Assembly: GCA_047601445.1 (NCBI GenBank)
Contig: JASGJH010000001.1
Span: 2,208,001 to 2,272,000 of the forward strand
Source: Myxococcales bacterium
Lineage (GTDB): Bacteria > Myxococcota_A > Polyangia > Polyangiales > DASUME01
Direction of reading: 5' to 3'
DNA length: 64,000 bases
A program made the position numbers and the translations under genes. The notes beneath the pieces are model-generated. The model had not been told where the DNA came from. It ran no database searches and worked only from the letters and a program-made list of their open reading frames with translations. The first letter of the stretch is position 1. Every line of letters starts with the position of its first letter. This document shows positions 1-64,000 of this stretch, piece by piece.

Positions 1-504
1 CGGCATCAGGGGTGCTCGCACAGGGGCCGAGCTGAAGGCAGGCGAGTCGCCTTCGTCGCTGGCCGCCAAGGGTGCGGCTCGGGACGAGTGCTCCTCGTAG
101 AGGCGGAGCATGGGCCGCTGTTCCTCGCGTGGGGCGTCCGCGTGGCTGCGCGACGGGCGCGAGTGTCCGCCGCTCTTGCTCGCGGCAGACGAGGCCTCAC
201 GCTCGCCGATGGTCACGCTCTCGCGAACGGGCTCGCGGGCGCCTTCCGCCACCGCATAGCGGAGTTCGCGTTGGGACGCTTCGAGCAGGGAGAGCCGGCT
301 CTCGAGCTGATTCAAGCGGCGATCGCGTTCGGCCAGCTGGGCCCTGAGGTTGGCGAGTTCGGTTTGGTCCGTCGTGGACACTCCCGCGGCCTCGACCCGG
401 GCCGCGCGCCCGGCACAGCTGCTGCCGAGACACAGCAACGCCAGTAGGCCGGCCGCACCGCGTGCCCGTCGTCCGCCACGCTGAAAGCTTCGGCCTTGCA
501 ACAC
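1..504 (-). CDS. Putative lipoprotein with N-terminal coiled coil, possibly CpoB/YbgF-like; 3' end runs off the window
   Basis: Read by hand; absent from the ORF track. GGAG precedes a GTG at 504 and the frame is open to position 1. Translation includes the lipobox-like LLALLCLGSSC and coiled coil ELANLRAQLAERDRRLNQLESRLSLLE. The CpoB assignment is architectural inference only. Confidence 0.55.
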   Translation of the reverse strand, partial: MLQGRSFQRGGRRARGAAGLLALLCLGSSCAGRAARVEAAGVSTTDQTELANLRAQLAERDRRLNQLESRLSLLEASQRELRYAVAEGAREPVRESVTIGEREASSAASKSGGHSRPSRSHADAPREEQRPMLRLYEEHSSRAAPLAASDEGDSPAFSSAPVRAPLMP

Positions 505-617
505 TTTGCGACGCTCCTCCAGAAACCAAAACAGGCGACGGTTCGGGCGTGGAACCCGAGACTCGGCCGATTGGAATCGTAGGGAGCCGCTCGCTTCGAG
601 GTCAAATAAGGCTCTGC

Positions 618-896
618 TTACGGGGACGGTCCTGGTGGCGGATCGCACAGCGCCTCGAGACATCCCTCGTCGAGCAGGTCCCGGATCAGCTCATCGAGCT
701 GGCTCGTAAGCCCCGCTGGCGCCAGCAGAAAGACCTCGTCCGAGCCATGGCTGTCTTGGCTGACGTGCATGAAGGCCAGGCCGTCGTGTGCCTCGAGCAC
801 ATAGCGTAGCCACGCCACGTTCTCGGGTTTCACTCGTGCGCGCCGCTCGACCAGCCCCTCCCCTCGCGGCGAGAACTCTGGGCTGGCTGCGCTCAT
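618..896 (-). CDS. DUF4911-like small protein
   Basis: VKPENVAWLRYVLEAHDGLA resembles the DUF4911 pattern; ATGA overlap with the accA stop. Confidence 0.6.
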   Translation of the reverse strand: MSAASPEFSPRGEGLVERRARVKPENVAWLRYVLEAHDGLAFMHVSQDSHGSDEVFLLAPAGLTSQLDELIRDLLDEGCLEALCDPPPGPSP

Positions 897-1840
897 TCCA
901 CGAACTGTCCCAGCGCGCGGAACTTCCGATAGCGCTGTTCCCGGAGTTCGGCCGGCGACAGCCTGCCCAGCTCCGCCAGGGCGCTCCTGAGCGCGCCGCG
1001 CACCTCGTTGGCCGTGCGGTCGTAGTCCCGGTGTGCGCCGCCCAGGGGCTCATCGAGCACGCCGTCGACCACGCCGAGTTGATGTACGTCACGCGCCAGC
1101 AGCTTGAGCTGCTCGGCCGCGTCCGGCGCACGCGTTCCGTCACGCCACAGGATGGAGGCGCAGCCCTCGGGTGTGATCACGCTGTACGTGGCGTTCTCGA
1201 GCATGAACACCTTGTTCGCCACGCCGAGACCGAGTGCGCCGCCCGAGCCGCCCTCGCCGATCACCGTCGCCACGACGGGCACCGTGAGCCGCGAAAGGAC
1301 CAACAGGGCATCGCCGATGGCCTCACTCTGGCCGCGCTCCTCCGCGCCGAGTCCTGGGTAAGCACCGGGCGTATCGATGAACGTGATCACCGGCCGCTGG
1401 AAGCGCTCGGCGAGCTCCATGATGCGGCAGGCTTTGCGGTACCCCTCGGGGTGCGCCATGCCGAAATTGCGCTGGAGCTTCTGCTTGGTGGTGCGGCCCT
1501 TCTGCTGGCCGATCACGGCCACGGAGCGGCCCTCGAAGCGCGCGAAGCCCGCCACCACGGCCGGGTCGTCGGCGAAGGCGCGGTCGCCGTGCAGCTCCAC
1601 GAAGTCGTCGAAGATGCGCTCGAGGTAGTCCAGGAAGTAGGGGCGATCCGGATGGCGGCTGAGCTGCACGCGCTGCCAGATGGTGAGCTCGCCGTAGATC
1701 TCGCGCGAGAGTCGCTCGGAGCGCTCCTCGAGCTTCTTGAGCTCTTTGTCCACGCGGCCGCCCCCGTCGGAGAGGGTCTTGAGCTCACGCAGACGAGCTT
1801 CCAGTTCGACCAGCGGCTGTTCAAAATCCAGGTGCGCCAT
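893..1840 (-). CDS. accA: Acetyl-CoA carboxylase carboxyltransferase alpha subunit
   Basis: Motifs LDFEQPL, RHPDRP, ELHGDR, IDTPGAYPG, GEGGSGGA, YSVITPEGCASILW. Confidence 0.97.
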   Translation of the reverse strand: MAHLDFEQPLVELEARLRELKTLSDGGGRVDKELKKLEERSERLSREIYGELTIWQRVQLSRHPDRPYFLDYLERIFDDFVELHGDRAFADDPAVVAGFARFEGRSVAVIGQQKGRTTKQKLQRNFGMAHPEGYRKACRIMELAERFQRPVITFIDTPGAYPGLGAEERGQSEAIGDALLVLSRLTVPVVATVIGEGGSGGALGLGVANKVFMLENATYSVITPEGCASILWRDGTRAPDAAEQLKLLARDVHQLGVVDGVLDEPLGGAHRDYDRTANEVRGALRSALAELGRLSPAELREQRYRKFRALGQFVE

Positions 1841-2111
1841 TTTGCGCAGGGTTTAACGCGCGGCCCGCGCCGAGTCCAAGCACTCGTGGGCAAACCGACC
1901 TGGCTTGGATCGCGGCCCACGTGCGCCGAGAGACGGCGGCGGGCGCGGACAACCGCGGCTCGCCCGCTGAGCGACTTGGTGAACGGAGCGAACCTCGCGG
2001 AAGGGCGGGGTCCGACGCGCCTTTGCAGCGGGCAGGAAGGTCGCGTGACCACGCGGTGCAAAAACCGTTAACTCGGAGAAAAGTAGCCGGTTGAGCGGGC
2101 GGTCAGACGAC

Positions 2112-3875
2112 CTACGGGCGCCCGATGCGTGGGCCGCCCTTTTCGCCGATCACCGCGTAGATGCGCAGCGGGCGGGACTTACCCTTGAGCGGAATCGGCG
2201 GCTGCTCCTGTAGGTCGAACAGGCCGTTGAGGTGCTTCTCGGTGTCCTCACTCACCAGAATCTGCCCCGCCTGGGCGGCCGAGCAAAGGCGTGCACCCGT
2301 ATTCACCGAGTCGCCGATCACGGTGTACTCGAGGGCCTTGCTGGAGCCGAGGTAGCCCGCGACCACCTCACCGGTGTTGATGCCGATGCCGATGACCACC
2401 GGGACCTTGCCCTTGGCGGCGCGCTCGGCGTTCCAGTCGTTCAGCACATTCAACATCTCGAGCGCGGTGCGCACGGCGCGGATGGGATCGTCGGCGTGGG
2501 TCACGGGCGAGCCGTAGAGCGCCATGATCTCGTCGCCCACGAACTTGTCGAGCGTGCCCTCGTAGCGGAATACGATGTCGACCATCAGCTCGAAGTACTC
2601 GTTGAGCATGTCGACGATCTCTTGGGCGTTGCGCGACTCACTCATGCTGGTGAAGCCGCGGATGTCGCTGAAGAGCACCGTGGTCTGGCGCTGCTCGCCG
2701 CCCTTGGCGACCTCGACCTTACCCGCGATGACCTGCTCGGCGATGGCCGGCGAGAGCAAGCGCTGGAAGCGATCGCGCGTGAGGGCTTCTTGCTGGAGTT
2801 TCTTGGCGTACAGGCTGTTCTGGATGGCGACCGCGGCCTGGTTGGCGACGTTCTGGAACAGCTGCAGGTCCTTCTCCTGGAACGCGTTGGCGGCGATCGA
2901 GGAGTCGAGCAGCATGATGCCGAACAGCTCGCTGCCGTAGATCAACGGCACCGCCATGCTCGAGCGAATGCCCTGCATGATGATCGAGTGCGCGCCCGAG
3001 AAGCGAGAGTCCACCGACGCATCGCTCGAGAGCACCGCGGCCTTGTCGCGCAGCACCTCGTTGATGATGGTGGTGGAGAGGACGACCTGCTCGTCCTGGG
3101 CACTCTTGCGCTTGTTGCGCACGCAGCGCGGCGCGAGCTCGCCATTGTCGTTGTACATCAGCACCACGCCGCGGTCGGCGGGCAACAGATCGAAGGCGCG
3201 ATCGAGGATTTTGGTGAGCAGGGTGTCGATGTCGAGCTCGACGCCGATGGCCCTGGAGAGGTCGTAGCTGATGCGCAGCTTTTCGTAGTCGCGGCGTAGC
3301 TGGGCCACGTCCTGGATGAGGCCCTCCGGCAAGAAGCTCTGCTCGGCGAGTGGCGCGAGCTTGGTGCGGATGTGGCTCTCCACCATGCCGGGGGCGATGG
3401 TGACCTTGGACATGTCCCGCCCGGGTGTGGGCGGAGTCGCGGGCGCAGGTGCCGCCGCGGCGGGCGTACGCGGGATGGGCGCAGTGACCGCACCCGCCGG
3501 GGACGGGCTCAGCGAGACCGCACCAACGGCACCAGGCACTGCCGGGTTGGACACACGCGGCTGGGGCACCGTGGGCGCGGACTCACGGGGATAGTCGGCG
3601 TACATCAAGATGCGGGTAGCGCCGAGAGTGATTTCGTCCCCCGTAAAGAGGGGCTTCTCATGCACCCGCTCCCCGTTCACGTAGGTGCCGTTCAAGGACC
3701 CCAAGTCCCGCAAGAGGAACCGGCCATTCACCAGATCGATGTGGCAGTGCTCTTTGGAGACGATGCGATCCAGCACCTGCACCGTGTTGTTCGGGTGCCG
3801 TCCGATGCTGTTGTGGGCAAGAAGGACTGCTTCCTTCTCGCCCTCCGGGCTGATTACCTTTATGCGCCCACCCAT
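2112..3875 (-). CDS. FHA-GAF-class III adenylate cyclase
   Basis: FHA (IGRHPNN, SKEHC, DLGSLNGT), Pro/Ala linker, GAF (IRSSMAVPL) and cyclase motifs FSDIRGFT, DKFVGDEIMA, YTVIGDSVNTGARL. Confidence 0.92.
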   Translation of the reverse strand: MGGRIKVISPEGEKEAVLLAHNSIGRHPNNTVQVLDRIVSKEHCHIDLVNGRFLLRDLGSLNGTYVNGERVHEKPLFTGDEITLGATRILMYADYPRESAPTVPQPRVSNPAVPGAVGAVSLSPSPAGAVTAPIPRTPAAAAPAPATPPTPGRDMSKVTIAPGMVESHIRTKLAPLAEQSFLPEGLIQDVAQLRRDYEKLRISYDLSRAIGVELDIDTLLTKILDRAFDLLPADRGVVLMYNDNGELAPRCVRNKRKSAQDEQVVLSTTIINEVLRDKAAVLSSDASVDSRFSGAHSIIMQGIRSSMAVPLIYGSELFGIMLLDSSIAANAFQEKDLQLFQNVANQAAVAIQNSLYAKKLQQEALTRDRFQRLLSPAIAEQVIAGKVEVAKGGEQRQTTVLFSDIRGFTSMSESRNAQEIVDMLNEYFELMVDIVFRYEGTLDKFVGDEIMALYGSPVTHADDPIRAVRTALEMLNVLNDWNAERAAKGKVPVVIGIGINTGEVVAGYLGSSKALEYTVIGDSVNTGARLCSAAQAGQILVSEDTEKHLNGLFDLQEQPPIPLKGKSRPLRIYAVIGEKGGPRIGRP

Positions 3876-4000
3876 GCCGATCCGCAGAAGATGCTAACGA
3901 CCTCGGCCATTTGAGTAAAGACTCGTGAGCATAGGAAACGAAACTCATGGCCCACCGAGTGGCCTTCGAGCACAGGGTGTCGCCCTTCTCATTTGCGGTC

Positions 4001-4016
4001 TGGCGCGCTTACTGCT
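4001..4016 (+). promoter_or_regulatory. Sigma54-like -24/-12 promoter upstream of rpoZ
   Basis: TGGCGCG-CTTA-CTGCT with exact GG-N10-GC spacing, about 30 nt before the rpoZ start and upstream of its GAGGAG RBS. Confidence 0.45.
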
Positions 4017-4047
4017 AGGGTCCGCCCCCTTTTCTGAGGAGACCGAT

Positions 4048-4299
4048 ATGGCGCGCGTAACAGTCGAAGATTGCCTCGAGCGAGACGAAAACCGTTTTGC
4101 GTTGGTGATCTTGGCAGCCCGGCGCACGCGACAGCTCATGAAGGGCTCGCAGCTCCTGGTGGGCAGTAAGAACCGCGCGGCCGTCACGGCCCTGCGCGAG
4201 ATCGCGGCGGGTAAGGTCAAGTTCTCCCGCGCCCCGGGCGACACGGTCCGCGAGTATATTGCGGAGCAGAAGGCCGCCGACACCGCCCGCAACGGCTGA
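4048..4299 (+). CDS. rpoZ: RNA polymerase omega subunit
   Basis: MARVTVEDCL...NRFALVILAARRTRQL...VTALREIAAG; GAGGAG RBS before ATG 4048. Confidence 0.95.
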   Translation: MARVTVEDCLERDENRFALVILAARRTRQLMKGSQLLVGSKNRAAVTALREIAAGKVKFSRAPGDTVREYIAEQKAADTARNG

Positions 4300-4480
4300 C
4301 CGCCGACTTGCGGCCCCCCCCGACCCTGGCCCCGCGTATCCGTACGCACGCCGGGGTTTTGGCGTTTCGGGGGAGCACCGAGCGGAACCGGGCGAGGTCG
4401 TGCGGTCTCGCGGGTGAGCTCGGCTAGGGCCCAGTGCCGCGTGGCTCACAAAAGCCTCCAACTTTCCCTGCGGCCCCCCG

Positions 4481-4508
4481 TTGACTCCCTGAGACCCAAC
4501 GTTATCTT
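4481..4508 (+). promoter_or_regulatory. Sigma70-type promoter for groES-groEL
   Basis: TTGACT-16 nt-TATCTT immediately upstream of the CIRCE element. Confidence 0.55.
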
Positions 4509-4518
4509 GCGCCGGCTG

Positions 4519-4545
4519 TTAGCAGTCACCTTGGGTGAGTGCTAA
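4519..4545 (+). promoter_or_regulatory. CIRCE element (HrcA operator)
   Basis: TTAGCAGTC-N9-GAGTGCTAA, one mismatch to TTAGCACTC-N9-GAGTGCTAA, upstream of groES. Confidence 0.92.
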
Positions 4546-4659
4546 CCGCGCTGGCTCACGAGGGACCGGCTGTAGGAGCCGGTCGCACCCAGCCCGAGAG
4601 GTTGGCCTGGAGCGGCTGGCACACGGCCCCTCGCTGCGTTTCTAACTGGAGGAGAACAC

Positions 4660-4953
4660 ATGTCTATTCGACCCCTGCACGACCGCGTCCTCATCAAGCG
4701 CGTAGAAGAAGAGCAGAAGACCAAGGGCGGCATCATCATCCCCGACACCGCCAAGGAAAAGCCTGCTGAGGGCAAGGTTGTCGCCGTGGGCACCGGCCGC
4801 GTTCAGGAAGACGGCAAGGTCCGCGCGCTCGACGTCAAGAAGGGCGATCGCGTGCTGTTCGGCAAGTACAGCGGCACCGAGGTCAAGGTCGACGGCGAAG
4901 AGCTCATCATCATGCGCGAGGACGACATCCTCTGCGTGATCGAAGGCAAGTGA
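4660..4953 (+). CDS. groES: Co-chaperonin GroES
   Basis: [43 protein letters not shown]. Confidence 0.98.
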
Positions 4954-4958
4954 GGTAA

Positions 4959-6599
<1,641 letters not shown>

Positions 6600-6624
6600 T
6601 CGAGTCCGCAGCTGCTGAAACGTG

Positions 6625-6658
6625 AAAGGGCGACCCGATGGGTCGCCCTTTTGCTTTT
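6625..6658 (+). terminator. Rho-independent terminator after groEL, possibly bidirectional
   Basis: AAAGGGCGACCC-GAT-GGGTCGCCCTTT followed by TGCTTTT, between convergent genes. Confidence 0.85.
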
Positions 6659-6718
6659 GGAGTTAGCGGCGGCCTCTCGAGGTCGCTTTTCGCGCAGGAA
6701 CCGAAGGGCCTCCCTCCC

Positions 6719-8830
6719 TCAGCCCTCGGGGTTCCCGAACGGCGGCGGCGGCACCGAGCCACGAATCTGGGCGCGCAGGTTCTCCTCCAGCTGGAGGATG
6801 CGCTGATCGCGGTTGGCGAGTTCGCGCTCCACATCGACCAGACGAGCGTCGCGGGCGGCCAGCTCCGAGCGCAGAGACTCCTCGGCCTGCGACGCGGCCG
6901 AAGCCCCGAGCGTGTTCGCGCTGCCTCCGGGTGAACCGGCCAAACTCGCCAGGATGCCGCGTGCCTCGGCCAGCGCGGCCCGTGCATCGTCGCGCTCCGA
7001 GCGGGCGTCTTGCTCGCGGCGCTGAGCCAGCTCCACGCGGGCTTCCGTCTCCACGCGCAACGCATCGGCATCGGCGCGCGCCAGACGCAGCTCGTCCTGC
7101 GTGGCTCGCAGGTCGTCCTCGAGACTGTCCATACGGCGCCGTGCGGCTTCGAGTTCGGCATCGAAGGTATCGATGCGCTCGGCATCTTCGGCGTGGGCCT
7201 CGGCAAACCGATCGGCTTCCTCGAGCTCGCGCGTCAATTCACGCACGCGGTGCTCGAGACGGTCGAGCTCTGCCTCGAGTTCGACCACGCGGTCCGCGTC
7301 CTCGACCTTGGACTGCATCCGATCGATGTAGTCCTCCAGCTCGTCGATGCGGTCCTTGGCCCGCAGCAGCTCGTCGTCGTCCCCGGGCGCGCTGCTCGCG
7401 GCAGCACGGCTCGAGAGCCGCGCGATGCTCGCAAGCGCCACCTCGGTCTCCTGGGCCCGCAAGCGAAGCCCGGTGAGCTCGCCCCGCGTGCGATCTTCGT
7501 TGGCCTTGTTCGGAATGGTTTGCGCGAGATTGGCGCCGAGCTGCGCCCTCAGTTCGTCGGCTCGCATGGTGGCCGACTCGCGCGCCAGCTCGGCCTCCAG
7601 CGCGCGCTGCACGGCGCGCTCACGCTCGGCCTCCAGCTCGGTGACGCGGGCGTCGTGCTCCACCGCCACATGTTCGGCGCGCTCACGGCTCCGCAGTTCC
7701 TCGAGCAAGTCCTTGGCCACCGTCTCGTGGTGCTTGCGCTCACGGGAGGCCGCCAGCGATAGCTCGCCGGCCTCCACCAAGCGCGCCTCGAACGCCTTGC
7801 ACTCGTCGGCCAGTGCGCCGACCTCCTGACGCGCCGCCTCGAGCGCGCGCTCCGCCTCGAGCCGCTTCGATTGCGCGTCGGCGAGCTCTTTCCTGGCCTC
7901 GCTCAAGCCGCGCTCGAGCGCCTCGTACTGGTTGCGCTCGCGTCCCGCGTTGGCGTCGCGCTCGAGGAGCTCGTGCTCCAGGAAGCGCACGCGGGCGACG
8001 GCGTCGTCGTAGTCGCCTTCGATCTCGGTGAGCTTGCGCTCCAGGTGCTTCCCGCGCTCGAGCTGCCGCTCGGCCTGGGTCTGCGCGCGGCGCAGCGACT
8101 CGACCTCGCGTAGGAGCTCGCTCTCGCGATGCAGCGCGTTGCGCGCTTCGTCTTCCGCACGGTTGAGCTCATGCAACAGCTCCGCGCTGGGCGCGGCGGG
8201 GGCCTGCTCGGCGGGCTCAGTCTCGCTGGCGGGCACCTGAACCCACAAGCGCGCCTCGAGATCCAGCCGCAGGTCGCTACCAAAACCCACGAAGCGCTGA
8301 GCGCGCTCCCGCAGGCCACGCACCAAGCTCGAGTCCACGCTGAAGTCTTCGTCGCGCGGGGCGTCGTGGGCGCCGAAAGAGAAGCCGGACAGGGCCGCCT
8401 GACCGATCACGCGGACATAGCGGAACTCCGCCCCCAACAGCCGCTCGAGGCCCCCCTGGGGTGAGCCTCGTCGGCGACGGCTACCGCCTGCGAACGGAGA
8501 CGTACCGAGCACCAGGATTCCGTCCTCGCGCAGTACGCGGCGCAGCTCGCGCACCGCGTCGGGCCTGGGCTCGGGCAAAAACGAGATGTCGACGGCGACC
8601 ACCAGGTCGAACACGCCATCCCGGAAGGGCAGCTCGGGGACCTCCCCGTTCGAGGGCACCCGACTGCTTGGGTCGATAATCTCGAGCCGCTCGGCGACGC
8701 GTCCCAGGCGCGCTCCCAGCGTCCCCTCGGCTTCTCCCAACAGCAAAAGCCGGCGTCCCTCGGCGAGGGGCTCCAAATAGACAGCCAAAGCTTCGTCGGT
8801 GTGCACGGTATGGGCAACAGGCTGAGTCAT
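6719..8830 (-). CDS. Degenerate methyltransferase-like domain fused to a long coiled coil
   Basis: LPFRDGVFDLVV and ELRRVLREDGILV are class I MTase motifs, followed by about 480 aa of E/R/A/L heptad sequence. Confidence 0.8.
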   Translation of the reverse strand: MTQPVAHTVHTDEALAVYLEPLAEGRRLLLLGEAEGTLGARLGRVAERLEIIDPSSRVPSNGEVPELPFRDGVFDLVVAVDISFLPEPRPDAVRELRRVLREDGILVLGTSPFAGGSRRRRGSPQGGLERLLGAEFRYVRVIGQAALSGFSFGAHDAPRDEDFSVDSSLVRGLRERAQRFVGFGSDLRLDLEARLWVQVPASETEPAEQAPAAPSAELLHELNRAEDEARNALHRESELLREVESLRRAQTQAERQLERGKHLERKLTEIEGDYDDAVARVRFLEHELLERDANAGRERNQYEALERGLSEARKELADAQSKRLEAERALEAARQEVGALADECKAFEARLVEAGELSLAASRERKHHETVAKDLLEELRSRERAEHVAVEHDARVTELEAERERAVQRALEAELARESATMRADELRAQLGANLAQTIPNKANEDRTRGELTGLRLRAQETEVALASIARLSSRAAASSAPGDDDELLRAKDRIDELEDYIDRMQSKVEDADRVVELEAELDRLEHRVRELTRELEEADRFAEAHAEDAERIDTFDAELEAARRRMDSLEDDLRATQDELRLARADADALRVETEARVELAQRREQDARSERDDARAALAEARGILASLAGSPGGSANTLGASAASQAEESLRSELAARDARLVDVERELANRDQRILQLEENLRAQIRGSVPPPPFGNPEG

Positions 8831-8968
8831 GGTGGTCGAACGCCTTACTCCAAACAGGGCGCCATAGTTTCATCCCGAAACGTGAGGGTCAATGCGCGGG
8901 GTATCACAAGTTTCGCGCGCTCCCAGCCGGCCCGAGCGCGAGAGGTCCGGTTCGTGTAGATTGGCTGG

Positions 8969-11900
8969 GTGCACGACTCGCACGGCGGCCCCCTGGACGC
9001 GGCTTCCACCAGCCCACAAGCCGATTGGCGCGCCCTGGAGGCGGCACGCGCCGGGGAACACGCGGCGGCGGCCCGAGAGGCCATGCAGTCGCTCACGCGC
9101 TACCTCGGCCGCGTAGGGCGCCGTGTACTCTGGTTCAAGCTCGTGCGGGGTGGTGCTTTCGCTGCGGGGGCGGGGCTCACTGCGCTCCTGATCTCCACGC
9201 TCACCGCGGGACCGAGCCTGGGTTGGCTCGGCGCGAGCCTGATTTGGGGCGCGCTGGGTGTGGCCGTGATCCTGGCATTCGCCATCGGCGTGGGGCGGCT
9301 CGACGAGCTGCGCGGCGATCGGCGCTCGCTGCTGATCTCGGGTTACGACCTGGGCCTCGCAGAGCGCACGCGATCGGCGGCGGCCCTGGTGCGTACTCCC
9401 AATGGCTCCCCCGAGCTGGTGGCGGCGCACGCCTCGCGCGTGGTCGAGGAGCTCTCCAAGGTGCCGCTCTCGGCCGCCGTGGCGCGACCCGAGAATTGGG
9501 CCCGCATGTCGGTGGTCGCCGCGCTGCTCGCAGTCTTCGCGTTCGGCTGGCTGACGCGCAGCGAGCAGGCCGCTTCCGGACTCTACGCCTTGTTCCACCC
9601 GGGCCAATCGGACGAGCAGGGTACGGCCATCGGCCTCTGGGTGGGGGCGCTCGAGGTCCAGCTCACGTTTCCCGAGCAGCTCGATCAGGCCCAACAAACC
9701 CTGCGCGATCCACGCCTGGTCTCGGTGCCCGAAGGCACGCTCGTGAGCATGCTCGTGACGCCCCGCATCGGCGTGGAGCGCGCGGTGCTCAAGCTCGGCG
9801 ATCAGACGCTACCCATGCGAGCCGACCGCAATGGCGCGTACAAGGTGACCTTCACTGCCGAGACGAGCCTCGACCTCGCGCTCACGGCGCGCATCGACGA
9901 GCGTTGGGTCCGCGATTCGACCGCGCGGACGCTTGTGGTCGCCGAGGACAAGGCTCCCACGGTTGACCTGGATGCCCCCCTCAAGGACCTCTCGGCAGCT
10001 CCCGACGAACCGGTGCCGTTCGTGTATCGCGCGGCCGACGACCACGGCCTCGGCAGCCTCGACCTGGTGGTCCAGATGGGCCCCGGACGCGAGCGCCGCG
10101 TGCACCTCGCCAGCTTCGATGCCGAGAGCGTGCAGCAGCGCTTCGCCTCCAGCACCGACGTGGTCCCCGCGGCGTTCGGCGCACGCTCGGGTCAAACGCT
10201 GGCCGTCTGGATCGAGGCCCGTGATCGCGACGGCTATGGCGGAGTCAACGTGGGTCGTTCGCCGGTCCGCACCATCACGGTGGGCGACGCGGAAGACGCG
10301 CATGGGGCCCCCGTGGAGCTGCTCGAGCGCACGCGCGACCTGTCGGTCGACACCCTGAGCGAACGCATGGAAACGCCGCTCGCCGAGGGCAGCAGCGAGG
10401 CCAAGCTACGAGACAAGCAGTTGAGTCGCAGCACGCGCGGCCTGGTGCGGGCGCTCGACACGTTGGCCACGGCGTATGCGGACGGCACCGGCGACGATGC
10501 CACGGCCGGCCTGTTGCGCGACATGGGCAAGCGCCTGTCCAGGCTGTCCCGCGAGGAGGCCAACGCTGCCGAGGACGGCAGTCAGCGCGAGCTGCGCAAG
10601 CTCGACGACTCGGCCGTCGCCGAGCTGGAAGACGACGTGCTGTGGCTGAGCGACCTGATCGGGCGCGCCAAGCTCGCCAACGCCGAGCACTCGCTGGAGC
10701 GCCTGGCAGCTACGCGCGCGCGCATGCACGAGCTGCTGAAGCAGCTGCGCAAGAGCCAGGATCCTGCGCGCAAGGCCGAGTTGATGGCGGAGATCGCGCG
10801 CGCGCGCGCGGAGCTGGCCGAGCTCGCCAAGAAGCTGAGCCAGGTGCGCCACGACGTGCCCGGCGATTTCGTGAATCACGAAGCTCTCGAGGCCCAGGCC
10901 AGCGAGGATCCGCTGCAGGACCTGGAGAATGCACTGGCGAAGGGCGACATGGAGGCCGCGGAAAAGGCCATGGCCGCCCTGGATCAGCAACTCAACGGGC
11001 TCGAGCACGGCCTCTCCGAGGGCGGCGAAGCCTTCGCCGACGCGCGCTTCGGCCCGCGCAACGCGGCGCTCGAGAAGGCGCGCAACGAGCTGTCCGAGCT
11101 CGAGCGTGCTCAGAAGCAGATCGCCAGCGAGACCGGACGCCTGGCCGACAAGGCCCGCGCCGAGCGCAGCCAAGAAGGCGAGTTCAAGGCCGAGGCCGAC
11201 CGGCTAGCGCAACAGGCCGCGGAGCTGGAAGAACGCACGCGCGAGCTCGAAGCAGGTCGCATGCAATCTCAGGTCTCGGAGAGCCAGGCCAGCGCCGCCC
11301 AGCGCCTGCGGGACGCCCGCGATGCTCTGAAGCAGGGCGACGCCCAGGAGGCGCGGGCCATGGCGCAGCGCGCTGCGGAAGATCTGGGCGGGGTGTCCTC
11401 GGAGATCACACTCGACTCACGCATGTACCCGGGGCCTGACGGCTCGCGCGCGGAGGCCGCCAAGAAAGCCGGCCAGCTCTCGCGCGACGTCTCACGCTTC
11501 GCCGAGGAGATCGAGAAGACCTTGCCGCAGGAACAGCGCGAGCTGTCTCCGGAGGACGGTCAGGCCCTCCGCAAGCAGGCGCCCGCCCAGCGCGGCGTGG
11601 GCGAACAGGCCTCCAAATTGGCCCAGGACATGCGCGACGAGGGTCCCCCTTCCCTGTCGGATCGGATCGGACGCGCCACGCGCGCGATGAAAAATGCGGC
11701 CGAGGCCCTCGAGCGCGGGGACGTGCGGGAGGCGCAGGCCGGCCAGCGCGAGGCCCTCGAGCGGCTGGGCGAGATCAATGAGGACCTGTCGCGTCAGGAG
11801 CGCGCCAGCCGCCAGGGCGATTCCGGTGAAGAGGGCGGCGGCGAGAGCGGGAGCAGCAACGAAAAGGTGGCGATCCCCGAGCAGGGCGACGACGCGCGTC

Positions 11901-12001
11901 GGGCCGAGCTGCGACGTCGCGTCCTGGACGCCCGCCGAGCCCAGCCGCCGGACTCGTTCATGCGATCGGTGGAGCGCTACTACCAGGAGATCCTGCGATG
12001 A
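8969..12001 (+). CDS. DUF4175-like membrane-anchored protein with beta-rich domains and coiled coil
   Basis: N-terminal TMs, DKAPTV and YRAADDHGL motifs, long helical region, C-terminal VERYYQEIL; typical MoxR/DUF58 neighbour. Confidence 0.75.
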   Translation: MHDSHGGPLDAASTSPQADWRALEAARAGEHAAAAREAMQSLTRYLGRVGRRVLWFKLVRGGAFAAGAGLTALLISTLTAGPSLGWLGASLIWGALGVAVILAFAIGVGRLDELRGDRRSLLISGYDLGLAERTRSAAALVRTPNGSPELVAAHASRVVEELSKVPLSAAVARPENWARMSVVAALLAVFAFGWLTRSEQAASGLYALFHPGQSDEQGTAIGLWVGALEVQLTFPEQLDQAQQTLRDPRLVSVPEGTLVSMLVTPRIGVERAVLKLGDQTLPMRADRNGAYKVTFTAETSLDLALTARIDERWVRDSTARTLVVAEDKAPTVDLDAPLKDLSAAPDEPVPFVYRAADDHGLGSLDLVVQMGPGRERRVHLASFDAESVQQRFASSTDVVPAAFGARSGQTLAVWIEARDRDGYGGVNVGRSPVRTITVGDAEDAHGAPVELLERTRDLSVDTLSERMETPLAEGSSEAKLRDKQLSRSTRGLVRALDTLATAYADGTGDDATAGLLRDMGKRLSRLSREEANAAEDGSQRELRKLDDSAVAELEDDVLWLSDLIGRAKLANAEHSLERLAATRARMHELLKQLRKSQDPARKAELMAEIARARAELAELAKKLSQVRHDVPGDFVNHEALEAQASEDPLQDLENALAKGDMEAAEKAMAALDQQLNGLEHGLSEGGEAFADARFGPRNAALEKARNELSELERAQKQIASETGRLADKARAERSQEGEFKAEADRLAQQAAELEERTRELEAGRMQSQVSESQASAAQRLRDARDALKQGDAQEARAMAQRAAEDLGGVSSEITLDSRMYPGPDGSRAEAAKKAGQLSRDVSRFAEEIEKTLPQEQRELSPEDGQALRKQAPAQRGVGEQASKLAQDMRDEGPPSLSDRIGRATRAMKNAAEALERGDVREAQAGQREALERLGEINEDLSRQERASRQGDSGEEGGGESGSSNEKVAIPEQGDDARRAELRRRVLDARRAQPPDSFMRSVERYYQEILR

Positions 12002-13568
12002 ACGCGCGGCGTGTGCTGTCGACCCTTTGTCTCGCGCTCTGCCTCGGGAGCGGCGTGGCGCGTGCGCAAAGTGCGCTTTCGGAGAGCTCGGTGGCGCTCG
12101 AGGCCGGCGAACTCACGAGCGCCACCGCCATCCTCGACCGCCTGCCCGAGGCCGAGCAACAGGGCGCTCCCGTGTTGTTTCAGCGCGGCATGATCCGCTT
12201 CCATGCCGGGGCCTATGCCGAGGCCGTCAGTCTGATCGAGCGCGCCATCGCCGAAGCCCCCCGCTCGCCGCACCTCGGCGACTTCCGACGCATGCTCTCG
12301 TGGGTCACCTCGGCGCGCGACATCACCAAGGACTTTGCCGAGGCGCGCTCCGCCGACGGCCGCTACGTGGTGCGCTACGCCAAGGGCCCTGACGAGGTGC
12401 TGGTGCCCTACGCGCTCGAGACCATGGCGCAGCGCCGATCGAGCCATCGAGAAGCACCTCGGGATTCGGCTCCCCGCGCCGATCCGGCTCGAGATTTATC
12501 CGTCTGCGCGCACGCTGTCCCAGGTCTCGAGCCTCACGCTCGAGCACATCGAAACCACCGGCACGGTCGCGCTGTGCAAGTGGAACCGCTTGATGATCGC
12601 TTCACCGCGTTCGCTCGTTTTCGGGTACCCCTGGCTCGACACCATCAACCACGAGCTGGTGCACCTGGCGCTGACCCACAAGAGCCTGAACCAGGCCCCG
12701 GTGTGGTTCCACGAGGGTCTCGCCAAGCTCTTCGAGCGCACCTGGCGCGGGCTCGCGCCCCAATCCTTCCTGCCGCCGGCCACCGACGCTCTGCTGGTCA
12801 CGGCCGCGCACCAGCACCGCTTGATCCCATTCGAGCGCATGCACCCGTCGATCGCGATGCTGCCGTCCCAGGAAGACGCGGCCCTGGCCTTCGCCCAGGT
12901 CGTGACCTTTTTGGAGACCTTTCGCGCCCGCAAGGGAGACGCCGGCCTGGCGCAGGCGATCACCGGCATGGCGCACGGCGAGGACGCGCGGGTAGCGCTG
13001 TCGCAGGTGGCGGGCGAGCCCTTCGAGTCGCTGGAGGGAATTTGGCGCGACGGACTCGCGACACGGCCCGAGCCCCCCAGGAAGCAGACACCCAAGGAGC
13101 TCGAAATTGCGTTTCGTGGAACGCGGCGAGGCCGACGAGTCCCTGGACGTGGCAGAAGAGCGCGCGCGCAAGCACCTGCGTGTGGGTGATCTGTTGTGGG
13201 GACGCAATCACACCTTGGGCGCGGCTCGGGAGTACGAGCGCGCGCAGGGCTACGCGCCCAGCGACCCCATCCTGGCCTCGCGCGTGGCGCGCGCCTCGCT
13301 TTCCTCCAAGAACCCGGCCCGCGCCCTGAGCGCCGTCGACCGCGCCCTCTCGGACCACCCGCAGCACGCCCCCCTACAGGCCCTCAAGGGCGCGGCGCTC
13401 GTGCAGCTGGGCAAGCTCCCGGATGCCGTGGAGCCGCTCCGCGAAGCCATCCGGTTGAATCCGTTCGACCCGGGTCCCCACTGCGAGCTGGTTCGGGCCA
13501 GTCAAGACGCCACGGAGCTCGCGCGCGAACGCGCCGCCTGTGCGAAGCTCGGCGGTCACGCCCCGTAA
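11998..13568 (+). CDS. Exported TPR and HExxH metallopeptidase (peptidase MA-like); two frameshifts (~12428, ~13100)
   Basis: Signal peptide and TPR (11998 frame), NHELVH...PVWFHEGLA (12335 frame) and C-terminal TPRs (13107 frame) join into one gene. Confidence 0.75.
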
Positions 13569-13649
13569 CACCAGCGGTTTCAGCGACGCGAAACGAGCAA
13601 CCGTAGCTTGGCGCGAGCAGCCTCTGGCGGTACGCTGCACGGGCCCCGC

Positions 13650-14704
<1,055 letters not shown>

Positions 14705-14708
<4 letters not shown>

Positions 14709-15658
14709 GCCAGGATGACACGCCGGCCGTCGACCCAGGCGAACACGCTGCAGGTCTTCCGCCGCGGGCCGTGGACCCGTCGTTCGTGGAGCGGCTCGAG
14801 CACCTTCGCTTCGCCGTGGATGGCGTGGTGGACGGCTTGTTCACGGGGCTGCACAAGAGCCGGCGCCGCGGCGGAGGCCTGGTGTTCGCCGAGCACCGAC
14901 CCTATCGCCCTGGCGATGACCCGCGCACCATCGATTGGCGCGCCTTCGCGCGCAGCGACCATCACCGGGTAAAGCACTTCGAGCACGAGGCCCAGCTGCG
15001 CGCCGTGCTCGCGCTGGATCTGTCGGGCTCCATGGCCTACGGCGGCCCCGCGTTCGTGGCCACCAAGGTGGGCTTCGGCGCCACCCTTTTGGGGGCAGCC
15101 GGCGAAGTCTTGTTGAGACAGGGAGACGCGGCGGGCGTGGCGCTGTTTGCAGGAGAGCTCGTGCGTTGGATTCCTCCCCGTGGGGGTCAAGCCCACGCGC
15201 GCGCGCTGCTCGAGGTGCTGGCCGCCTTCCCACAAGCGGGCGCGCAGACCCGGCTCGCGGAGTCCATCGAGCAAATCGCCGAGCGCACCCACAAGCACGG
15301 CGCCGTGATGATCGCCAGCGACTGCCTCGACCTGCGCGAAGACGCGCTGCGCGGACTTTCGCGCCTGAGCGGGCGCGGACACCGCGTGTGCCTGCTCCAC
15401 GTCCTGCACGCCGACGAGCTCACGCTGCCGTTCAAGGAGCCGATGCGCTTCCTCGGCACCGAAGGTGAGTTGCCCGTCGAGGCCGATGCCCGCCTGCTGC
15501 GCGACGGCTACTTGCGCGAAGTGGCCGCCTTCCAGGCCCGGGTCCGCAACGCATGCGCGGCGAGCGGCGCGCGCTACGTGCTCGCGTCCACCGACCGTCC
15601 CATGCACGAAGTGCTGCGCGAGGCGTTGGCGCCCGAAGGGAGCTCGCGATGGGGGTAG
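14705..15658 (+). CDS. DUF58 domain protein
   Basis: GLHKSRRRGGG, FAEHRPYRPGDDPRTIDWRAFAR, LDLSGSM. Confidence 0.9.
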
Positions 15659-17685
15659 GCCTGCCGCTCGCGCTCCTGGCGCTACTTGGCGTCGGCATCC
15701 CGCTCTGGCTCCACCGCGTGCGGCGCCGCACCCTGCGCGAGGTCGCCCTGCCCACCATCGCGCTGCTCTCCAAAGCCGTTGCGCAGCAGCGCCGCACGCT
15801 CTCCTTTCGCGACCGGCCACTGCTCTACGCTCGCATCGCCCTCACCGCACTGTTCGCCTTCGCGCTCTCGCGCCCTTTCCTCTCGCGTATCGCGAGCTAC
15901 GCCAGCGAGCGCCCGATCGCGCTGGCCATCGTGATCGACGACTCGATGTCGATGGATCGCAAGGCCCGGCTGTCCGGCAATCTCCTCGAAGCTGCGGCCG
16001 CGCGTGCCGAACGCGTGCTCGGTGAGCTCGCTCCCGACTCCGAGGCCAGCCTGATCCTGGGCGGCAACGAGCCGCGCTTGCTCACCCCGCGCACCACGGA
16101 CCTGCCCGCCCTCAAGCGCGAGCTTTCTCGCGTCGATCGGGTGGGCGCGCGAGGCACCGCGCTGGCGCGTGCCGTGCAGCTCGCTCAGCGCGAACTCGGA
16201 GCGTCGCGGCTGGCAGTGAAGGAAGTTTTGGTGCTCACCGACTGTGCCGCCCACGCGGGCGCCGACCGCCTGGCTGCCACCGGCGCGGGCCTGCGCATCG
16301 AGTGCATCCCCACGCGCGAATCGCGCGGCAACCTCTACGTGGCCAGCATGGCGCTCAGCCGCGGGCGCGACTTGAGCGAGCCCGCCACGCTGAGCCTCAC
16401 CTTGGGCGGACACAAGGGGCCCCAGGAGGTCGAGGTCTCGGTGCGCATCGACGGCAAGCAAGTGGCCGAAGCGAGCGTGCCGATGACCGACGACATGGGT
16501 TCCGCGCAAGTCGCGATTCCCCAGAGCACGATGACCCAGGGGCGCGTGCTCGAGCTGCGCATCGACACGCCCAACGCGCTCGCAGCAGACGACCAGCGCG
16601 CCATCTCCCTCGACGAAGGCTCCGAGCTCTCCGTGCTCCTGGTCGACGGCGATCCCGCCCCAAACCAGCTGGACGATGAGCTGCGTTTCCTGGCCGTGGC
16701 ACTCGCGGTCGACGACGGCTCCCATGCGGCTCCCCGCGTGACGCGCATCGACACCGATGGCCTAGCGAGCACCGACCTAGCGTCCTTCGACGTGGTGGTG
16801 CTCTCCAACGTGTTGGCGCCGAGCGACGTGGTGGCCGAACGCCTCGACCGCCACGTTGCCCGCGGCGGAGGCCTTTTGATCACGGCCGGCGAGCACGTGG
16901 ACGCTTTCGCCTATCGCGGGCGCATGAGCACGCTCCTGCCAGCCATCCCCCGCAGCAGTGCGCCGGCCGATCCGCCCATCGCCGTCGATCTCCAGAGCGT
17001 GCTGGCGAGCGATCTGCTGCCCGACGCGGGCCGTGGCCTGGAGACCGCGCGCGTGAACAAGCGCCTGTTGGTGGAGCCGCCCATCGCGCCCTCCACGACC
17101 TTGCTCAACTTCGCCGATGGCACACCGCTCTTGGTGGCTGGTCGCTACCAGAACGGCCGCATCGCGCTGATGACGACCACGGTGGACGACGACTGGGGAG
17201 ACCTTCCGCTGACACCCGGCTTCTTGCCGCTCATGCACGGCCTCATTCGCGGGCTCGCGGCCGTGGACGCCTTGCCCAAGGGCCCCCATCCAGCAGGCAC
17301 TGCGCTCACGGCGCGTGTCCCCACTGGCGCGCGCTCCCTCTACGTCGTCACGCCGGACGGCCGCCGCCTCGACCTGGACGCCAAGCGCAACCAGGTGCGC
17401 ATCGAGGACACCTCCGTGCCGGGCATCTATCGTTCCTTCGCCTCCTTCGACGAGCGCGGTGAGCGTGAGATCCGACAGCTCTCCTTTACCGTGGTCGCCG
17501 ACACACAGGACAGCGAGCTCGGTGAGCGCAGACCCGGCCCCGCCCAAGATCAACCCGGCCAGGCCGGCGCGGCCCGCCCGCGCGGTGTGGAGAACTGGTT
17601 TTGGTTGTTGCTCGGCCTGGCGGCCATCGCCGAAGGCGCCCTGCGTCTACGCAGGCGTCCGCAGGTTCAAGCGTCCGCAGCCTGA
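15649..17685 (+). CDS. BatA-like N-terminal anchor and vWA domain protein
   Basis: IPLWLH N-terminal motif, MIDAS-like IDDSMSM, GGGLLI glutaminase-like region, C-terminal TM NWFWLLLG. Confidence 0.85.
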   Translation: MGVGLPLALLALLGVGIPLWLHRVRRRTLREVALPTIALLSKAVAQQRRTLSFRDRPLLYARIALTALFAFALSRPFLSRIASYASERPIALAIVIDDSMSMDRKARLSGNLLEAAAARAERVLGELAPDSEASLILGGNEPRLLTPRTTDLPALKRELSRVDRVGARGTALARAVQLAQRELGASRLAVKEVLVLTDCAAHAGADRLAATGAGLRIECIPTRESRGNLYVASMALSRGRDLSEPATLSLTLGGHKGPQEVEVSVRIDGKQVAEASVPMTDDMGSAQVAIPQSTMTQGRVLELRIDTPNALAADDQRAISLDEGSELSVLLVDGDPAPNQLDDELRFLAVALAVDDGSHAAPRVTRIDTDGLASTDLASFDVVVLSNVLAPSDVVAERLDRHVARGGGLLITAGEHVDAFAYRGRMSTLLPAIPRSSAPADPPIAVDLQSVLASDLLPDAGRGLETARVNKRLLVEPPIAPSTTLLNFADGTPLLVAGRYQNGRIALMTTTVDDDWGDLPLTPGFLPLMHGLIRGLAAVDALPKGPHPAGTALTARVPTGARSLYVVTPDGRRLDLDAKRNQVRIEDTSVPGIYRSFASFDERGEREIRQLSFTVVADTQDSELGERRPGPAQDQPGQAGAARPRGVENWFWLLLGLAAIAEGALRLRRRPQVQASAA

Positions 17686-18546
17686 ATGCCCGAGACTACG
17701 CGCTCGATGCCCGCAAGGTCGCGGTGCGCGCAAACCGCCTGCAAACCGGCCTGGCTCCAGAGCGCCTTCACCGCCTCGGCCTGCCGATAGCCGACCTCCA
17801 CCAGCAACATGCCTCCCGGCACGAGGTGGCGGCCCGCCGCGCGCGCGATGCGCCGGTAGAAGATTAGCGCGTCGCTCCCCGCGTCGAGCGCCATGCGCGG
17901 CTCGAAGTCACGCACATCGGGAGCAAGCTCAGCCATCTCGTCGGCCCCGATATAAGGCGGGTTCACCGTGATGCAGGCGAAACGTTCATGCTCGGCCACC
18001 GGGGCGAACAGGTCGCCCGCCCGGAACTCCATGCGCTCGGCCACGGCGTGCCGCTCGGCGTTGGTCCGGGCTACCGCGAGGGCTGACTCCGAGAGAATCG
18101 GTGACCACCACGCGCCGCGCGGGCGCTTCGGCCGCCAACGTGACACCGATGGCCCCGCTCCCCACGCACAGATCCAGCACAGGCTCGTCGCCCCCGCGGC
18201 CCTTCAGGAACTCGAGCGCACGCTCGACCAGCGTCTCCGTGTCGGGCCGTGGGATCAACACCGCGCGACTCACATTGAACGCGCGCCCGTAGAACTCGCG
18301 TTCCCCGAGCAGATAGGCCATCGGCTCGTGGTTGCGCCGACGCTCCACCATTTGGCGAATCTTCGACAGCTCGACGTCCATCAACGGGCGCTCGAGGTCG
18401 AGAAACAACGCGATGCGCTTCACGCCCAGCACGTGCGCCACGATCAGGTCGGCCTCGAGCCGGGCGCTCTCCACGCCGCGACGCTCGAAGTCCGACTGGA
18501 TCCAAGCGATCACGCGCCTGACGGTCCATGGCTCGCGGTCGGCCAT
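17667..18546 (-). CDS. prmC: Release factor glutamine methyltransferase, frameshifted at ~18096
   Basis: EPMAYLLGEREFY, VLIPRPDTE, LDLCVGSGAI in one frame and NPPY, FEPRMALDAG in the next; removing one base from GAATC 18095-18099 joins them. Confidence 0.9.
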
Positions 18547-18577
18547 GCTCAGCGCTCGCAATTCAAGGCGCCGGTAC

Positions 18578-19468
18578 TCACGGCTTCATGCGCACTTTCA
18601 TCTGCGGCCGCGGCGCGAGCCCAGCGTCCGCCAGCGCGGTCAACGCCAGCTTCTGCAGCTCGGGCTTCGTGTTCTTCTGGACGAAGGGCGCCAGCATGTT
18701 CGGGTCGAGCGCCACCAGCGAGTCGAGCGCCTTCTTGGCCAGGCCGCGGTTCTTGGTCGCCGAGTAGGTGTAGACCTGCGCGCGATACAGCAGCGGAGCG
18801 ATTTCGCCCGTCAACGCCGGGTCATCCGCCTTGTACTCGTCGAGCAGCTTCTTGGCATCCTCGTGCTTGCCGGTGCGCGCGAAGGCCTCCGCGATGACCG
18901 CTGCATACTTGGCCTTCACCTTGGCGTCGGGCTGACGATCCAGCTTGATCTCGTCCACCAGCGGGCGGGCCTCCTTGGTGCGGTTGAGGAACAGGTACAT
19001 CATGGCGAGCTGCGAGCGCACCTCGTCTTGCACCACCGTGGGGGCCTTCTCGATGTCGATGGCCTCGAGCGCCGCGAGCGCCTTCTGCGGGTCCTCCTGC
19101 GCCAGGAGCTGCGCCCGGGCCAGCGCCTTCATCGCATCCTTGTCGCCCCCCATGCTCAAGCGCTCGATGGCCTCGCGCCGTCCCGCGTCGCCCTGCGCAC
19201 CCTTCATGATGTCGAGGATCTCGCGCTGCTTTCGGGTCAGCCGGAACACGTAGATGCCGAGCCCGATGGCCGCCAGGGTCAGCGCGGCGACGACGCCGAC
19301 GCCCCAGTAGCCGATGGAGGGCGTCATCATCAGCGCCGTGATCCACAGCACGGCGAAGCCGCCCACGATGGCGCCCACCACCTTCCACTTGATGCCGGGC
19401 ATCTCCACTTGAGAGGCCGCCTGGGCGATATCGACTTTCTTGGGGGGACTGATTTTGGGCTTTGCCAC
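18578..19468 (-). CDS. Two-TM membrane protein with TPR-like helical domain
   Basis: Two hydrophobic segments followed by helical repeats; GC3-biased coding pattern; GTG start at 19468 chosen. Confidence 0.7.
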   Translation of the reverse strand: MAKPKISPPKKVDIAQAASQVEMPGIKWKVVGAIVGGFAVLWITALMMTPSIGYWGVGVVAALTLAAIGLGIYVFRLTRKQREILDIMKGAQGDAGRREAIERLSMGGDKDAMKALARAQLLAQEDPQKALAALEAIDIEKAPTVVQDEVRSQLAMMYLFLNRTKEARPLVDEIKLDRQPDAKVKAKYAAVIAEAFARTGKHEDAKKLLDEYKADDPALTGEIAPLLYRAQVYTYSATKNRGLAKKALDSLVALDPNMLAPFVQKNTKPELQKLALTALADAGLAPRPQMKVRMKP

Positions 19469-19800
19469 GGGCTCTTTACCTAGCTTGCACGCGCTCCCGG
19501 CCGCTCCGACAAAAGCAGGGGGAAACCTGGTGGTTTCGCGTTCGGGGGCTGGTGTAACCCTACCCCGCCGGCCCGGCAACAAGCCCAGCTGCGCACTGCG
19601 TCAAAGTGCCCCGGTGAGCGCTCGCCAGCGCCGAGGTTTGTGCGTCGGCACGCACATCGCCCCCCGGCGCAAAACCGCGCGGGCCGAAACCGTCTGACGG
19701 CCCGCAGAATGTTCGCCGGGCTGCCCAGGCGTGTACACTGACGCAGCGCGCCCCGCGCGCTTTTTCGACAGCCCTTCGGACGTAGGAGCCGGCCCCAACG

Positions 19801-21528
19801 ATGGCGCAGGACAATCGACTCGGTGAGCTACTGGTTCGTGAAAAGCTGATCAGCCTGACGCAGCTCCGGCAAGCCCAGGACGAGCAGAAAAAAGCCAACA
19901 CGACATTGAGCTACGCCCTGGCCAAGATGGGCATCATCTCGGACCGTGGAATCACGGACTTCCTGAGCCAGCAGTACCGCGTCGAGACCATCAACCTCGA
20001 CGAGTTCGACATCGACGAGGACGTGGTCAAGTTGGTGCCCCGCGAAGTCTGTCAGCGCCACGGCTTGATCCCGGTGTCACGCGCGGGCTCGTCGTTGATC
20101 GTCGCCATGAGCGACCCCTCGAACCTGCACGCCGTCGACGACATCAAGTTCCTCACCGGCTACAACGTGGAGCCCGTGGTGGCGCCCATCACCGCCATCG
20201 AGAAGGCGATCGCGTCGTTCTACGCCGTCCAGGAGAAGGTCGAGGAGATCAACTACGACCAGATCATGGAGGGCTTCGACGAGAACCAGATCGACTTCGA
20301 CTCCATGGAGAGTGAGGAGTCCAGCGTACTCGACCTCGAGCGCGCCTCGGAGGACGCCCCGGTGGTGCGCCTGTGCAACGCCATGTTGCTCAACGCAATC
20401 AAGAAGCGCGCCTCGGACATCCACATCGAGCCCTACGAAAAGCAAATGCGCGTGCGCTACCGCATCGACGGCGTGCTGCACGAGGAGATGCACCCGCCGC
20501 TCAAGCTCAAGAACGCCATCTCCTCGCGCCTCAAGATCATGGCCGCCCTGGACATCGCCGAGCGCCGCCTGCCGCAGGACGGTCGCATCAAGCTCAAGCT
20601 GGGCCGCGGCAAGGAGATGGACTTCCGCGTCTCCGTGATGCCCACGTTGTTCGGCGAAAAGATCTGCATGCGCCTGCTCGACAAGAGCAACCTGCAGCTC
20701 GACATGATGAAGCTCGGCTTCGAAGAGAAGCAGCTCAAGGACTTCAAGTGGGCCATCAACCAGCCCTACGGCATGGTGCTCGTCACGGGCCCGACGGGCT
20801 CGGGTAAGACCACCACGCTGTACTCCGCTCTGGCCGAGCTCAACACCGAAGACACCAACATCAGCACCGCCGAGGATCCCGTCGAGTACAACCTCTACGG
20901 CATCAACCAGTGCCAGATGCACGATGACATCGGGCTCAACTTCGCGGCCGCGCTGCGCTGCTTCCTGCGCCAGGATCCCGACATCATCATGGTGGGTGAG
21001 ATCCGCGACTTCGAGACCGCGGAAATCGCCATCAAGGCCGCGCTCACCGGCCACTTGGTGCTCTCCACGCTGCACACGAACGACGCGCCGAGCACCGTCT
21101 CGCGCATGCTCAACATGGGCGTCGAGCCCTTCCTGGTCACGGGCGCGCTCAACCTGGTGTTGGCGCAGCGCCTGGCGCGCAAGGTCTGCAACGACTGCAA
21201 GGCCCCCACCACCGTCGAGCCGCAGGCCCTGCGCGAGGTCGGCTTCACGGAGGATCAGATCAAGACGGCCCAGCTCGTGAAGGGCAAGGGTTGCTCCACC
21301 TGCGGCGGCAGCGGCTACAAGGGGCGCGTGGCGCTCTACGAAGTCATGCCCATGACCGACGCCCTCAAGGAGATGGTGCTCCAGGGCTGCTCCACGGCCG
21401 AGCTCAAGGAGCAGATGATCCGCGAAGGCATCTGGACCCTGCGCATGAGCGGTATCGACAAGGCCTGCAAGGGCGTCACCACGGTCGACGAGGTCACGAG
21501 CTGCACGGCCGCCGACCGCATCGGCTGA
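19801..21528 (+). CDS. pilB: Type IV-A pilus assembly ATPase PilB
   Basis: RLGELLV N-terminus, ASDIHIEP, DIAERRLPQDG, GPTGSGKTT, LRQDPDIIMVGEIRD, two CxxC pairs; AGGAG RBS. Confidence 0.95.
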   Translation: MAQDNRLGELLVREKLISLTQLRQAQDEQKKANTTLSYALAKMGIISDRGITDFLSQQYRVETINLDEFDIDEDVVKLVPREVCQRHGLIPVSRAGSSLIVAMSDPSNLHAVDDIKFLTGYNVEPVVAPITAIEKAIASFYAVQEKVEEINYDQIMEGFDENQIDFDSMESEESSVLDLERASEDAPVVRLCNAMLLNAIKKRASDIHIEPYEKQMRVRYRIDGVLHEEMHPPLKLKNAISSRLKIMAALDIAERRLPQDGRIKLKLGRGKEMDFRVSVMPTLFGEKICMRLLDKSNLQLDMMKLGFEEKQLKDFKWAINQPYGMVLVTGPTGSGKTTTLYSALAELNTEDTNISTAEDPVEYNLYGINQCQMHDDIGLNFAAALRCFLRQDPDIIMVGEIRDFETAEIAIKAALTGHLVLSTLHTNDAPSTVSRMLNMGVEPFLVTGALNLVLAQRLARKVCNDCKAPTTVEPQALREVGFTEDQIKTAQLVKGKGCSTCGGSGYKGRVALYEVMPMTDALKEMVLQGCSTAELKEQMIREGIWTLRMSGIDKACKGVTTVDEVTSCTAADRIG

Positions 21529-21735
21529 CCCGCGACCTTCCTCCGCTCCCACCCGTGGGCCAGAGCCAGCGGCCCTTCCCACCATCGCGGCCTCTCTCCA
21601 TCAGAGGGGCCGCCGGCGCCGCGCCTTGAGCGTCCTTGGCTGCCACCATCGCGGTCGGTCCCTGGGGCGCGGGGCAGCCCAAAGAGCGGCTGCGAATGCG
21701 TCTCCCCGGGCGTTACAACGGCCGTGGACCGGACC

Positions 21736-21863
21736 GATCTGTCCGCCAATGGGGGGTAGAACGTCGGCGGATCGTTCATCGATCGGCACCCAGATCGCGA
21801 CGGATCGCACTTGATCCAGCCCCGATCGCCGACCGACGGATCAAAAAAGAAGCACGCGTGATC
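21736..21863. repeat. Cluster of nine GATC sites, six of them helically phased
   Basis: GATC at 21736, 21770, 21781, 21793, 21803, 21813, 21824, 21839 and 21860. Confidence 0.8.
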
Positions 21864-21986
21864 CGTCGTTTTCTCTTTTTATTTCAACAGCTTTTGTGAC
21901 CATACATCGCTTTGGCCCTATGTTTTGTGACGCTACGTTGCACGTCAGCCGTTGTCGTTCGCAAAAAGCGATGTTAGAAACTGGAC

Positions 21987-22214
21987 ATGCGGATCAGCAA
22001 CAGCTTCTCGGAAGGCGAAATCCAGGTAATGGATTTCATCGTTCAGACCCTCCTGCGCGGCGGCTCGCCCACCATGGCGGTCCGGAACAAGGACTTCGCG
22101 TCCCTGTGCCGCAAAATCATCGCGATGAAAACGCGCGTGAACGAAAAGCAGATCGCCGACGATCTCGGCGCCCCGGCCCCCAAGGCCGAAGAGACCCTGC
22201 AGCAAGTGGTCTGA
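21987..22214 (+). CDS. Small hypothetical protein (75 aa)
   Basis: Clean GC3 codon pattern, amphipathic helical sequence, fills the pilB-pyrC gap. Confidence 0.7.
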   Translation: MRISNSFSEGEIQVMDFIVQTLLRGGSPTMAVRNKDFASLCRKIIAMKTRVNEKQIADDLGAPAPKAEETLQQVV

Positions 22215-22329
22215 TCCCCGCTGCGGGAGCGGAAAACTGGCGCTGCCGGCCCTGGTTTCGCACGTGCAGAACGTGCGCTTCGACGAAGTCGATTGACAGG
22301 GTGCGTGGGGTCTCGTAGTGGGGCAGGCG

Positions 22330-23613
22330 ATGCTGGTCTTTCGTGGAGCGCGGGTACTCGATCCATCGAGGCAACTCGATGATGTTCAAGACGTTGTAGT
22401 CGAAAACGGTCGCATCGCGCGGGTTGGGCGCGATGCAGGCGCAGGGCTCAACGGCGAGCGCGTGCGAGTGGTCGACGCGCGCGGGCTGTGGCTCGCTCCC
22501 GGTTTCGTGGACCTGCACGTGCACTTCCGCGAGCCGGGTCAGGAGTACAAAGAGGACATCACCACGGGGCTCGCCGCCGCAGCTGCGGGGGGCTTCACGG
22601 CGGTCTGTCCGATGCCGAATACCAAGCCCATCAACGACAACCGGGCCATCACCGAAATGATGGTGGCCAAGGCCAAGTCGGTCGGTGGGCCTCGCCTCTT
22701 GCCCTTTGGTGCCATCACCAAGAAGGCGGAAGGCAAGGAGCTCACCGAGATGGCCGACCTGCGCGATGCGGGGGCCATCGGTGTGAGCGATGACGGCGTG
22801 TGCGTGATGAACGCGGCGGTGATGCGCCGGGCTTTGGAGTACGCGAAGACCTTCGACCTCCTGGTGTCCCAGCATTGCGAGGACCACAACCTCACCGCCA
22901 AAGCTCTGATGCACGAGGGCGTGGTGAGCACGAGGCTCGGTCTGCGGGGTTGGCCGCGGGTGGCCGAGGACATCATCGTCGCTCGTGATCTCCTGCTCAC
23001 CGAAGCCGTCGGCGGGGCGCGCTATCACGTGGCGCACATCTCGAGCATGGTCTCCGTGCGTCTACTGCGAGAGGCCAAGTCTCGAGGCATGAAGGTCTCG
23101 GCCGAGGTCACGCCTCACCACCTCACGCTTACGGACGAAGCGCTGCTCTCGTACGACACCTACTGCAAGGTCAATCCGCCGATCCGCAGCGAAGAAGACC
23201 GTGCTGCCCTCATCGAGGCCGTCAAGGACGGCACGATCGACTGCATCGCGACCGACCACGCCCCCCACAGCGACCTGGAAAAGGACTGCGAATTCCAGGA
23301 AGCAGCCAACGGCATCAACGGTCTCGAGACGACCTTCGCCGCGCTCCTGCCGCTGGTTACCCAGGGGCATTTCTCGGCGCTGCGCCTGGTGGAGGCGCTC
23401 TCCACCTCGCCGTGTCGCGTAGCTCAGATCGAGGGCGGCACGCTCAAAGAGGGCGCACGCGCGGATCTGGTGCTGCTGGACCCCGGCCTACGCTGGACGA
23501 TCACGCGGGAAGCGCTACGTTCGCGCTCGCACAACACCCCCCTCCTGAACAAGGAAGTCGTCGGCGCAGTGCGGATGACTGTAGTCGGGGGAGACGTCGT
23601 GTGGGAGCGATGA
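22330..23613 (+). CDS. pyrC: Dihydroorotase
   Basis: PGFVDLHVHFREPG, MPNTKP, EVTPHHL, KVNPPIR, IATDHAPH. Confidence 0.95.
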   Translation: MLVFRGARVLDPSRQLDDVQDVVVENGRIARVGRDAGAGLNGERVRVVDARGLWLAPGFVDLHVHFREPGQEYKEDITTGLAAAAAGGFTAVCPMPNTKPINDNRAITEMMVAKAKSVGGPRLLPFGAITKKAEGKELTEMADLRDAGAIGVSDDGVCVMNAAVMRRALEYAKTFDLLVSQHCEDHNLTAKALMHEGVVSTRLGLRGWPRVAEDIIVARDLLLTEAVGGARYHVAHISSMVSVRLLREAKSRGMKVSAEVTPHHLTLTDEALLSYDTYCKVNPPIRSEEDRAALIEAVKDGTIDCIATDHAPHSDLEKDCEFQEAANGINGLETTFAALLPLVTQGHFSALRLVEALSTSPCRVAQIEGGTLKEGARADLVLLDPGLRWTITREALRSRSHNTPLLNKEVVGAVRMTVVGGDVVWER

Positions 23614-24734
23614 CCAAGACCGCATCCAGAACACCTGCACGCCTCGTGCTCGCCGATGGGCGCGTCTTCGAAGGCGTGTCGATGGGCGCCACCGCCAGCA
23701 CCGTTGGCGAGGTCGTGTTCACCACCGGCATGACCGGCTATCAAGAGGTCATCACCGACCCGTCCTACGCTGGACAGCTGGTCACCATGACCGCGCCACA
23801 AATGGGCAACACGGGCGTCAACGTCGAAGACACCGAGACCGACAAGCCGCGCGTGGCGGGCTTCATCGTTCATGAGCTGAGCTCGGTGGTGAGCAACTGG
23901 CGCGCGAACGAGTCCCTCGACGCCTACCTCAAGCGCCACAACATCACGGGCATCGCCTGCGTCGACACCCGCGCGCTCACGCGGCACATCCGCGACACGG
24001 GCGCCCAGATGGCAGCCATCGGCACCGAAGACGCCAAGACCCTGCACGACCGCGCCAAGGCCGCTCCCTCCATGGACGGCTTGAACCTGGCCGACGGCGT
24101 CAGCACCAGCGAGCGGTACGAGTGGACCCAGGGCTCCGGCGTGTGGCAATCCGTGACCCCGACCGGTGGGTCGCGTCACGTGGTGGCCGTGGACTTCGGC
24201 GTCAAGCTCAACATCCTGCGTTGCTTGGTCGACTCGGGCTGCCGCGTCACCGTGGTCCCCTCCCAGACCAGCGCGAGCGACATCCTGGCGCTCAAGCCCG
24301 ATGGCATCTTTCTCTCCAACGGCCCCGGTGACCCCGCCGCCGTGGGCCATGCGGCCAAGACCATCCGCGAGCTGCTGGGCAAAAAGCCGGTCTTCGGGAT
24401 TTGCCTGGGCCACCAGCTGCTTTCGCTCGCCATCGGCGGCAATACCTACAAGCTCAAGTTCGGCCATCGAGGCCTGAATCAGCCCGTCAAGGACCTGGCC
24501 ACCGGCCGCATCGAGGTCACCACGCAGAACCACGGGTTTTGCGTGGACGTCGACTCGATGAAGGGCAAGGCCACGATGTCCCACATCCATCTCAACGATG
24601 GAACCTGCGAAGGCATCGAGCACCCCGAGAGTGGCGCCTTCAGCGTGCAGTACCACCCGGAGTCCAGCGCGGGTCCCCACGACGCCCGCTACCTGTTCGC
24701 GCGCTTCGTCGAGCGCATCGACCGGGCTCGCTGA
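23610..24734 (+). CDS. carA: Carbamoyl-phosphate synthase small subunit
   Basis: GEVVFTTGMTGYQE, LSNGPGDP, FGICLGHQ, VQYHPE; ATGA overlap with pyrC. Confidence 0.97.
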   Translation: MTKTASRTPARLVLADGRVFEGVSMGATASTVGEVVFTTGMTGYQEVITDPSYAGQLVTMTAPQMGNTGVNVEDTETDKPRVAGFIVHELSSVVSNWRANESLDAYLKRHNITGIACVDTRALTRHIRDTGAQMAAIGTEDAKTLHDRAKAAPSMDGLNLADGVSTSERYEWTQGSGVWQSVTPTGGSRHVVAVDFGVKLNILRCLVDSGCRVTVVPSQTSASDILALKPDGIFLSNGPGDPAAVGHAAKTIRELLGKKPVFGICLGHQLLSLAIGGNTYKLKFGHRGLNQPVKDLATGRIEVTTQNHGFCVDVDSMKGKATMSHIHLNDGTCEGIEHPESGAFSVQYHPESSAGPHDARYLFARFVERIDRAR

Positions 24735-25049
24735 GCGTGTTGATAGACGGGAGGGCACGCGCCCTCCCCGCCCAGTGCGGCAAAGCCGCGCTGGGACCCA
24801 CCCCGCCGCGAGGTTCGCTACGCTCACGAAGCGCCTTGCTCTACGTGCTGTGCGTCCCCCCGCCGATCGAGCGGGCGCGCCATGAAACGTGCGTGACGGT
24901 CGATCGCGCTCGCTAAAACTGTGGCGATCCCCTCACCATAGGACGTCAGCGAGCCGGCCGTCCGGTCGCGCCCGCGCCAGCGAGCCGGCCGCGAATGAAT
25001 GCCGGTTCAGCCTCTTGAGTGCGCCGACGCTAGGTGGTATTTGCGCAGC

Positions 25050-25751
25050 ATGGACAAAGTGGTTGAAAGCGCAGCGAAAGCCGTCGCGGACATCCAGGAT
25101 GGGATGACCCTCCTGGCGGGTGGTTTCGGGTTGTGCGGTATTCCTGAGTTGTCCATCGCTGCCCTGGTCGAGAAGGGCGTCAAGAACCTCACCGTGGTCT
25201 CCAACAACTGCGGGGTCGACGACTTTGGCCTCGGGCTGATGCTGCGGAACAAGCAGATTGCCAAGATGGTCTCGAGCTACGTGGGCGAGAACAAAGAGTT
25301 CGAGCGCCAGGTATTGAACGGGGAGCTGCAGGTGGAGCTCACGCCCCAGGGCACGCTCGCGGAGAAGCTGCGGGCCGGTGGCGCGGGCATCCCGGCGTTC
25401 TTCACGCCAGCGGGCTACGGGACGCAAGTCGCCGAGGGCAAGGAGACGCGGCGCTTCGGCGACAAGGCGTACGTGCTGGAGCAGGCGATCACCGGCGACT
25501 TCGCCATCGTGAAGGCCAAGCGCGGGGACCGATTGGGTAACCTCGTCTTCGAGAAGACCGCGCGCAACTTCAACCCGCTGTGTGCCATGGCGGGTCGCAT
25601 CACCATCGCCGAAGTGGAGGAGTTGGTGGAAGTCGGGTCGCTCGAGCCCGACCAGATTCACCTGCCAGGCATCTTCGTGCAACGCGTCGTCGTGGGCACG
25701 GGCAAATACCAGAACCGCATCGAACGCGTGACCACGCGCAAGAAGGGATAA
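25050..25751 (+). CDS. scoA: 3-oxoacid CoA-transferase subunit A
   Basis: [42 protein letters not shown]. Confidence 0.92.
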
Positions 25752-25758
25752 TCGCCTT

Positions 25759-26412
25759 ATGTTGACTCGGGAGCAGGTTGCTAAACGGGCTGCCCAGGAA
25801 TTTCAGGACGGCAACTACGTCAATCTGGGCATCGGCTTGCCCACGCTCTGCGCCAACTACATCCCCGATGGCGTGGAGGTGCAGCTCCACAGCGAAAACG
25901 GCCTGCTCGGCACGGGTCCTTTTCCCCTTGAAGGCGAGCAAGATCCCGCGCTGATCAACGCGGGAAAGCAGACGGTCACCGCCCTCCCCGGGGCCGCCAC
26001 CTTCGACAGCGCCACCTCGTTCGCGATGATCCGTGGCGGTCACGTCGACGTGGCGGTGCTCGGCGGCATGGAGGTGTCCAAGACCGGCGACCTGGCGAAC
26101 TGGATGATCCCCGAGAAGATGATCAAGGGCATGGGCGGCGCGATGGACCTCGTGCATGGCGCCAAGAAGGTCATCGTGATCATGGAGCACACCAACAAGG
26201 AAGGTGAGCCCAAGATCCTGAACGAGTGCAAGCTCCCCCTCACCGGCGTGGGCGTGGTGCACCGTATCATCACGGATCTGGCGGTGATCGATGTGACCAA
26301 GGAGGGGCTCGTGCTGCGCGAGGTGGCGCCGGGTGTGAGCGCGGCCGAGGTGCAGGCCAAGACCGAAGCTCCCTTGTTCGCCTCCGAAGACCTGAAGCCC
26401 ATCGAAGTCTGA
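25759..26412 (+). CDS. scoB: 3-oxoacid CoA-transferase subunit B
   Basis: [10 protein letters not shown], catalytic [22 protein letters not shown]. Confidence 0.92.
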
Positions 26413-26421
26413 GCAGCGCCC

Positions 26422-26901
26422 ATGCCCAAGGCCAAAGGCGCGTCCAAGACCAGCGCCGGCCTCTTGATGGTGCGGCGCTGTGGTGTCAGCTGGGAGTTCT
26501 TGCTCGCTCATCCGGGCGGGCCCTTCTTTGCCCGCAAAGACGACGGCGCCTGGAGCGTCCCCAAGGGACTCCCCGAAGGCGAAGAAGACCTGCTGGCAGC
26601 CGCCAAGCGTGAGTTCGTGGAGGAGACCGGGTTCGACTGCGAGAGCGACACCTATCTCCCGTTGGGCCACGTGGTGCAGGCTGGTGGGAAGACGGTGCAC
26701 GCCTGGGCCTTCGTGGGGGACTGCCGCCCGGAGGAGCTCAAGAGCAACACCTTCATGCTCGAGTGGCCGCCCAAGAGTGGGCGCATGCGCGAGGTGCCGG
26801 AGATCGATCGCGTGGCGTTCTTCGATGCGGAGCGGGCGCGCGTGAAAATGAATCCTGCCCAGTCGGCGTTCATCGATCGCGCACTGGCGCTGCTGCGCTG
26901 A
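26422..26901 (+). CDS. NUDIX hydrolase
   Basis: HPGGPFF, WSVPKG...AAKREFVEETG Nudix box, EWPPKSG. Confidence 0.9.
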   Translation: MPKAKGASKTSAGLLMVRRCGVSWEFLLAHPGGPFFARKDDGAWSVPKGLPEGEEDLLAAAKREFVEETGFDCESDTYLPLGHVVQAGGKTVHAWAFVGDCRPEELKSNTFMLEWPPKSGRMREVPEIDRVAFFDAERARVKMNPAQSAFIDRALALLR

Positions 26902-27161
26902 TCCCCCTGTTTTTTGTCCGAATGGCCTTCAAGGATCCGGGCGCGATGTGCAGGCGATCGCGAGGCGCTGTCGCGTGATGTGCGAGAGCTGCGACAAGCG
27001 CCTCTAAAAACCTGTCCAAAAACCCACGTAAAACATCGTTTACTTGGATGATTGAATCCAATCTAAGTTGTGACTTGGCTCCTCAATCTACGGCGGTTGA
27101 AACAATCTGACGAGAACGGATAAGATCGTGACCGTTGTCTTCCCTGTTTCAGGAGCGCCCG

Positions 27162-30100
27162 ATGCGTCGTGGTCCAAGCTGGTTCCGAGCAGCTTTCTTG
27201 TGTTGTTCCTTGCTGGTCGTCGCGTGTAGCGGCGATGGCGGCAAGGGTGGTGGTCGCATCAAGCCCGACGGCGACGATGCCGGCGATGGCAATGATGGCG
27301 GCGGCCACTTCGATTGGGATACCGACGCCGGCCAAGACGCATCCACTGCAGGATGCAAGAAAGTCTGCGATCCGGACGACTGCGGTGAAGCAGTGGCCGA
27401 TCGTTGCGGCGGGTTCCTCAGCTGCAGCAGCTGTACGGACGGCAAGATTTGCGGCGTCCTCCGGGAAGACAAGTGCGACTTTCCGCAGCCGGCTCAGTGT
27501 ACGCCGAAGACCGCGGCCGAAGTCTGCGTCGGCAAGTGCGGCGCGGTGGCGGATGGTTGTAGCGACGTCATCCTGTGTGACGGCTCGAACGGCGGCCTGA
27601 CCTGCGGCGCGAGCCAGTTCTGTAAGAACGAAGCCTGCGTGGACCCCGCAGGCATCCCGCCCAAGCAGCCGAGCGAAGTGTGCTCGGGCAAGTGCGGCTT
27701 CGTGAGCGATGGCGTCAGCGGCGTGGTGGAGTGTACCGGCGCCAACGGCGGCCTCACCTGCGCAGCCGACGAGATTTGCCAGGGCAATGCCTGCGTCGAT
27801 CGCCCGCCGGAGCCCGCCTGTCTGACGGCGGCCGACTGCACGGGCAAGTGCGGCTTCATCAACGACAAGTGCGGCGGGTTCATCGACTGCGATCCCAACC
27901 ACAACGTCTGCGGCGCCGGCTACGAGTGCAAGAGCAACGCCTGCACGCAGATCCCGAACGTGCCCAACCCGCCGGCGTGTCAGCCGACCCAGACCATCCA
28001 GCAAGCCTGCGCCAACAAGTGCGGCTTCGTGAACCACGAGTGCGGCGTCTACGACTGCAGTTCGCTCGGCGGCGCTGGCAACACCTGCAGCGGCGGCAAG
28101 GTCTGCACCAACAGCACCTGCGTCACGCCCACCGTGCCCGTCTGCACGCCGGACACGTCGAGCCACAACAAGTGCCCGGCGGTGGCTGGAAAGACGGCCT
28201 GCGGTAGCGTCCCCCAGTACGAGTGCAACGCCAACTACGACTGCGGCACCTGCGGCAACGGCGAGACCTGCGGCGCCGGCGGCGCCAACCTGTGCGGCAC
28301 CACGCCGACCTGCCAGGCTCCGACCATCGCGACGGTTTGCAACGGCAAGTGCGGCGTCCTGCCCACCGGCTGCGGCAACGCGACCTACGACTGTGACGCC
28401 TATCACGGCGCCTGCAGCGGCGGTCAGACCTGCGGCGGCGGCGGCAAGTCGAACGTGTGCGGTACGCCCGCCACCACCTGCGTACCCCACGACTGCCAGG
28501 GCTCGACCTGCGGCAACTCCACGGACGGCTGCGGTCACCAGATCAGCTGCTGGCCCCAGGGGCAGACCCAGTGCGCCGCCGGCTCCACCTGCGCGGTGAA
28601 GAACGGCATCCAGCAGTGCGTGACCGGCGTCGAGACTTGCACCGGCAACCTGTGCAACTCCGCGTGTCCCAAGGACTCCACGGTGACCTTGAGCGGCACC
28701 GTGATTACCCCCGGCCGCAACGGTCACAACAAGCTGCCCGTTCCGAACGCCTTCGTGTACATCCCGGCCGACACGGACACCTCGAAGCTGCCTACGATCT
28801 TCGAAGGCGTCGCGGCCGGCAACGCTGCCTCCTGCGGCCGCTGCGCGGACGAGAAGCTCGTGGTCGACGGCCAGAGCGTGCTCGCTTGGGCCAAGACCGA
28901 CTACGACGGTAAGTTCACGCTGACGGGCCGCCTGCCCAAGAGCGCCATCTTCAGGATCGTGATCAAGATCGGTAAGTGGCGCGGTGTTCAGGAAGTTGCC
29001 GCCAACAAGGTGACGTCCTGCACGGGCACCTTCACGGCGGACGCTGCGTCGACCACGCTGCCGGCCACGCGCGGCGGCCTCGCGGGTAACAACCTGCCGA
29101 AGATCGCGATCTCCACCGGTAACGTGGACGAGATGGAGTGCGTGCTCCTGAACATGGGCTTCGACTCCAGCGAGTTCGCGGTGCCCACGGACGCCAACGC
29201 GCGCATCCACATGTACCGCGCCAACGGCGCCCAGATGGCGGCTGCGCCCATCACGTGCTCGGGCACCTACACCGCGAACAACAACACGGTGAACTGCAAC
29301 GCCACCGTGAACGGCACGGCGAACGCCGGCTGCGTCAATCGGCGCACGGGCTGCACCACCACGAGCTCGAACCAGGACTCGAACCTGACGAGCAGCCCGA
29401 CGACCTTGAACAAGTACGACATGGTCGTGTTCGACTGCGAAGGCTACGAGGAGCAGGAGGACACGGACGAGCCCAACCTCGAGACCTACGTGAACAACGG
29501 CGGACGCATGTTCGCCAGTCACTTCAGCTACATCTGGATCGAGGACAACGGCACCCTGAAGGATTCGGCTGCATGGCACCAGGACGGCAGCACCGGCTCC
29601 GGCACCGGCCTCCTCTCGCAACCCAGCGGCAACACGACGCGCACCCGCGCGGCGGGTGCCGACGCGGTCGCCCCGGCGGTGAAGGGCTTCAAGGCCATTC
29701 AGTTCGCCAAGTGGATGACCTACCAGGGCGCCCTCACGGGCACCGCGGCGGGCAACACCACCATCCCGGCCACGCCCCAGTTCTCCATCACCGACCCGCG
29801 TGACCGCGCCGGCGCCACCTCGGGTGCCGCGACCGACGAGTGGCTCTACCGCGATGTCGCCTACTGCTCCAACGGCGCCAGCCAGCTGTGCACGCAGAAG
29901 AGCGATTGCCGCGTGTGTACCACCAAGAACAACGGCAACCTCGTGTTCTGCGGCAGCGACAACGACTGCCCCAACAACGGCAGCTGTCAGTCCACCAACA
30001 ACGCGGCCACCGGCAACTGCATGACCGCAGTGTGCTCGAACAAGACCGACCGCTTCTGCTCCACGGCCAACGACTGCCGCGTGTGCCAGAACAGTGCGTC

Positions 30101-31634
30101 CACCTTCTGCACCACGAACACCGACTGCCCGAACACCGCCAACCGCATCTGTCAGGCGGCGGCGGCGACCTGCGACAGCAACATGAAGCCGCGCGTGCAG
30201 CAGCTGTCCTTCAACACCCCGTACGCGGCGGCCTCGGACTCCATCTGCGGTCGCGTGGCCTACAGCGGCTTCCACGTGTCGAGCGCCAGCAACTTCAACG
30301 GCACCTTCCCCGATGTGTGCGAGGCCGACCACGACCTCACCTCTCAGGAGAAGACCCTGGCCTTCCAGCTCTTCGACCTCGGCACCTGCGTGTCGGTGAA
30401 GGGTGACCCCATCACGCCGCCCGGCTGCATCAAGCTCACGCAGGCCAGCTGCCCGGCCACGGCCTGCGGCCTGATGCCCGACGGCTGCGGCGGCACCGTG
30501 GATTGCGGCGGCTGCGCCGCGGGCTCGTGGTGCAACGGCTCCACCTGCCAGGTCCAGCAGTGCGTGCCCTCGAAGTGCAGCGACTTCGGCTACAACTGCG
30601 GCAGCTACTCGGACGGCTGCGGCGGCTTGATGGATGGCACCGCGGTGGACACCTGCGGCGCCTGCACCGGTAACCAGGTCTGCGGACTCAACACCCCCGG
30701 CGTCTGCGCACCGCGCTGCCCCACCTACAAGACGCAGGCCCAGGCTTGCGGCGCCGCCACCTGCGGTGTCGTGAGCGATGGCTGCGACGGCACCTACACC
30801 TGCGGCACCTGCGGCGCTGGCAGCTCGTGCAGTGCAGGCCAGTGCGTGCCCGGCACCTGCTCCAAGCAGACCCAGGCCAACGCTTGCGGCACCAAGCAGT
30901 GCGGCAAGGTCAGCGACGGCTGCAACGGTAGCTACAGCTGCGGCGACAACGGCGACGGGACCTGCGACAACCCCGACACCTGCGGTGGCGGTGGCGTGGC
31001 CGGTCAGTGCGGACATCCGCAGTGCGTGCCGCTCACGATGGCCCAGGCGTGCGACCCCCTCAAGCCTGCCGGCAACCCCAACGCCACGGTCTGCGGCTGG
31101 GTCAGCGATGGCTGCAGCGGCAAGATCAACTGCGGCGACTGCCCCAACAACGGTGTCTGCGGTGGCGCGGGCCCGAACCTCTGCGGCGCGAGCTGCGATC
31201 CGCTGTCCTGCGGCGAAGCGGGCGCGGAGTGCGGCGACGTCTCCGACGGCTGCAACAGCATCGTCAACTGCGGCGGTTGCCCCGCCGGTCAGGTCTGCGG
31301 TGCGGCTGGCCCCAACCTCTGTGGCCCCGGCCAGAGCTGCGACCCGCTCACCTGCGCCGAGGCCTCGGCCGAGTGCGGCCTGATCGGCAACGGCTGCGGT
31401 CAGACCTTGGATTGCGGTCCCTGCACCGTGCCCGGCGAGAGCTGCGGCGGTGCCGGCGTGCCCAACCAGTGCGACCCCGGCACCGGTGGCTGCACGGCCA
31501 CCACCTGCGAAGCGAAGGGCGTGCAGTGCGGCGCCACCAGCAACGGCTGCGGCGGTCTCCTCGACTGCGGCGGCTGCGCGCTCGACCAAGCCTGCGTGAA
31601 GGGTAAGTGCGAGGACCTGGTCATCCTGCAGTGA
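27162..31634 (+). CDS. Large Cys-rich surface lipoprotein of myxobacterial type
   Basis: AGGAG RBS, lipobox LLVVAC, many CGxVSDGCGG..CGxC repeats flanking a central globular region (PKIAISTGNVDEMECVL, GGRMFASHF, CGRVAYSGFHV). Confidence 0.85.
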   Translation: MRRGPSWFRAAFLCCSLLVVACSGDGGKGGGRIKPDGDDAGDGNDGGGHFDWDTDAGQDASTAGCKKVCDPDDCGEAVADRCGGFLSCSSCTDGKICGVLREDKCDFPQPAQCTPKTAAEVCVGKCGAVADGCSDVILCDGSNGGLTCGASQFCKNEACVDPAGIPPKQPSEVCSGKCGFVSDGVSGVVECTGANGGLTCAADEICQGNACVDRPPEPACLTAADCTGKCGFINDKCGGFIDCDPNHNVCGAGYECKSNACTQIPNVPNPPACQPTQTIQQACANKCGFVNHECGVYDCSSLGGAGNTCSGGKVCTNSTCVTPTVPVCTPDTSSHNKCPAVAGKTACGSVPQYECNANYDCGTCGNGETCGAGGANLCGTTPTCQAPTIATVCNGKCGVLPTGCGNATYDCDAYHGACSGGQTCGGGGKSNVCGTPATTCVPHDCQGSTCGNSTDGCGHQISCWPQGQTQCAAGSTCAVKNGIQQCVTGVETCTGNLCNSACPKDSTVTLSGTVITPGRNGHNKLPVPNAFVYIPADTDTSKLPTIFEGVAAGNAASCGRCADEKLVVDGQSVLAWAKTDYDGKFTLTGRLPKSAIFRIVIKIGKWRGVQEVAANKVTSCTGTFTADAASTTLPATRGGLAGNNLPKIAISTGNVDEMECVLLNMGFDSSEFAVPTDANARIHMYRANGAQMAAAPITCSGTYTANNNTVNCNATVNGTANAGCVNRRTGCTTTSSNQDSNLTSSPTTLNKYDMVVFDCEGYEEQEDTDEPNLETYVNNGGRMFASHFSYIWIEDNGTLKDSAAWHQDGSTGSGTGLLSQPSGNTTRTRAAGADAVAPAVKGFKAIQFAKWMTYQGALTGTAAGNTTIPATPQFSITDPRDRAGATSGAATDEWLYRDVAYCSNGASQLCTQKSDCRVCTTKNNGNLVFCGSDNDCPNNGSCQSTNNAATGNCMTAVCSNKTDRFCSTANDCRVCQNSASTFCTTNTDCPNTANRICQAAAATCDSNMKPRVQQLSFNTPYAAASDSICGRVAYSGFHVSSASNFNGTFPDVCEADHDLTSQEKTLAFQLFDLGTCVSVKGDPITPPGCIKLTQASCPATACGLMPDGCGGTVDCGGCAAGSWCNGSTCQVQQCVPSKCSDFGYNCGSYSDGCGGLMDGTAVDTCGACTGNQVCGLNTPGVCAPRCPTYKTQAQACGAATCGVVSDGCDGTYTCGTCGAGSSCSAGQCVPGTCSKQTQANACGTKQCGKVSDGCNGSYSCGDNGDGTCDNPDTCGGGGVAGQCGHPQCVPLTMAQACDPLKPAGNPNATVCGWVSDGCSGKINCGDCPNNGVCGGAGPNLCGASCDPLSCGEAGAECGDVSDGCNSIVNCGGCPAGQVCGAAGPNLCGPGQSCDPLTCAEASAECGLIGNGCGQTLDCGPCTVPGESCGGAGVPNQCDPGTGGCTATTCEAKGVQCGATSNGCGGLLDCGGCALDQACVKGKCEDLVILQ

Positions 31635-31753
31635 GGACTCGGGGCTTCACCCCGAAATAGCTGCAGCGAATCGTTCCAACGCACGTAGAACCAAAGGGCC
31701 CCGGGGAGAAATTACCCGCGGGCCCTGTACGTTTAATCCGAGGAAGTAATTCG

Positions 31754-32296
31754 ATGACGGAGCACAGACCGGCCTGGGACGAGCTCTTTCGTGGCTACCG
31801 CCAGCGGCAGGCGGACAAGGAGCGGGAGGAGCAGCGTAAACAGGAGCTCGCCGCCTGGCATCAGGCCCAGACGCTGCACGTGATGGAGCTGGTGCGGGAG
31901 GTCGCGCTCGAGCGGGCACGCCAGTTCGAGCAACAGACGGGCTCGCGCATCGAGGTGCGCTGGCCCAGCCGTCCGCCCATCAATGTCACGCCGGAGGGGC
32001 CCTTCATGAGCTTCCTCTCACTGGGAATGGGTCCACGCGAGGTGCACATGTACTCGCACCGCGTCACGCACGAAGCCCCCACGCTGCACTACGTGATCAC
32101 CGGTAGCGCCGGGCACGGCATGGGACAGAAGCGGGTCCACGGTCGACCGGGCTGCAAGATCGAGGCGCGCGCGGGCGGCGGCTTCTTGCTGCGCGACCTG
32201 GCGCCACCGCGCGGAACCGAGGGCGGCGAGCTCGGCGTGGAGGACCTCACGTTTCGCGCCTTCGAGTCGCTGCTGTGCGGGCCGCCCAACGATTGA
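31754..32296 (+). CDS. Hypothetical protein
   Basis: GAGGAA RBS, charged N-terminal helix then a beta-rich region, GC3 bias. Confidence 0.65.
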   Translation: MTEHRPAWDELFRGYRQRQADKEREEQRKQELAAWHQAQTLHVMELVREVALERARQFEQQTGSRIEVRWPSRPPINVTPEGPFMSFLSLGMGPREVHMYSHRVTHEAPTLHYVITGSAGHGMGQKRVHGRPGCKIEARAGGGFLLRDLAPPRGTEGGELGVEDLTFRAFESLLCGPPND

Positions 32297-32348
32297 AAGC
32301 CTCCACTCCAGGTTCGTCTTCGGCGGCCGAGCTGCTACATCGCGGGCC

Positions 32349-33312
32349 ATGGAGACCCTGATCCTCACGCATCGAGAGGTTCGCGCGCTGGCCGATATGC
32401 AGCTCGCCGTGGACGCCGTGGAAGGAGCCTTCCGCGCCTACGCCGAGGGCCACGCCCGGATGCCCTCCAAGGTGTACCTCGAGCTGCCGGAGTTCGACGG
32501 CGACTTTCGCGCCATGCCTTCGCTGCTCGGCGACTACGCAGGGGTCAAGTGGGTGAACGCCCATCCCTTCAATCAAGCGCGCCATGGCTTGCCCACGGTG
32601 ATGGGCACCTACGTGCTCAGCGATCCCAAGACGGCGTTCCCGCTCGCCATCATGGATGCCACCTTCCTCACCGCGTTGCGCACGGGCGCTGCGGCCGGCG
32701 TGGCCACCAAGCACCTCGCGAACCTACCGCTCACGCGCGTGGGGTTCGTGGGTTGCGGCGTGCAAGCACGGATGTTCCGAGACGCCCACCGCACACTCGG
32801 TAACTTCGAGATTCTTGGCAGCCGACTTGAACCAGAGCGCTGCAGAGCGCTTCGTGGCGGAGTCAGGCGGTGGTCGCGTGGTTAGCATCGAGGAAGCCGC
32901 GGGCTGTCCAGTGGTGTGCATCGCCACGCCGTCGCTGACACCTGTGTTGTTGCGCGCCTGGATCCGCCCCGGGACGCACATCAACGCCATGGGCGCCGAC
33001 GGCCCCGGGAAGCAAGAGCTCGATCCCCAGATCGTGCGCGAAGCACGGGTGGTGGTGGACGAGCCCGATCAGTCCATCCATGGGGGCGAACTCAACGTGC
33101 CGATCAGCCAGGGCCTGTTCGGCCCCGACATCATCGGGGCCACCTTGGGCGATGTGATCGCTGCCAAGGCACCCGGGCGACAGAGCCCGGAGCAAATCAC
33201 CATCTTCGACTCCACCGGCCTGGCCATCCAAGATGTGGCGGTGGCGCAGGCGGTGTACCAGCGTGCCAAGGAGCGGGGTGTAGGAAGCCGCGTCGCGCTC
33301 GTACCAACCTGA
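32349..33312 (+). CDS. Ornithine cyclodeaminase/mu-crystallin family (alanine dehydrogenase-like), frameshifted at ~32812
   Basis: GDFRAMP, GVKWVN, TALRTGAA, GCGVQA, then GTHINAMGAD and FDSTGLAIQD in the +1 frame. Confidence 0.88.
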
Positions 33313-33438
33313 TGACGCTTTGTCAGCCGGGCTCCCGCGGGCCCTGGCAGGTTTTGCCAATTTGTCCGTTACTCGCCCCAAACCCATGTATTTTCGGGCC
33401 TGTCCCCATGGACCGGGACTTGCTATGAGGTGCGTGCC

Positions 33439-34695
33439 ATGCCCGTCATGTCCGGTTCCAAGCTGAACCTTCGTCAGGCACTCGTTAGCCTGGGCGTCGT
33501 CCTCGCGACCGCCGTGCCCGCAGCCGCGCAATCGCCGACCACCGGGCCGGTGACGTCGTTCCCCCCCAACGTGGCCGTCAAGATCGATGGCGACGAGAAG
33601 GCCGTGGGCGACCGGTTGTTCGTCAATCGCAAGCAGTGCTTTGGCTCCCAGGCCAACGAAGGTGACGCGGGCACGGGGGCCGAGACCGCCGACGATGGCG
33701 GCACGGACGCCGGCACCAGCGCCGACGCCGGCACCAGCTCCGATGGCGGGGTCAACGGCAGCACCTCGGCGCTCAAGCTCATCACCAAGGCCACCACGGG
33801 CGACGGTGCTCCCATCCAGGTCACGCTCACCAACCTGAATACTCAAGCCACCCAGGCCACCGTCATGGAGTTCTGGATGGGCATGGGCTCCCAGGATTGC
33901 TTCGGGGCCACCAACCGCACCTCCACCTCGGCCAACCCTGGCAAGCCCGCCTGCAAGAAGGTCGGGGAAATTCGCAACCTCGACGCCAGGAAGCAGGTCA
34001 TCAACTTCACGGCGCAGGAGTTGTTCACGGATCCATACTCGACCGGCATCTGCACGTTGCAGGGCCTGTGGACCCTGTGGCTCGTGCCCCTGACGAACCC
34101 CACGCCGGTCAGCGGCACGCCGGAGAACGGCATCGGGACCCCCATCTACGTGAAGTTCGAGCCGGACTTCACGCCGCTGGCAGCCGTGACCTCCGTGAAG
34201 GGTGGGCGCGGCGAGACCCAGGTCACTGTGAGCTGGAACATGGCGTCGGGCGCCAACAGTCTCACCAACTACCACGTCTATTTCGACACCAGTGCGCCTT
34301 TGCCTTCAGGCTCGGGCCCCTGCACCTCGAGCTTGCTCGTCCAGGGCCAAAATCTACCGCTCGACACCACGGGGTTGAAGAGTGAGCCGCCCACCAAGGG
34401 CACCAGCATCACCGTCAACCCCGACAGCCTCAACCTCGACTTCAACCAGCGCGTGGCCACCGCCGTGGTGTCGGTGGACGCCGCGGGCAACGAGAGCGAG
34501 GTCTCGAACGTGGTCTGCGTGGAGCGCGTCTCCACCACGGGCTTCTGGGATGCCTGCAACATGAACGGCAACTGCAAGGATGACTTCAACAGCTGCAGCC
34601 TGTCGTTCGGCGACAAGAGCCGCTTGGGCTGGTTGGGCTGGTCGCTCGGTGCGCTTGGAGTCGCGCTGTGGCTGCGCCGTAGGAGGACCGTGTGA
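33439..34695 (+). CDS. Exported protein with Fn3-like region and C-terminal Cys-TM-basic sorting signal (MXAN_2561-like, MYXO-CTERM type)
   Basis: Signal peptide, DAG-rich linker, VSVDAAGNES, C-terminal SCSL...GVALWLRRRR. Confidence 0.65.
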   Translation: MPVMSGSKLNLRQALVSLGVVLATAVPAAAQSPTTGPVTSFPPNVAVKIDGDEKAVGDRLFVNRKQCFGSQANEGDAGTGAETADDGGTDAGTSADAGTSSDGGVNGSTSALKLITKATTGDGAPIQVTLTNLNTQATQATVMEFWMGMGSQDCFGATNRTSTSANPGKPACKKVGEIRNLDARKQVINFTAQELFTDPYSTGICTLQGLWTLWLVPLTNPTPVSGTPENGIGTPIYVKFEPDFTPLAAVTSVKGGRGETQVTVSWNMASGANSLTNYHVYFDTSAPLPSGSGPCTSSLLVQGQNLPLDTTGLKSEPPTKGTSITVNPDSLNLDFNQRVATAVVSVDAAGNESEVSNVVCVERVSTTGFWDACNMNGNCKDDFNSCSLSFGDKSRLGWLGWSLGALGVALWLRRRRTV

Positions 34696-35387
34696 TGCGT
34701 ATCGCGTCGCTGCTCGTGCTGACGCTAGTGAGTTGCTTCGTTTCGACGACTGCCTTCGCCAGAGCACCAGACACCTTCGAAGAGAACTACACCAAACCCG
34801 CGCTGATCGAGTCGCCCATGTGGATGGCGCTCGAGCTCAAGGCCGGTCCTTACGTTCCCGGCGATTCGAGTGCCATCAAGGACACCTTCGGCGGCGACAA
34901 GGGCTGGATGCTCAGCACGGAGGTCGACTTCACGCTGGTGCACATTCCCAAGGTCGGCCAGTTCAACCTGGGCGCGGGCTTCGGCTGGGCCTCCTACAAG
35001 GCCAAGGCCAGGGACGAGAACGGTGTGAAGACCAGCGAAGAGACCAAGCTGGTGCTCTATCCGCTGAGCGCCCTGGCTGTATTGCGTATCGACGCCCTGG
35101 CGCGTGAGACGGTCATTCCGCTGACTTTCGCGGGCAAAATCGGCTTCGAATCCGTGCGCTGGAAGAGCACCACCGGCGACCGCACCGACGCCAGCGGCTT
35201 CAACAACGGCCTGCGCTGGGGCGCCCAGGCAGCCTTCGAACTCGACTGGTTCGATCGCCGCGCTGCACGCCGCATGGATGAAGAGTGGGGCGTGAACCAC
35301 ACGTTCCTGCTGTTCGAGTACTACGACTCGATGACCAAGGGTACGGGCGACCGCACGTACCAAATCGGCGTCGGCACCCAGTTCTGA
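34692..35387 (+). CDS. Outer-membrane beta-barrel protein (MXAN_2562-like)
   Basis: Signal peptide, ELKAGPYVP, amphipathic strands, terminal Phe (GVGTQF); overlaps the upstream gene. Confidence 0.7.
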   Translation: MMRIASLLVLTLVSCFVSTTAFARAPDTFEENYTKPALIESPMWMALELKAGPYVPGDSSAIKDTFGGDKGWMLSTEVDFTLVHIPKVGQFNLGAGFGWASYKAKARDENGVKTSEETKLVLYPLSALAVLRIDALARETVIPLTFAGKIGFESVRWKSTTGDRTDASGFNNGLRWGAQAAFELDWFDRRAARRMDEEWGVNHTFLLFEYYDSMTKGTGDRTYQIGVGTQF

Positions 35388-35388
35388 C

Positions 35389-36234
35389 GTGTGCCCTGCG
35401 CGTCGCCAGAAGCCCCCACGCGGGCCGACTCCCATTGACACCGAAGACGGCGGCGAACTGCACGGTGTGCGCCTGGTGCTCGCCTACGATGGCACCGATT
35501 TCTGCGGTTTCCAGCGGCAGAACGGTCAGCGCACGGTGCAAGAAGAGCTCGAGCGTGCCGCGGCGCAAATGGCCGGACACCCGGTCCAAGTAAAGGCCGC
35601 GAGTCGCACCGACTCCGGGGTGCACGCGCTCGGTCAGGTAGCGGCCTTCGACAGTCGCCGCGATATCCCGGCGCGCGGTTGGATGCTGGGGCTGCACGCG
35701 CACCTGCCCGACGACGTTCGCGTGCAGAGCGCCAGCGCCTGCGCGGCGGGCTACAACCCGCGCTTCGATTCACTCGGCAAGCGTTACCGCTACATGCTGC
35801 AGCTCGGGGAAGCCAAGAACCCATTGTTGCGACACCGCGCCTGGCAGCTCGGACACATCCGGGTCGATCCGGGGCTGATGCGCGAGGCGGCCCAACACCT
35901 CGAGGGCACACACGACTTCGCCGCGTTCCGCTCGGCCGACGACGAGCGCGAGAGCACCGTGAGGACCCTGTGGTCGGTGGGCGTGCTGGAGGGCTTCGCG
36001 GGTGACCCATCCCTGCTCGCCATCGCGGTGCACGGCAACGCGTTCATGAAGAACATGGTGCGCATCCTGGCGGGCACGCTGGTGGCTGTGGGCCGAGGGC
36101 GACTGCGTCCAGACCACATGCTGGAGCTGCTCAAGCCGGGAGCGGACCGAGCGGGAGCCGGTGATACGGCACCAGCGCACGGACTCACGTTGCTGGAAGT
36201 GGAGCTCGGTCGCCTGGCGCTCGAGCGGGCCTGA
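35389..36234 (+). CDS. truA: tRNA pseudouridine(38-40) synthase
   Basis: AYDGTDFCGFQ, ASRTDSGVHALGQ, GTHDFAAF, FMKNMVRILAGTL, TAPAHGL; start uncertain. Confidence 0.93.
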   Translation: MCPARRQKPPRGPTPIDTEDGGELHGVRLVLAYDGTDFCGFQRQNGQRTVQEELERAAAQMAGHPVQVKAASRTDSGVHALGQVAAFDSRRDIPARGWMLGLHAHLPDDVRVQSASACAAGYNPRFDSLGKRYRYMLQLGEAKNPLLRHRAWQLGHIRVDPGLMREAAQHLEGTHDFAAFRSADDERESTVRTLWSVGVLEGFAGDPSLLAIAVHGNAFMKNMVRILAGTLVAVGRGRLRPDHMLELLKPGADRAGAGDTAPAHGLTLLEVELGRLALERA

Positions 36235-36243
36235 GCGTCCCTT

Positions 36244-37760
36244 TCAGAGCAGCTCGAGCACCGGCGTGCAGTTCCCCTGCTCGCAGACGAGGGCCGCTGA
36301 GCAGTCGAGAATCGTTGGCGCAACCGGGCGGCGCGGGCGGCGGTTCGGGCGGCGGTTCGGGAGGAGGCACGCACTTGTCGCCTCCGTCCGAGTCCATGAT
36401 GGCGCGGTCGTAGTGCATGTCGTGGGCCCCCGAGACCTCCACGTCATGAGCGAACAGGGATCCGTAGATGTCGTCTGCTCCGCCCACGTTCACGCGGGCA
36501 TGGGGCGCGTAGAGGTTGGCCGAGAACACCATGGCGCCCTTGATGTCGATGTCATCGCTGCCGGCCACGTAGAAGCGCAGCGCTGCCGGACGTGCCGTGG
36601 AGCCCACGGTGCCGGAGCCGCTCAGGCGCAGGTTTCCCGAGACGAAGACATCGAGCTCGCCCTCGTCGCCGACGTCCACGCCGAAGTCGCCTGCGACGTC
36701 GAGATCTCCTTCGATGAAGATGGCGGTGCGTCCGTGCGCGTGAATGGTGTTGGCAGCGCCGCTGATGGTGCTCGCCGTGAAAAAGAAGCGCCCGCAATCG
36801 AGGGTCAGCCCCCCGGTGCCGCTCATGTTCAGGGTGGCGTCCTGTCCAAGGCCGAGATCGGCGTTGTGGTTGTGGGCCTTGCCGTCCGCGACGATGGCCG
36901 CGATGTCGACGATGGAAGCCGCATCGCAGGCGCAGGGCGGCGCGACGCTGAAGCTCTCTTGCGTGTTCTTCTTTCCGCCCACGCTCAAGCTCGACGACAG
37001 TTGGTGGCCCGCGGTCTGATACAGGTCTCCGGTCACGCCGATCTCCGCGCCTGCCGCGGCGATGTCGTTGTTGACCCAGAGGTCGCGGCGGAACGAGATG
37101 GCAACGCCCGAGATGTCGAGCGCAGCGTTGGTGCGTAGGTTGCCGTCGATGCGCACCGAGCTGCCGCTGATCTCCAGCGTGCCGGTGCCGGATGCGATCA
37201 GGGAGCCGAAGATGCGCAGCCCGCCCTGGGTCGTGAAGTTGCCGTTGGTGCCGACGCTGGCGCCGCTCTTGTTGGTGTCCGCAGGATGGTCGGAGTCGAG
37301 CGCATCGATGACGAACGAGCCGGGCAATGCCAGAATCGCTGCAGCTACAGATGCCGAACTGGAAGATGCGCGAAGCGAGCCCGGTGGTGCAGACCTGATC
37401 GGTGACACCGCCGTCCGTGGTGCCGGGAACCCGGACCTCCACGGGCGCTCCTTCGCCGGCGCAGTAGGCCTCACGCGTCTCGAACCCGAGCACGATGCCG
37501 GAGTCCTCGACTACTTCGACCGAGCCGTCGCCCTGCGCGCCGGCATCGACGTCGAAGCCGGGGAGCTGAGCGTCCTGCTCCTTCTCTACGGCGGCGTCGG
37601 ACAGCGGAGTGCCCGCGTCTTCATCTGCGGGGCGATCTTTCAGTTGGGCGTTCGATCCCTTGGCACATCCAGCCTCGGATCCTGCAAGCGCGCATGACAC
37701 GAACAGCGTGGCCAACAGACTCAAACTCGACGAGTCCTTCTTACTAGTCAGCTTTCCCAT
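36244..37760 (-). CDS. Exported or lipoprotein with beta-helix-like G/D/V-rich repeats; two frameshifts (~37335, ~36311)
   Basis: Signal plus Cys, DAG linker, repeated I/V-x-G-D/N-L strands, NLYAPHA, Pro linker and Cys-rich tail; three frames join after deleting one base at each of two GAATC sites. Confidence 0.7.
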
Positions 37761-38001
37761 CCTCTGCAAAGTCGCACCCTCCAGCACAAACATGCACGGA
37801 CGAGTACGCGCCTGCGAAGGCTATTTCCCTCGTGAAAATAGGCCTCAACCCAAGACTGGCGCGGCACTTTGCGGACGCCGCTCGGCCTAGCTTGGTGCCA
37901 TGCGAGTCGCATCGTGGAGCGGTCTCGACGCGCTCCGCGGTCGAGCATGACGGGGCGCTTGCGCGCTGCGCGAAGCCGCGTGGAGCGCAGCGTTTTCGCG
38001 T

Positions 38002-38757
38002 TCAGGCGGGAGGAACGGGTGTGGCCGGACGGGAGGCGCGCTCGACCTGCGCGAGCGGCATCGCGGAGAGCTCGGCGATCCGTGAACGCACTGCGTCGGA
38101 AAGTGAATCGGCGTCGGAAAAGTTGGCCGGCGCAATCGGTGAGCCAATGTGCACACTGACGTTGCCCGGATGAATGACGAGCTCGTCGCGCGTCATGATG
38201 CTGCGCGTGCCGCGAATGCCCACCGGCACGATCGGGACGTTGGCCTGGCGTGCGAGGTGGAAGCCGCCCTTTTTGAAGGCCTGCACTCGCTCCTCACCGC
38301 CGCGCGTGCCTTCCGGGAAGACCACGATGGATGCACCCGCCGCAACCTGTCGAGCGGCGTCGTCGAGGGCCTGCACCGCGCGCTCACGTCGGCCACGATC
38401 GATGAAGACGTGTCCTCCCGCCACCATGGCCTGCCCGAGGAAGGGCACGCGCCGCAACTCCTTCTTGGCGAGGAAGCCCACGTTCATCGGCAACGCGATG
38501 AACAGCGCCACGATGTCGACGTGCGACAGGTGGTTCGCCATGAACACGTAGGTGCCATCGGCATCGATGCGGTCTCGACCGACCGCCTCGACGTTCATTC
38601 CCCAGCCCCCCGCCATGCCTTCGGCCCACTTGCGTGTCGCCCAACGAAAGCCGACTCGACTGCGGGTCACCGCGTAGATCGGCAGAAAGGTACTGCACAT
38701 GAAAACGGTCCAGCTAATGGCGTGACCCGTGTTGGCTACGGAACGAAATGAAGCCAT
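38002..38757 (-). CDS. plsC: 1-acyl-sn-glycerol-3-phosphate acyltransferase family
   Basis: NHLSHVD (HX4D), FIDRG, VFPEGTR, FKKGGF. Confidence 0.9.
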   Translation of the reverse strand: MASFRSVANTGHAISWTVFMCSTFLPIYAVTRSRVGFRWATRKWAEGMAGGWGMNVEAVGRDRIDADGTYVFMANHLSHVDIVALFIALPMNVGFLAKKELRRVPFLGQAMVAGGHVFIDRGRRERAVQALDDAARQVAAGASIVVFPEGTRGGEERVQAFKKGGFHLARQANVPIVPVGIRGTRSIMTRDELVIHPGNVSVHIGSPIAPANFSDADSLSDAVRSRIAELSAMPLAQVERASRPATPVPPA

Positions 38758-38917
38758 GTGACGAAGGACCGTACACCGCTCCACTACGGGCGTCGAGACC
38801 AGCCCGGCGTTCGGGACACTCGCGCGGGAGTTTCATCCCAGCTTTCTCCGCTTCGCTCCCTCCGCGGCTCCCAAGCGGTGTTACCCTAAGCCGTGACACT
38901 CGCTTTGGGTCGAGGCG

Positions 38918-40105
38918 ATGCGCAACACGGCGAAAACCGGCAAGCGTTCGAGCTTCTTGTACCGCGTGCTCACCAGTTTCTCGTGCGCCTGGCTGGCCTG
39001 CGTTTGCCTCGAACCGCGCGCCGCGCGCGCCGAGGATAATCCGCGTCCCCCTGCAGACGTGCTCGGAACCCGCGTAGCCCCGCTGGAGTTGCCCGCGCTT
39101 CCGAAGAGCTTCGTCGAAGAGCGCGTAGGCCATGTGCGTTGGGCCTATCACCCGTCCGCTACGGAGGTGGTCCAGAAGTTGGAGCGCGAGCTGCCGGCCC
39201 TGTATCGGCGCATCACGCGAGAACTCGGCGCGGAAGAGGAAGCGAGCTCGGGCAGCGAAATCGTGATCCGCATCGCGCGTGGACCGGAGGACATGCGCGC
39301 GTTGACGCCGCACGCCGCTCCGCCGCCCTCCTACGCCGTCGGCGTCGCGTACCCCGCGCTCGGGTTGGTGGTACTGAGCGTGGTGAATCCGCAGAGCTGG
39401 TTGCCGCCCGACCTCTCGAGTGTGCTGACCCACGAGCTCTCGCACATCGCGCTGCAGCGCGCCGTGGACGGTCGCCCCTTGCCGCTGTGGTTCGTGGAAG
39501 GGATGGCCGTGCACCAAGCGGGGGAGCAGAACCTGCAACGAGTGCAAACGCTATGGGAGGCGGCTGCCGTCGACGAGGTGCTGCCGCTCTCCGCGCTGTC
39601 TCGCAACTTCCCGGCGCGCGCGCACGAAGTGAACCGGGCCTACGCGCAGAGCGCGGATCTGGTCGAGCATCTCTTGCGGAACAACAGCGATCGCGAACGC
39701 CTTCCCGAGCTCCTGCGGCGCGTGGCCGAGGGCATGAGCTTCGAGGACGCGATCCTCACTGCCTACCACATCGACCTCGCCTACCTGGACCGAGAATGGC
39801 GCCAGGCCCTGGGCGAGCGCTTTCGTGTGCTGCCTCTCGTTTTGACCGGTACCGCACTCTGGGGTGGGATCGCGGTCCTGGCGGTGCTGGCCTTCGTGAG
39901 ACGCCGGCGCGATCACCACGCCAAGCTGGCGCGCTGGGCCGAGGAAGAAGCCGCCCACGAGCGCGCCCTGCAGACGCTCGAGCTCACACGGCAAGCGGCG
40001 CTGCGGGAGGAGGTCCTGCGCGAGTCCAATGTCGTTCCAAGCCTCCCTAGAGACTCAGGGATTCCCACCATCGACTACGAGGGACAGCGCCACACGCTCC
40101 ATTGA
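38918..40105 (+). CDS. Membrane-anchored peptidase MA-like HExxH metallopeptidase
   Basis: Signal peptide, THELSH...PLWFVEGMA, AYAQS, C-terminal TM. Confidence 0.8.
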   Translation: MRNTAKTGKRSSFLYRVLTSFSCAWLACVCLEPRAARAEDNPRPPADVLGTRVAPLELPALPKSFVEERVGHVRWAYHPSATEVVQKLERELPALYRRITRELGAEEEASSGSEIVIRIARGPEDMRALTPHAAPPPSYAVGVAYPALGLVVLSVVNPQSWLPPDLSSVLTHELSHIALQRAVDGRPLPLWFVEGMAVHQAGEQNLQRVQTLWEAAAVDEVLPLSALSRNFPARAHEVNRAYAQSADLVEHLLRNNSDRERLPELLRRVAEGMSFEDAILTAYHIDLAYLDREWRQALGERFRVLPLVLTGTALWGGIAVLAVLAFVRRRRDHHAKLARWAEEEAAHERALQTLELTRQAALREEVLRESNVVPSLPRDSGIPTIDYEGQRHTLH

Positions 40106-40160
40106 TTCGCGCATCGTTTGACGGGGAGCGGTTGGATGCCCCATTGTAAGGGAGGGCAGG

Positions 40161-41354
40161 TTGCGCGTGATTGTGGGCGAACGAGGGCGTTCAAAGGGGC
40201 TGCGCGGGTCGTTGGCGCGGCTCGCGTCGCATTTCGGATCCGTGAACGACGGGCAGCGCGCCCGGCGTCAAGCCGAGGAGCGCGCCCGGCTCGCCATGAT
40301 GCACCCGCGGGAGCGGCGGGCTCAGGCCCTGCGGCGGCTCGTGAAGGGCGGTGTGGCCCTGTCGGTGTTCGTGCTGGCCCTGGGCTTCGTCTACGTGGAT
40401 TTCGGGACCAAGGCCGTGCACGCGATCGTGCCTACGCAGCCATCCCGCGCCGCCGCCAAGGCGGACCCCGTGCAACCCGGACCGAAGGCGTCCCCGCCGC
40501 CGCCTAGCGGCACCACGGCCGACCTGGTGGTCCTGGTCTCGTTCGACGGTCTCCGGCCCGACGCCATCACGCCCGGTATGCGGGCGCTCCACAAGCTCTA
40601 CCTGCAGGGCGCGTCGCCGCAGCTGGCGCGCACCATCGACAAGTCGGCCACCCTGCCCTCGCACGCCTCCATGGTGAGCGGCGTCAACCCCGACGAGCAT
40701 GGCCTGGACTTCAACGCCTACCGGCCCGACCGCGGCGTGATTTCGCGCCCCACCGTGTTCTCCGTGGCGCACGCGGCAGGCCTGCCCACGTCGATGTTCG
40801 TGGGCAAGAACAAGCTCAAGCATCTCCTGGCTCGCCCCACCGACGCTGAGTTCAAGATGGGCGGCATGCTGTGCGAGAAGTTGCTCAAGTTCGCCCTGCC
40901 CCACCTGCGTGAGGCCAAGAAGGGCCTGGTCTTCTTGCACTTCGCAGACGTCGACAGCGCCGGTCACCGCGTGGGCTGGATGACCGACGAGTACATGGAA
41001 GCCGCCTACACGGCCGACCGCTGTCTGGACACCGTGATGGACACGCTGGTGGAGGCCGGCCGGCTTGATCGCACGCTGCTGATCGTCACGTCAGACCACG
41101 GCGGACACAACCGCGGCCACGGCACCCGGCTGGACGTCGATCAGCGCATTCCCTGGTTTGCCTGGGGCGCAGGCGTCAAGCGTGGGCGCATCGCACGATC
41201 CGTGCACACCACGGACACTGCAGCCACCGTGATGGCGGCGCTGGGCTTGGCCCTGCCCGCTGGCACCCACGGACAGCCGGTCACCGAGGCCTTCTCGAGG
41301 CCGCTGGGACCTGCCGGGATGCCCATGGTTGGCGCGCCCGTGGGCACCCCCTGA
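40161..41354 (+). CDS. Alkaline phosphatase / nucleotide pyrophosphatase superfamily protein
   Basis: SFDGLRPD, TLPSHASM, DSAGH, TSDHGGH; N-terminal TM. Confidence 0.88.
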   Translation: MRVIVGERGRSKGLRGSLARLASHFGSVNDGQRARRQAEERARLAMMHPRERRAQALRRLVKGGVALSVFVLALGFVYVDFGTKAVHAIVPTQPSRAAAKADPVQPGPKASPPPPSGTTADLVVLVSFDGLRPDAITPGMRALHKLYLQGASPQLARTIDKSATLPSHASMVSGVNPDEHGLDFNAYRPDRGVISRPTVFSVAHAAGLPTSMFVGKNKLKHLLARPTDAEFKMGGMLCEKLLKFALPHLREAKKGLVFLHFADVDSAGHRVGWMTDEYMEAAYTADRCLDTVMDTLVEAGRLDRTLLIVTSDHGGHNRGHGTRLDVDQRIPWFAWGAGVKRGRIARSVHTTDTAATVMAALGLALPAGTHGQPVTEAFSRPLGPAGMPMVGAPVGTP

Positions 41355-41569
41355 CAAGCACGGCCGCGCCGTTGAGGGCCGGGCGTGGTTGTCAGCGCGG
41401 CTCGATAGCTTGGTAACCAGTCGACCTGAAAACAGCGCACGGGCACGCCAGTGAGGCAATACTCACAGGTCCATGCGGCTTCCAGGAGCCAGGTGGAAAT
41501 GACGAACGGGCACGCCGGTGAGGCATGCCCGTCATGCAGCGCTCCAGTGGGAAGCGCTTCCCGAACCCT

Positions 41570-41707
41570 TCAGGCCTGTTCGGCCTTGGTGGGATCGAGG
41601 GGGAACTTGGGCGTCCCAGCCAGCATGCGCTCACGCTTCTGGGCGCGTCCAAGGCGACGCTTGCGGATGCGACGGCGCGCCTTCGTGATGGTGGTATTCG
41701 ACGGCAT
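41570..41707 (-). CDS. Small basic protein (45 aa), below the ORF-track cutoff
   Basis: MPSNTTITKARRRIRKRRLGRAQKRERMLAGTPKFPLDPTKAEQA*; GGGAGAG RBS; upstream TTGACC-17-TACACA. Confidence 0.7.
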   Translation of the reverse strand: MPSNTTITKARRRIRKRRLGRAQKRERMLAGTPKFPLDPTKAEQA

Positions 41708-41794
41708 GATCTCTCCCGTTGACTAGGGCGGCGATGTGTAGCCGGGCCCCCCCGGTGGGTCAAGTAGAACCGGGGAGCCGAGGGTGTATCCTGG

Positions 41795-42667
41795 CTATCC
41801 GAGGCTCGAAAAACCGCCCGCGACCTCGACGTGGTAGCGATCGAAGACCCGCCGCGTGATGGCACCTGCTGCGCCGCCCGCGCCGCCTACGCTACGCCCA
41901 TCGAGCTCGCTGACCCCCACGATCCCTCGCACGGAGCTCGTCATGAACAGCTCGCTGGCGCGGTAAGCGTCGTGCACGGTCAAGAGACGCTCACGCGCAG
42001 GGATGCCGAGTAACCGGGCGCAGGCGAGTACGCGATCGCGCGTGATGCCGGGGAGGATGCCGAGGGCGACGGGCGGCGTGAAGATCTCGCCGGCCGCATC
42101 CACCAGAAACAGCGAGCTCGTGGCGCCTTCGAGAAGCTCGCCGTGGGCGCCCAGCAGCAGCGCGTCGTCGGCCCCCTCCCCCTGGGCCTGTGCGATGGCC
42201 AGGAGGTTGTTGATGTACGCGCTGGGCTTGGCGCCGGCCCACAGTGCAGAGGGCGGCGCCACGCAGCTGCGCAGACGAATGACGCCCACCTCGGTGGCGC
42301 TCGTGGGGTGCAGCGTGCGCACCAGGATTACGCGCCGTGCGCTACGCGCACCGCGAGGTGCCAGGGTCTCGGGATGGTCGCCGCGCGTGACCATGATGCG
42401 GATGTAGGCCTCGGGCCCCTCGACCTGCGCCAGCGCGAGCCTCACCTCGGAGGCCACCTGGGTCTGTGGCACTCCGAGCTCGATGCCGAGGATGCCGCAG
42501 GAGCGCTCGAGGCGCGCGAGGTGCCGCTCGAGACCGTCCGGCTCACCCCCGAAGGTGCGCAAGGCCTCGAACACAGCGTCGCCATAGAGAAAGCCCCGAT
42601 CGACCACCGGCACCAGGGCCTGATCGAGGGGGCTCAGCTTTCCGTCGATGCATGCGATGGCTTGCAC
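41795..42667 (-). CDS. Aminotransferase class IV (IlvE/PabC/D-amino acid transaminase family)
   Basis: DRGFLYGDAVFEALR, GAK, LEGATSSLF, ILPGITR. Confidence 0.92.
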   Translation of the reverse strand: MQAIACIDGKLSPLDQALVPVVDRGFLYGDAVFEALRTFGGEPDGLERHLARLERSCGILGIELGVPQTQVASEVRLALAQVEGPEAYIRIMVTRGDHPETLAPRGARSARRVILVRTLHPTSATEVGVIRLRSCVAPPSALWAGAKPSAYINNLLAIAQAQGEGADDALLLGAHGELLEGATSSLFLVDAAGEIFTPPVALGILPGITRDRVLACARLLGIPARERLLTVHDAYRASELFMTSSVRGIVGVSELDGRSVGGAGGAAGAITRRVFDRYHVEVAGGFSSLG

Positions 42668-42685
42668 CCCGCACGCTTTAGGCGT

Positions 42686-45600
42686 TCACGCTCCGGCTTT
42701 CAAGCTGGTGAGCAGCGTACGCGCTTGGTTGTGGCTGGCCTGCTCGGCGACCGCGCGCTCGAGCATGGAGATCGCCTTGGGCGCGTCTCCCTGCTGGCGC
42801 GAGATATCGCCGAGGTAGAAGTAGACGTCCGCCTTGGTGATCGGAGCGTCCTTGTCGAGCTTCTGCAGCAACAAGCCACGGAAGGTCTTCTGTGCACGGT
42901 CGAGGTCGCCGCGCTTGTAGGCGAGCAGGCCGAGGTCGGCGAGTACGCCCACGTTGGTGAGGTCCACACGGTAGGCCGAGTCGAGCTCCTGCACGGCGCG
43001 CTCGAGGTTGTCCAGGCCCTGGTAGGCGCGCGCCAGCATGTGGTGGAACGTGGCGAGCTCCTTCACGCGACGACCACCGAACGAAGCGATGATCTTCTCG
43101 AGCACGGGGATCGCATCGGACTGCCGTCCAGCCGCAATGTAGAGCTCGCACAGCGGCACGAGCACGGCGCGGTCGTCCGGCACGAGCTGGCTCGCGCGCT
43201 CGAGGAACGTGGCGGCCATGGCCGGGTCGTTGAGCTTGCCGCGGTACAGCTCGGAGACACGGCGCAAGAGGGTCACCTTCTGCGCGGTGTCCGGCGTGCG
43301 CTCGACGTCCTCGGCCATGAGCTGCGCGAGAGACGCGTGGTCGCCGCGTCGCTCGTAGAGCTTGGCGAGGCGCTCGCGCGTCTCCTGCTCGCGGGTGCCC
43401 GCCGAGAGGGCGCGCTTGAGGGCCGCTTCGGCACGCTCCGGCGCGTTCAGCTTGCCTTCGGCCAGCTCGGCCAGCTGGTAACCCAGCTCGACCAGCTCGG
43501 CGCCTTCGACACGCGAGAGCAGGCGCTCGAAGATCTCCGCTGCGCGCTCGAGAATCGGACGCCATGTACAGCCGCGCGAGCGCCCGCAGGGCACCCACGT
43601 GCTGCGCGTCGCGCTCCAGCACACGCTCGTAGAACTCCGCAGCCCGCGTGCGATCTCCGAGCTTGTCTTCGATGACGGCACCGAGTCGCACCAGGGTGCT
43701 GAGCTCGCCCGCGTCGTCTCCGAGATCGCGGAAGCGGTCCGCGCGTGCCTCGAGAGCCTCCACGAGCTCCGGATAGCGACCACCGGACTCCAGCAAGCGC
43801 AGCAGCTCCTGCTGAGCCTGGGCGTGATCCGGGCTCTCCGACAGAACCTCGCGGAGCTCGTCGATGGCGCGGTTCGGATTCTTGAGCTGCTGCTCGGCGA
43901 CCAGGGCCAGGCCCACACGCGCCGTGCTGCGTTCCTCGGGGGTGGTGGCCACCTCGAGCCGACGCTCGAGGATGCGTACCAAGTCCTGCCACTGCTCACC
44001 GGAACGATAGAAGCGCTCGAGGGCATCCATCGAAACGGCGTCGTTGGGTTCGTCGTCGAGGTTCGCCAGGTGCAGCCGGATGGCGCCCTCGCGGTCCTCG
44101 AGCTGGTCGGCGCGTAGCACCGCCGCGCGATGGCGCAGGGTCTGGCGCACACTGGGGTCGGACTCGGCGTCGATGCGGCGATCGTAGAGCTGAGCCACCT
44201 TGCCCAACCTGCCTTCGGCCTCCTGCAGTCGGATCAGCTCGTCGAGCGCGTTGAGCGCGCTGCTGTCCATGCTGAGCACGCGCTCGTAGCAAGCTATGGC
44301 GCGCTCGCGGTCACCCGCGCCGCTCTCCGCGATGGCTGCGGCCTCGCACAGACGCAACACGGCCTGTCCGCGATCGCTGTCTCGCTCGGCCCACACGCTC
44401 AGCGCTTCCACGAGATCGCGGTGGCGGCTGCCCTCGCGCAGCAGGCTCACCAACTGCTCGTGGGCGGGCTCGTACTCGGGATCCATGTCGAGGGCGCGTC
44501 GCAAAGACTGCTCTGCGCGATCGGTGTCCCCCAGGCGCTCGCGGTACCAAGTGTAGCCGCGCATCCACAGGTCACGCTTGTCCATGCGGCTGACATCGCC
44601 GCCGCGCGTGGCCGTCTCGACGAGGCCCGACAGCACGTCGAAGCTGCCGGCCGCGGTCGCCACCCGCTCGATCTCGTCGAGCAGGCCGTGGTCGCTCGGA
44701 TCGGCCTCGAAGGCACGTCGCAGTGCCTGCGCGGCGCGCCCGAGGTCTCCGAGCTCGCGCTCGAACAAGCTCGCCAGGTCGGTCAGCAGCGAGACGCGCT
44801 CGGACTGGCTGCCTGCCTGGCGGATGCGGGTCTCGTAGAGCTCCGCCACGCGGTCGAGTTTGCCGGACTGGCGATAGACGCTGTCGAGGACATCGACGAC
44901 CTCCGAGGCCAGATCCGGGTTCAACAGCAGGCGTTCGAGGGCGCCGGTGGCGCGGGCGTCGGAGGGCTCGCGGTCGATGACCTCCCGATACGCGGAGAGC
45001 GCACCGCGCGGGTCTTCGAAGCGGCTCTCGCGCAGCTCGCCGAGCCGCACGAGAAGCTCGACGGCGCCAGCGTTGTCAGCCTGCACCACACGACGCTCGA
45101 GGATATCGGCGAGATCCTCGAAGCGCTCTGTGGCCAGGTACAGGCGATCGAGGTCGGCCAGCACCGTCTCGTCGTCCCCGGCACGCTCCAGCGCGCGCTC
45201 GTTGGCTTCGATGGCACGAGCCACATCGTTGAGCTGCTGCTCCGCGATGCGCGCCACGCGACGGTACAGGCCCTGCGCGATGAGCACGTCGGAAGTCGAG
45301 CCCGCGCGGCGCGCGAACACGTCGGCCGTGCGCCCCCAGGCGTCGAGGGCACCAGCCACGCGCTCCACCTCGCCAGCGAGATTCTCGTCGTCGGCATCCG
45401 ACAACAGGGCTTCGCACAGGGTATCGAACGCCGCCTGCTGATCGTTGCGACCGCGCTCGTGAATCTCCGCCAGGCGCAGCAGGCGGGCCTGCTTTTCGCT
45501 CGGCTCGGACATCGAGCTGACGCCCCGCGCAAGCAACGTGGCGAGGTCGTCCCAGCGCTGGTGATCGCGCAAGGTGGGCTCGAGGATCTCCTCGACTCGC

Positions 45601-48600
45601 GGCCGCTGATCGGACTGCTCGCCGATGCGCAAGAGCGCCTTGATGCTCGGCTCGTGCGCCGGATCGAGGGAGAGCGCCTCGCGATAGGCCTCGATGGCCT
45701 CGTCGAACTCGTTCTGGCGTTCGTCGTGGACCTGACCGATGCGGAAGAACAGGGCCAACCGCTCCGCGGTCGCGGTCTCCACATCGAGCTGACGGCGCAG
45801 CGTATCGAGCAGCTCGGGCCACGAGGACTCCTCCTCGTAAAGCTTGGCGAGCGAACGAATGGCCTCCATGTGGGTGGGCTCTTCGTCGAGCACGCGCACG
45901 TAGGCCTCGATGGCCTCGGTGGTGCGCTCCAGCTTCTCGGCCAGCACGCGCCCGAGCCGCAGGTTCACGTCGAGACGCTCCTCGGTGGAGGTACCGAGCT
46001 CCGAGCGCCGACGCAGTACGTCGGAGAGCGCCTGGAAGTCCTCGGTGCGCGTGAAGAGCCCGTCGAGGGCCTCCAGGCTGATCACGTCATCGTCGGTCTC
46101 TTCGAGCGCCGCGCGGTAGGCCTCGATGGCCTGCGGCACGTCGCCGATCAGCTCGTCGAGCACCGAACCGGCTCGGCGCCAGAGCTCGCTGCGCTCCACC
46201 GAGTCGTAGGAGCGCTCGACCTTGCGCTTGAACAAGTTCACGAGGCCGCGCCAGTCGCCGACCATGGTGAGCAACGCCTCGAGCTGATCGAACGCCGCCG
46301 GATCCTCCGAGTCGTACTGGATCAGCCGCTCGTAGGCCGTGATCGACGAGCGCGGGTCACCGCGACGCTCGTCGTGCGTGCGTGCCACGGCGGCCAACAA
46401 CGACGCCTTGACCTGGTTGTCGGCGGTCGCCTCGATGGCCTCCTCGAAGGCCTGCACCAGGGCATCCCAGTCGGCCAGCTCCGCCGCCAGGCGCTCGAGC
46501 TCCGAGCGCGCGTGATCGTCGGCCGGATCGGTCACGAGGGTACGACGCCAGGCTGCCATGGCCTCGCGCGGCGACTTGCCGTGCGCCTCGTGCAGGCGCG
46601 CGATTTCGCCGTACAGGCGCGAGCGCTCGGCGAGATCGCTCTCGATGCCGACCAGCTTCTCGTAGAGCCAGATCTGCCGACTCCACTCGCCAGCCTGCGC
46701 GTACAGGGGCTCGAGGATCTCCGAGACCCTGCGCAGCAGCTCGGGACGCGCCGCGAAGCGCTCGAGCGCCCCGCGTGCCTCGCGATTGTTCGGCTCGAGG
46801 CGCGTGACGTCCTCGTGGGTGTCGATGGCCAGATTGACGTCGTCGAGGTGCTCCTCGTAGAGCTTGGCCAGGCGCAGCTTCAGCTGGGCGGCGTTGGCCG
46901 AGTCCGACGCGCGGTCGATCTGGTATTGCAAGTGCTCGGCGAGTGCCGACCAGGCCTGCGTCTCAGCCAACAAGCGATCGAGGGCTGCCACCGACACGCT
47001 GTCGCCGGCGACCACCTCGAGCAACTCCTGATGCACGCGGATGGCGACGTCGGACTCACGCAGCTCGAGCTCGAGCACCTTGGCCAGCTTGTGCAGGCAA
47101 GCCACGCGGCGCTTGTCGTCTCCCGCCACGTCGGCCTGGGCACGGTAGAACGCGCGCAGGTCCTCGCTGGCGCGACGTCGCAGCAGGACGTCCTCGAGTG
47201 CGTCGGCCACACTGAGCGCCGTCGGGTCCACCGCCAGCGCCTTCTGGTAGAGCGCGGAGGAGCGCTCCAGGTTGCGCCCGAACTGATCGCGGATCTGGGC
47301 CGCGCTCACGGCGAGCCTGATGCCCGTCTCGTCCTCGATGCCGACCTCGTCGAGATAGAGTTCGTAGACCTCGGCCACGCGCTCCTGCCGGCCGAGCACG
47401 CGCGACAACCGTGCGAGCGCGTCCCAGGCCTGCACGTCGGCGGGCTCCACGCGGAACAGGCGCGCGTAGGTTTCGAGAGCGGTCTCGAGGTCCTCGAGCT
47501 GCACCTCGTGCAGCTGCGCGAGGCGCAGCAGGAGCTCCTTCTTGCGCTCCGGCGATTCCTCCGCCTCGAGCTGAGCCTCGAGAGCCCGCGTGAGCTCCGG
47601 CCACTTGCTCTTGCGCAGATACACTGGCTCGAGCTGGGCCGCGGCCTGCGCCTTGTAGCGCTGGTCGTCCATCAAGGCCTCGAGGGACTTGGTGGTTTCC
47701 TCGTGCAGCGGCGAGCGATCGAGCACGTCGCGGTAGAGGTCCAGCGCGCGCTCCACGTCGTCGAGTCGCGTGCGATAGACCTCGGCCAGCCGGTAGCGCA
47801 CCACCAGGGCGTCCCCGATGGCGAGCTCCATCTGGCGCTCGTACATCTCGGACAGGTCCTCCCAGCGTTCGGCACGCTGGTAGAGCGCGGCCAGGCCGTC
47901 GAACACCTCGCGCGACGGACTCTCCTCGAGCACCTGCTCGTAGGCCTCGATGGCCGCCGTGACGTCGTCCAGCTTGTACGCGGACAGCTCCGCCTGCCGC
48001 AGCAGCAGAGCCGTGCGCTCCTTGGTGTCTCCTGCGAGCTCGGTCTTCTTGCGCAGGATGTTCAGGAGACCGCGGTGATCGTCGGCCGCCTGATGCAACG
48101 CCTCGAGCGCATCGAGCGCCGGGCGATGATCCGGACGCAGCGCCAAGGCCTGCTCGAAGTACTCGCGAGCGACGCTGCGATCGGAAAGCTGATCGCGACT
48201 GACGCCTGCAGCGCGCATCAGCACCAAGACGCGCAGCTCCTCGTCGGACACGTCGGGCGCGATCTCGCGCAGCAAGTTGCCGTAGGCTTCGAAGCGCCCA
48301 GACGCCCTGGCCAGGCGATCGAGCTCTTCGAGCAACGCGCCGAGCTCGTCGTCGCCGAGGGCGCCTTGCACGGCACGGGCGATCAGCGAGTAGGCGCGAC
48401 CTGCGTCGGACAGGCCACGTTCTGCGCTGGCCGCGGCGCGGCGCAACGACTCGAGGCGCTCGCGCGCATCGTCGGACTCAGCGACCACCTCGAGCGCGTG
48501 GATCAGGCGCTCGTGATCGCCGCGCGCGTCGTAGTGCGGCACCAGCACGCGCGCCGCATCGACGCGCGTGGTGCCGCCGGAGGCCACCATCTCGTTGAGG

Positions 48601-51600
48601 GCGCCGATGGTCCCATCGTGTCCGGGACGTTCCTCGAGCACCGCACGGTACGCGTCCAGCGCGGATTCCGGCGCGTTGGTGCGCTTGCGCATCAACTCGG
48701 CCGAGCGGAAGCGGACCTCGGCGCGATCCTGCGGATCGGTGGCCAGCTCGAGCTCGATCTGCAGCGTGTCGAGCAGCTCCTGGTACTTCTCGGATGCTTC
48801 GTACACCCGCTCCAGGGCCACCACGGTCTCGCGATCATTGCCGAAGCGGCTGAGCACCTCGGTGTAGGCGTCGATGGCCTTCTCGCGGTCGTGAAGCTTG
48901 GTCTCATAGACCTCACCGACGCGACGCGCGAGCACCCTGCCCTCGTGCTCGTTGAGGGCCACGGCCTCGCGCTTTTGCAGGATGCCGATCAGGTTGGGCC
49001 ACTCGGCGCGCGACTCATAGAGCCGCTCGAGCGCCAGCATGGCCACCAGGTCGGCGGGATCGAGGTCGAGGCGTTCCACGTAGGCCGCCACGGCGCGCGG
49101 CACATCCGACAGGGCGCCTTCGCTCAGCTCGGCCAATCGCCCGAGCAGCGCCTTCTTGATCTCGACGTCGTTCTCGAAGGTGATCTGCAGCCGCAGGGCC
49201 TCGGCGAGGTTCGCGTGGTCGTCCCGCACGAGGTGCAAGCGCTCGAGGGCGCGTGCGGCCGGCAGCACGATCTCGGCGTTCTCGGCGTCGGAGGCAATCA
49301 GGCGCGTATAGGCGTCGATGGCCTTCTCGGCGTTGCCCACGAGCACGTCCCAGAGCTCGGCCAACTCGGCCAAGATCTCGGTGCGTACGCTCGGGATCTC
49401 CACGCGCTTGAGCGAGTTCTCGAGCAGCGAGGCGCGATCGGCGAGCGCTCCGACCAGAGCCGACAGACGTGCGAGTTCGCGGCGCGCGAGCACGTCGGTG
49501 GGATCGGTCTCGACCGCCTTGGCGAAGGAACGCAGCGCCTGCGTGGCGTCACGCAGCTCGCGCTCGTGGAGCTCGCCCAGGCGCATCAGCGTGCTGACAC
49601 GGGCCCCAGGCTCGCTGATCTCCTCGAGCTGCACCTCGAGGATGCGGGCCAGCTCGTTGTGCGCCCCTTGGCGCGTGTAGAGCGGTTCGAGCAGGCCGGC
49701 GATGCGTTGCCGCTGGGTGCGCTCGTGGAGCAGGCGCTCGAGGGCCTCCTGCGCGCGCAAGTGCGTCGGTTGCTCCTCCAACACCTGAGCGTGCTGATCC
49801 ACAGCCAGGGCCGGTTCCTTGAGCTTCAGCTCGTAGAGCTCACCGATGCGGAAGGTGAGCTCGATGGCCTCTTTGCCCATCGCCTCGTTGCGGTCGTACT
49901 CGAGCAGCGAGACCAGCTCGCGGTAGCGCTCCGCACGCGTGTACAAGCGCTCGAGCGCGCGGCGCGAGGTCGAGTGCGTGGGGTCGAGTTCGAGCACCTC
50001 CTGATAGGAGGTGATGGCCATTTCCACGTCGTCGAGGATCTCTTCGTGCAGAAAGCAGACTTGCAGCAGCAAATCGAGCTTTTGCGGCACGTCGACCGTG
50101 TTGGCGATGCGGTCGCGGTAGAGCTTCTTGAGCTCTTCCCAGCGCTCTGTGTTGGTGTACAGGTCGCGCAGGGCTTCGTAGGCGCCCTCGGCCAGCGGGT
50201 CGTGGGCTAGCACGCGCAAGTGGAAGGGCTCGGCGCGCTCCGGCTGTCCGAGCACCGAGTCGTAGATGCGCGCGGTGCGCTCGCTCAGCGCCGAGGTCTG
50301 TTCGGCCGGCAATGCCGCCATCTCGATCACGGTCGCGAAGGCGACGGCGAGCTCCTCGTGAGTGCGCGCCTGATCCGCCATGCTCGTGATGCGATCCCAC
50401 AACTCCACGTTCTGCGGGTTGTCCAGGAAGGCCGACTCCAGCGTGGCATAGGCACTCTTGGGATCGCCGAGTGTGCCGGAGATCTCCGCCAAGCGCAGCT
50501 TGAGGTCGCGCTTCTCGCCGTCACTCTTGCTGGCTTCGAGGCGCTTCTTGAGCAGAGCCTGCAGCTTGTCCAGCTTGCTGGTGCGCTCGTACACGGGCTC
50601 GAGCAGGCGCCCGATGCGCAGGGCCTCGCTCGGGTTGGCGGCGGCCAGCAGCTCGAGGGCTTCGACGGCACGGCCCTCGGTGGGCTCGAGCTCGAGCACA
50701 CGCGAGAATGCCTCGATGGCGCGGTTCGAATCCGCGAGCTCTCCGGCCGCGAGCTTGCCCAGGCGCAGCGTGAGCTCCACCTGCTCCTTGGCCTGCGACG
50801 CGAGCTCGATGCGCTTGTCGAGGATGCCGGCCAGTTCCTGGCTGCGGTTCTCGGCCGACAGCAACCGGTCGAGGGTGGCCAGGGTCGGGGCGTCGCTCGG
50901 ACGCAGCTCGTGCATCGCCTGGTAGCTCTCGATGGCGCCACTCAGGTCGCGCAAGAGCTCCTCGTCCACCACTGCAAGGGCGTGGCGCCGTTCGAAGCGC
51001 GCGTCATCGCTCGCGGCGTGCTTGAGCAGCTTCACGAACAGCGCGCGCAGATCCTTGTGGCGCGCGAGGCCGCGATAAATGCGCTCCAGCGTGGCGCTGA
51101 CATCGGCGTCGCTGGGCTTGGCCTCGAGCACCTTCTCGAGCTCGTGCGCGGCTTCCTCGGGGCGCTTCAGCTTGTCGAGGCAGAGCTGTGCGACTCGGCG
51201 GCGCAAGGCCACCGACTCCTCGCCCCCCTCGGCGTCAGCGCGCGTAACGTAGATGCGCGCCAGCCGCTCGTGGGCGGACGCGAGGTCGGCAGCGGACTCC
51301 AGGCGCGCGCGCACTTCGGCGTCGTCCGGCGCCAGCGCGTAGGCCGAAGAGGCATGGGAGAAGGCACGCTCACCGTCGCGCAACTTGCCCTGGAAAAGCT
51401 CGACCAAGCGCAGGTGGAGCGCCCGGGCGGTGTCGATGTCGCCCTCGGCCACCTGCTTGAGCAAGATCTCGTTGAGCTGGGCCACGCGCGGCCACTTCTC
51501 GTCCTTCTCGTAGAGCGGCAATAGGGCGCGCACCGCGCGGGTATTCTCGGGATCGACCCCGAGCACGCGCTCGTAGCTGCGGAAGGCGCGCGCGGGCTCA

Positions 51601-53885
51601 CCGAGCTCGCGTTCGTAGACCTCCGCGGCGCGGAAGCTGAGGGTCTTCTTGAGCTCGACGTCCGAGGTCTTGTCTGCGGCCGTTCCCAGCACGTCGACGA
51701 AGCCGTCCCAGTCGTGGGCCTCGGCGTAGAGCGACTCCACGCTCGCGAAGTCGCCGGCGGCCAAGTAGGCCTCGCGCAAGGTGCGCAAGGCACGGCCGTT
51801 CTTGGCGTCCACCTCGAGCACGCGCTTCCAGGCCGCCGCCGCGCGCACCGGATCGTTGGTGCGCTCCGCGTGCAGCGTACCGAGCCGCGTGAGCAGCTTG
51901 ATCTTGGCTTGCACGTCGCTCGTGTCGCTCAGGCGACGTTCGAGCGCGTCCGCCAGCGCGTCCCAGTCCTTGGCGCGTTCTGCCAACTTCTCGAGCGCGT
52001 CGAGTGCCTTCGCCGAGTTCGGCTCCAGCTCCAGCACGCGGCGCCACAGGTTGATGGCTTCACCGTACTCGTGCAGGCGCTCGCCGGCGATGTTGGCCAG
52101 CTCCACCAACAAGGCCAGCTTGGTGGCCTTGTCCGAGGCGAGCTCCTCCTCCTTGAGCAGCACGCCGAACAACTGCTTCCAGGCGCGCTTCTTCCCGTAG
52201 ATCTCCTTCAACAGCGCGAGTGCCTCGCGGTTGTTCGAGTCGATGGCGATGACCTGCTCGAGCGGACCCGTGGCCTGGTTGTAATTCGAGAAGTGCTCGA
52301 TCCACAGCTTGGCGACGCGCAGATAGAGCGCCACCTTGCGCGCCGGATCCGTGAGGACATCGGCCTCGCGCGTGAGCACTGGGATGAGGTCGTTCCAGCG
52401 CCCGAGGGACTCGTAGGTCTTGGCGAGCTCGTCGGTGGCTTCGCGGTTCTTGGGGTCGAGCTGGAGAATCAGGTTGTAGGTGCCGAGCACCATCGCATCG
52501 AGCTTCAGCTCGTCGCGATAGATAGCGAGCAGCTCCTTGAGGTGGATAAGTCGCCCGGCGCGATCGTCGGCGGGCAACGCATCTAGCTCTCCACGCAGCA
52601 GCTCCACCAGGGCGTTCCACTTGCCCGAACGGCGGTACAGCTGCTTGAGCGAGGCCAACGCCTCGGCGTGGGTGGGCTCGCTGCGCAGCACGTGCTTGAA
52701 GGCATCGATGGCACGTTCGGCGGCCTGGGAGTCGTTCTGAGCTAGGCGCGCGATCTCGAGCGACAGCCGCAGCTTGTCCTGCTCTGAGCCAAGTCGGCGC
52801 TGTGCATCCGAGAGCACCGCGAGCAGCTTGGAGGTCTCCCCGCTGGCGGTGTACTGCTCGCGGTAGAAGTCGAGCATCACGGGTTGGGCAGCATCGGCCT
52901 TGCGCAGGCGGGCGAAGTAAGGCTCGGCGCGGTCGGCGCGCTTGAGCATGCGCCAGTGCACCATGCCGATCTGCAGCAGAATTCCCTGCTCGGCGTCGGC
53001 CTTGAGCTGACGCGCGCGCAGCGCGTCTTCGTACAGCGCCACCAGGTGGTCCCACAGCTCGCGCTCGGTGAAGTGAGCGACCAAGAAGCCCAACGACTCC
53101 TCGTGGGCCGGCAGCAGCTCGAGCACGCGCTCGTAGCAGGCAGCGGCGCGGTCGTTGTCGCTCAGGCGCTGCGCCAACACGCGCGCCGCGGAGAGGTGCA
53201 TCCCGAGCTGATCGTCACGGCCGGTGACGTGCTCCGCGGACGACAGCAACACCTCGCCCAACTCCTTCCACTTCTCGCGTTCGCGCAGGGTGATGGCGAA
53301 CAGGCGCGCCGCGCGCGCATGGGCGGGATCGATGGACAGGGCCTCACGGAACAACCGATCGGTGTCCTTGCTCTTCCCCTTCTTCTTGTACTGCCAGAGG
53401 ATCGAGGCCGAACGCACCATCAAGGACGTCTTGAGCGCCGCGTCGCTGGCTCCCTCGGCCTGCTCCGCGAAGTGCTGCGCGATTTGCTGCCAGCGCTCGG
53501 AGACTTGAGCGATCTGCTCGAGCGCGCGCTGCACCTCTTCTTCGCCGGGACGCAGCTCGAGGGCCTTTTCGTAGGCGAACTTGGCGCCCTCGTCGTCCAT
53601 CAGGTCTTCACGCCGCAGGCGCCCGAGCTCACGCCACAGCACCGCCGCAAAGTCGGGGTCCGAAAGCACGAGTCGGAGTTCGAACTCGATTAGCTTCGCT
53701 GCCGCGAAGGCTTCACCACGCACCTCGTGGTTGCGCCGGGCGAACTCCAGGAGGCGCACGGGGTCTTCACCCAGCCTCTTAGGGTCACCACTCGAGAGCG
53801 CCTCATCGAGGCCTTGAACAGCAGATTGATCCCACGGGTCGTCTTGCAGGGCCGCGAGGTAATTCGCAACGGTTAGCTCGGCCAT
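42686..53885 (-). CDS. Giant TPR-repeat protein (~3730 aa), AgmK-like; frameshift at ~43554
   Basis: Dozens of A..AY..VL..DP....AL..LE.LY....W..L repeats; the C-terminal TPRs continue in the 42686..44152 frame. Confidence 0.85.
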
Positions 53886-54061
53886 CGTCTCCTCGATGCC
53901 AAGGCATAGCGGGCCGCTCCGAACCCACGCGCACCACCCATGCGAGCGCGGCCCGGAATGGCCAAAAATCATTGAAGTTTAGATGATTTGGATCGCGCTC
54001 ATGCCGGGGCCAGGGGGCATCCTACAAACCCCCTCCCTAGCTGGCAAGGGCGAAGGGCGGC

Positions 54062-54823
54062 TCACAACAACATGATGGTGCCGGCCCAGCTGAGAGCACC
54101 CAAGGTGATGTATCCGGAGGCCAGATGTAGGCCCGCCAGAGCCTTCATCGTGCCGTAGTCGTTGGTGCGATCGAGGCCGAGCCGCGGGTTCGCGATGATG
54201 ATGCCCAGAACTATTTGGGTCACCATGCCCGCCAGGTGGACCCAGCGCAGCGCCTTGTGGGTTCGCACCGTTTTTGCGTATTTGCTGGTGCCGACCGAGG
54301 CGTGATCGGGGTCCGGCATGGCGATAGCCAGGCCGAGTGTGGTGAAGTAGAGGCCAGCTGTCGCGAAACCCGTGATCGCGTGAAACCAGGGCGTACCGTA
54401 GCACTGGTTCTGGTTGATCCAGGCATTGCCCTCCACGCAGGGCGTGTCCTGCCGATCGGTCACGAAGGGAGCACCATAAAGGTTTCGGTATTGTATCGTT
54501 CCGGCGATCACGGCCACACCCATGGTCGCCCAGGTGGCAATACCCATGGCGCGGTGGATCTTGGCGATGCGCGCGCGCTTACGAAGCTGCTGCGTGAAGT
54601 AGGGGGTGCCGGGGCCGCCGACCTTGGGCTCGGGGGGCAGTGCTTCGGACTCCGCGGCGACCTCGGTGTCGGCGTTGCCCTCGCTGTCGGCGTCGAGCTC
54701 GGCCGTGGTCTCCAGCTGGGCCACGACCGGGAGCGCCGTGACGGGCACAGCGGACACGGAGGGAGGCGTAAGGGCGAAGCCGAAGATCGGCGTGGCGAGC
54801 ATCAGCGCGGTTAAGGGTCCCAT
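54062..54823 (-). CDS. Membrane protein with signal peptide and four His-bearing TM segments
   Basis: Hydrophobic segments with KIHRAMG, WFHAITG, WVHLAG, GLHLASG. Confidence 0.7.
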   Translation of the reverse strand: MGPLTALMLATPIFGFALTPPSVSAVPVTALPVVAQLETTAELDADSEGNADTEVAAESEALPPEPKVGGPGTPYFTQQLRKRARIAKIHRAMGIATWATMGVAVIAGTIQYRNLYGAPFVTDRQDTPCVEGNAWINQNQCYGTPWFHAITGFATAGLYFTTLGLAIAMPDPDHASVGTSKYAKTVRTHKALRWVHLAGMVTQIVLGIIIANPRLGLDRTNDYGTMKALAGLHLASGYITLGALSWAGTIMLL

Positions 54824-54918
54824 CTCAGCGAGTCTCCGATCCGAAGCGCGCGTGTGGAGCGCGCTGGCAAAACTTCAAGACAGTCAGCGCACGCGGGTCC
54901 AAGCGCGAGCGGAGAATC

Positions 54919-55836
54919 CTAACGGCGCAACGAGCGGACGCCGGCCTTGTGGACCTTACCAGAGAGTTCGTGGCCAACGACAGCGGCAGCAACTTTGCCT
55001 GCCTCCCAGAGCTTGTCGAGGTCAATGCCGGTCTCGACGCCCATTCCATGCAACATGAAGACGAGGTCCTCGGTGGCCAGGTTGCCAGCGGCACCTGGCG
55101 CATAGGGGCAGCCGCCTAGCCCGCCCACGGACGCGTCGAAGGTGCGGATGCCGTTCTCCAGGCCCACCAACACGTTGGCGAGCGCGGTGCCGCGTGTGTC
55201 GTGCATGTGCATGGCGAGCTGATCGGGGGCGAACTCGCCTAAGAATCTCCTCAGGATGTCCTGGGTCTGACGTGGGGTACCCACCCCGACCGTGTCGCCG
55301 AGCGACACCTCGTAGCAGCCCATTTCCAGGAGGGTCCGCGCAATCTTCAAGCCCTGGGCGGGGTCGATTTCGCCTTCGAACGGGCAACCCCACAACGTCG
55401 ACACATAGCCCCGCACGCGCAGTCCGTACTCGACGGCCGGGGCAACCACGTCACGAAACCGCGCCAAAGTGTTGGCGATGGTGTCGTTGACGTTGCGACG
55501 GTTGTGGGTCTCGCTGGCGCTGACGAACACCGCCAGCTCCGGGATGCCGCACTTCTTGGCCCGCTCCAGGCCGCGCGCGTTGGGGCAGAGGGCGCTGTAC
55601 TGAGCCAGCCCGGGGGGGAGCATGCGCAGCACCTCCTCGGCGTCAGCCAACTGGGGGATCCACTTGGGCGACACGAAGCTCGTCACCTCGATGCGAGAGA
55701 CCCCGGCGCTGACCAGCGCCTCGATCAAACGCACCTTGCGCGTGGTCGGCACGGTAACGGCTTCGTTTTGAAGCCCATCCCGAGGCGAGACTTCGTAGAC
55801 CGAGACCTTGTCAGGCAGTGCATTGAACATGGCCAC
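54919..55836 (-). CDS. Hydroxymethylglutaryl-CoA lyase
   Basis: EVSPRDGLQNE, TSFVSPKWIPQLAD, HMHDTRG, GLGGCPYAPGAAGNLATED. Confidence 0.95.
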   Translation of the reverse strand: MAMFNALPDKVSVYEVSPRDGLQNEAVTVPTTRKVRLIEALVSAGVSRIEVTSFVSPKWIPQLADAEEVLRMLPPGLAQYSALCPNARGLERAKKCGIPELAVFVSASETHNRRNVNDTIANTLARFRDVVAPAVEYGLRVRGYVSTLWGCPFEGEIDPAQGLKIARTLLEMGCYEVSLGDTVGVGTPRQTQDILRRFLGEFAPDQLAMHMHDTRGTALANVLVGLENGIRTFDASVGGLGGCPYAPGAAGNLATEDLVFMLHGMGVETGIDLDKLWEAGKVAAAVVGHELSGKVHKAGVRSLRR

Positions 55837-55851
55837 GACAAGGATTCATAG

Positions 55852-56427
55852 GAGAAGAAGAGGAAAATGGCCAGAGGGCGAAACTGTGGCGGTGGCGGTC
55901 GCCGTGACCGTGGCGGTGCGGTGGCCGTGGCCGGAGCCGTGGTGGTGGCGGAGGAGACCGTGGCCGTGGCTCTGGCCTGACGGGAGCGGTGGCGGGAACT
56001 GAGCTGGAAGCAGCACGGGCCCGAGCACGACTGCGTGAGTCAGCACGGAGCACAGTGAAGGCGCACGCGGACGCGCACGCCGATTCCCAACGCTCGACGG
56101 GGTGGTGCCCTATTTGCTGCCTGGCGCGAGGGGCTCAACGGGATGCTGCCCTATTTGCTGCCTGGCGCGAGGGGCTCAACCGGCCGCGAGATCCCGCCGT
56201 CCACTTCAACTGAAGCGATAAGAGACTTACGCCGCAGCGACGACTGGCACCCGTCATGGCCACGGTTCACAGCCACCGTCTCCGACCACCACCACGGTTC
56301 CGGCCACTGCCACCGCCACGGCCTCGGCCATTCGCCACTGCCACGGCCTCCGCCTCCGCCTCCGGCCACGGTCTCCGCCACGGCCATCGCCACTGGCCCG
56401 TCTCCGCCTCGGCCACGGTCTTCTTCT
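55852..56427. repeat. Intergenic element with imperfect inverted hexamer-based arms around a 34-bp tandem duplication
   Basis: Left arm of CCGTGG/GGTGGC units to ~55984, right arm of CCACGG/GCCACC units from ~56250; TGCCCTATTTGCTGCCTGGCGCGAGGGGCTCAAC at 56106-56139 and 56147-56180. Confidence 0.8.
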
Positions 56428-57735
56428 ATTCGCCCATGAATGCGGTGAGCACGTTGATCATCGGCTCGACGTCCGCGGTGGCCGCCATTTCACGGGCGCT
56501 GTGCATGCTGAGCATCGGGTTGCCCACGTCGACGGTACGGATGCCCAGGCGTGCCGCCGTGATGGGGCCGATGGTGCTGCCGCAGCCTAGGTCCGAGCGC
56601 ACCACGAAGCGCTGGGTTCGCGCGTCCACGGAGCGCGCCAGTTGCTCGAACAGCGCCCAGGTCTCACCGTCCGTGCCGTACCCCTGATTGGAGTTGCTCT
56701 TGATCACGGGTCCCTGTCCGAGCAGGGGCCGATGACCCGGCTCGTGGCGGTCGGCGTAGTTCGGGTGGACTCCGTGGGCCATGTCGCTCGAGACCAGGTA
56801 AGACCGCGCGATCGCCCGCGCCAGCCGGGTCTCACTAAAGGGCCCATGGGCCTCGAGCACGCGGGAAAGCAAAGAACGGACGAACAGCGAGCCCGCTCCA
56901 CGCGCGCTCTGACTGCCGACTTCCTCGTGGTCGAACAGGATGATGCCCCGAGTCTGAGGTTTGGCCCCCTTCGCCTGCAGCAGCGCCCACAACGCTGCAT
57001 GGCACCCCGCCAAGTTGTCGATGCGTGGCGCGAACAGGAATTCGCCGCCCAGCCCGCCGATCTGCGACGGCTCGCAGGCGAACAGGCTCAGGTCCCAGCC
57101 CAGCACTTGCTCGGGCGTAACCTTGGCGCCGTCGAGCGCCGTCGCCAGTACATCGCGCAACGAAAACCCGGTGCGGTCGCCCAAGCCACACAGAGGCACC
57201 AGATGCTGTTGGGCGTTGAGGCTCAAGCTATCGTTGACCCCGCGATTGAGGTGGATGGCGAGGTTCGGGATGCGCAGCAAGGCATCCGGCAAGCGCACCA
57301 AGTGGCTCTCACAAGCTTGAGCAGCCCCCCTTTGCGCCCCACCACGACGCGCCCTGCAATCGACAAATCGCGATCGAGCCACGTGCTGTAGAGGGCGCCA
57401 CCATAGACCTCCACGCCGAGCTGCCGGTGTCCTTCTTTCACGACCTCGGGCTGGGGCTTGATGCGCAACGTGGGGGAGTCCGTGTGGGCTCCGATCAAGC
57501 GAAACCCGGCCTCCTCGGGCGCCTCATTGCCCACCTCGAAGGCCGCTAGACTCGCATCCCCACGCACCACGAAGAAGCGCGCCCCCGGCTCGAGCTCCCA
57601 AGCATCGCCCTCCGACAGCTGTCGGTAGCCGGCGCTCGTTAAACGTCGGGCGGTCTCGCTGACGGCGTGAAAGGGCGAGGGACTCGCGTCGATGTAGGCG
57701 AGCAGATCTTTGGCAAGAGTGGTGTTGGTGTCCAC
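56426..57735 (-). CDS. M18 family (aspartyl) aminopeptidase, frameshifted at a homopolymer ~57325
   Basis: SPSPFHAV, GAHTDSP, WLDRDLSIAG, then RIDNL, FDHEEVGS, SDMAHGVHPNY, LSMHSARE. Confidence 0.9.
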
Positions 57736-57758
57736 GCCAAGAGACTAAACCAGCCGGA

Positions 57759-57965
57759 TCAAACCAGCTCGAACTCTTTGCAGAACACGAGCGGCGCAGC
57801 CTCGGCCTGCTCGGCCCGATAGCGTCCCTCGCGGTGCTCGGCGTTGGGGTAGCCGTGCATGCAGCGCTCGCGCTCGACGTGGAAGTACGTGCAGTGCTCG
57901 CAGGTGAAACGCAGCGCGAAACGCTGTTCCTGTTCCACGAAGGTCGGCAGCCTCTGCTGCCTCAC
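57759..57965 (-). CDS. Small four-Cys protein, putative metal-binding
   Basis: CEHC...C...FCKEFEL; GTGA overlap with the rpiB stop. Confidence 0.6.
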   Translation of the reverse strand: MRQQRLPTFVEQEQRFALRFTCEHCTYFHVERERCMHGYPNAEHREGRYRAEQAEAAPLVFCKEFELV

Positions 57966-58399
57966 GGGTTGATCTTGGCGACGCGCCCCGCGTGGCGTCC
58001 GCCCTCGAATTCAGCGCCCAAGAACGCATCGAGGATGTCGAGCGCGGTGTCGCTGCCCACCACGCGCGCGCCGACGCACAGCACGTTGGCGTCGTTGTGC
58101 TTGCGCGACATGCGCGCGCTCAGGGGCTCGCTGCACACCACGGCCCGCACGCCCGCGTGCCGGTTGACCGCGATGGACATGCCCACGCCGGTGCCACACA
58201 CCAGCAGCCCCCGCGCGACGCTGCCTTCTTCCACCGCACGCCCCAGTGCGTGGGCGAAATCCGGATAGTCGCAAGAGGCGGTGCCGTGGGTCCCGAAGTC
58301 CTGTACCTCGAAGCCGCGTCGCTCGAGCTCCGCGACCAGCACCTTCTTGAGCTCGAGACCGGCGTGATCGGACGCCACTCCCATGCGTTGCTTCGACAT
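57962..58399 (-). CDS. rpiB: Ribose-5-phosphate isomerase B
   Basis: ASDHAG, DYPD, CGTGVGMSI, HNDANVL, FEGGRH. Confidence 0.95.
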   Translation of the reverse strand: MSKQRMGVASDHAGLELKKVLVAELERRGFEVQDFGTHGTASCDYPDFAHALGRAVEEGSVARGLLVCGTGVGMSIAVNRHAGVRAVVCSEPLSARMSRKHNDANVLCVGARVVGSDTALDILDAFLGAEFEGGRHAGRVAKINP

Positions 58400-58410
58400 C
58401 GGTCCGTCTT

Positions 58411-59652
58411 TCACTGATGCTTCGCCAAGATCAGCGAAGCGTTGGTGCCACCAAAGCCAAACGAGTTGGAGAGCACGTACTTGAGCGCACGCGGGCGCGA
58501 CTCGTGGGGCACCAGGTCGATGTCCCGGGCCTCTTCGTCGGGCTCGTCGAGATTGATGGTGGGAGGCACCACGCCCTCGTGCAGCGCCAGGGTGCACAGC
58601 AGCGCTTCGAGGCCGCCGGCCGCTCCGAGCAAATGGCCCGTCATGGACTTGGTGCTGGAGACCCACAACTTCGAGCTCGCGTGATCGCCGAACACCTGAC
58701 GGATCGCTTTGAGCTCGAGCAGGTCGCCCACCGGCGTGGACGTACCGTGGGCGTTCACGTAGTCGATCTGGTCGGCGTTGAGCTTGGCGTCTTGAAGCGC
58801 AGCCTGCATGGCGCGCTGAGCCCCCTCACCTTCCGGAGCCGGTTGCGTCAGGTGATAGGCGTCGGCCGAGGCACCGTAGCCGATGACCTCCGCATAGATG
58901 GTGGCCCCGCGCTTGACGGCGTGCTCGCGCTCCTCGAGGAAAAGCAGGCCGGCACCCTCGGCGATCACGAAGCCATCTCGCCCCGCGTCCCAGGGCCGAC
59001 TCGCCTTCTCGGGCGCGTCGTTGCGCTTGCTGACGGCGCGCATGGCAGCGAAACCTGCCACACCGAGGGGCGTCACCGCGGCCTCCGCGCCACCCGCAAC
59101 GCAGGCGTCGATCTCCCCGCGGACGATGGTGCGAAACGCCTCGCCGATGGCATGCGCCCCCGACGAGCACGCGCTGGTCGTGGTGTAGCTGACGCCCTTG
59201 AGGCCGTACTTCATGGAGATCTGGCCGGGAGCCAGGTTGGAGATGGTGGCCGGAATGAAATAGGGGCTGATGCGATTGGGCCCCTTCTCAGCCAACACCT
59301 TGCACATGTTCTCGATGTAGCCGAGGCCTCCGATGCCTACACCCACGAGGGTCCCCGTGCGCAGCTTGATCGGGTCGTCCTCGCCGATGCCCGCCGTGCG
59401 CATGGTCTCCTCGGCCGCGCCCATGGCGAGGTGGATGAAGCGGTCCATCGAGCGGATGTCGCGCTTGGGGACGAAGCGCTCGGCGTTGAACCCCTTGCAT
59501 TCGCCGGCAATTCTCGAGGCGTAGTCGGTGACATCGAAGAGGCTGATCGGCGCGATGCCGCTCTTGCCAGCCTTGATGGAGCCCCAGGTTGTCGTGCTGT
59601 CGAGTCCACAGGGGCTCACTGCACCGATGCCCGTAATAACCACCCTACGCAT
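58411..59652 (-). CDS. fabF: 3-oxoacyl-ACP synthase II
   Basis: RRVVITG, SACSSG, VNAHGTST, SSTKSMTGHLLGAAG, SNSFGFGGTN. Confidence 0.97.
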   Translation of the reverse strand: MRRVVITGIGAVSPCGLDSTTTWGSIKAGKSGIAPISLFDVTDYASRIAGECKGFNAERFVPKRDIRSMDRFIHLAMGAAEETMRTAGIGEDDPIKLRTGTLVGVGIGGLGYIENMCKVLAEKGPNRISPYFIPATISNLAPGQISMKYGLKGVSYTTTSACSSGAHAIGEAFRTIVRGEIDACVAGGAEAAVTPLGVAGFAAMRAVSKRNDAPEKASRPWDAGRDGFVIAEGAGLLFLEEREHAVKRGATIYAEVIGYGASADAYHLTQPAPEGEGAQRAMQAALQDAKLNADQIDYVNAHGTSTPVGDLLELKAIRQVFGDHASSKLWVSSTKSMTGHLLGAAGGLEALLCTLALHEGVVPPTINLDEPDEEARDIDLVPHESRPRALKYVLSNSFGFGGTNASLILAKHQ

Positions 59653-59751
59653 TGTTCAGCCCCCGCACGTCGCCACCCCTTGAGCCGGTACGGCGCGCGC
59701 ATCAGAAAAGGGAGTGACACAGCCCCCTTGACCACGCCAGCTGCCATAACG

Positions 59752-59777
59752 AAAAGGGGCACCCGATGGGCGCCCCT
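59752..59777 (-). terminator. Rho-independent terminator downstream of acpP
   Basis: Minus strand reads AGGGGCGCCC-ATC-GGGTGCCCC-TTTT, within the acpP-fabF gap. Confidence 0.65.
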
Positions 59778-59899
59778 CGAACATGTTGCCAGTGACAACG
59801 TTGCGGACCGTTCGGGCGCCGCTCGCCGACCTGCTCCTGCAGAGCCTGACCAATCGCGGCGTGATGCCGAACTACGTGCCGCTCACCGGCACGCCGGCT

Positions 59900-60136
59900 T
59901 CACTTGCCCTTGTGCTCTTGGATGTAGGAGATGGCGTCTCCCACGGTGCGGATCTTCTCGGTGTCTTCGTCGGGAATGTCGATCTCGAACTGCTCCTCGA
60001 ACGCGAGCACGAGCTCGACGATGGCAAGGGAGTCGGCTCCCAAATCATCGATGAACGAAGCGGCCTCTTTGACTTCGGCCAAGTCGACATCGAGCTGCTG
60101 GGAGATGATCTCCTTAACCTTGTCGGCGATTTCCAT
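59900..60136 (-). CDS. acpP: Acyl carrier protein
   Basis: DLGADSL phosphopantetheine motif, [20 protein letters not shown]. Confidence 0.97.
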
Positions 60137-60264
60137 CCGTTCCTCCGAAACCTCAAGGGCGGCCTCGACCGCCCTACTTTTGCTCGCGCGTAGAACTCCG
60201 CGCTCGACATCTGGGTGGCCGGAAAAGCCGGCCCTTCAAAAATGGCCGGGAAGACCGGCCTCCA

Positions 60265-61012
60265 TCACACGTACATTCCGCCGTTGACCCGTAGCACCTG
60301 ACCAGTGATGTAGCTCGCTTCTTCGGACGCGAGAAACAACACAGCTGCCGCTACTTCCTCGGGGCGTCCCACGCGCCCGAGCGGCGTCTGATCGACGATG
60401 CCCTTCTGCACCGCCTCCGGGAGCGAAGACGTCATGTCGGTATCGATGAAGCCCGGCGCAACCACGTTGACGGTGATTCCGCGCGATGCGTACTCCCGAG
60501 CCAGTGTCTTCGTCAACCCGATTATGCCCGCCTTGGAAGCCGAGTAAACCGCCTGTCCGGGGTTGCCCGACTCGGCCACCACACTCGACAGGTTGATGAT
60601 GCGACCCTGCTTGGCCTTCATCATCGTGCGGATGGCTGCCTTGGCGCAGTACAGGGGACCGGCGACGTTGATGGCGAACGTGCGGTCAATCTCCTCCTGC
60701 TTCACCCGCAGGAGGAATCTGATCCATGGCAATGCCGGCGTTGTTGACCAGGATGTCCACCCGCTTGTGAGCGTCGGTGATCTCCTTGAACGCCTGCTGC
60801 ACGGCCTCTTCGCTGGCCACATCGAATTGCTTGAGCTCGCCGCGACCACCGGCCTGGAGGATCTCATCGAGCACCTCCCGGGCCTTGGCCTCGTTGCCCG
60901 CGTAGTTCACCACCACATGGGCGCCTGCGCGCGCGAGCACGACGGATATCGCACGACCGATGCCGCGCGAACCGCCCGTGACGACCGCCACCTTCCCGTC
61001 GAGCCGAAACAT
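60265..61012 (-). CDS. fabG: 3-oxoacyl-ACP reductase, frameshifted at ~60717
   Basis: VTGGSRGIG, LVNNAGI, then INLSSVV, YSASKAG, VAPGFIDTDM, VNGGM. Confidence 0.93.
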
Positions 61013-61021
61013 GCCTAAGCC

Positions 61022-61213
61022 TTAGGCCTGCTCGTTCGAGGTCTTGACGACTTCCTTACCCTTGTAGTGTCCACACGCCGGGCAAACCCGGTGAGCCACC
61101 ATCACGTCCCCGCAGTTCGGGCAGGGAATGAGGTTGGGTGCACTGACCTTGTCGTGGTTGGCGCGGCGGGAATTTCGCCGAGACCGCGGGGTCTTTCTCT
61201 TCGGAACGGCCAC
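61022..61213 (-). CDS. rpmF: 50S ribosomal protein L32
   Basis: AVPKRKT, CPNCG...HRVCPACGHYKG. Confidence 0.96.
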   Translation of the reverse strand: MAVPKRKTPRSRRNSRRANHDKVSAPNLIPCPNCGDVMVAHRVCPACGHYKGKEVVKTSNEQA

Positions 61214-61217
61214 GGAA

Positions 61218-61817
61218 TCACTCCTTCTCGCGCTCGCCCTTTTTGGCGAGCTTCATTAACGGTGCAAGACGAGGGTCGATAGCACCCTCGCCGAAACCTT
61301 TGGAGGAATGCACGCCTTCCGGCGCTCGCATGTCCTCGGGCACGTCCAGGTTGGGGCACTCCCAACCGAGATCGCACTTGGGCTGCATGGGCAGCTCGAG
61401 CAGCAGATAGTCCCGCACCAGGTCGTCGATGAGCACCTGATCGCCCGTGTAAAACTCACGATCGGGCTGGTCGGGATCGATATCGTCGTCTTCTTCGTTG
61501 TCCTGGTGGTGCGCCGCGCGACCTTCGGTCTCGCTGGTGGGCGCGTAGAGCGCCGCCAGGTCGCACTCGACCTCGAGCGGCAAACCCTTGAGACAACGAG
61601 CGCATTCGGTGATGAGCCGGGCCCGCGCGTGGCCGTGAACGAGGATCTCGCGGCCGTTGCGCTGCGCGTGCACCTCAACGGCCCCAGGGCCCTGCGAGGT
61701 GTCGCCGTGCACGCCGGTGTCTGCCAGGACACGCTCCAGCCACGCCTCGTCGAGAGCAAAGACGAAGTCTTTGCCCTGAGCATCGAGGTCATGGATGGGT
61801 ATCGACAAATCGGCCAT
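61218..61817 (-). CDS. yceD: YceD/DUF177 family protein
   Basis: ECARCL, LLLELPMQPKC, IDPRLAPL; directly upstream of rpmF. Confidence 0.9.
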   Translation of the reverse strand: MADLSIPIHDLDAQGKDFVFALDEAWLERVLADTGVHGDTSQGPGAVEVHAQRNGREILVHGHARARLITECARCLKGLPLEVECDLAALYAPTSETEGRAAHHQDNEEDDDIDPDQPDREFYTGDQVLIDDLVRDYLLLELPMQPKCDLGWECPNLDVPEDMRAPEGVHSSKGFGEGAIDPRLAPLMKLAKKGEREKE

Positions 61818-61874
61818 TTTCACGAATCATTTCGCCAGGATAGACGCTTTAACGGCCGGCGAAGCGGAGCCGGA

Positions 61875-61902
61875 AGGGTAGCTCGCACACCTAGGCTGTC
61901 AA
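61875..61902 (-). promoter_or_regulatory. Sigma70-type promoter for the yceD-rpmF-fab cluster
   Basis: TTGACA-16 nt-TACCCT on the minus strand. Confidence 0.5.
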
Positions 61903-62849
61903 GGTGCGGCCGAAAGGCCGTTGGCGGTCACCCGCAAGGTAGCCACCGCAGGCGGCAGGCGCCCGCCGTCGGCACGGAGAGCGCCGGTTCGACCAAGACG
62001 CGGGACCACCATCGCCAACCCGCTCGGCTTGGGCCCTGGTGCGGGCTGCATGGCCTGGACCTCGGGATACGCGAAGATTCCACCGCGAGCGCCGATCGCC
62101 TGGGCGAGCTTGGCGAGTTCGGGGCTGCCCACGTCCCCCTGCCCTGCGGTGCGCGTGATTCCCCAGCCGGCCGGCGCGTTCCAACCGAGCAGCCAGGTGT
62201 GCTCCTTGTCGGAGCGGCCCAGCGCCTCCTCGAGTGCGTCGAGGTCGGCCTGCTCGAAGCCACAGCTGCGCTCGTCGCGCGCGTAGCGACCCAGGGCAGC
62301 GCCCGGCAAGATCGCGAAGCGCTCCTTGTTGAGGCGCAGCTCGCGCAGGCCGCTGCCGTGCACCATGAACTCGGCACTTTGATCATCGAGGTGCTCGAAC
62401 GCGGCGTCGACGAGCTCGAGCTGATCGGCGCCACCCGGGATGAACAGAGTGGGAACGCGCAGGCCGGCCAGCGCAGTCAGATTGGCGCTGGCGATTTCGA
62501 GGGTGTCCCCGAGGCCGCCGAGATAGAGCAGGACACTGGGCTTGGTGTCCGCCAAGCGCGCCAGGTCCGTGCGCGAGAAGGCGCCCCCCACCGGGCCCGT
62601 AAACGCGGCTACACGCAGCTCTCCAGACCCGCGCAGGGTGAGTGTGCGCTCCTCGATTTGCAGCTCCAAGCCGGCCAGCTTGCTCGTGCGTTCGCTCGGC
62701 GCAGCATGCTCCGCGCAGCGGACGAAGGCGAAGGAGTCCACCTCACCGCCCATGCGCGAACAGCTGCAAGCCTGCATGCCTAGCGCGAGCGAAAAGTGTG
62801 CTGACCACCAAAGCTTGGTCAAAGCGCGTAAACCCATGGGACCGGCCAT
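61899..62849 (-). CDS. Putative lipoprotein with degenerate metallophosphoesterase-like fold
   Basis: Lipobox-like LGMQAC; strand order VAAFTG / LLYLGGLG / LFIPGGAD / LLGWNAP mirrors the calcineurin-like motifs. Confidence 0.55.
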   Translation of the reverse strand: MAGPMGLRALTKLWWSAHFSLALGMQACSCSRMGGEVDSFAFVRCAEHAAPSERTSKLAGLELQIEERTLTLRGSGELRVAAFTGPVGGAFSRTDLARLADTKPSVLLYLGGLGDTLEIASANLTALAGLRVPTLFIPGGADQLELVDAAFEHLDDQSAEFMVHGSGLRELRLNKERFAILPGAALGRYARDERSCGFEQADLDALEEALGRSDKEHTWLLGWNAPAGWGITRTAGQGDVGSPELAKLAQAIGARGGIFAYPEVQAMQPAPGPKPSGLAMVVPRLGRTGALRADGGRLPPAVATLRVTANGLSAAP

Positions 62850-63070
62850 GTATCACACGGGGGCGCGGCGTGAGCGCCGAGGAGACGCCGATTCGGTCGA
62901 GAGGGCCAACTCACGGGGCGGCGCGGTCCTTGTGGATGCGCTAGAAAAGCCACTAGTTTCAGCGTCGCTGAACACGTAGCGCCAAGCACGGAGCGCGTCA
63001 CGCCCCCGTCGAAGTCGAACGGACGCGTCAGTGTCGCGAGCGCGTGGCCCCAGAGCGAGTGAGAGAAACC

Positions 63071-63913
63071 ATGAACGAGTCGTTTCGGCATTTCAAAGGC
63101 ACGAACAGCTACCTCACGAGCGAGGCCCTCGAGTCCGCGGTCAACGTCGCACTCGCCCTCGAGCGCCCCCTGCTTGTGAAGGGTGAGCCGGGCACCGGCA
63201 AGACTCTGCTCGCCGAAGCCATCTCGCAGGGACTCGACATGCAGCTCTTGCGCTGGCACGTGAAGAGCACCACGCGCGCCCAGGACGGCCTCTACGTGTA
63301 CGACACCGTGCAGCGTCTCTACGACTCGCGCTTCAACGACGGCGACGTCAAGGACATCAAGCGCTACATCAAGCTCGGGCCGCTCGGGCAAGCGTTTGCC
63401 TCCGACAAGCGCGTCGTGCTGCTCATCGACGAGATCGACAAGGCGGACCTCGAGTTCCCGAACGACCTCTTGCACGAGCTCGACCGCATGCGCTTCTTCA
63501 TCCCGGAGACGGGTGAAGAGATCGTGGCCAAGCAGCGCCCGGTGATGATCATCACCTCCAACAACGAGAAGGAGCTGCCCGACGCGTTCCTGCGCCGCTG
63601 CGTGTTCCACTTCATCGACTTCCCCGAAAAAGCCCTGATGCGCGACATCGTGGCCGTGCACCATCCGAAGCTCGACGAGTCTCTGGTGGATCAGGCCATC
63701 AACACGTTCTTCCAGATCCGCGAGATGCGCCGGCTGCGCAAGCGCCCGAGCACGAGCGAGCTCATCGACTGGATCTCGGCGCTCAAGGCCTCGGGCATCA
63801 AGAATGTGAAGCTCGAGAAGAACCTCCCCTTCCTCGGCACGTTGCTCAAGAAGGAACAGGACCTGATCGCCTACGCGGATCAAATCGCGGGCGGCTCGCA
63901 GTGGCGGTCGTGA
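63071..63913 (+). CDS. MoxR-like AAA+ ATPase
   Basis: LLVKGEPGTGKT, YVYDTVQRL, LLIDEIDKADLEFPNDLL, TSNNEKELPDAFLRRC, KRPSTSELIDW. Confidence 0.93.
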   Translation: MNESFRHFKGTNSYLTSEALESAVNVALALERPLLVKGEPGTGKTLLAEAISQGLDMQLLRWHVKSTTRAQDGLYVYDTVQRLYDSRFNDGDVKDIKRYIKLGPLGQAFASDKRVVLLIDEIDKADLEFPNDLLHELDRMRFFIPETGEEIVAKQRPVMIITSNNEKELPDAFLRRCVFHFIDFPEKALMRDIVAVHHPKLDESLVDQAINTFFQIREMRRLRKRPSTSELIDWISALKASGIKNVKLEKNLPFLGTLLKKEQDLIAYADQIAGGSQWRS

Positions 63914-63917
63914 CGCC

Positions 63918-64000
63918 ATGTTCATCCCGTTCATCTACGAGCTGAGGTCGCGCAAGGTCCCGGTGGGCACCACCGAGGCGGTGATGCTCGCCAAGGCCCT
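63918..64000 (+). CDS. Start of probable vWA partner of the MoxR ATPase (partial)
   Basis: MFIPFIYELRSRKVPVGTTEAVMLAKA, 4 nt after the ATPase stop; assigned from context. Confidence 0.6.
   Translation, partial: MFIPFIYELRSRKVPVGTTEAVMLAKA

Follow-up and report, generated by a model that had tools for sequence, protein, structure and literature searches.

Why are so many reading frames interrupted at one short word in this stretch of a myxobacterial chromosome, and are the genes concerned broken in the cell or only in the assembly? The stretch, called the window here, comprises 64,000 nucleotides (G000:C1:2208001-2272000) of a 9.50-Mb species-representative genome (G000), which is assembled as one contig with 66% GC and is rated 98.68% complete. 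A preliminary description of the window listed nine frameshifts and attributed six of them to a surplus base within GATC, read as GAATC or GATTC. We consider it highly probable that the surplus bases are systematic long-read consensus errors at GATC caused by Dam-type N6-adenine methylation, and the evidence for this reading and against its rivals is set out below.

Frameshifts in the window and the genes that they split

First, the six words were located in the window, and all of them lay where they had been placed (Table 1). Reading frames were then followed with a forward-backward frame HMM that used a periodic codon model trained on G000 and was supplied with no motif information. The HMM recovered eight of the nine frameshifts and missed the one in fabG at 60715. 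The three frameshifts other than those at the six words had been described as not lying at GATC, which was correct for the shift near 13100, at a GAAATT word, and for that near 57325, beside a C run; the shift near 12428 was unassignable, with a GATC (12437-12440) inside its interval. The deletion-type shift at 57309-57335 interrupts an M18 aminopeptidase gene next to six consecutive C; the two parts of the gene adjoin on the profile (5-138 and 137-427), and a homopolymer error is likely.

Table 1. Words at which reading frames shift in the window, and other features of G000 and its relatives
Feature	Position	Strand	Gene or role	Comparison or basis
GAATC with one surplus base, on the + strand	18095..18099	(-)	splits prmC (~17670-18561, minus strand)	9/9 congeners without the base
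GATTC with one surplus base	32810..32814	(+)	splits ornithine cyclodeaminase/alanine dehydrogenase family gene (32349-33312)	
GAATC, surplus base inferred	36309..36313	(-)	exported DUF7305-containing gene, second break	frame HMM
GAATC, surplus base inferred	37333..37337	(-)	same exported DUF7305-containing gene, first break	frame HMM
GAATC with surplus base	43552..43556	(-)	near the 3' end of the giant TPR gene (42678-53972)	
GAATC with surplus base	60715..60719	(-)	splits fabG (60265-61012), which lies upstream of fabF	
GAAATT, insertion-type shift	13103..13108	(+)	second enriched word	posterior 0.79 and 0.52 in two runs
Second D12-class gene (L015)	G000 553916-554638		candidate for the AATT word	
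N6_N4_Mtase gene (L011)	G000 8797729-8798445		candidate for the AATT word	
Eroded MutL C-terminal nuclease motifs	L154-L162 (G046, G053, G016, G036, G023, G050, G012, G034, G014)			

The split genes were compared with protein profiles and with congeners. The halves of prmC abut on TIGR03534 (profile positions 1-119, then 120-252), and those of fabG abut on TIGR01830 (1-90, then 91-239). In the alignment of fabG all seven congeners were one base shorter at the motif, and five of these read GATC there. All nine congeners compared at prmC were shorter at the motif by 1 or 4 bases, four of them having a further codon gap. The one congener compared for the cyclodeaminase (G003) was one base shorter and aligned across the site only after the base had been removed, and a congener protein likewise crossed the 43552 site of the giant TPR gene only once the base had been removed. 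No homolog spanning 36309 or 37333 in the exported protein was found among the loci compared, and the surplus bases there are accordingly placed by the HMM only (posterior 0.78-0.90).

Surplus bases at GATC throughout the genome

In the whole of G000 the frame HMM called 344 one-base insertions and 100 deletions. AGAATC/GATTCT lay within 20 nt of 152 of the 344 insertions, against 1.9 expected, and no comparable motif enrichment was found within 20 nt of the 100 deletion-type shifts. When the insertions were assigned by interval, 195 fell to GAATC/GATTC (11.9 expected), 49 to GAGATC (12.6 expected), 12 to SAAATTS (1.1 expected) and 7 to TCGATC, leaving 81 others. Thus the tabulation of indels by motif that had been proposed as a check gave enrichment at GATC-derived words. 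Error piles up on GATC across the genome, far beyond chance. The hits to GAATC were evenly distributed over the length of the chromosome and over both strands.

To determine motif rates, the prior was raised equally for test words and control words. The data showed that 199 of 9936 GAATC sites were called, in comparison with 0-0.12% for 14 control words, and two later runs gave 212 and 198 calls. The sensitivity of the HMM was estimated by simulation, in which 315 of 400 insertions were recovered (79%); after correction for this, the GAATC form occurs at about 0.9% of AGATC contexts and about 0.5% of all GATC sites. Plain k-mer counts were uninformative as a signal: observed/expected was 1.11 for AGAATC and 0.95 for GATC, and the latter value indicates that GATC is not avoided.

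Anatomy of the error

We analyzed the base 5' of the 199 hits, and found 154 AGAATC, 36 CGAATC, 8 GGAATC and 1 TGAATC. The hit rate fell from 0.71% in AGATC to 0.09% in CGATC, 0.03% in GGATC and below 0.01% in TGATC. Every repaired site in the window had been reported to carry AGATC on one strand; the strong 5' A bias was borne out genome-wide, whereas A as a part of the motif was not, as 21 of the 199 hits had AGATC on neither strand and about 4 would be expected from the control rates. AGATC as the true motif was therefore ruled out in favor of GATC with a context bias, GATC itself being the most likely modified target. The flanks were strongly biased only at -1 and more weakly at -3, and a longer or bipartite motif was accordingly rejected as well. 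The dependence on the flanks resembles a context effect of the base caller.

A second form of the error is an extra G before AGATC, which was called at 53 of 9626 GAGATC sites (46 in another run; controls at most 0.06%). A third, small class consists of 13 of 1585 GAAATT/CAAATT sites (10 in another run), all followed by G or C, and includes the window site at 13103-13108. These SAAATTS insertions likely point to another modified motif that includes AATT. There was no support for an extra C in TCGATC as a further form of the error; it was called at 4 of 11448 sites, as in the controls, and its interval count was 7 against 14.9 expected.

Partial modification of GATC had been suggested, as an alternative to a low error rate, to account for the small number of misread sites. 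It is not needed, as the rate follows the flanking bases steeply. The same observation bears on partial Dnd-type phosphorothioation at GATC as the cause of the errors. A hit rate of only about 0.5% at GATC would agree with a modification described as partial (12-20%) in the portion of PMC8919816 available to us. However, the low rate tracks the flanking sequence, and no dndC or dndD match was found in G000, a one-contig genome of 98.68% completeness, in a search in which no control genome exceeded the cut-off either. We regard phosphorothioation as the least credible of the explanations considered here, with a very small chance of being correct. Of the two causes that had been offered, methylation gained a candidate gene by homology, described below, and Dnd modification lost ground.

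Probable integrity of the affected genes

The 199 hits were next compared with homologs. A homolog spanned the site only after removal of one base in 68 cases, only as the site stands in 1, either way in 7 and neither way in 123. In contrast, at 200 control GAATC sites a homolog spanned the site only after removal in none and only as it stands in 90. With other genomes alone as the comparison, 46 of the 278 hits of all three classes were spanned after removal, 1 of these was also spanned as is, and none was spanned only as is. Once one base was removed, 159 of the 199 hits were free of stops for about 60 codons on each side, and there is therefore little sign of gene decay. The claim that the genes are intact was thus upheld by the congeners without the surplus base (fabG and prmC) and by the genome-wide homologs, and in the cell these genes are in all probability unbroken.

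These data bear on the possibility that a GATC-directed process, for example the mis-repair of nicks, recently introduced the insertions as real mutations, which would leave the genes broken in the cell. A homolog of the GATC nickase MutH is indeed present in G000, which lends this possibility some substance. However, prmC and fabG, the latter upstream of fabF, are among the genes hit, the hits show little decay, fragmented congeners with Dam and MutH lack the signature, and the two other genomes that bear it are rich in indels of every kind (both below). We judge real mutation to be very unlikely, and return to consensus error at a methylated GATC.

The signature in other assemblies

Other assemblies were scanned as samples of 100-280 kb. 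The same signature was found in G021 (30 contigs; 13 of 185 GAATC sites) and in G010 (40 contigs; 19 of 138). Both belong to the same order as G000, in families other than its own, and both are Dam-positive, few-contig and error-rich, with general indel rates per 100 kb of 20 and 50. In seven fragmented congeners, of which six are Dam-positive, only 1 of 315 sites was hit. The recurrence in two error-rich assemblies and the absence from fragmented congeners agree with the systematic error that had been proposed.

Five Dam-positive few-contig assemblies (G051, G284, G197, G274 and G210), which are nearly free of indels, gave 2 of 694 GAATC sites; the signature therefore depends on the assembly. 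Five Dam-negative few-contig assemblies gave 1 of 1815, and these too are nearly indel-free and thus too clean to serve as a control. The error-rich assembly G054 has no dam match and gave 1 of 55, but it has MutH, is 91% complete and may only be missing dam. Two other Dam-negative genomes gave 1 of 72 (G056) and 0 of 11 (G040). Together these data make long-read consensus error the most likely origin of the surplus bases, and the assemblies that bear the signature are presumably nanopore-only.

Errors of this class are already known. The available text of PMC12392509 and PMC11610603 describes nanopore errors at methylated GATC, and that of bioRxiv 10.64898/2026.01.14.699587 describes substitutions concentrated at such methylated motifs. 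The errors in G000 resemble those modification-induced Oxford Nanopore errors in their concentration at GATC and in that only some copies of the motif are hit. However, the portions available to us of the three reports describe few errors per genome or mainly substitutions, whereas about 250 +1 insertions were detected in G000, in two defined forms (GAATC, and AGATC preceded by an extra G) and with a strong preference for A on the 5' side. A literature search by title found no paper describing this exact insertion signature at GATC.

A Dam-family methylase encoded outside the window

The responsible enzyme had been stated not to be encoded in the window. In agreement with this, an intact Dam-family gene was found at G000 593325-594137, adjoining folB and an ABC transporter. 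Its product scored 290.9 bits against TIGR00571 (cut-off 114.85), and its best PDB matches, in which FNGLYR/NVP and DPPY align, were M.DpnII 1 and E. coli Dam. It matches E. coli Dam (PDB 2G1P), M.DpnII 1/DpnM (PDB 2DPM), TIGR00571 and PF02086 over its full length and shares their catalytic DPPY. It scores higher with DpnM (228 bits) than with E. coli Dam (152 bits) and falls below the equivalog cut-off for enteric Dam (188 against 441). The residues that align with K9, N120, L122, R124 and P134 of E. coli Dam, which we take to be recognition-loop residues, are kept.

Profile searches of G000 gave no match to a DpnII-type nuclease, and the only match to the MutH/Sau3AI domain is a single-domain protein. 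The Dam of G000 therefore appears, by these DpnII and MutH/Sau3AI-domain profiles, to be an orphan with no cognate GATC restriction enzyme. SeqA had no match in G000 either, unlike in E. coli. The Dam family is present in 55 of the 61 genomes of relatives and in 159 of 251 genomes of a phylum sample.

At least three further methylase-like genes are present in G000, so that the assignment of the enzyme rests on homology; N6_Mtase and C5 methylase profiles gave no match. The same error mechanism could accordingly act on a GATC that is marked otherwise, for example by N4-cytosine methylation or by another methylase-like gene, and the N6_N4_Mtase gene and the second D12-class gene of Table 1, together with two weaker N6_N4 matches, would be available for this. 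However, the Dam gene is the only one with a full-length match to GATC-specific 6mA enzymes, it is kept across the order, the doubled base is an A, and the AATT word offers the other methylases something else to account for. A different mark on GATC is therefore improbable, though less so than real mutation or phosphorothioation. One partial N6_N4 methylase match (L012, G000:C1:173582-176761) adjoins a 468-aa ORF, and is possibly part of a defence island.

With N6-adenine methylation by Dam as the preferred reading, the orphan enzyme would methylate both strands of almost all GATC sites. Indirect signs of such methylation in vivo are the error footprint and the conserved GATC array described below. 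A pore signal altered in this way would sometimes be read as a doubled A (GAATC) or as an extra G before AGATC, and the misreading would survive into the consensus at the corrected rates given above for GATC sites and AGATC contexts.

GATC clusters

Nine GATC occur within about 130 bp of non-coding sequence in the window (21736-21863), with intervals of 10-12 bp between six of these; the Poisson P per window, calculated with the non-coding rate, is 3e-9. The array lies upstream of an ORF of 75 aa at 21987-22214 (+). Its GATC positions are kept in the congeners G007, G008, G001 and G009, and in many relatives the region is rich in GATC. The 75-aa protein was found in 44 of 61 genomes and had no NCBIfam match at 1e-25. 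The array is possibly a methylation-sensitive promoter. It is unlikely to be a replication origin: the turning points of the cumulative GC skew lie at 5.78 and 1.12 Mb, and no cluster of DnaA boxes was detected. Another group of GATC, also non-coding, lies outside the window at G000:C1:2080670-2080920, with 10 copies in 250 bp and a higher AT content than the genome.

MutH, MutL and mismatch repair

Dam and MutH are known families, and Dam, MutH and MutL are all encoded in G000. The MutH homolog (L096:1345-2010; G000:C1:4784312-4784977) is a single-domain protein of 221 aa, and its alignment to E. coli MutH runs from end to end (E 1.6e-49). It was compared with the reference structures PDB 1AZO and 2AOQ and the profiles NF003458 and TIGR02248, and scored just below both curated cut-offs (233.7 against 243, and 194.2 against 229.9). 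The D...ExK motif and the equivalent of Tyr212 are kept, the motif assignments following the consulted portion of PMC3848065.

The distribution of MutH was also investigated. MutH was found in 48 of 61 relatives; nine relatives have Dam without MutH, and the four genomes of one family (f16) have neither. Of the 251 genomes of the phylum sample, 108 had a MutH match, 89 of them at 174 bits or more and 41 over the TIGR02248 cut-off; about 89 carry a full-length homolog. In family f33 (for example G065, G076 and G081) MutH was found in 18 of 24 genomes and a Dam-family match in 1 of 24 at E 1e-30. Family f54 (for example G110, G118 and G285) has Dam together with weak, partial MutH-like matches of 26-54 bits, from either a divergent MutH or a related nuclease. 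A donor or direction of transfer for MutH was sought in a 45-row tree, in which gammaproteobacterial rows sit among the myxobacterial ones with weak support (80/58), and no donor is claimed.

Sixty genomes had a MutL match, and the C-terminus of MutL was read in 50 of them: the 30 with the highest scores, the 9 unsplit ones with the lowest scores and 11 others. The DQHA-x2-E motif was present in G000 and in 40 further genomes; all nine genomes that have lost it carry MutH and Dam (Table 1). Among the genomes read, the nuclease motif was lost in 9 of 37 with MutH in comparison with 0 of 13 without it. In G045 DQHA is kept and CPHGRP is eroded; an apparent loss of the motif in G054 was an artefact of a split gene. 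In a FastTree tree of the MutL ATPase domain (48 rows, poor deep support) the nine fell in four places. By this tree the nuclease motif appears to have been lost two to four separate times, kin among the nine not being independent.

The repair genes of G000 resemble the E. coli MutS-MutL-MutH system in the single-domain MutH with its motifs and in the presence of Dam and MutL. Unlike E. coli-type MutL, which lacks both motifs according to the consulted portion of PMC3848065, the MutL of G000 keeps DQHA-x2-E and CPHGRP, and the host is a myxobacterium. The same portion of that paper gives the MutL motif as missing only in gamma-proteobacteria that use MutH, and the available part of PMC11840563 (2025) limits methyl-directed mismatch repair to a subset of gamma-proteobacteria. 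Our literature search of titles and abstract openings found no paper on a myxobacterial MutH, and reviews of MutH distribution may mention it.

The single-domain MutH would read the GATC mark and so distinguish the newly made strand during mismatch repair, and the mark may be kept across the order because MutH reads it. On balance we favor the view, with moderate confidence, that much of Myxococcota, and the order of G000 above all, runs an E. coli-type Dam/MutH methyl-directed mismatch repair, which would then exist in a second phylum and be in transition. Most members would keep MutH together with a nuclease-competent MutL, and several would have lost the MutL nuclease separately. The errors would then be an in vivo footprint of an active methylase, and GATC may also be a regulatory mark, as at the phased array in the window.

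Significance

About 280 false frameshifts were detected in G000, affecting perhaps 4% of its approximately 6,900 coding segments, and make genes look dead; other error-rich assemblies have the same defect. Such errors can also be mined, as methylation motifs are readable from assemblies alone. The artefact itself is of modest interest, and the interesting part is a Dam/MutH repair kit outside the Gammaproteobacteria. The footprint is, in our somewhat guarded estimate, an indirect sign of an active Dam in a lineage that carries MutH, and thus of a second home for methyl-directed repair. If this is true, Dam and MutH across the myxobacterial order, with loss of the MutL nuclease only in carriers of MutH, would allow the origin of methyl-directed repair to be tested in a second lineage that has living intermediates.
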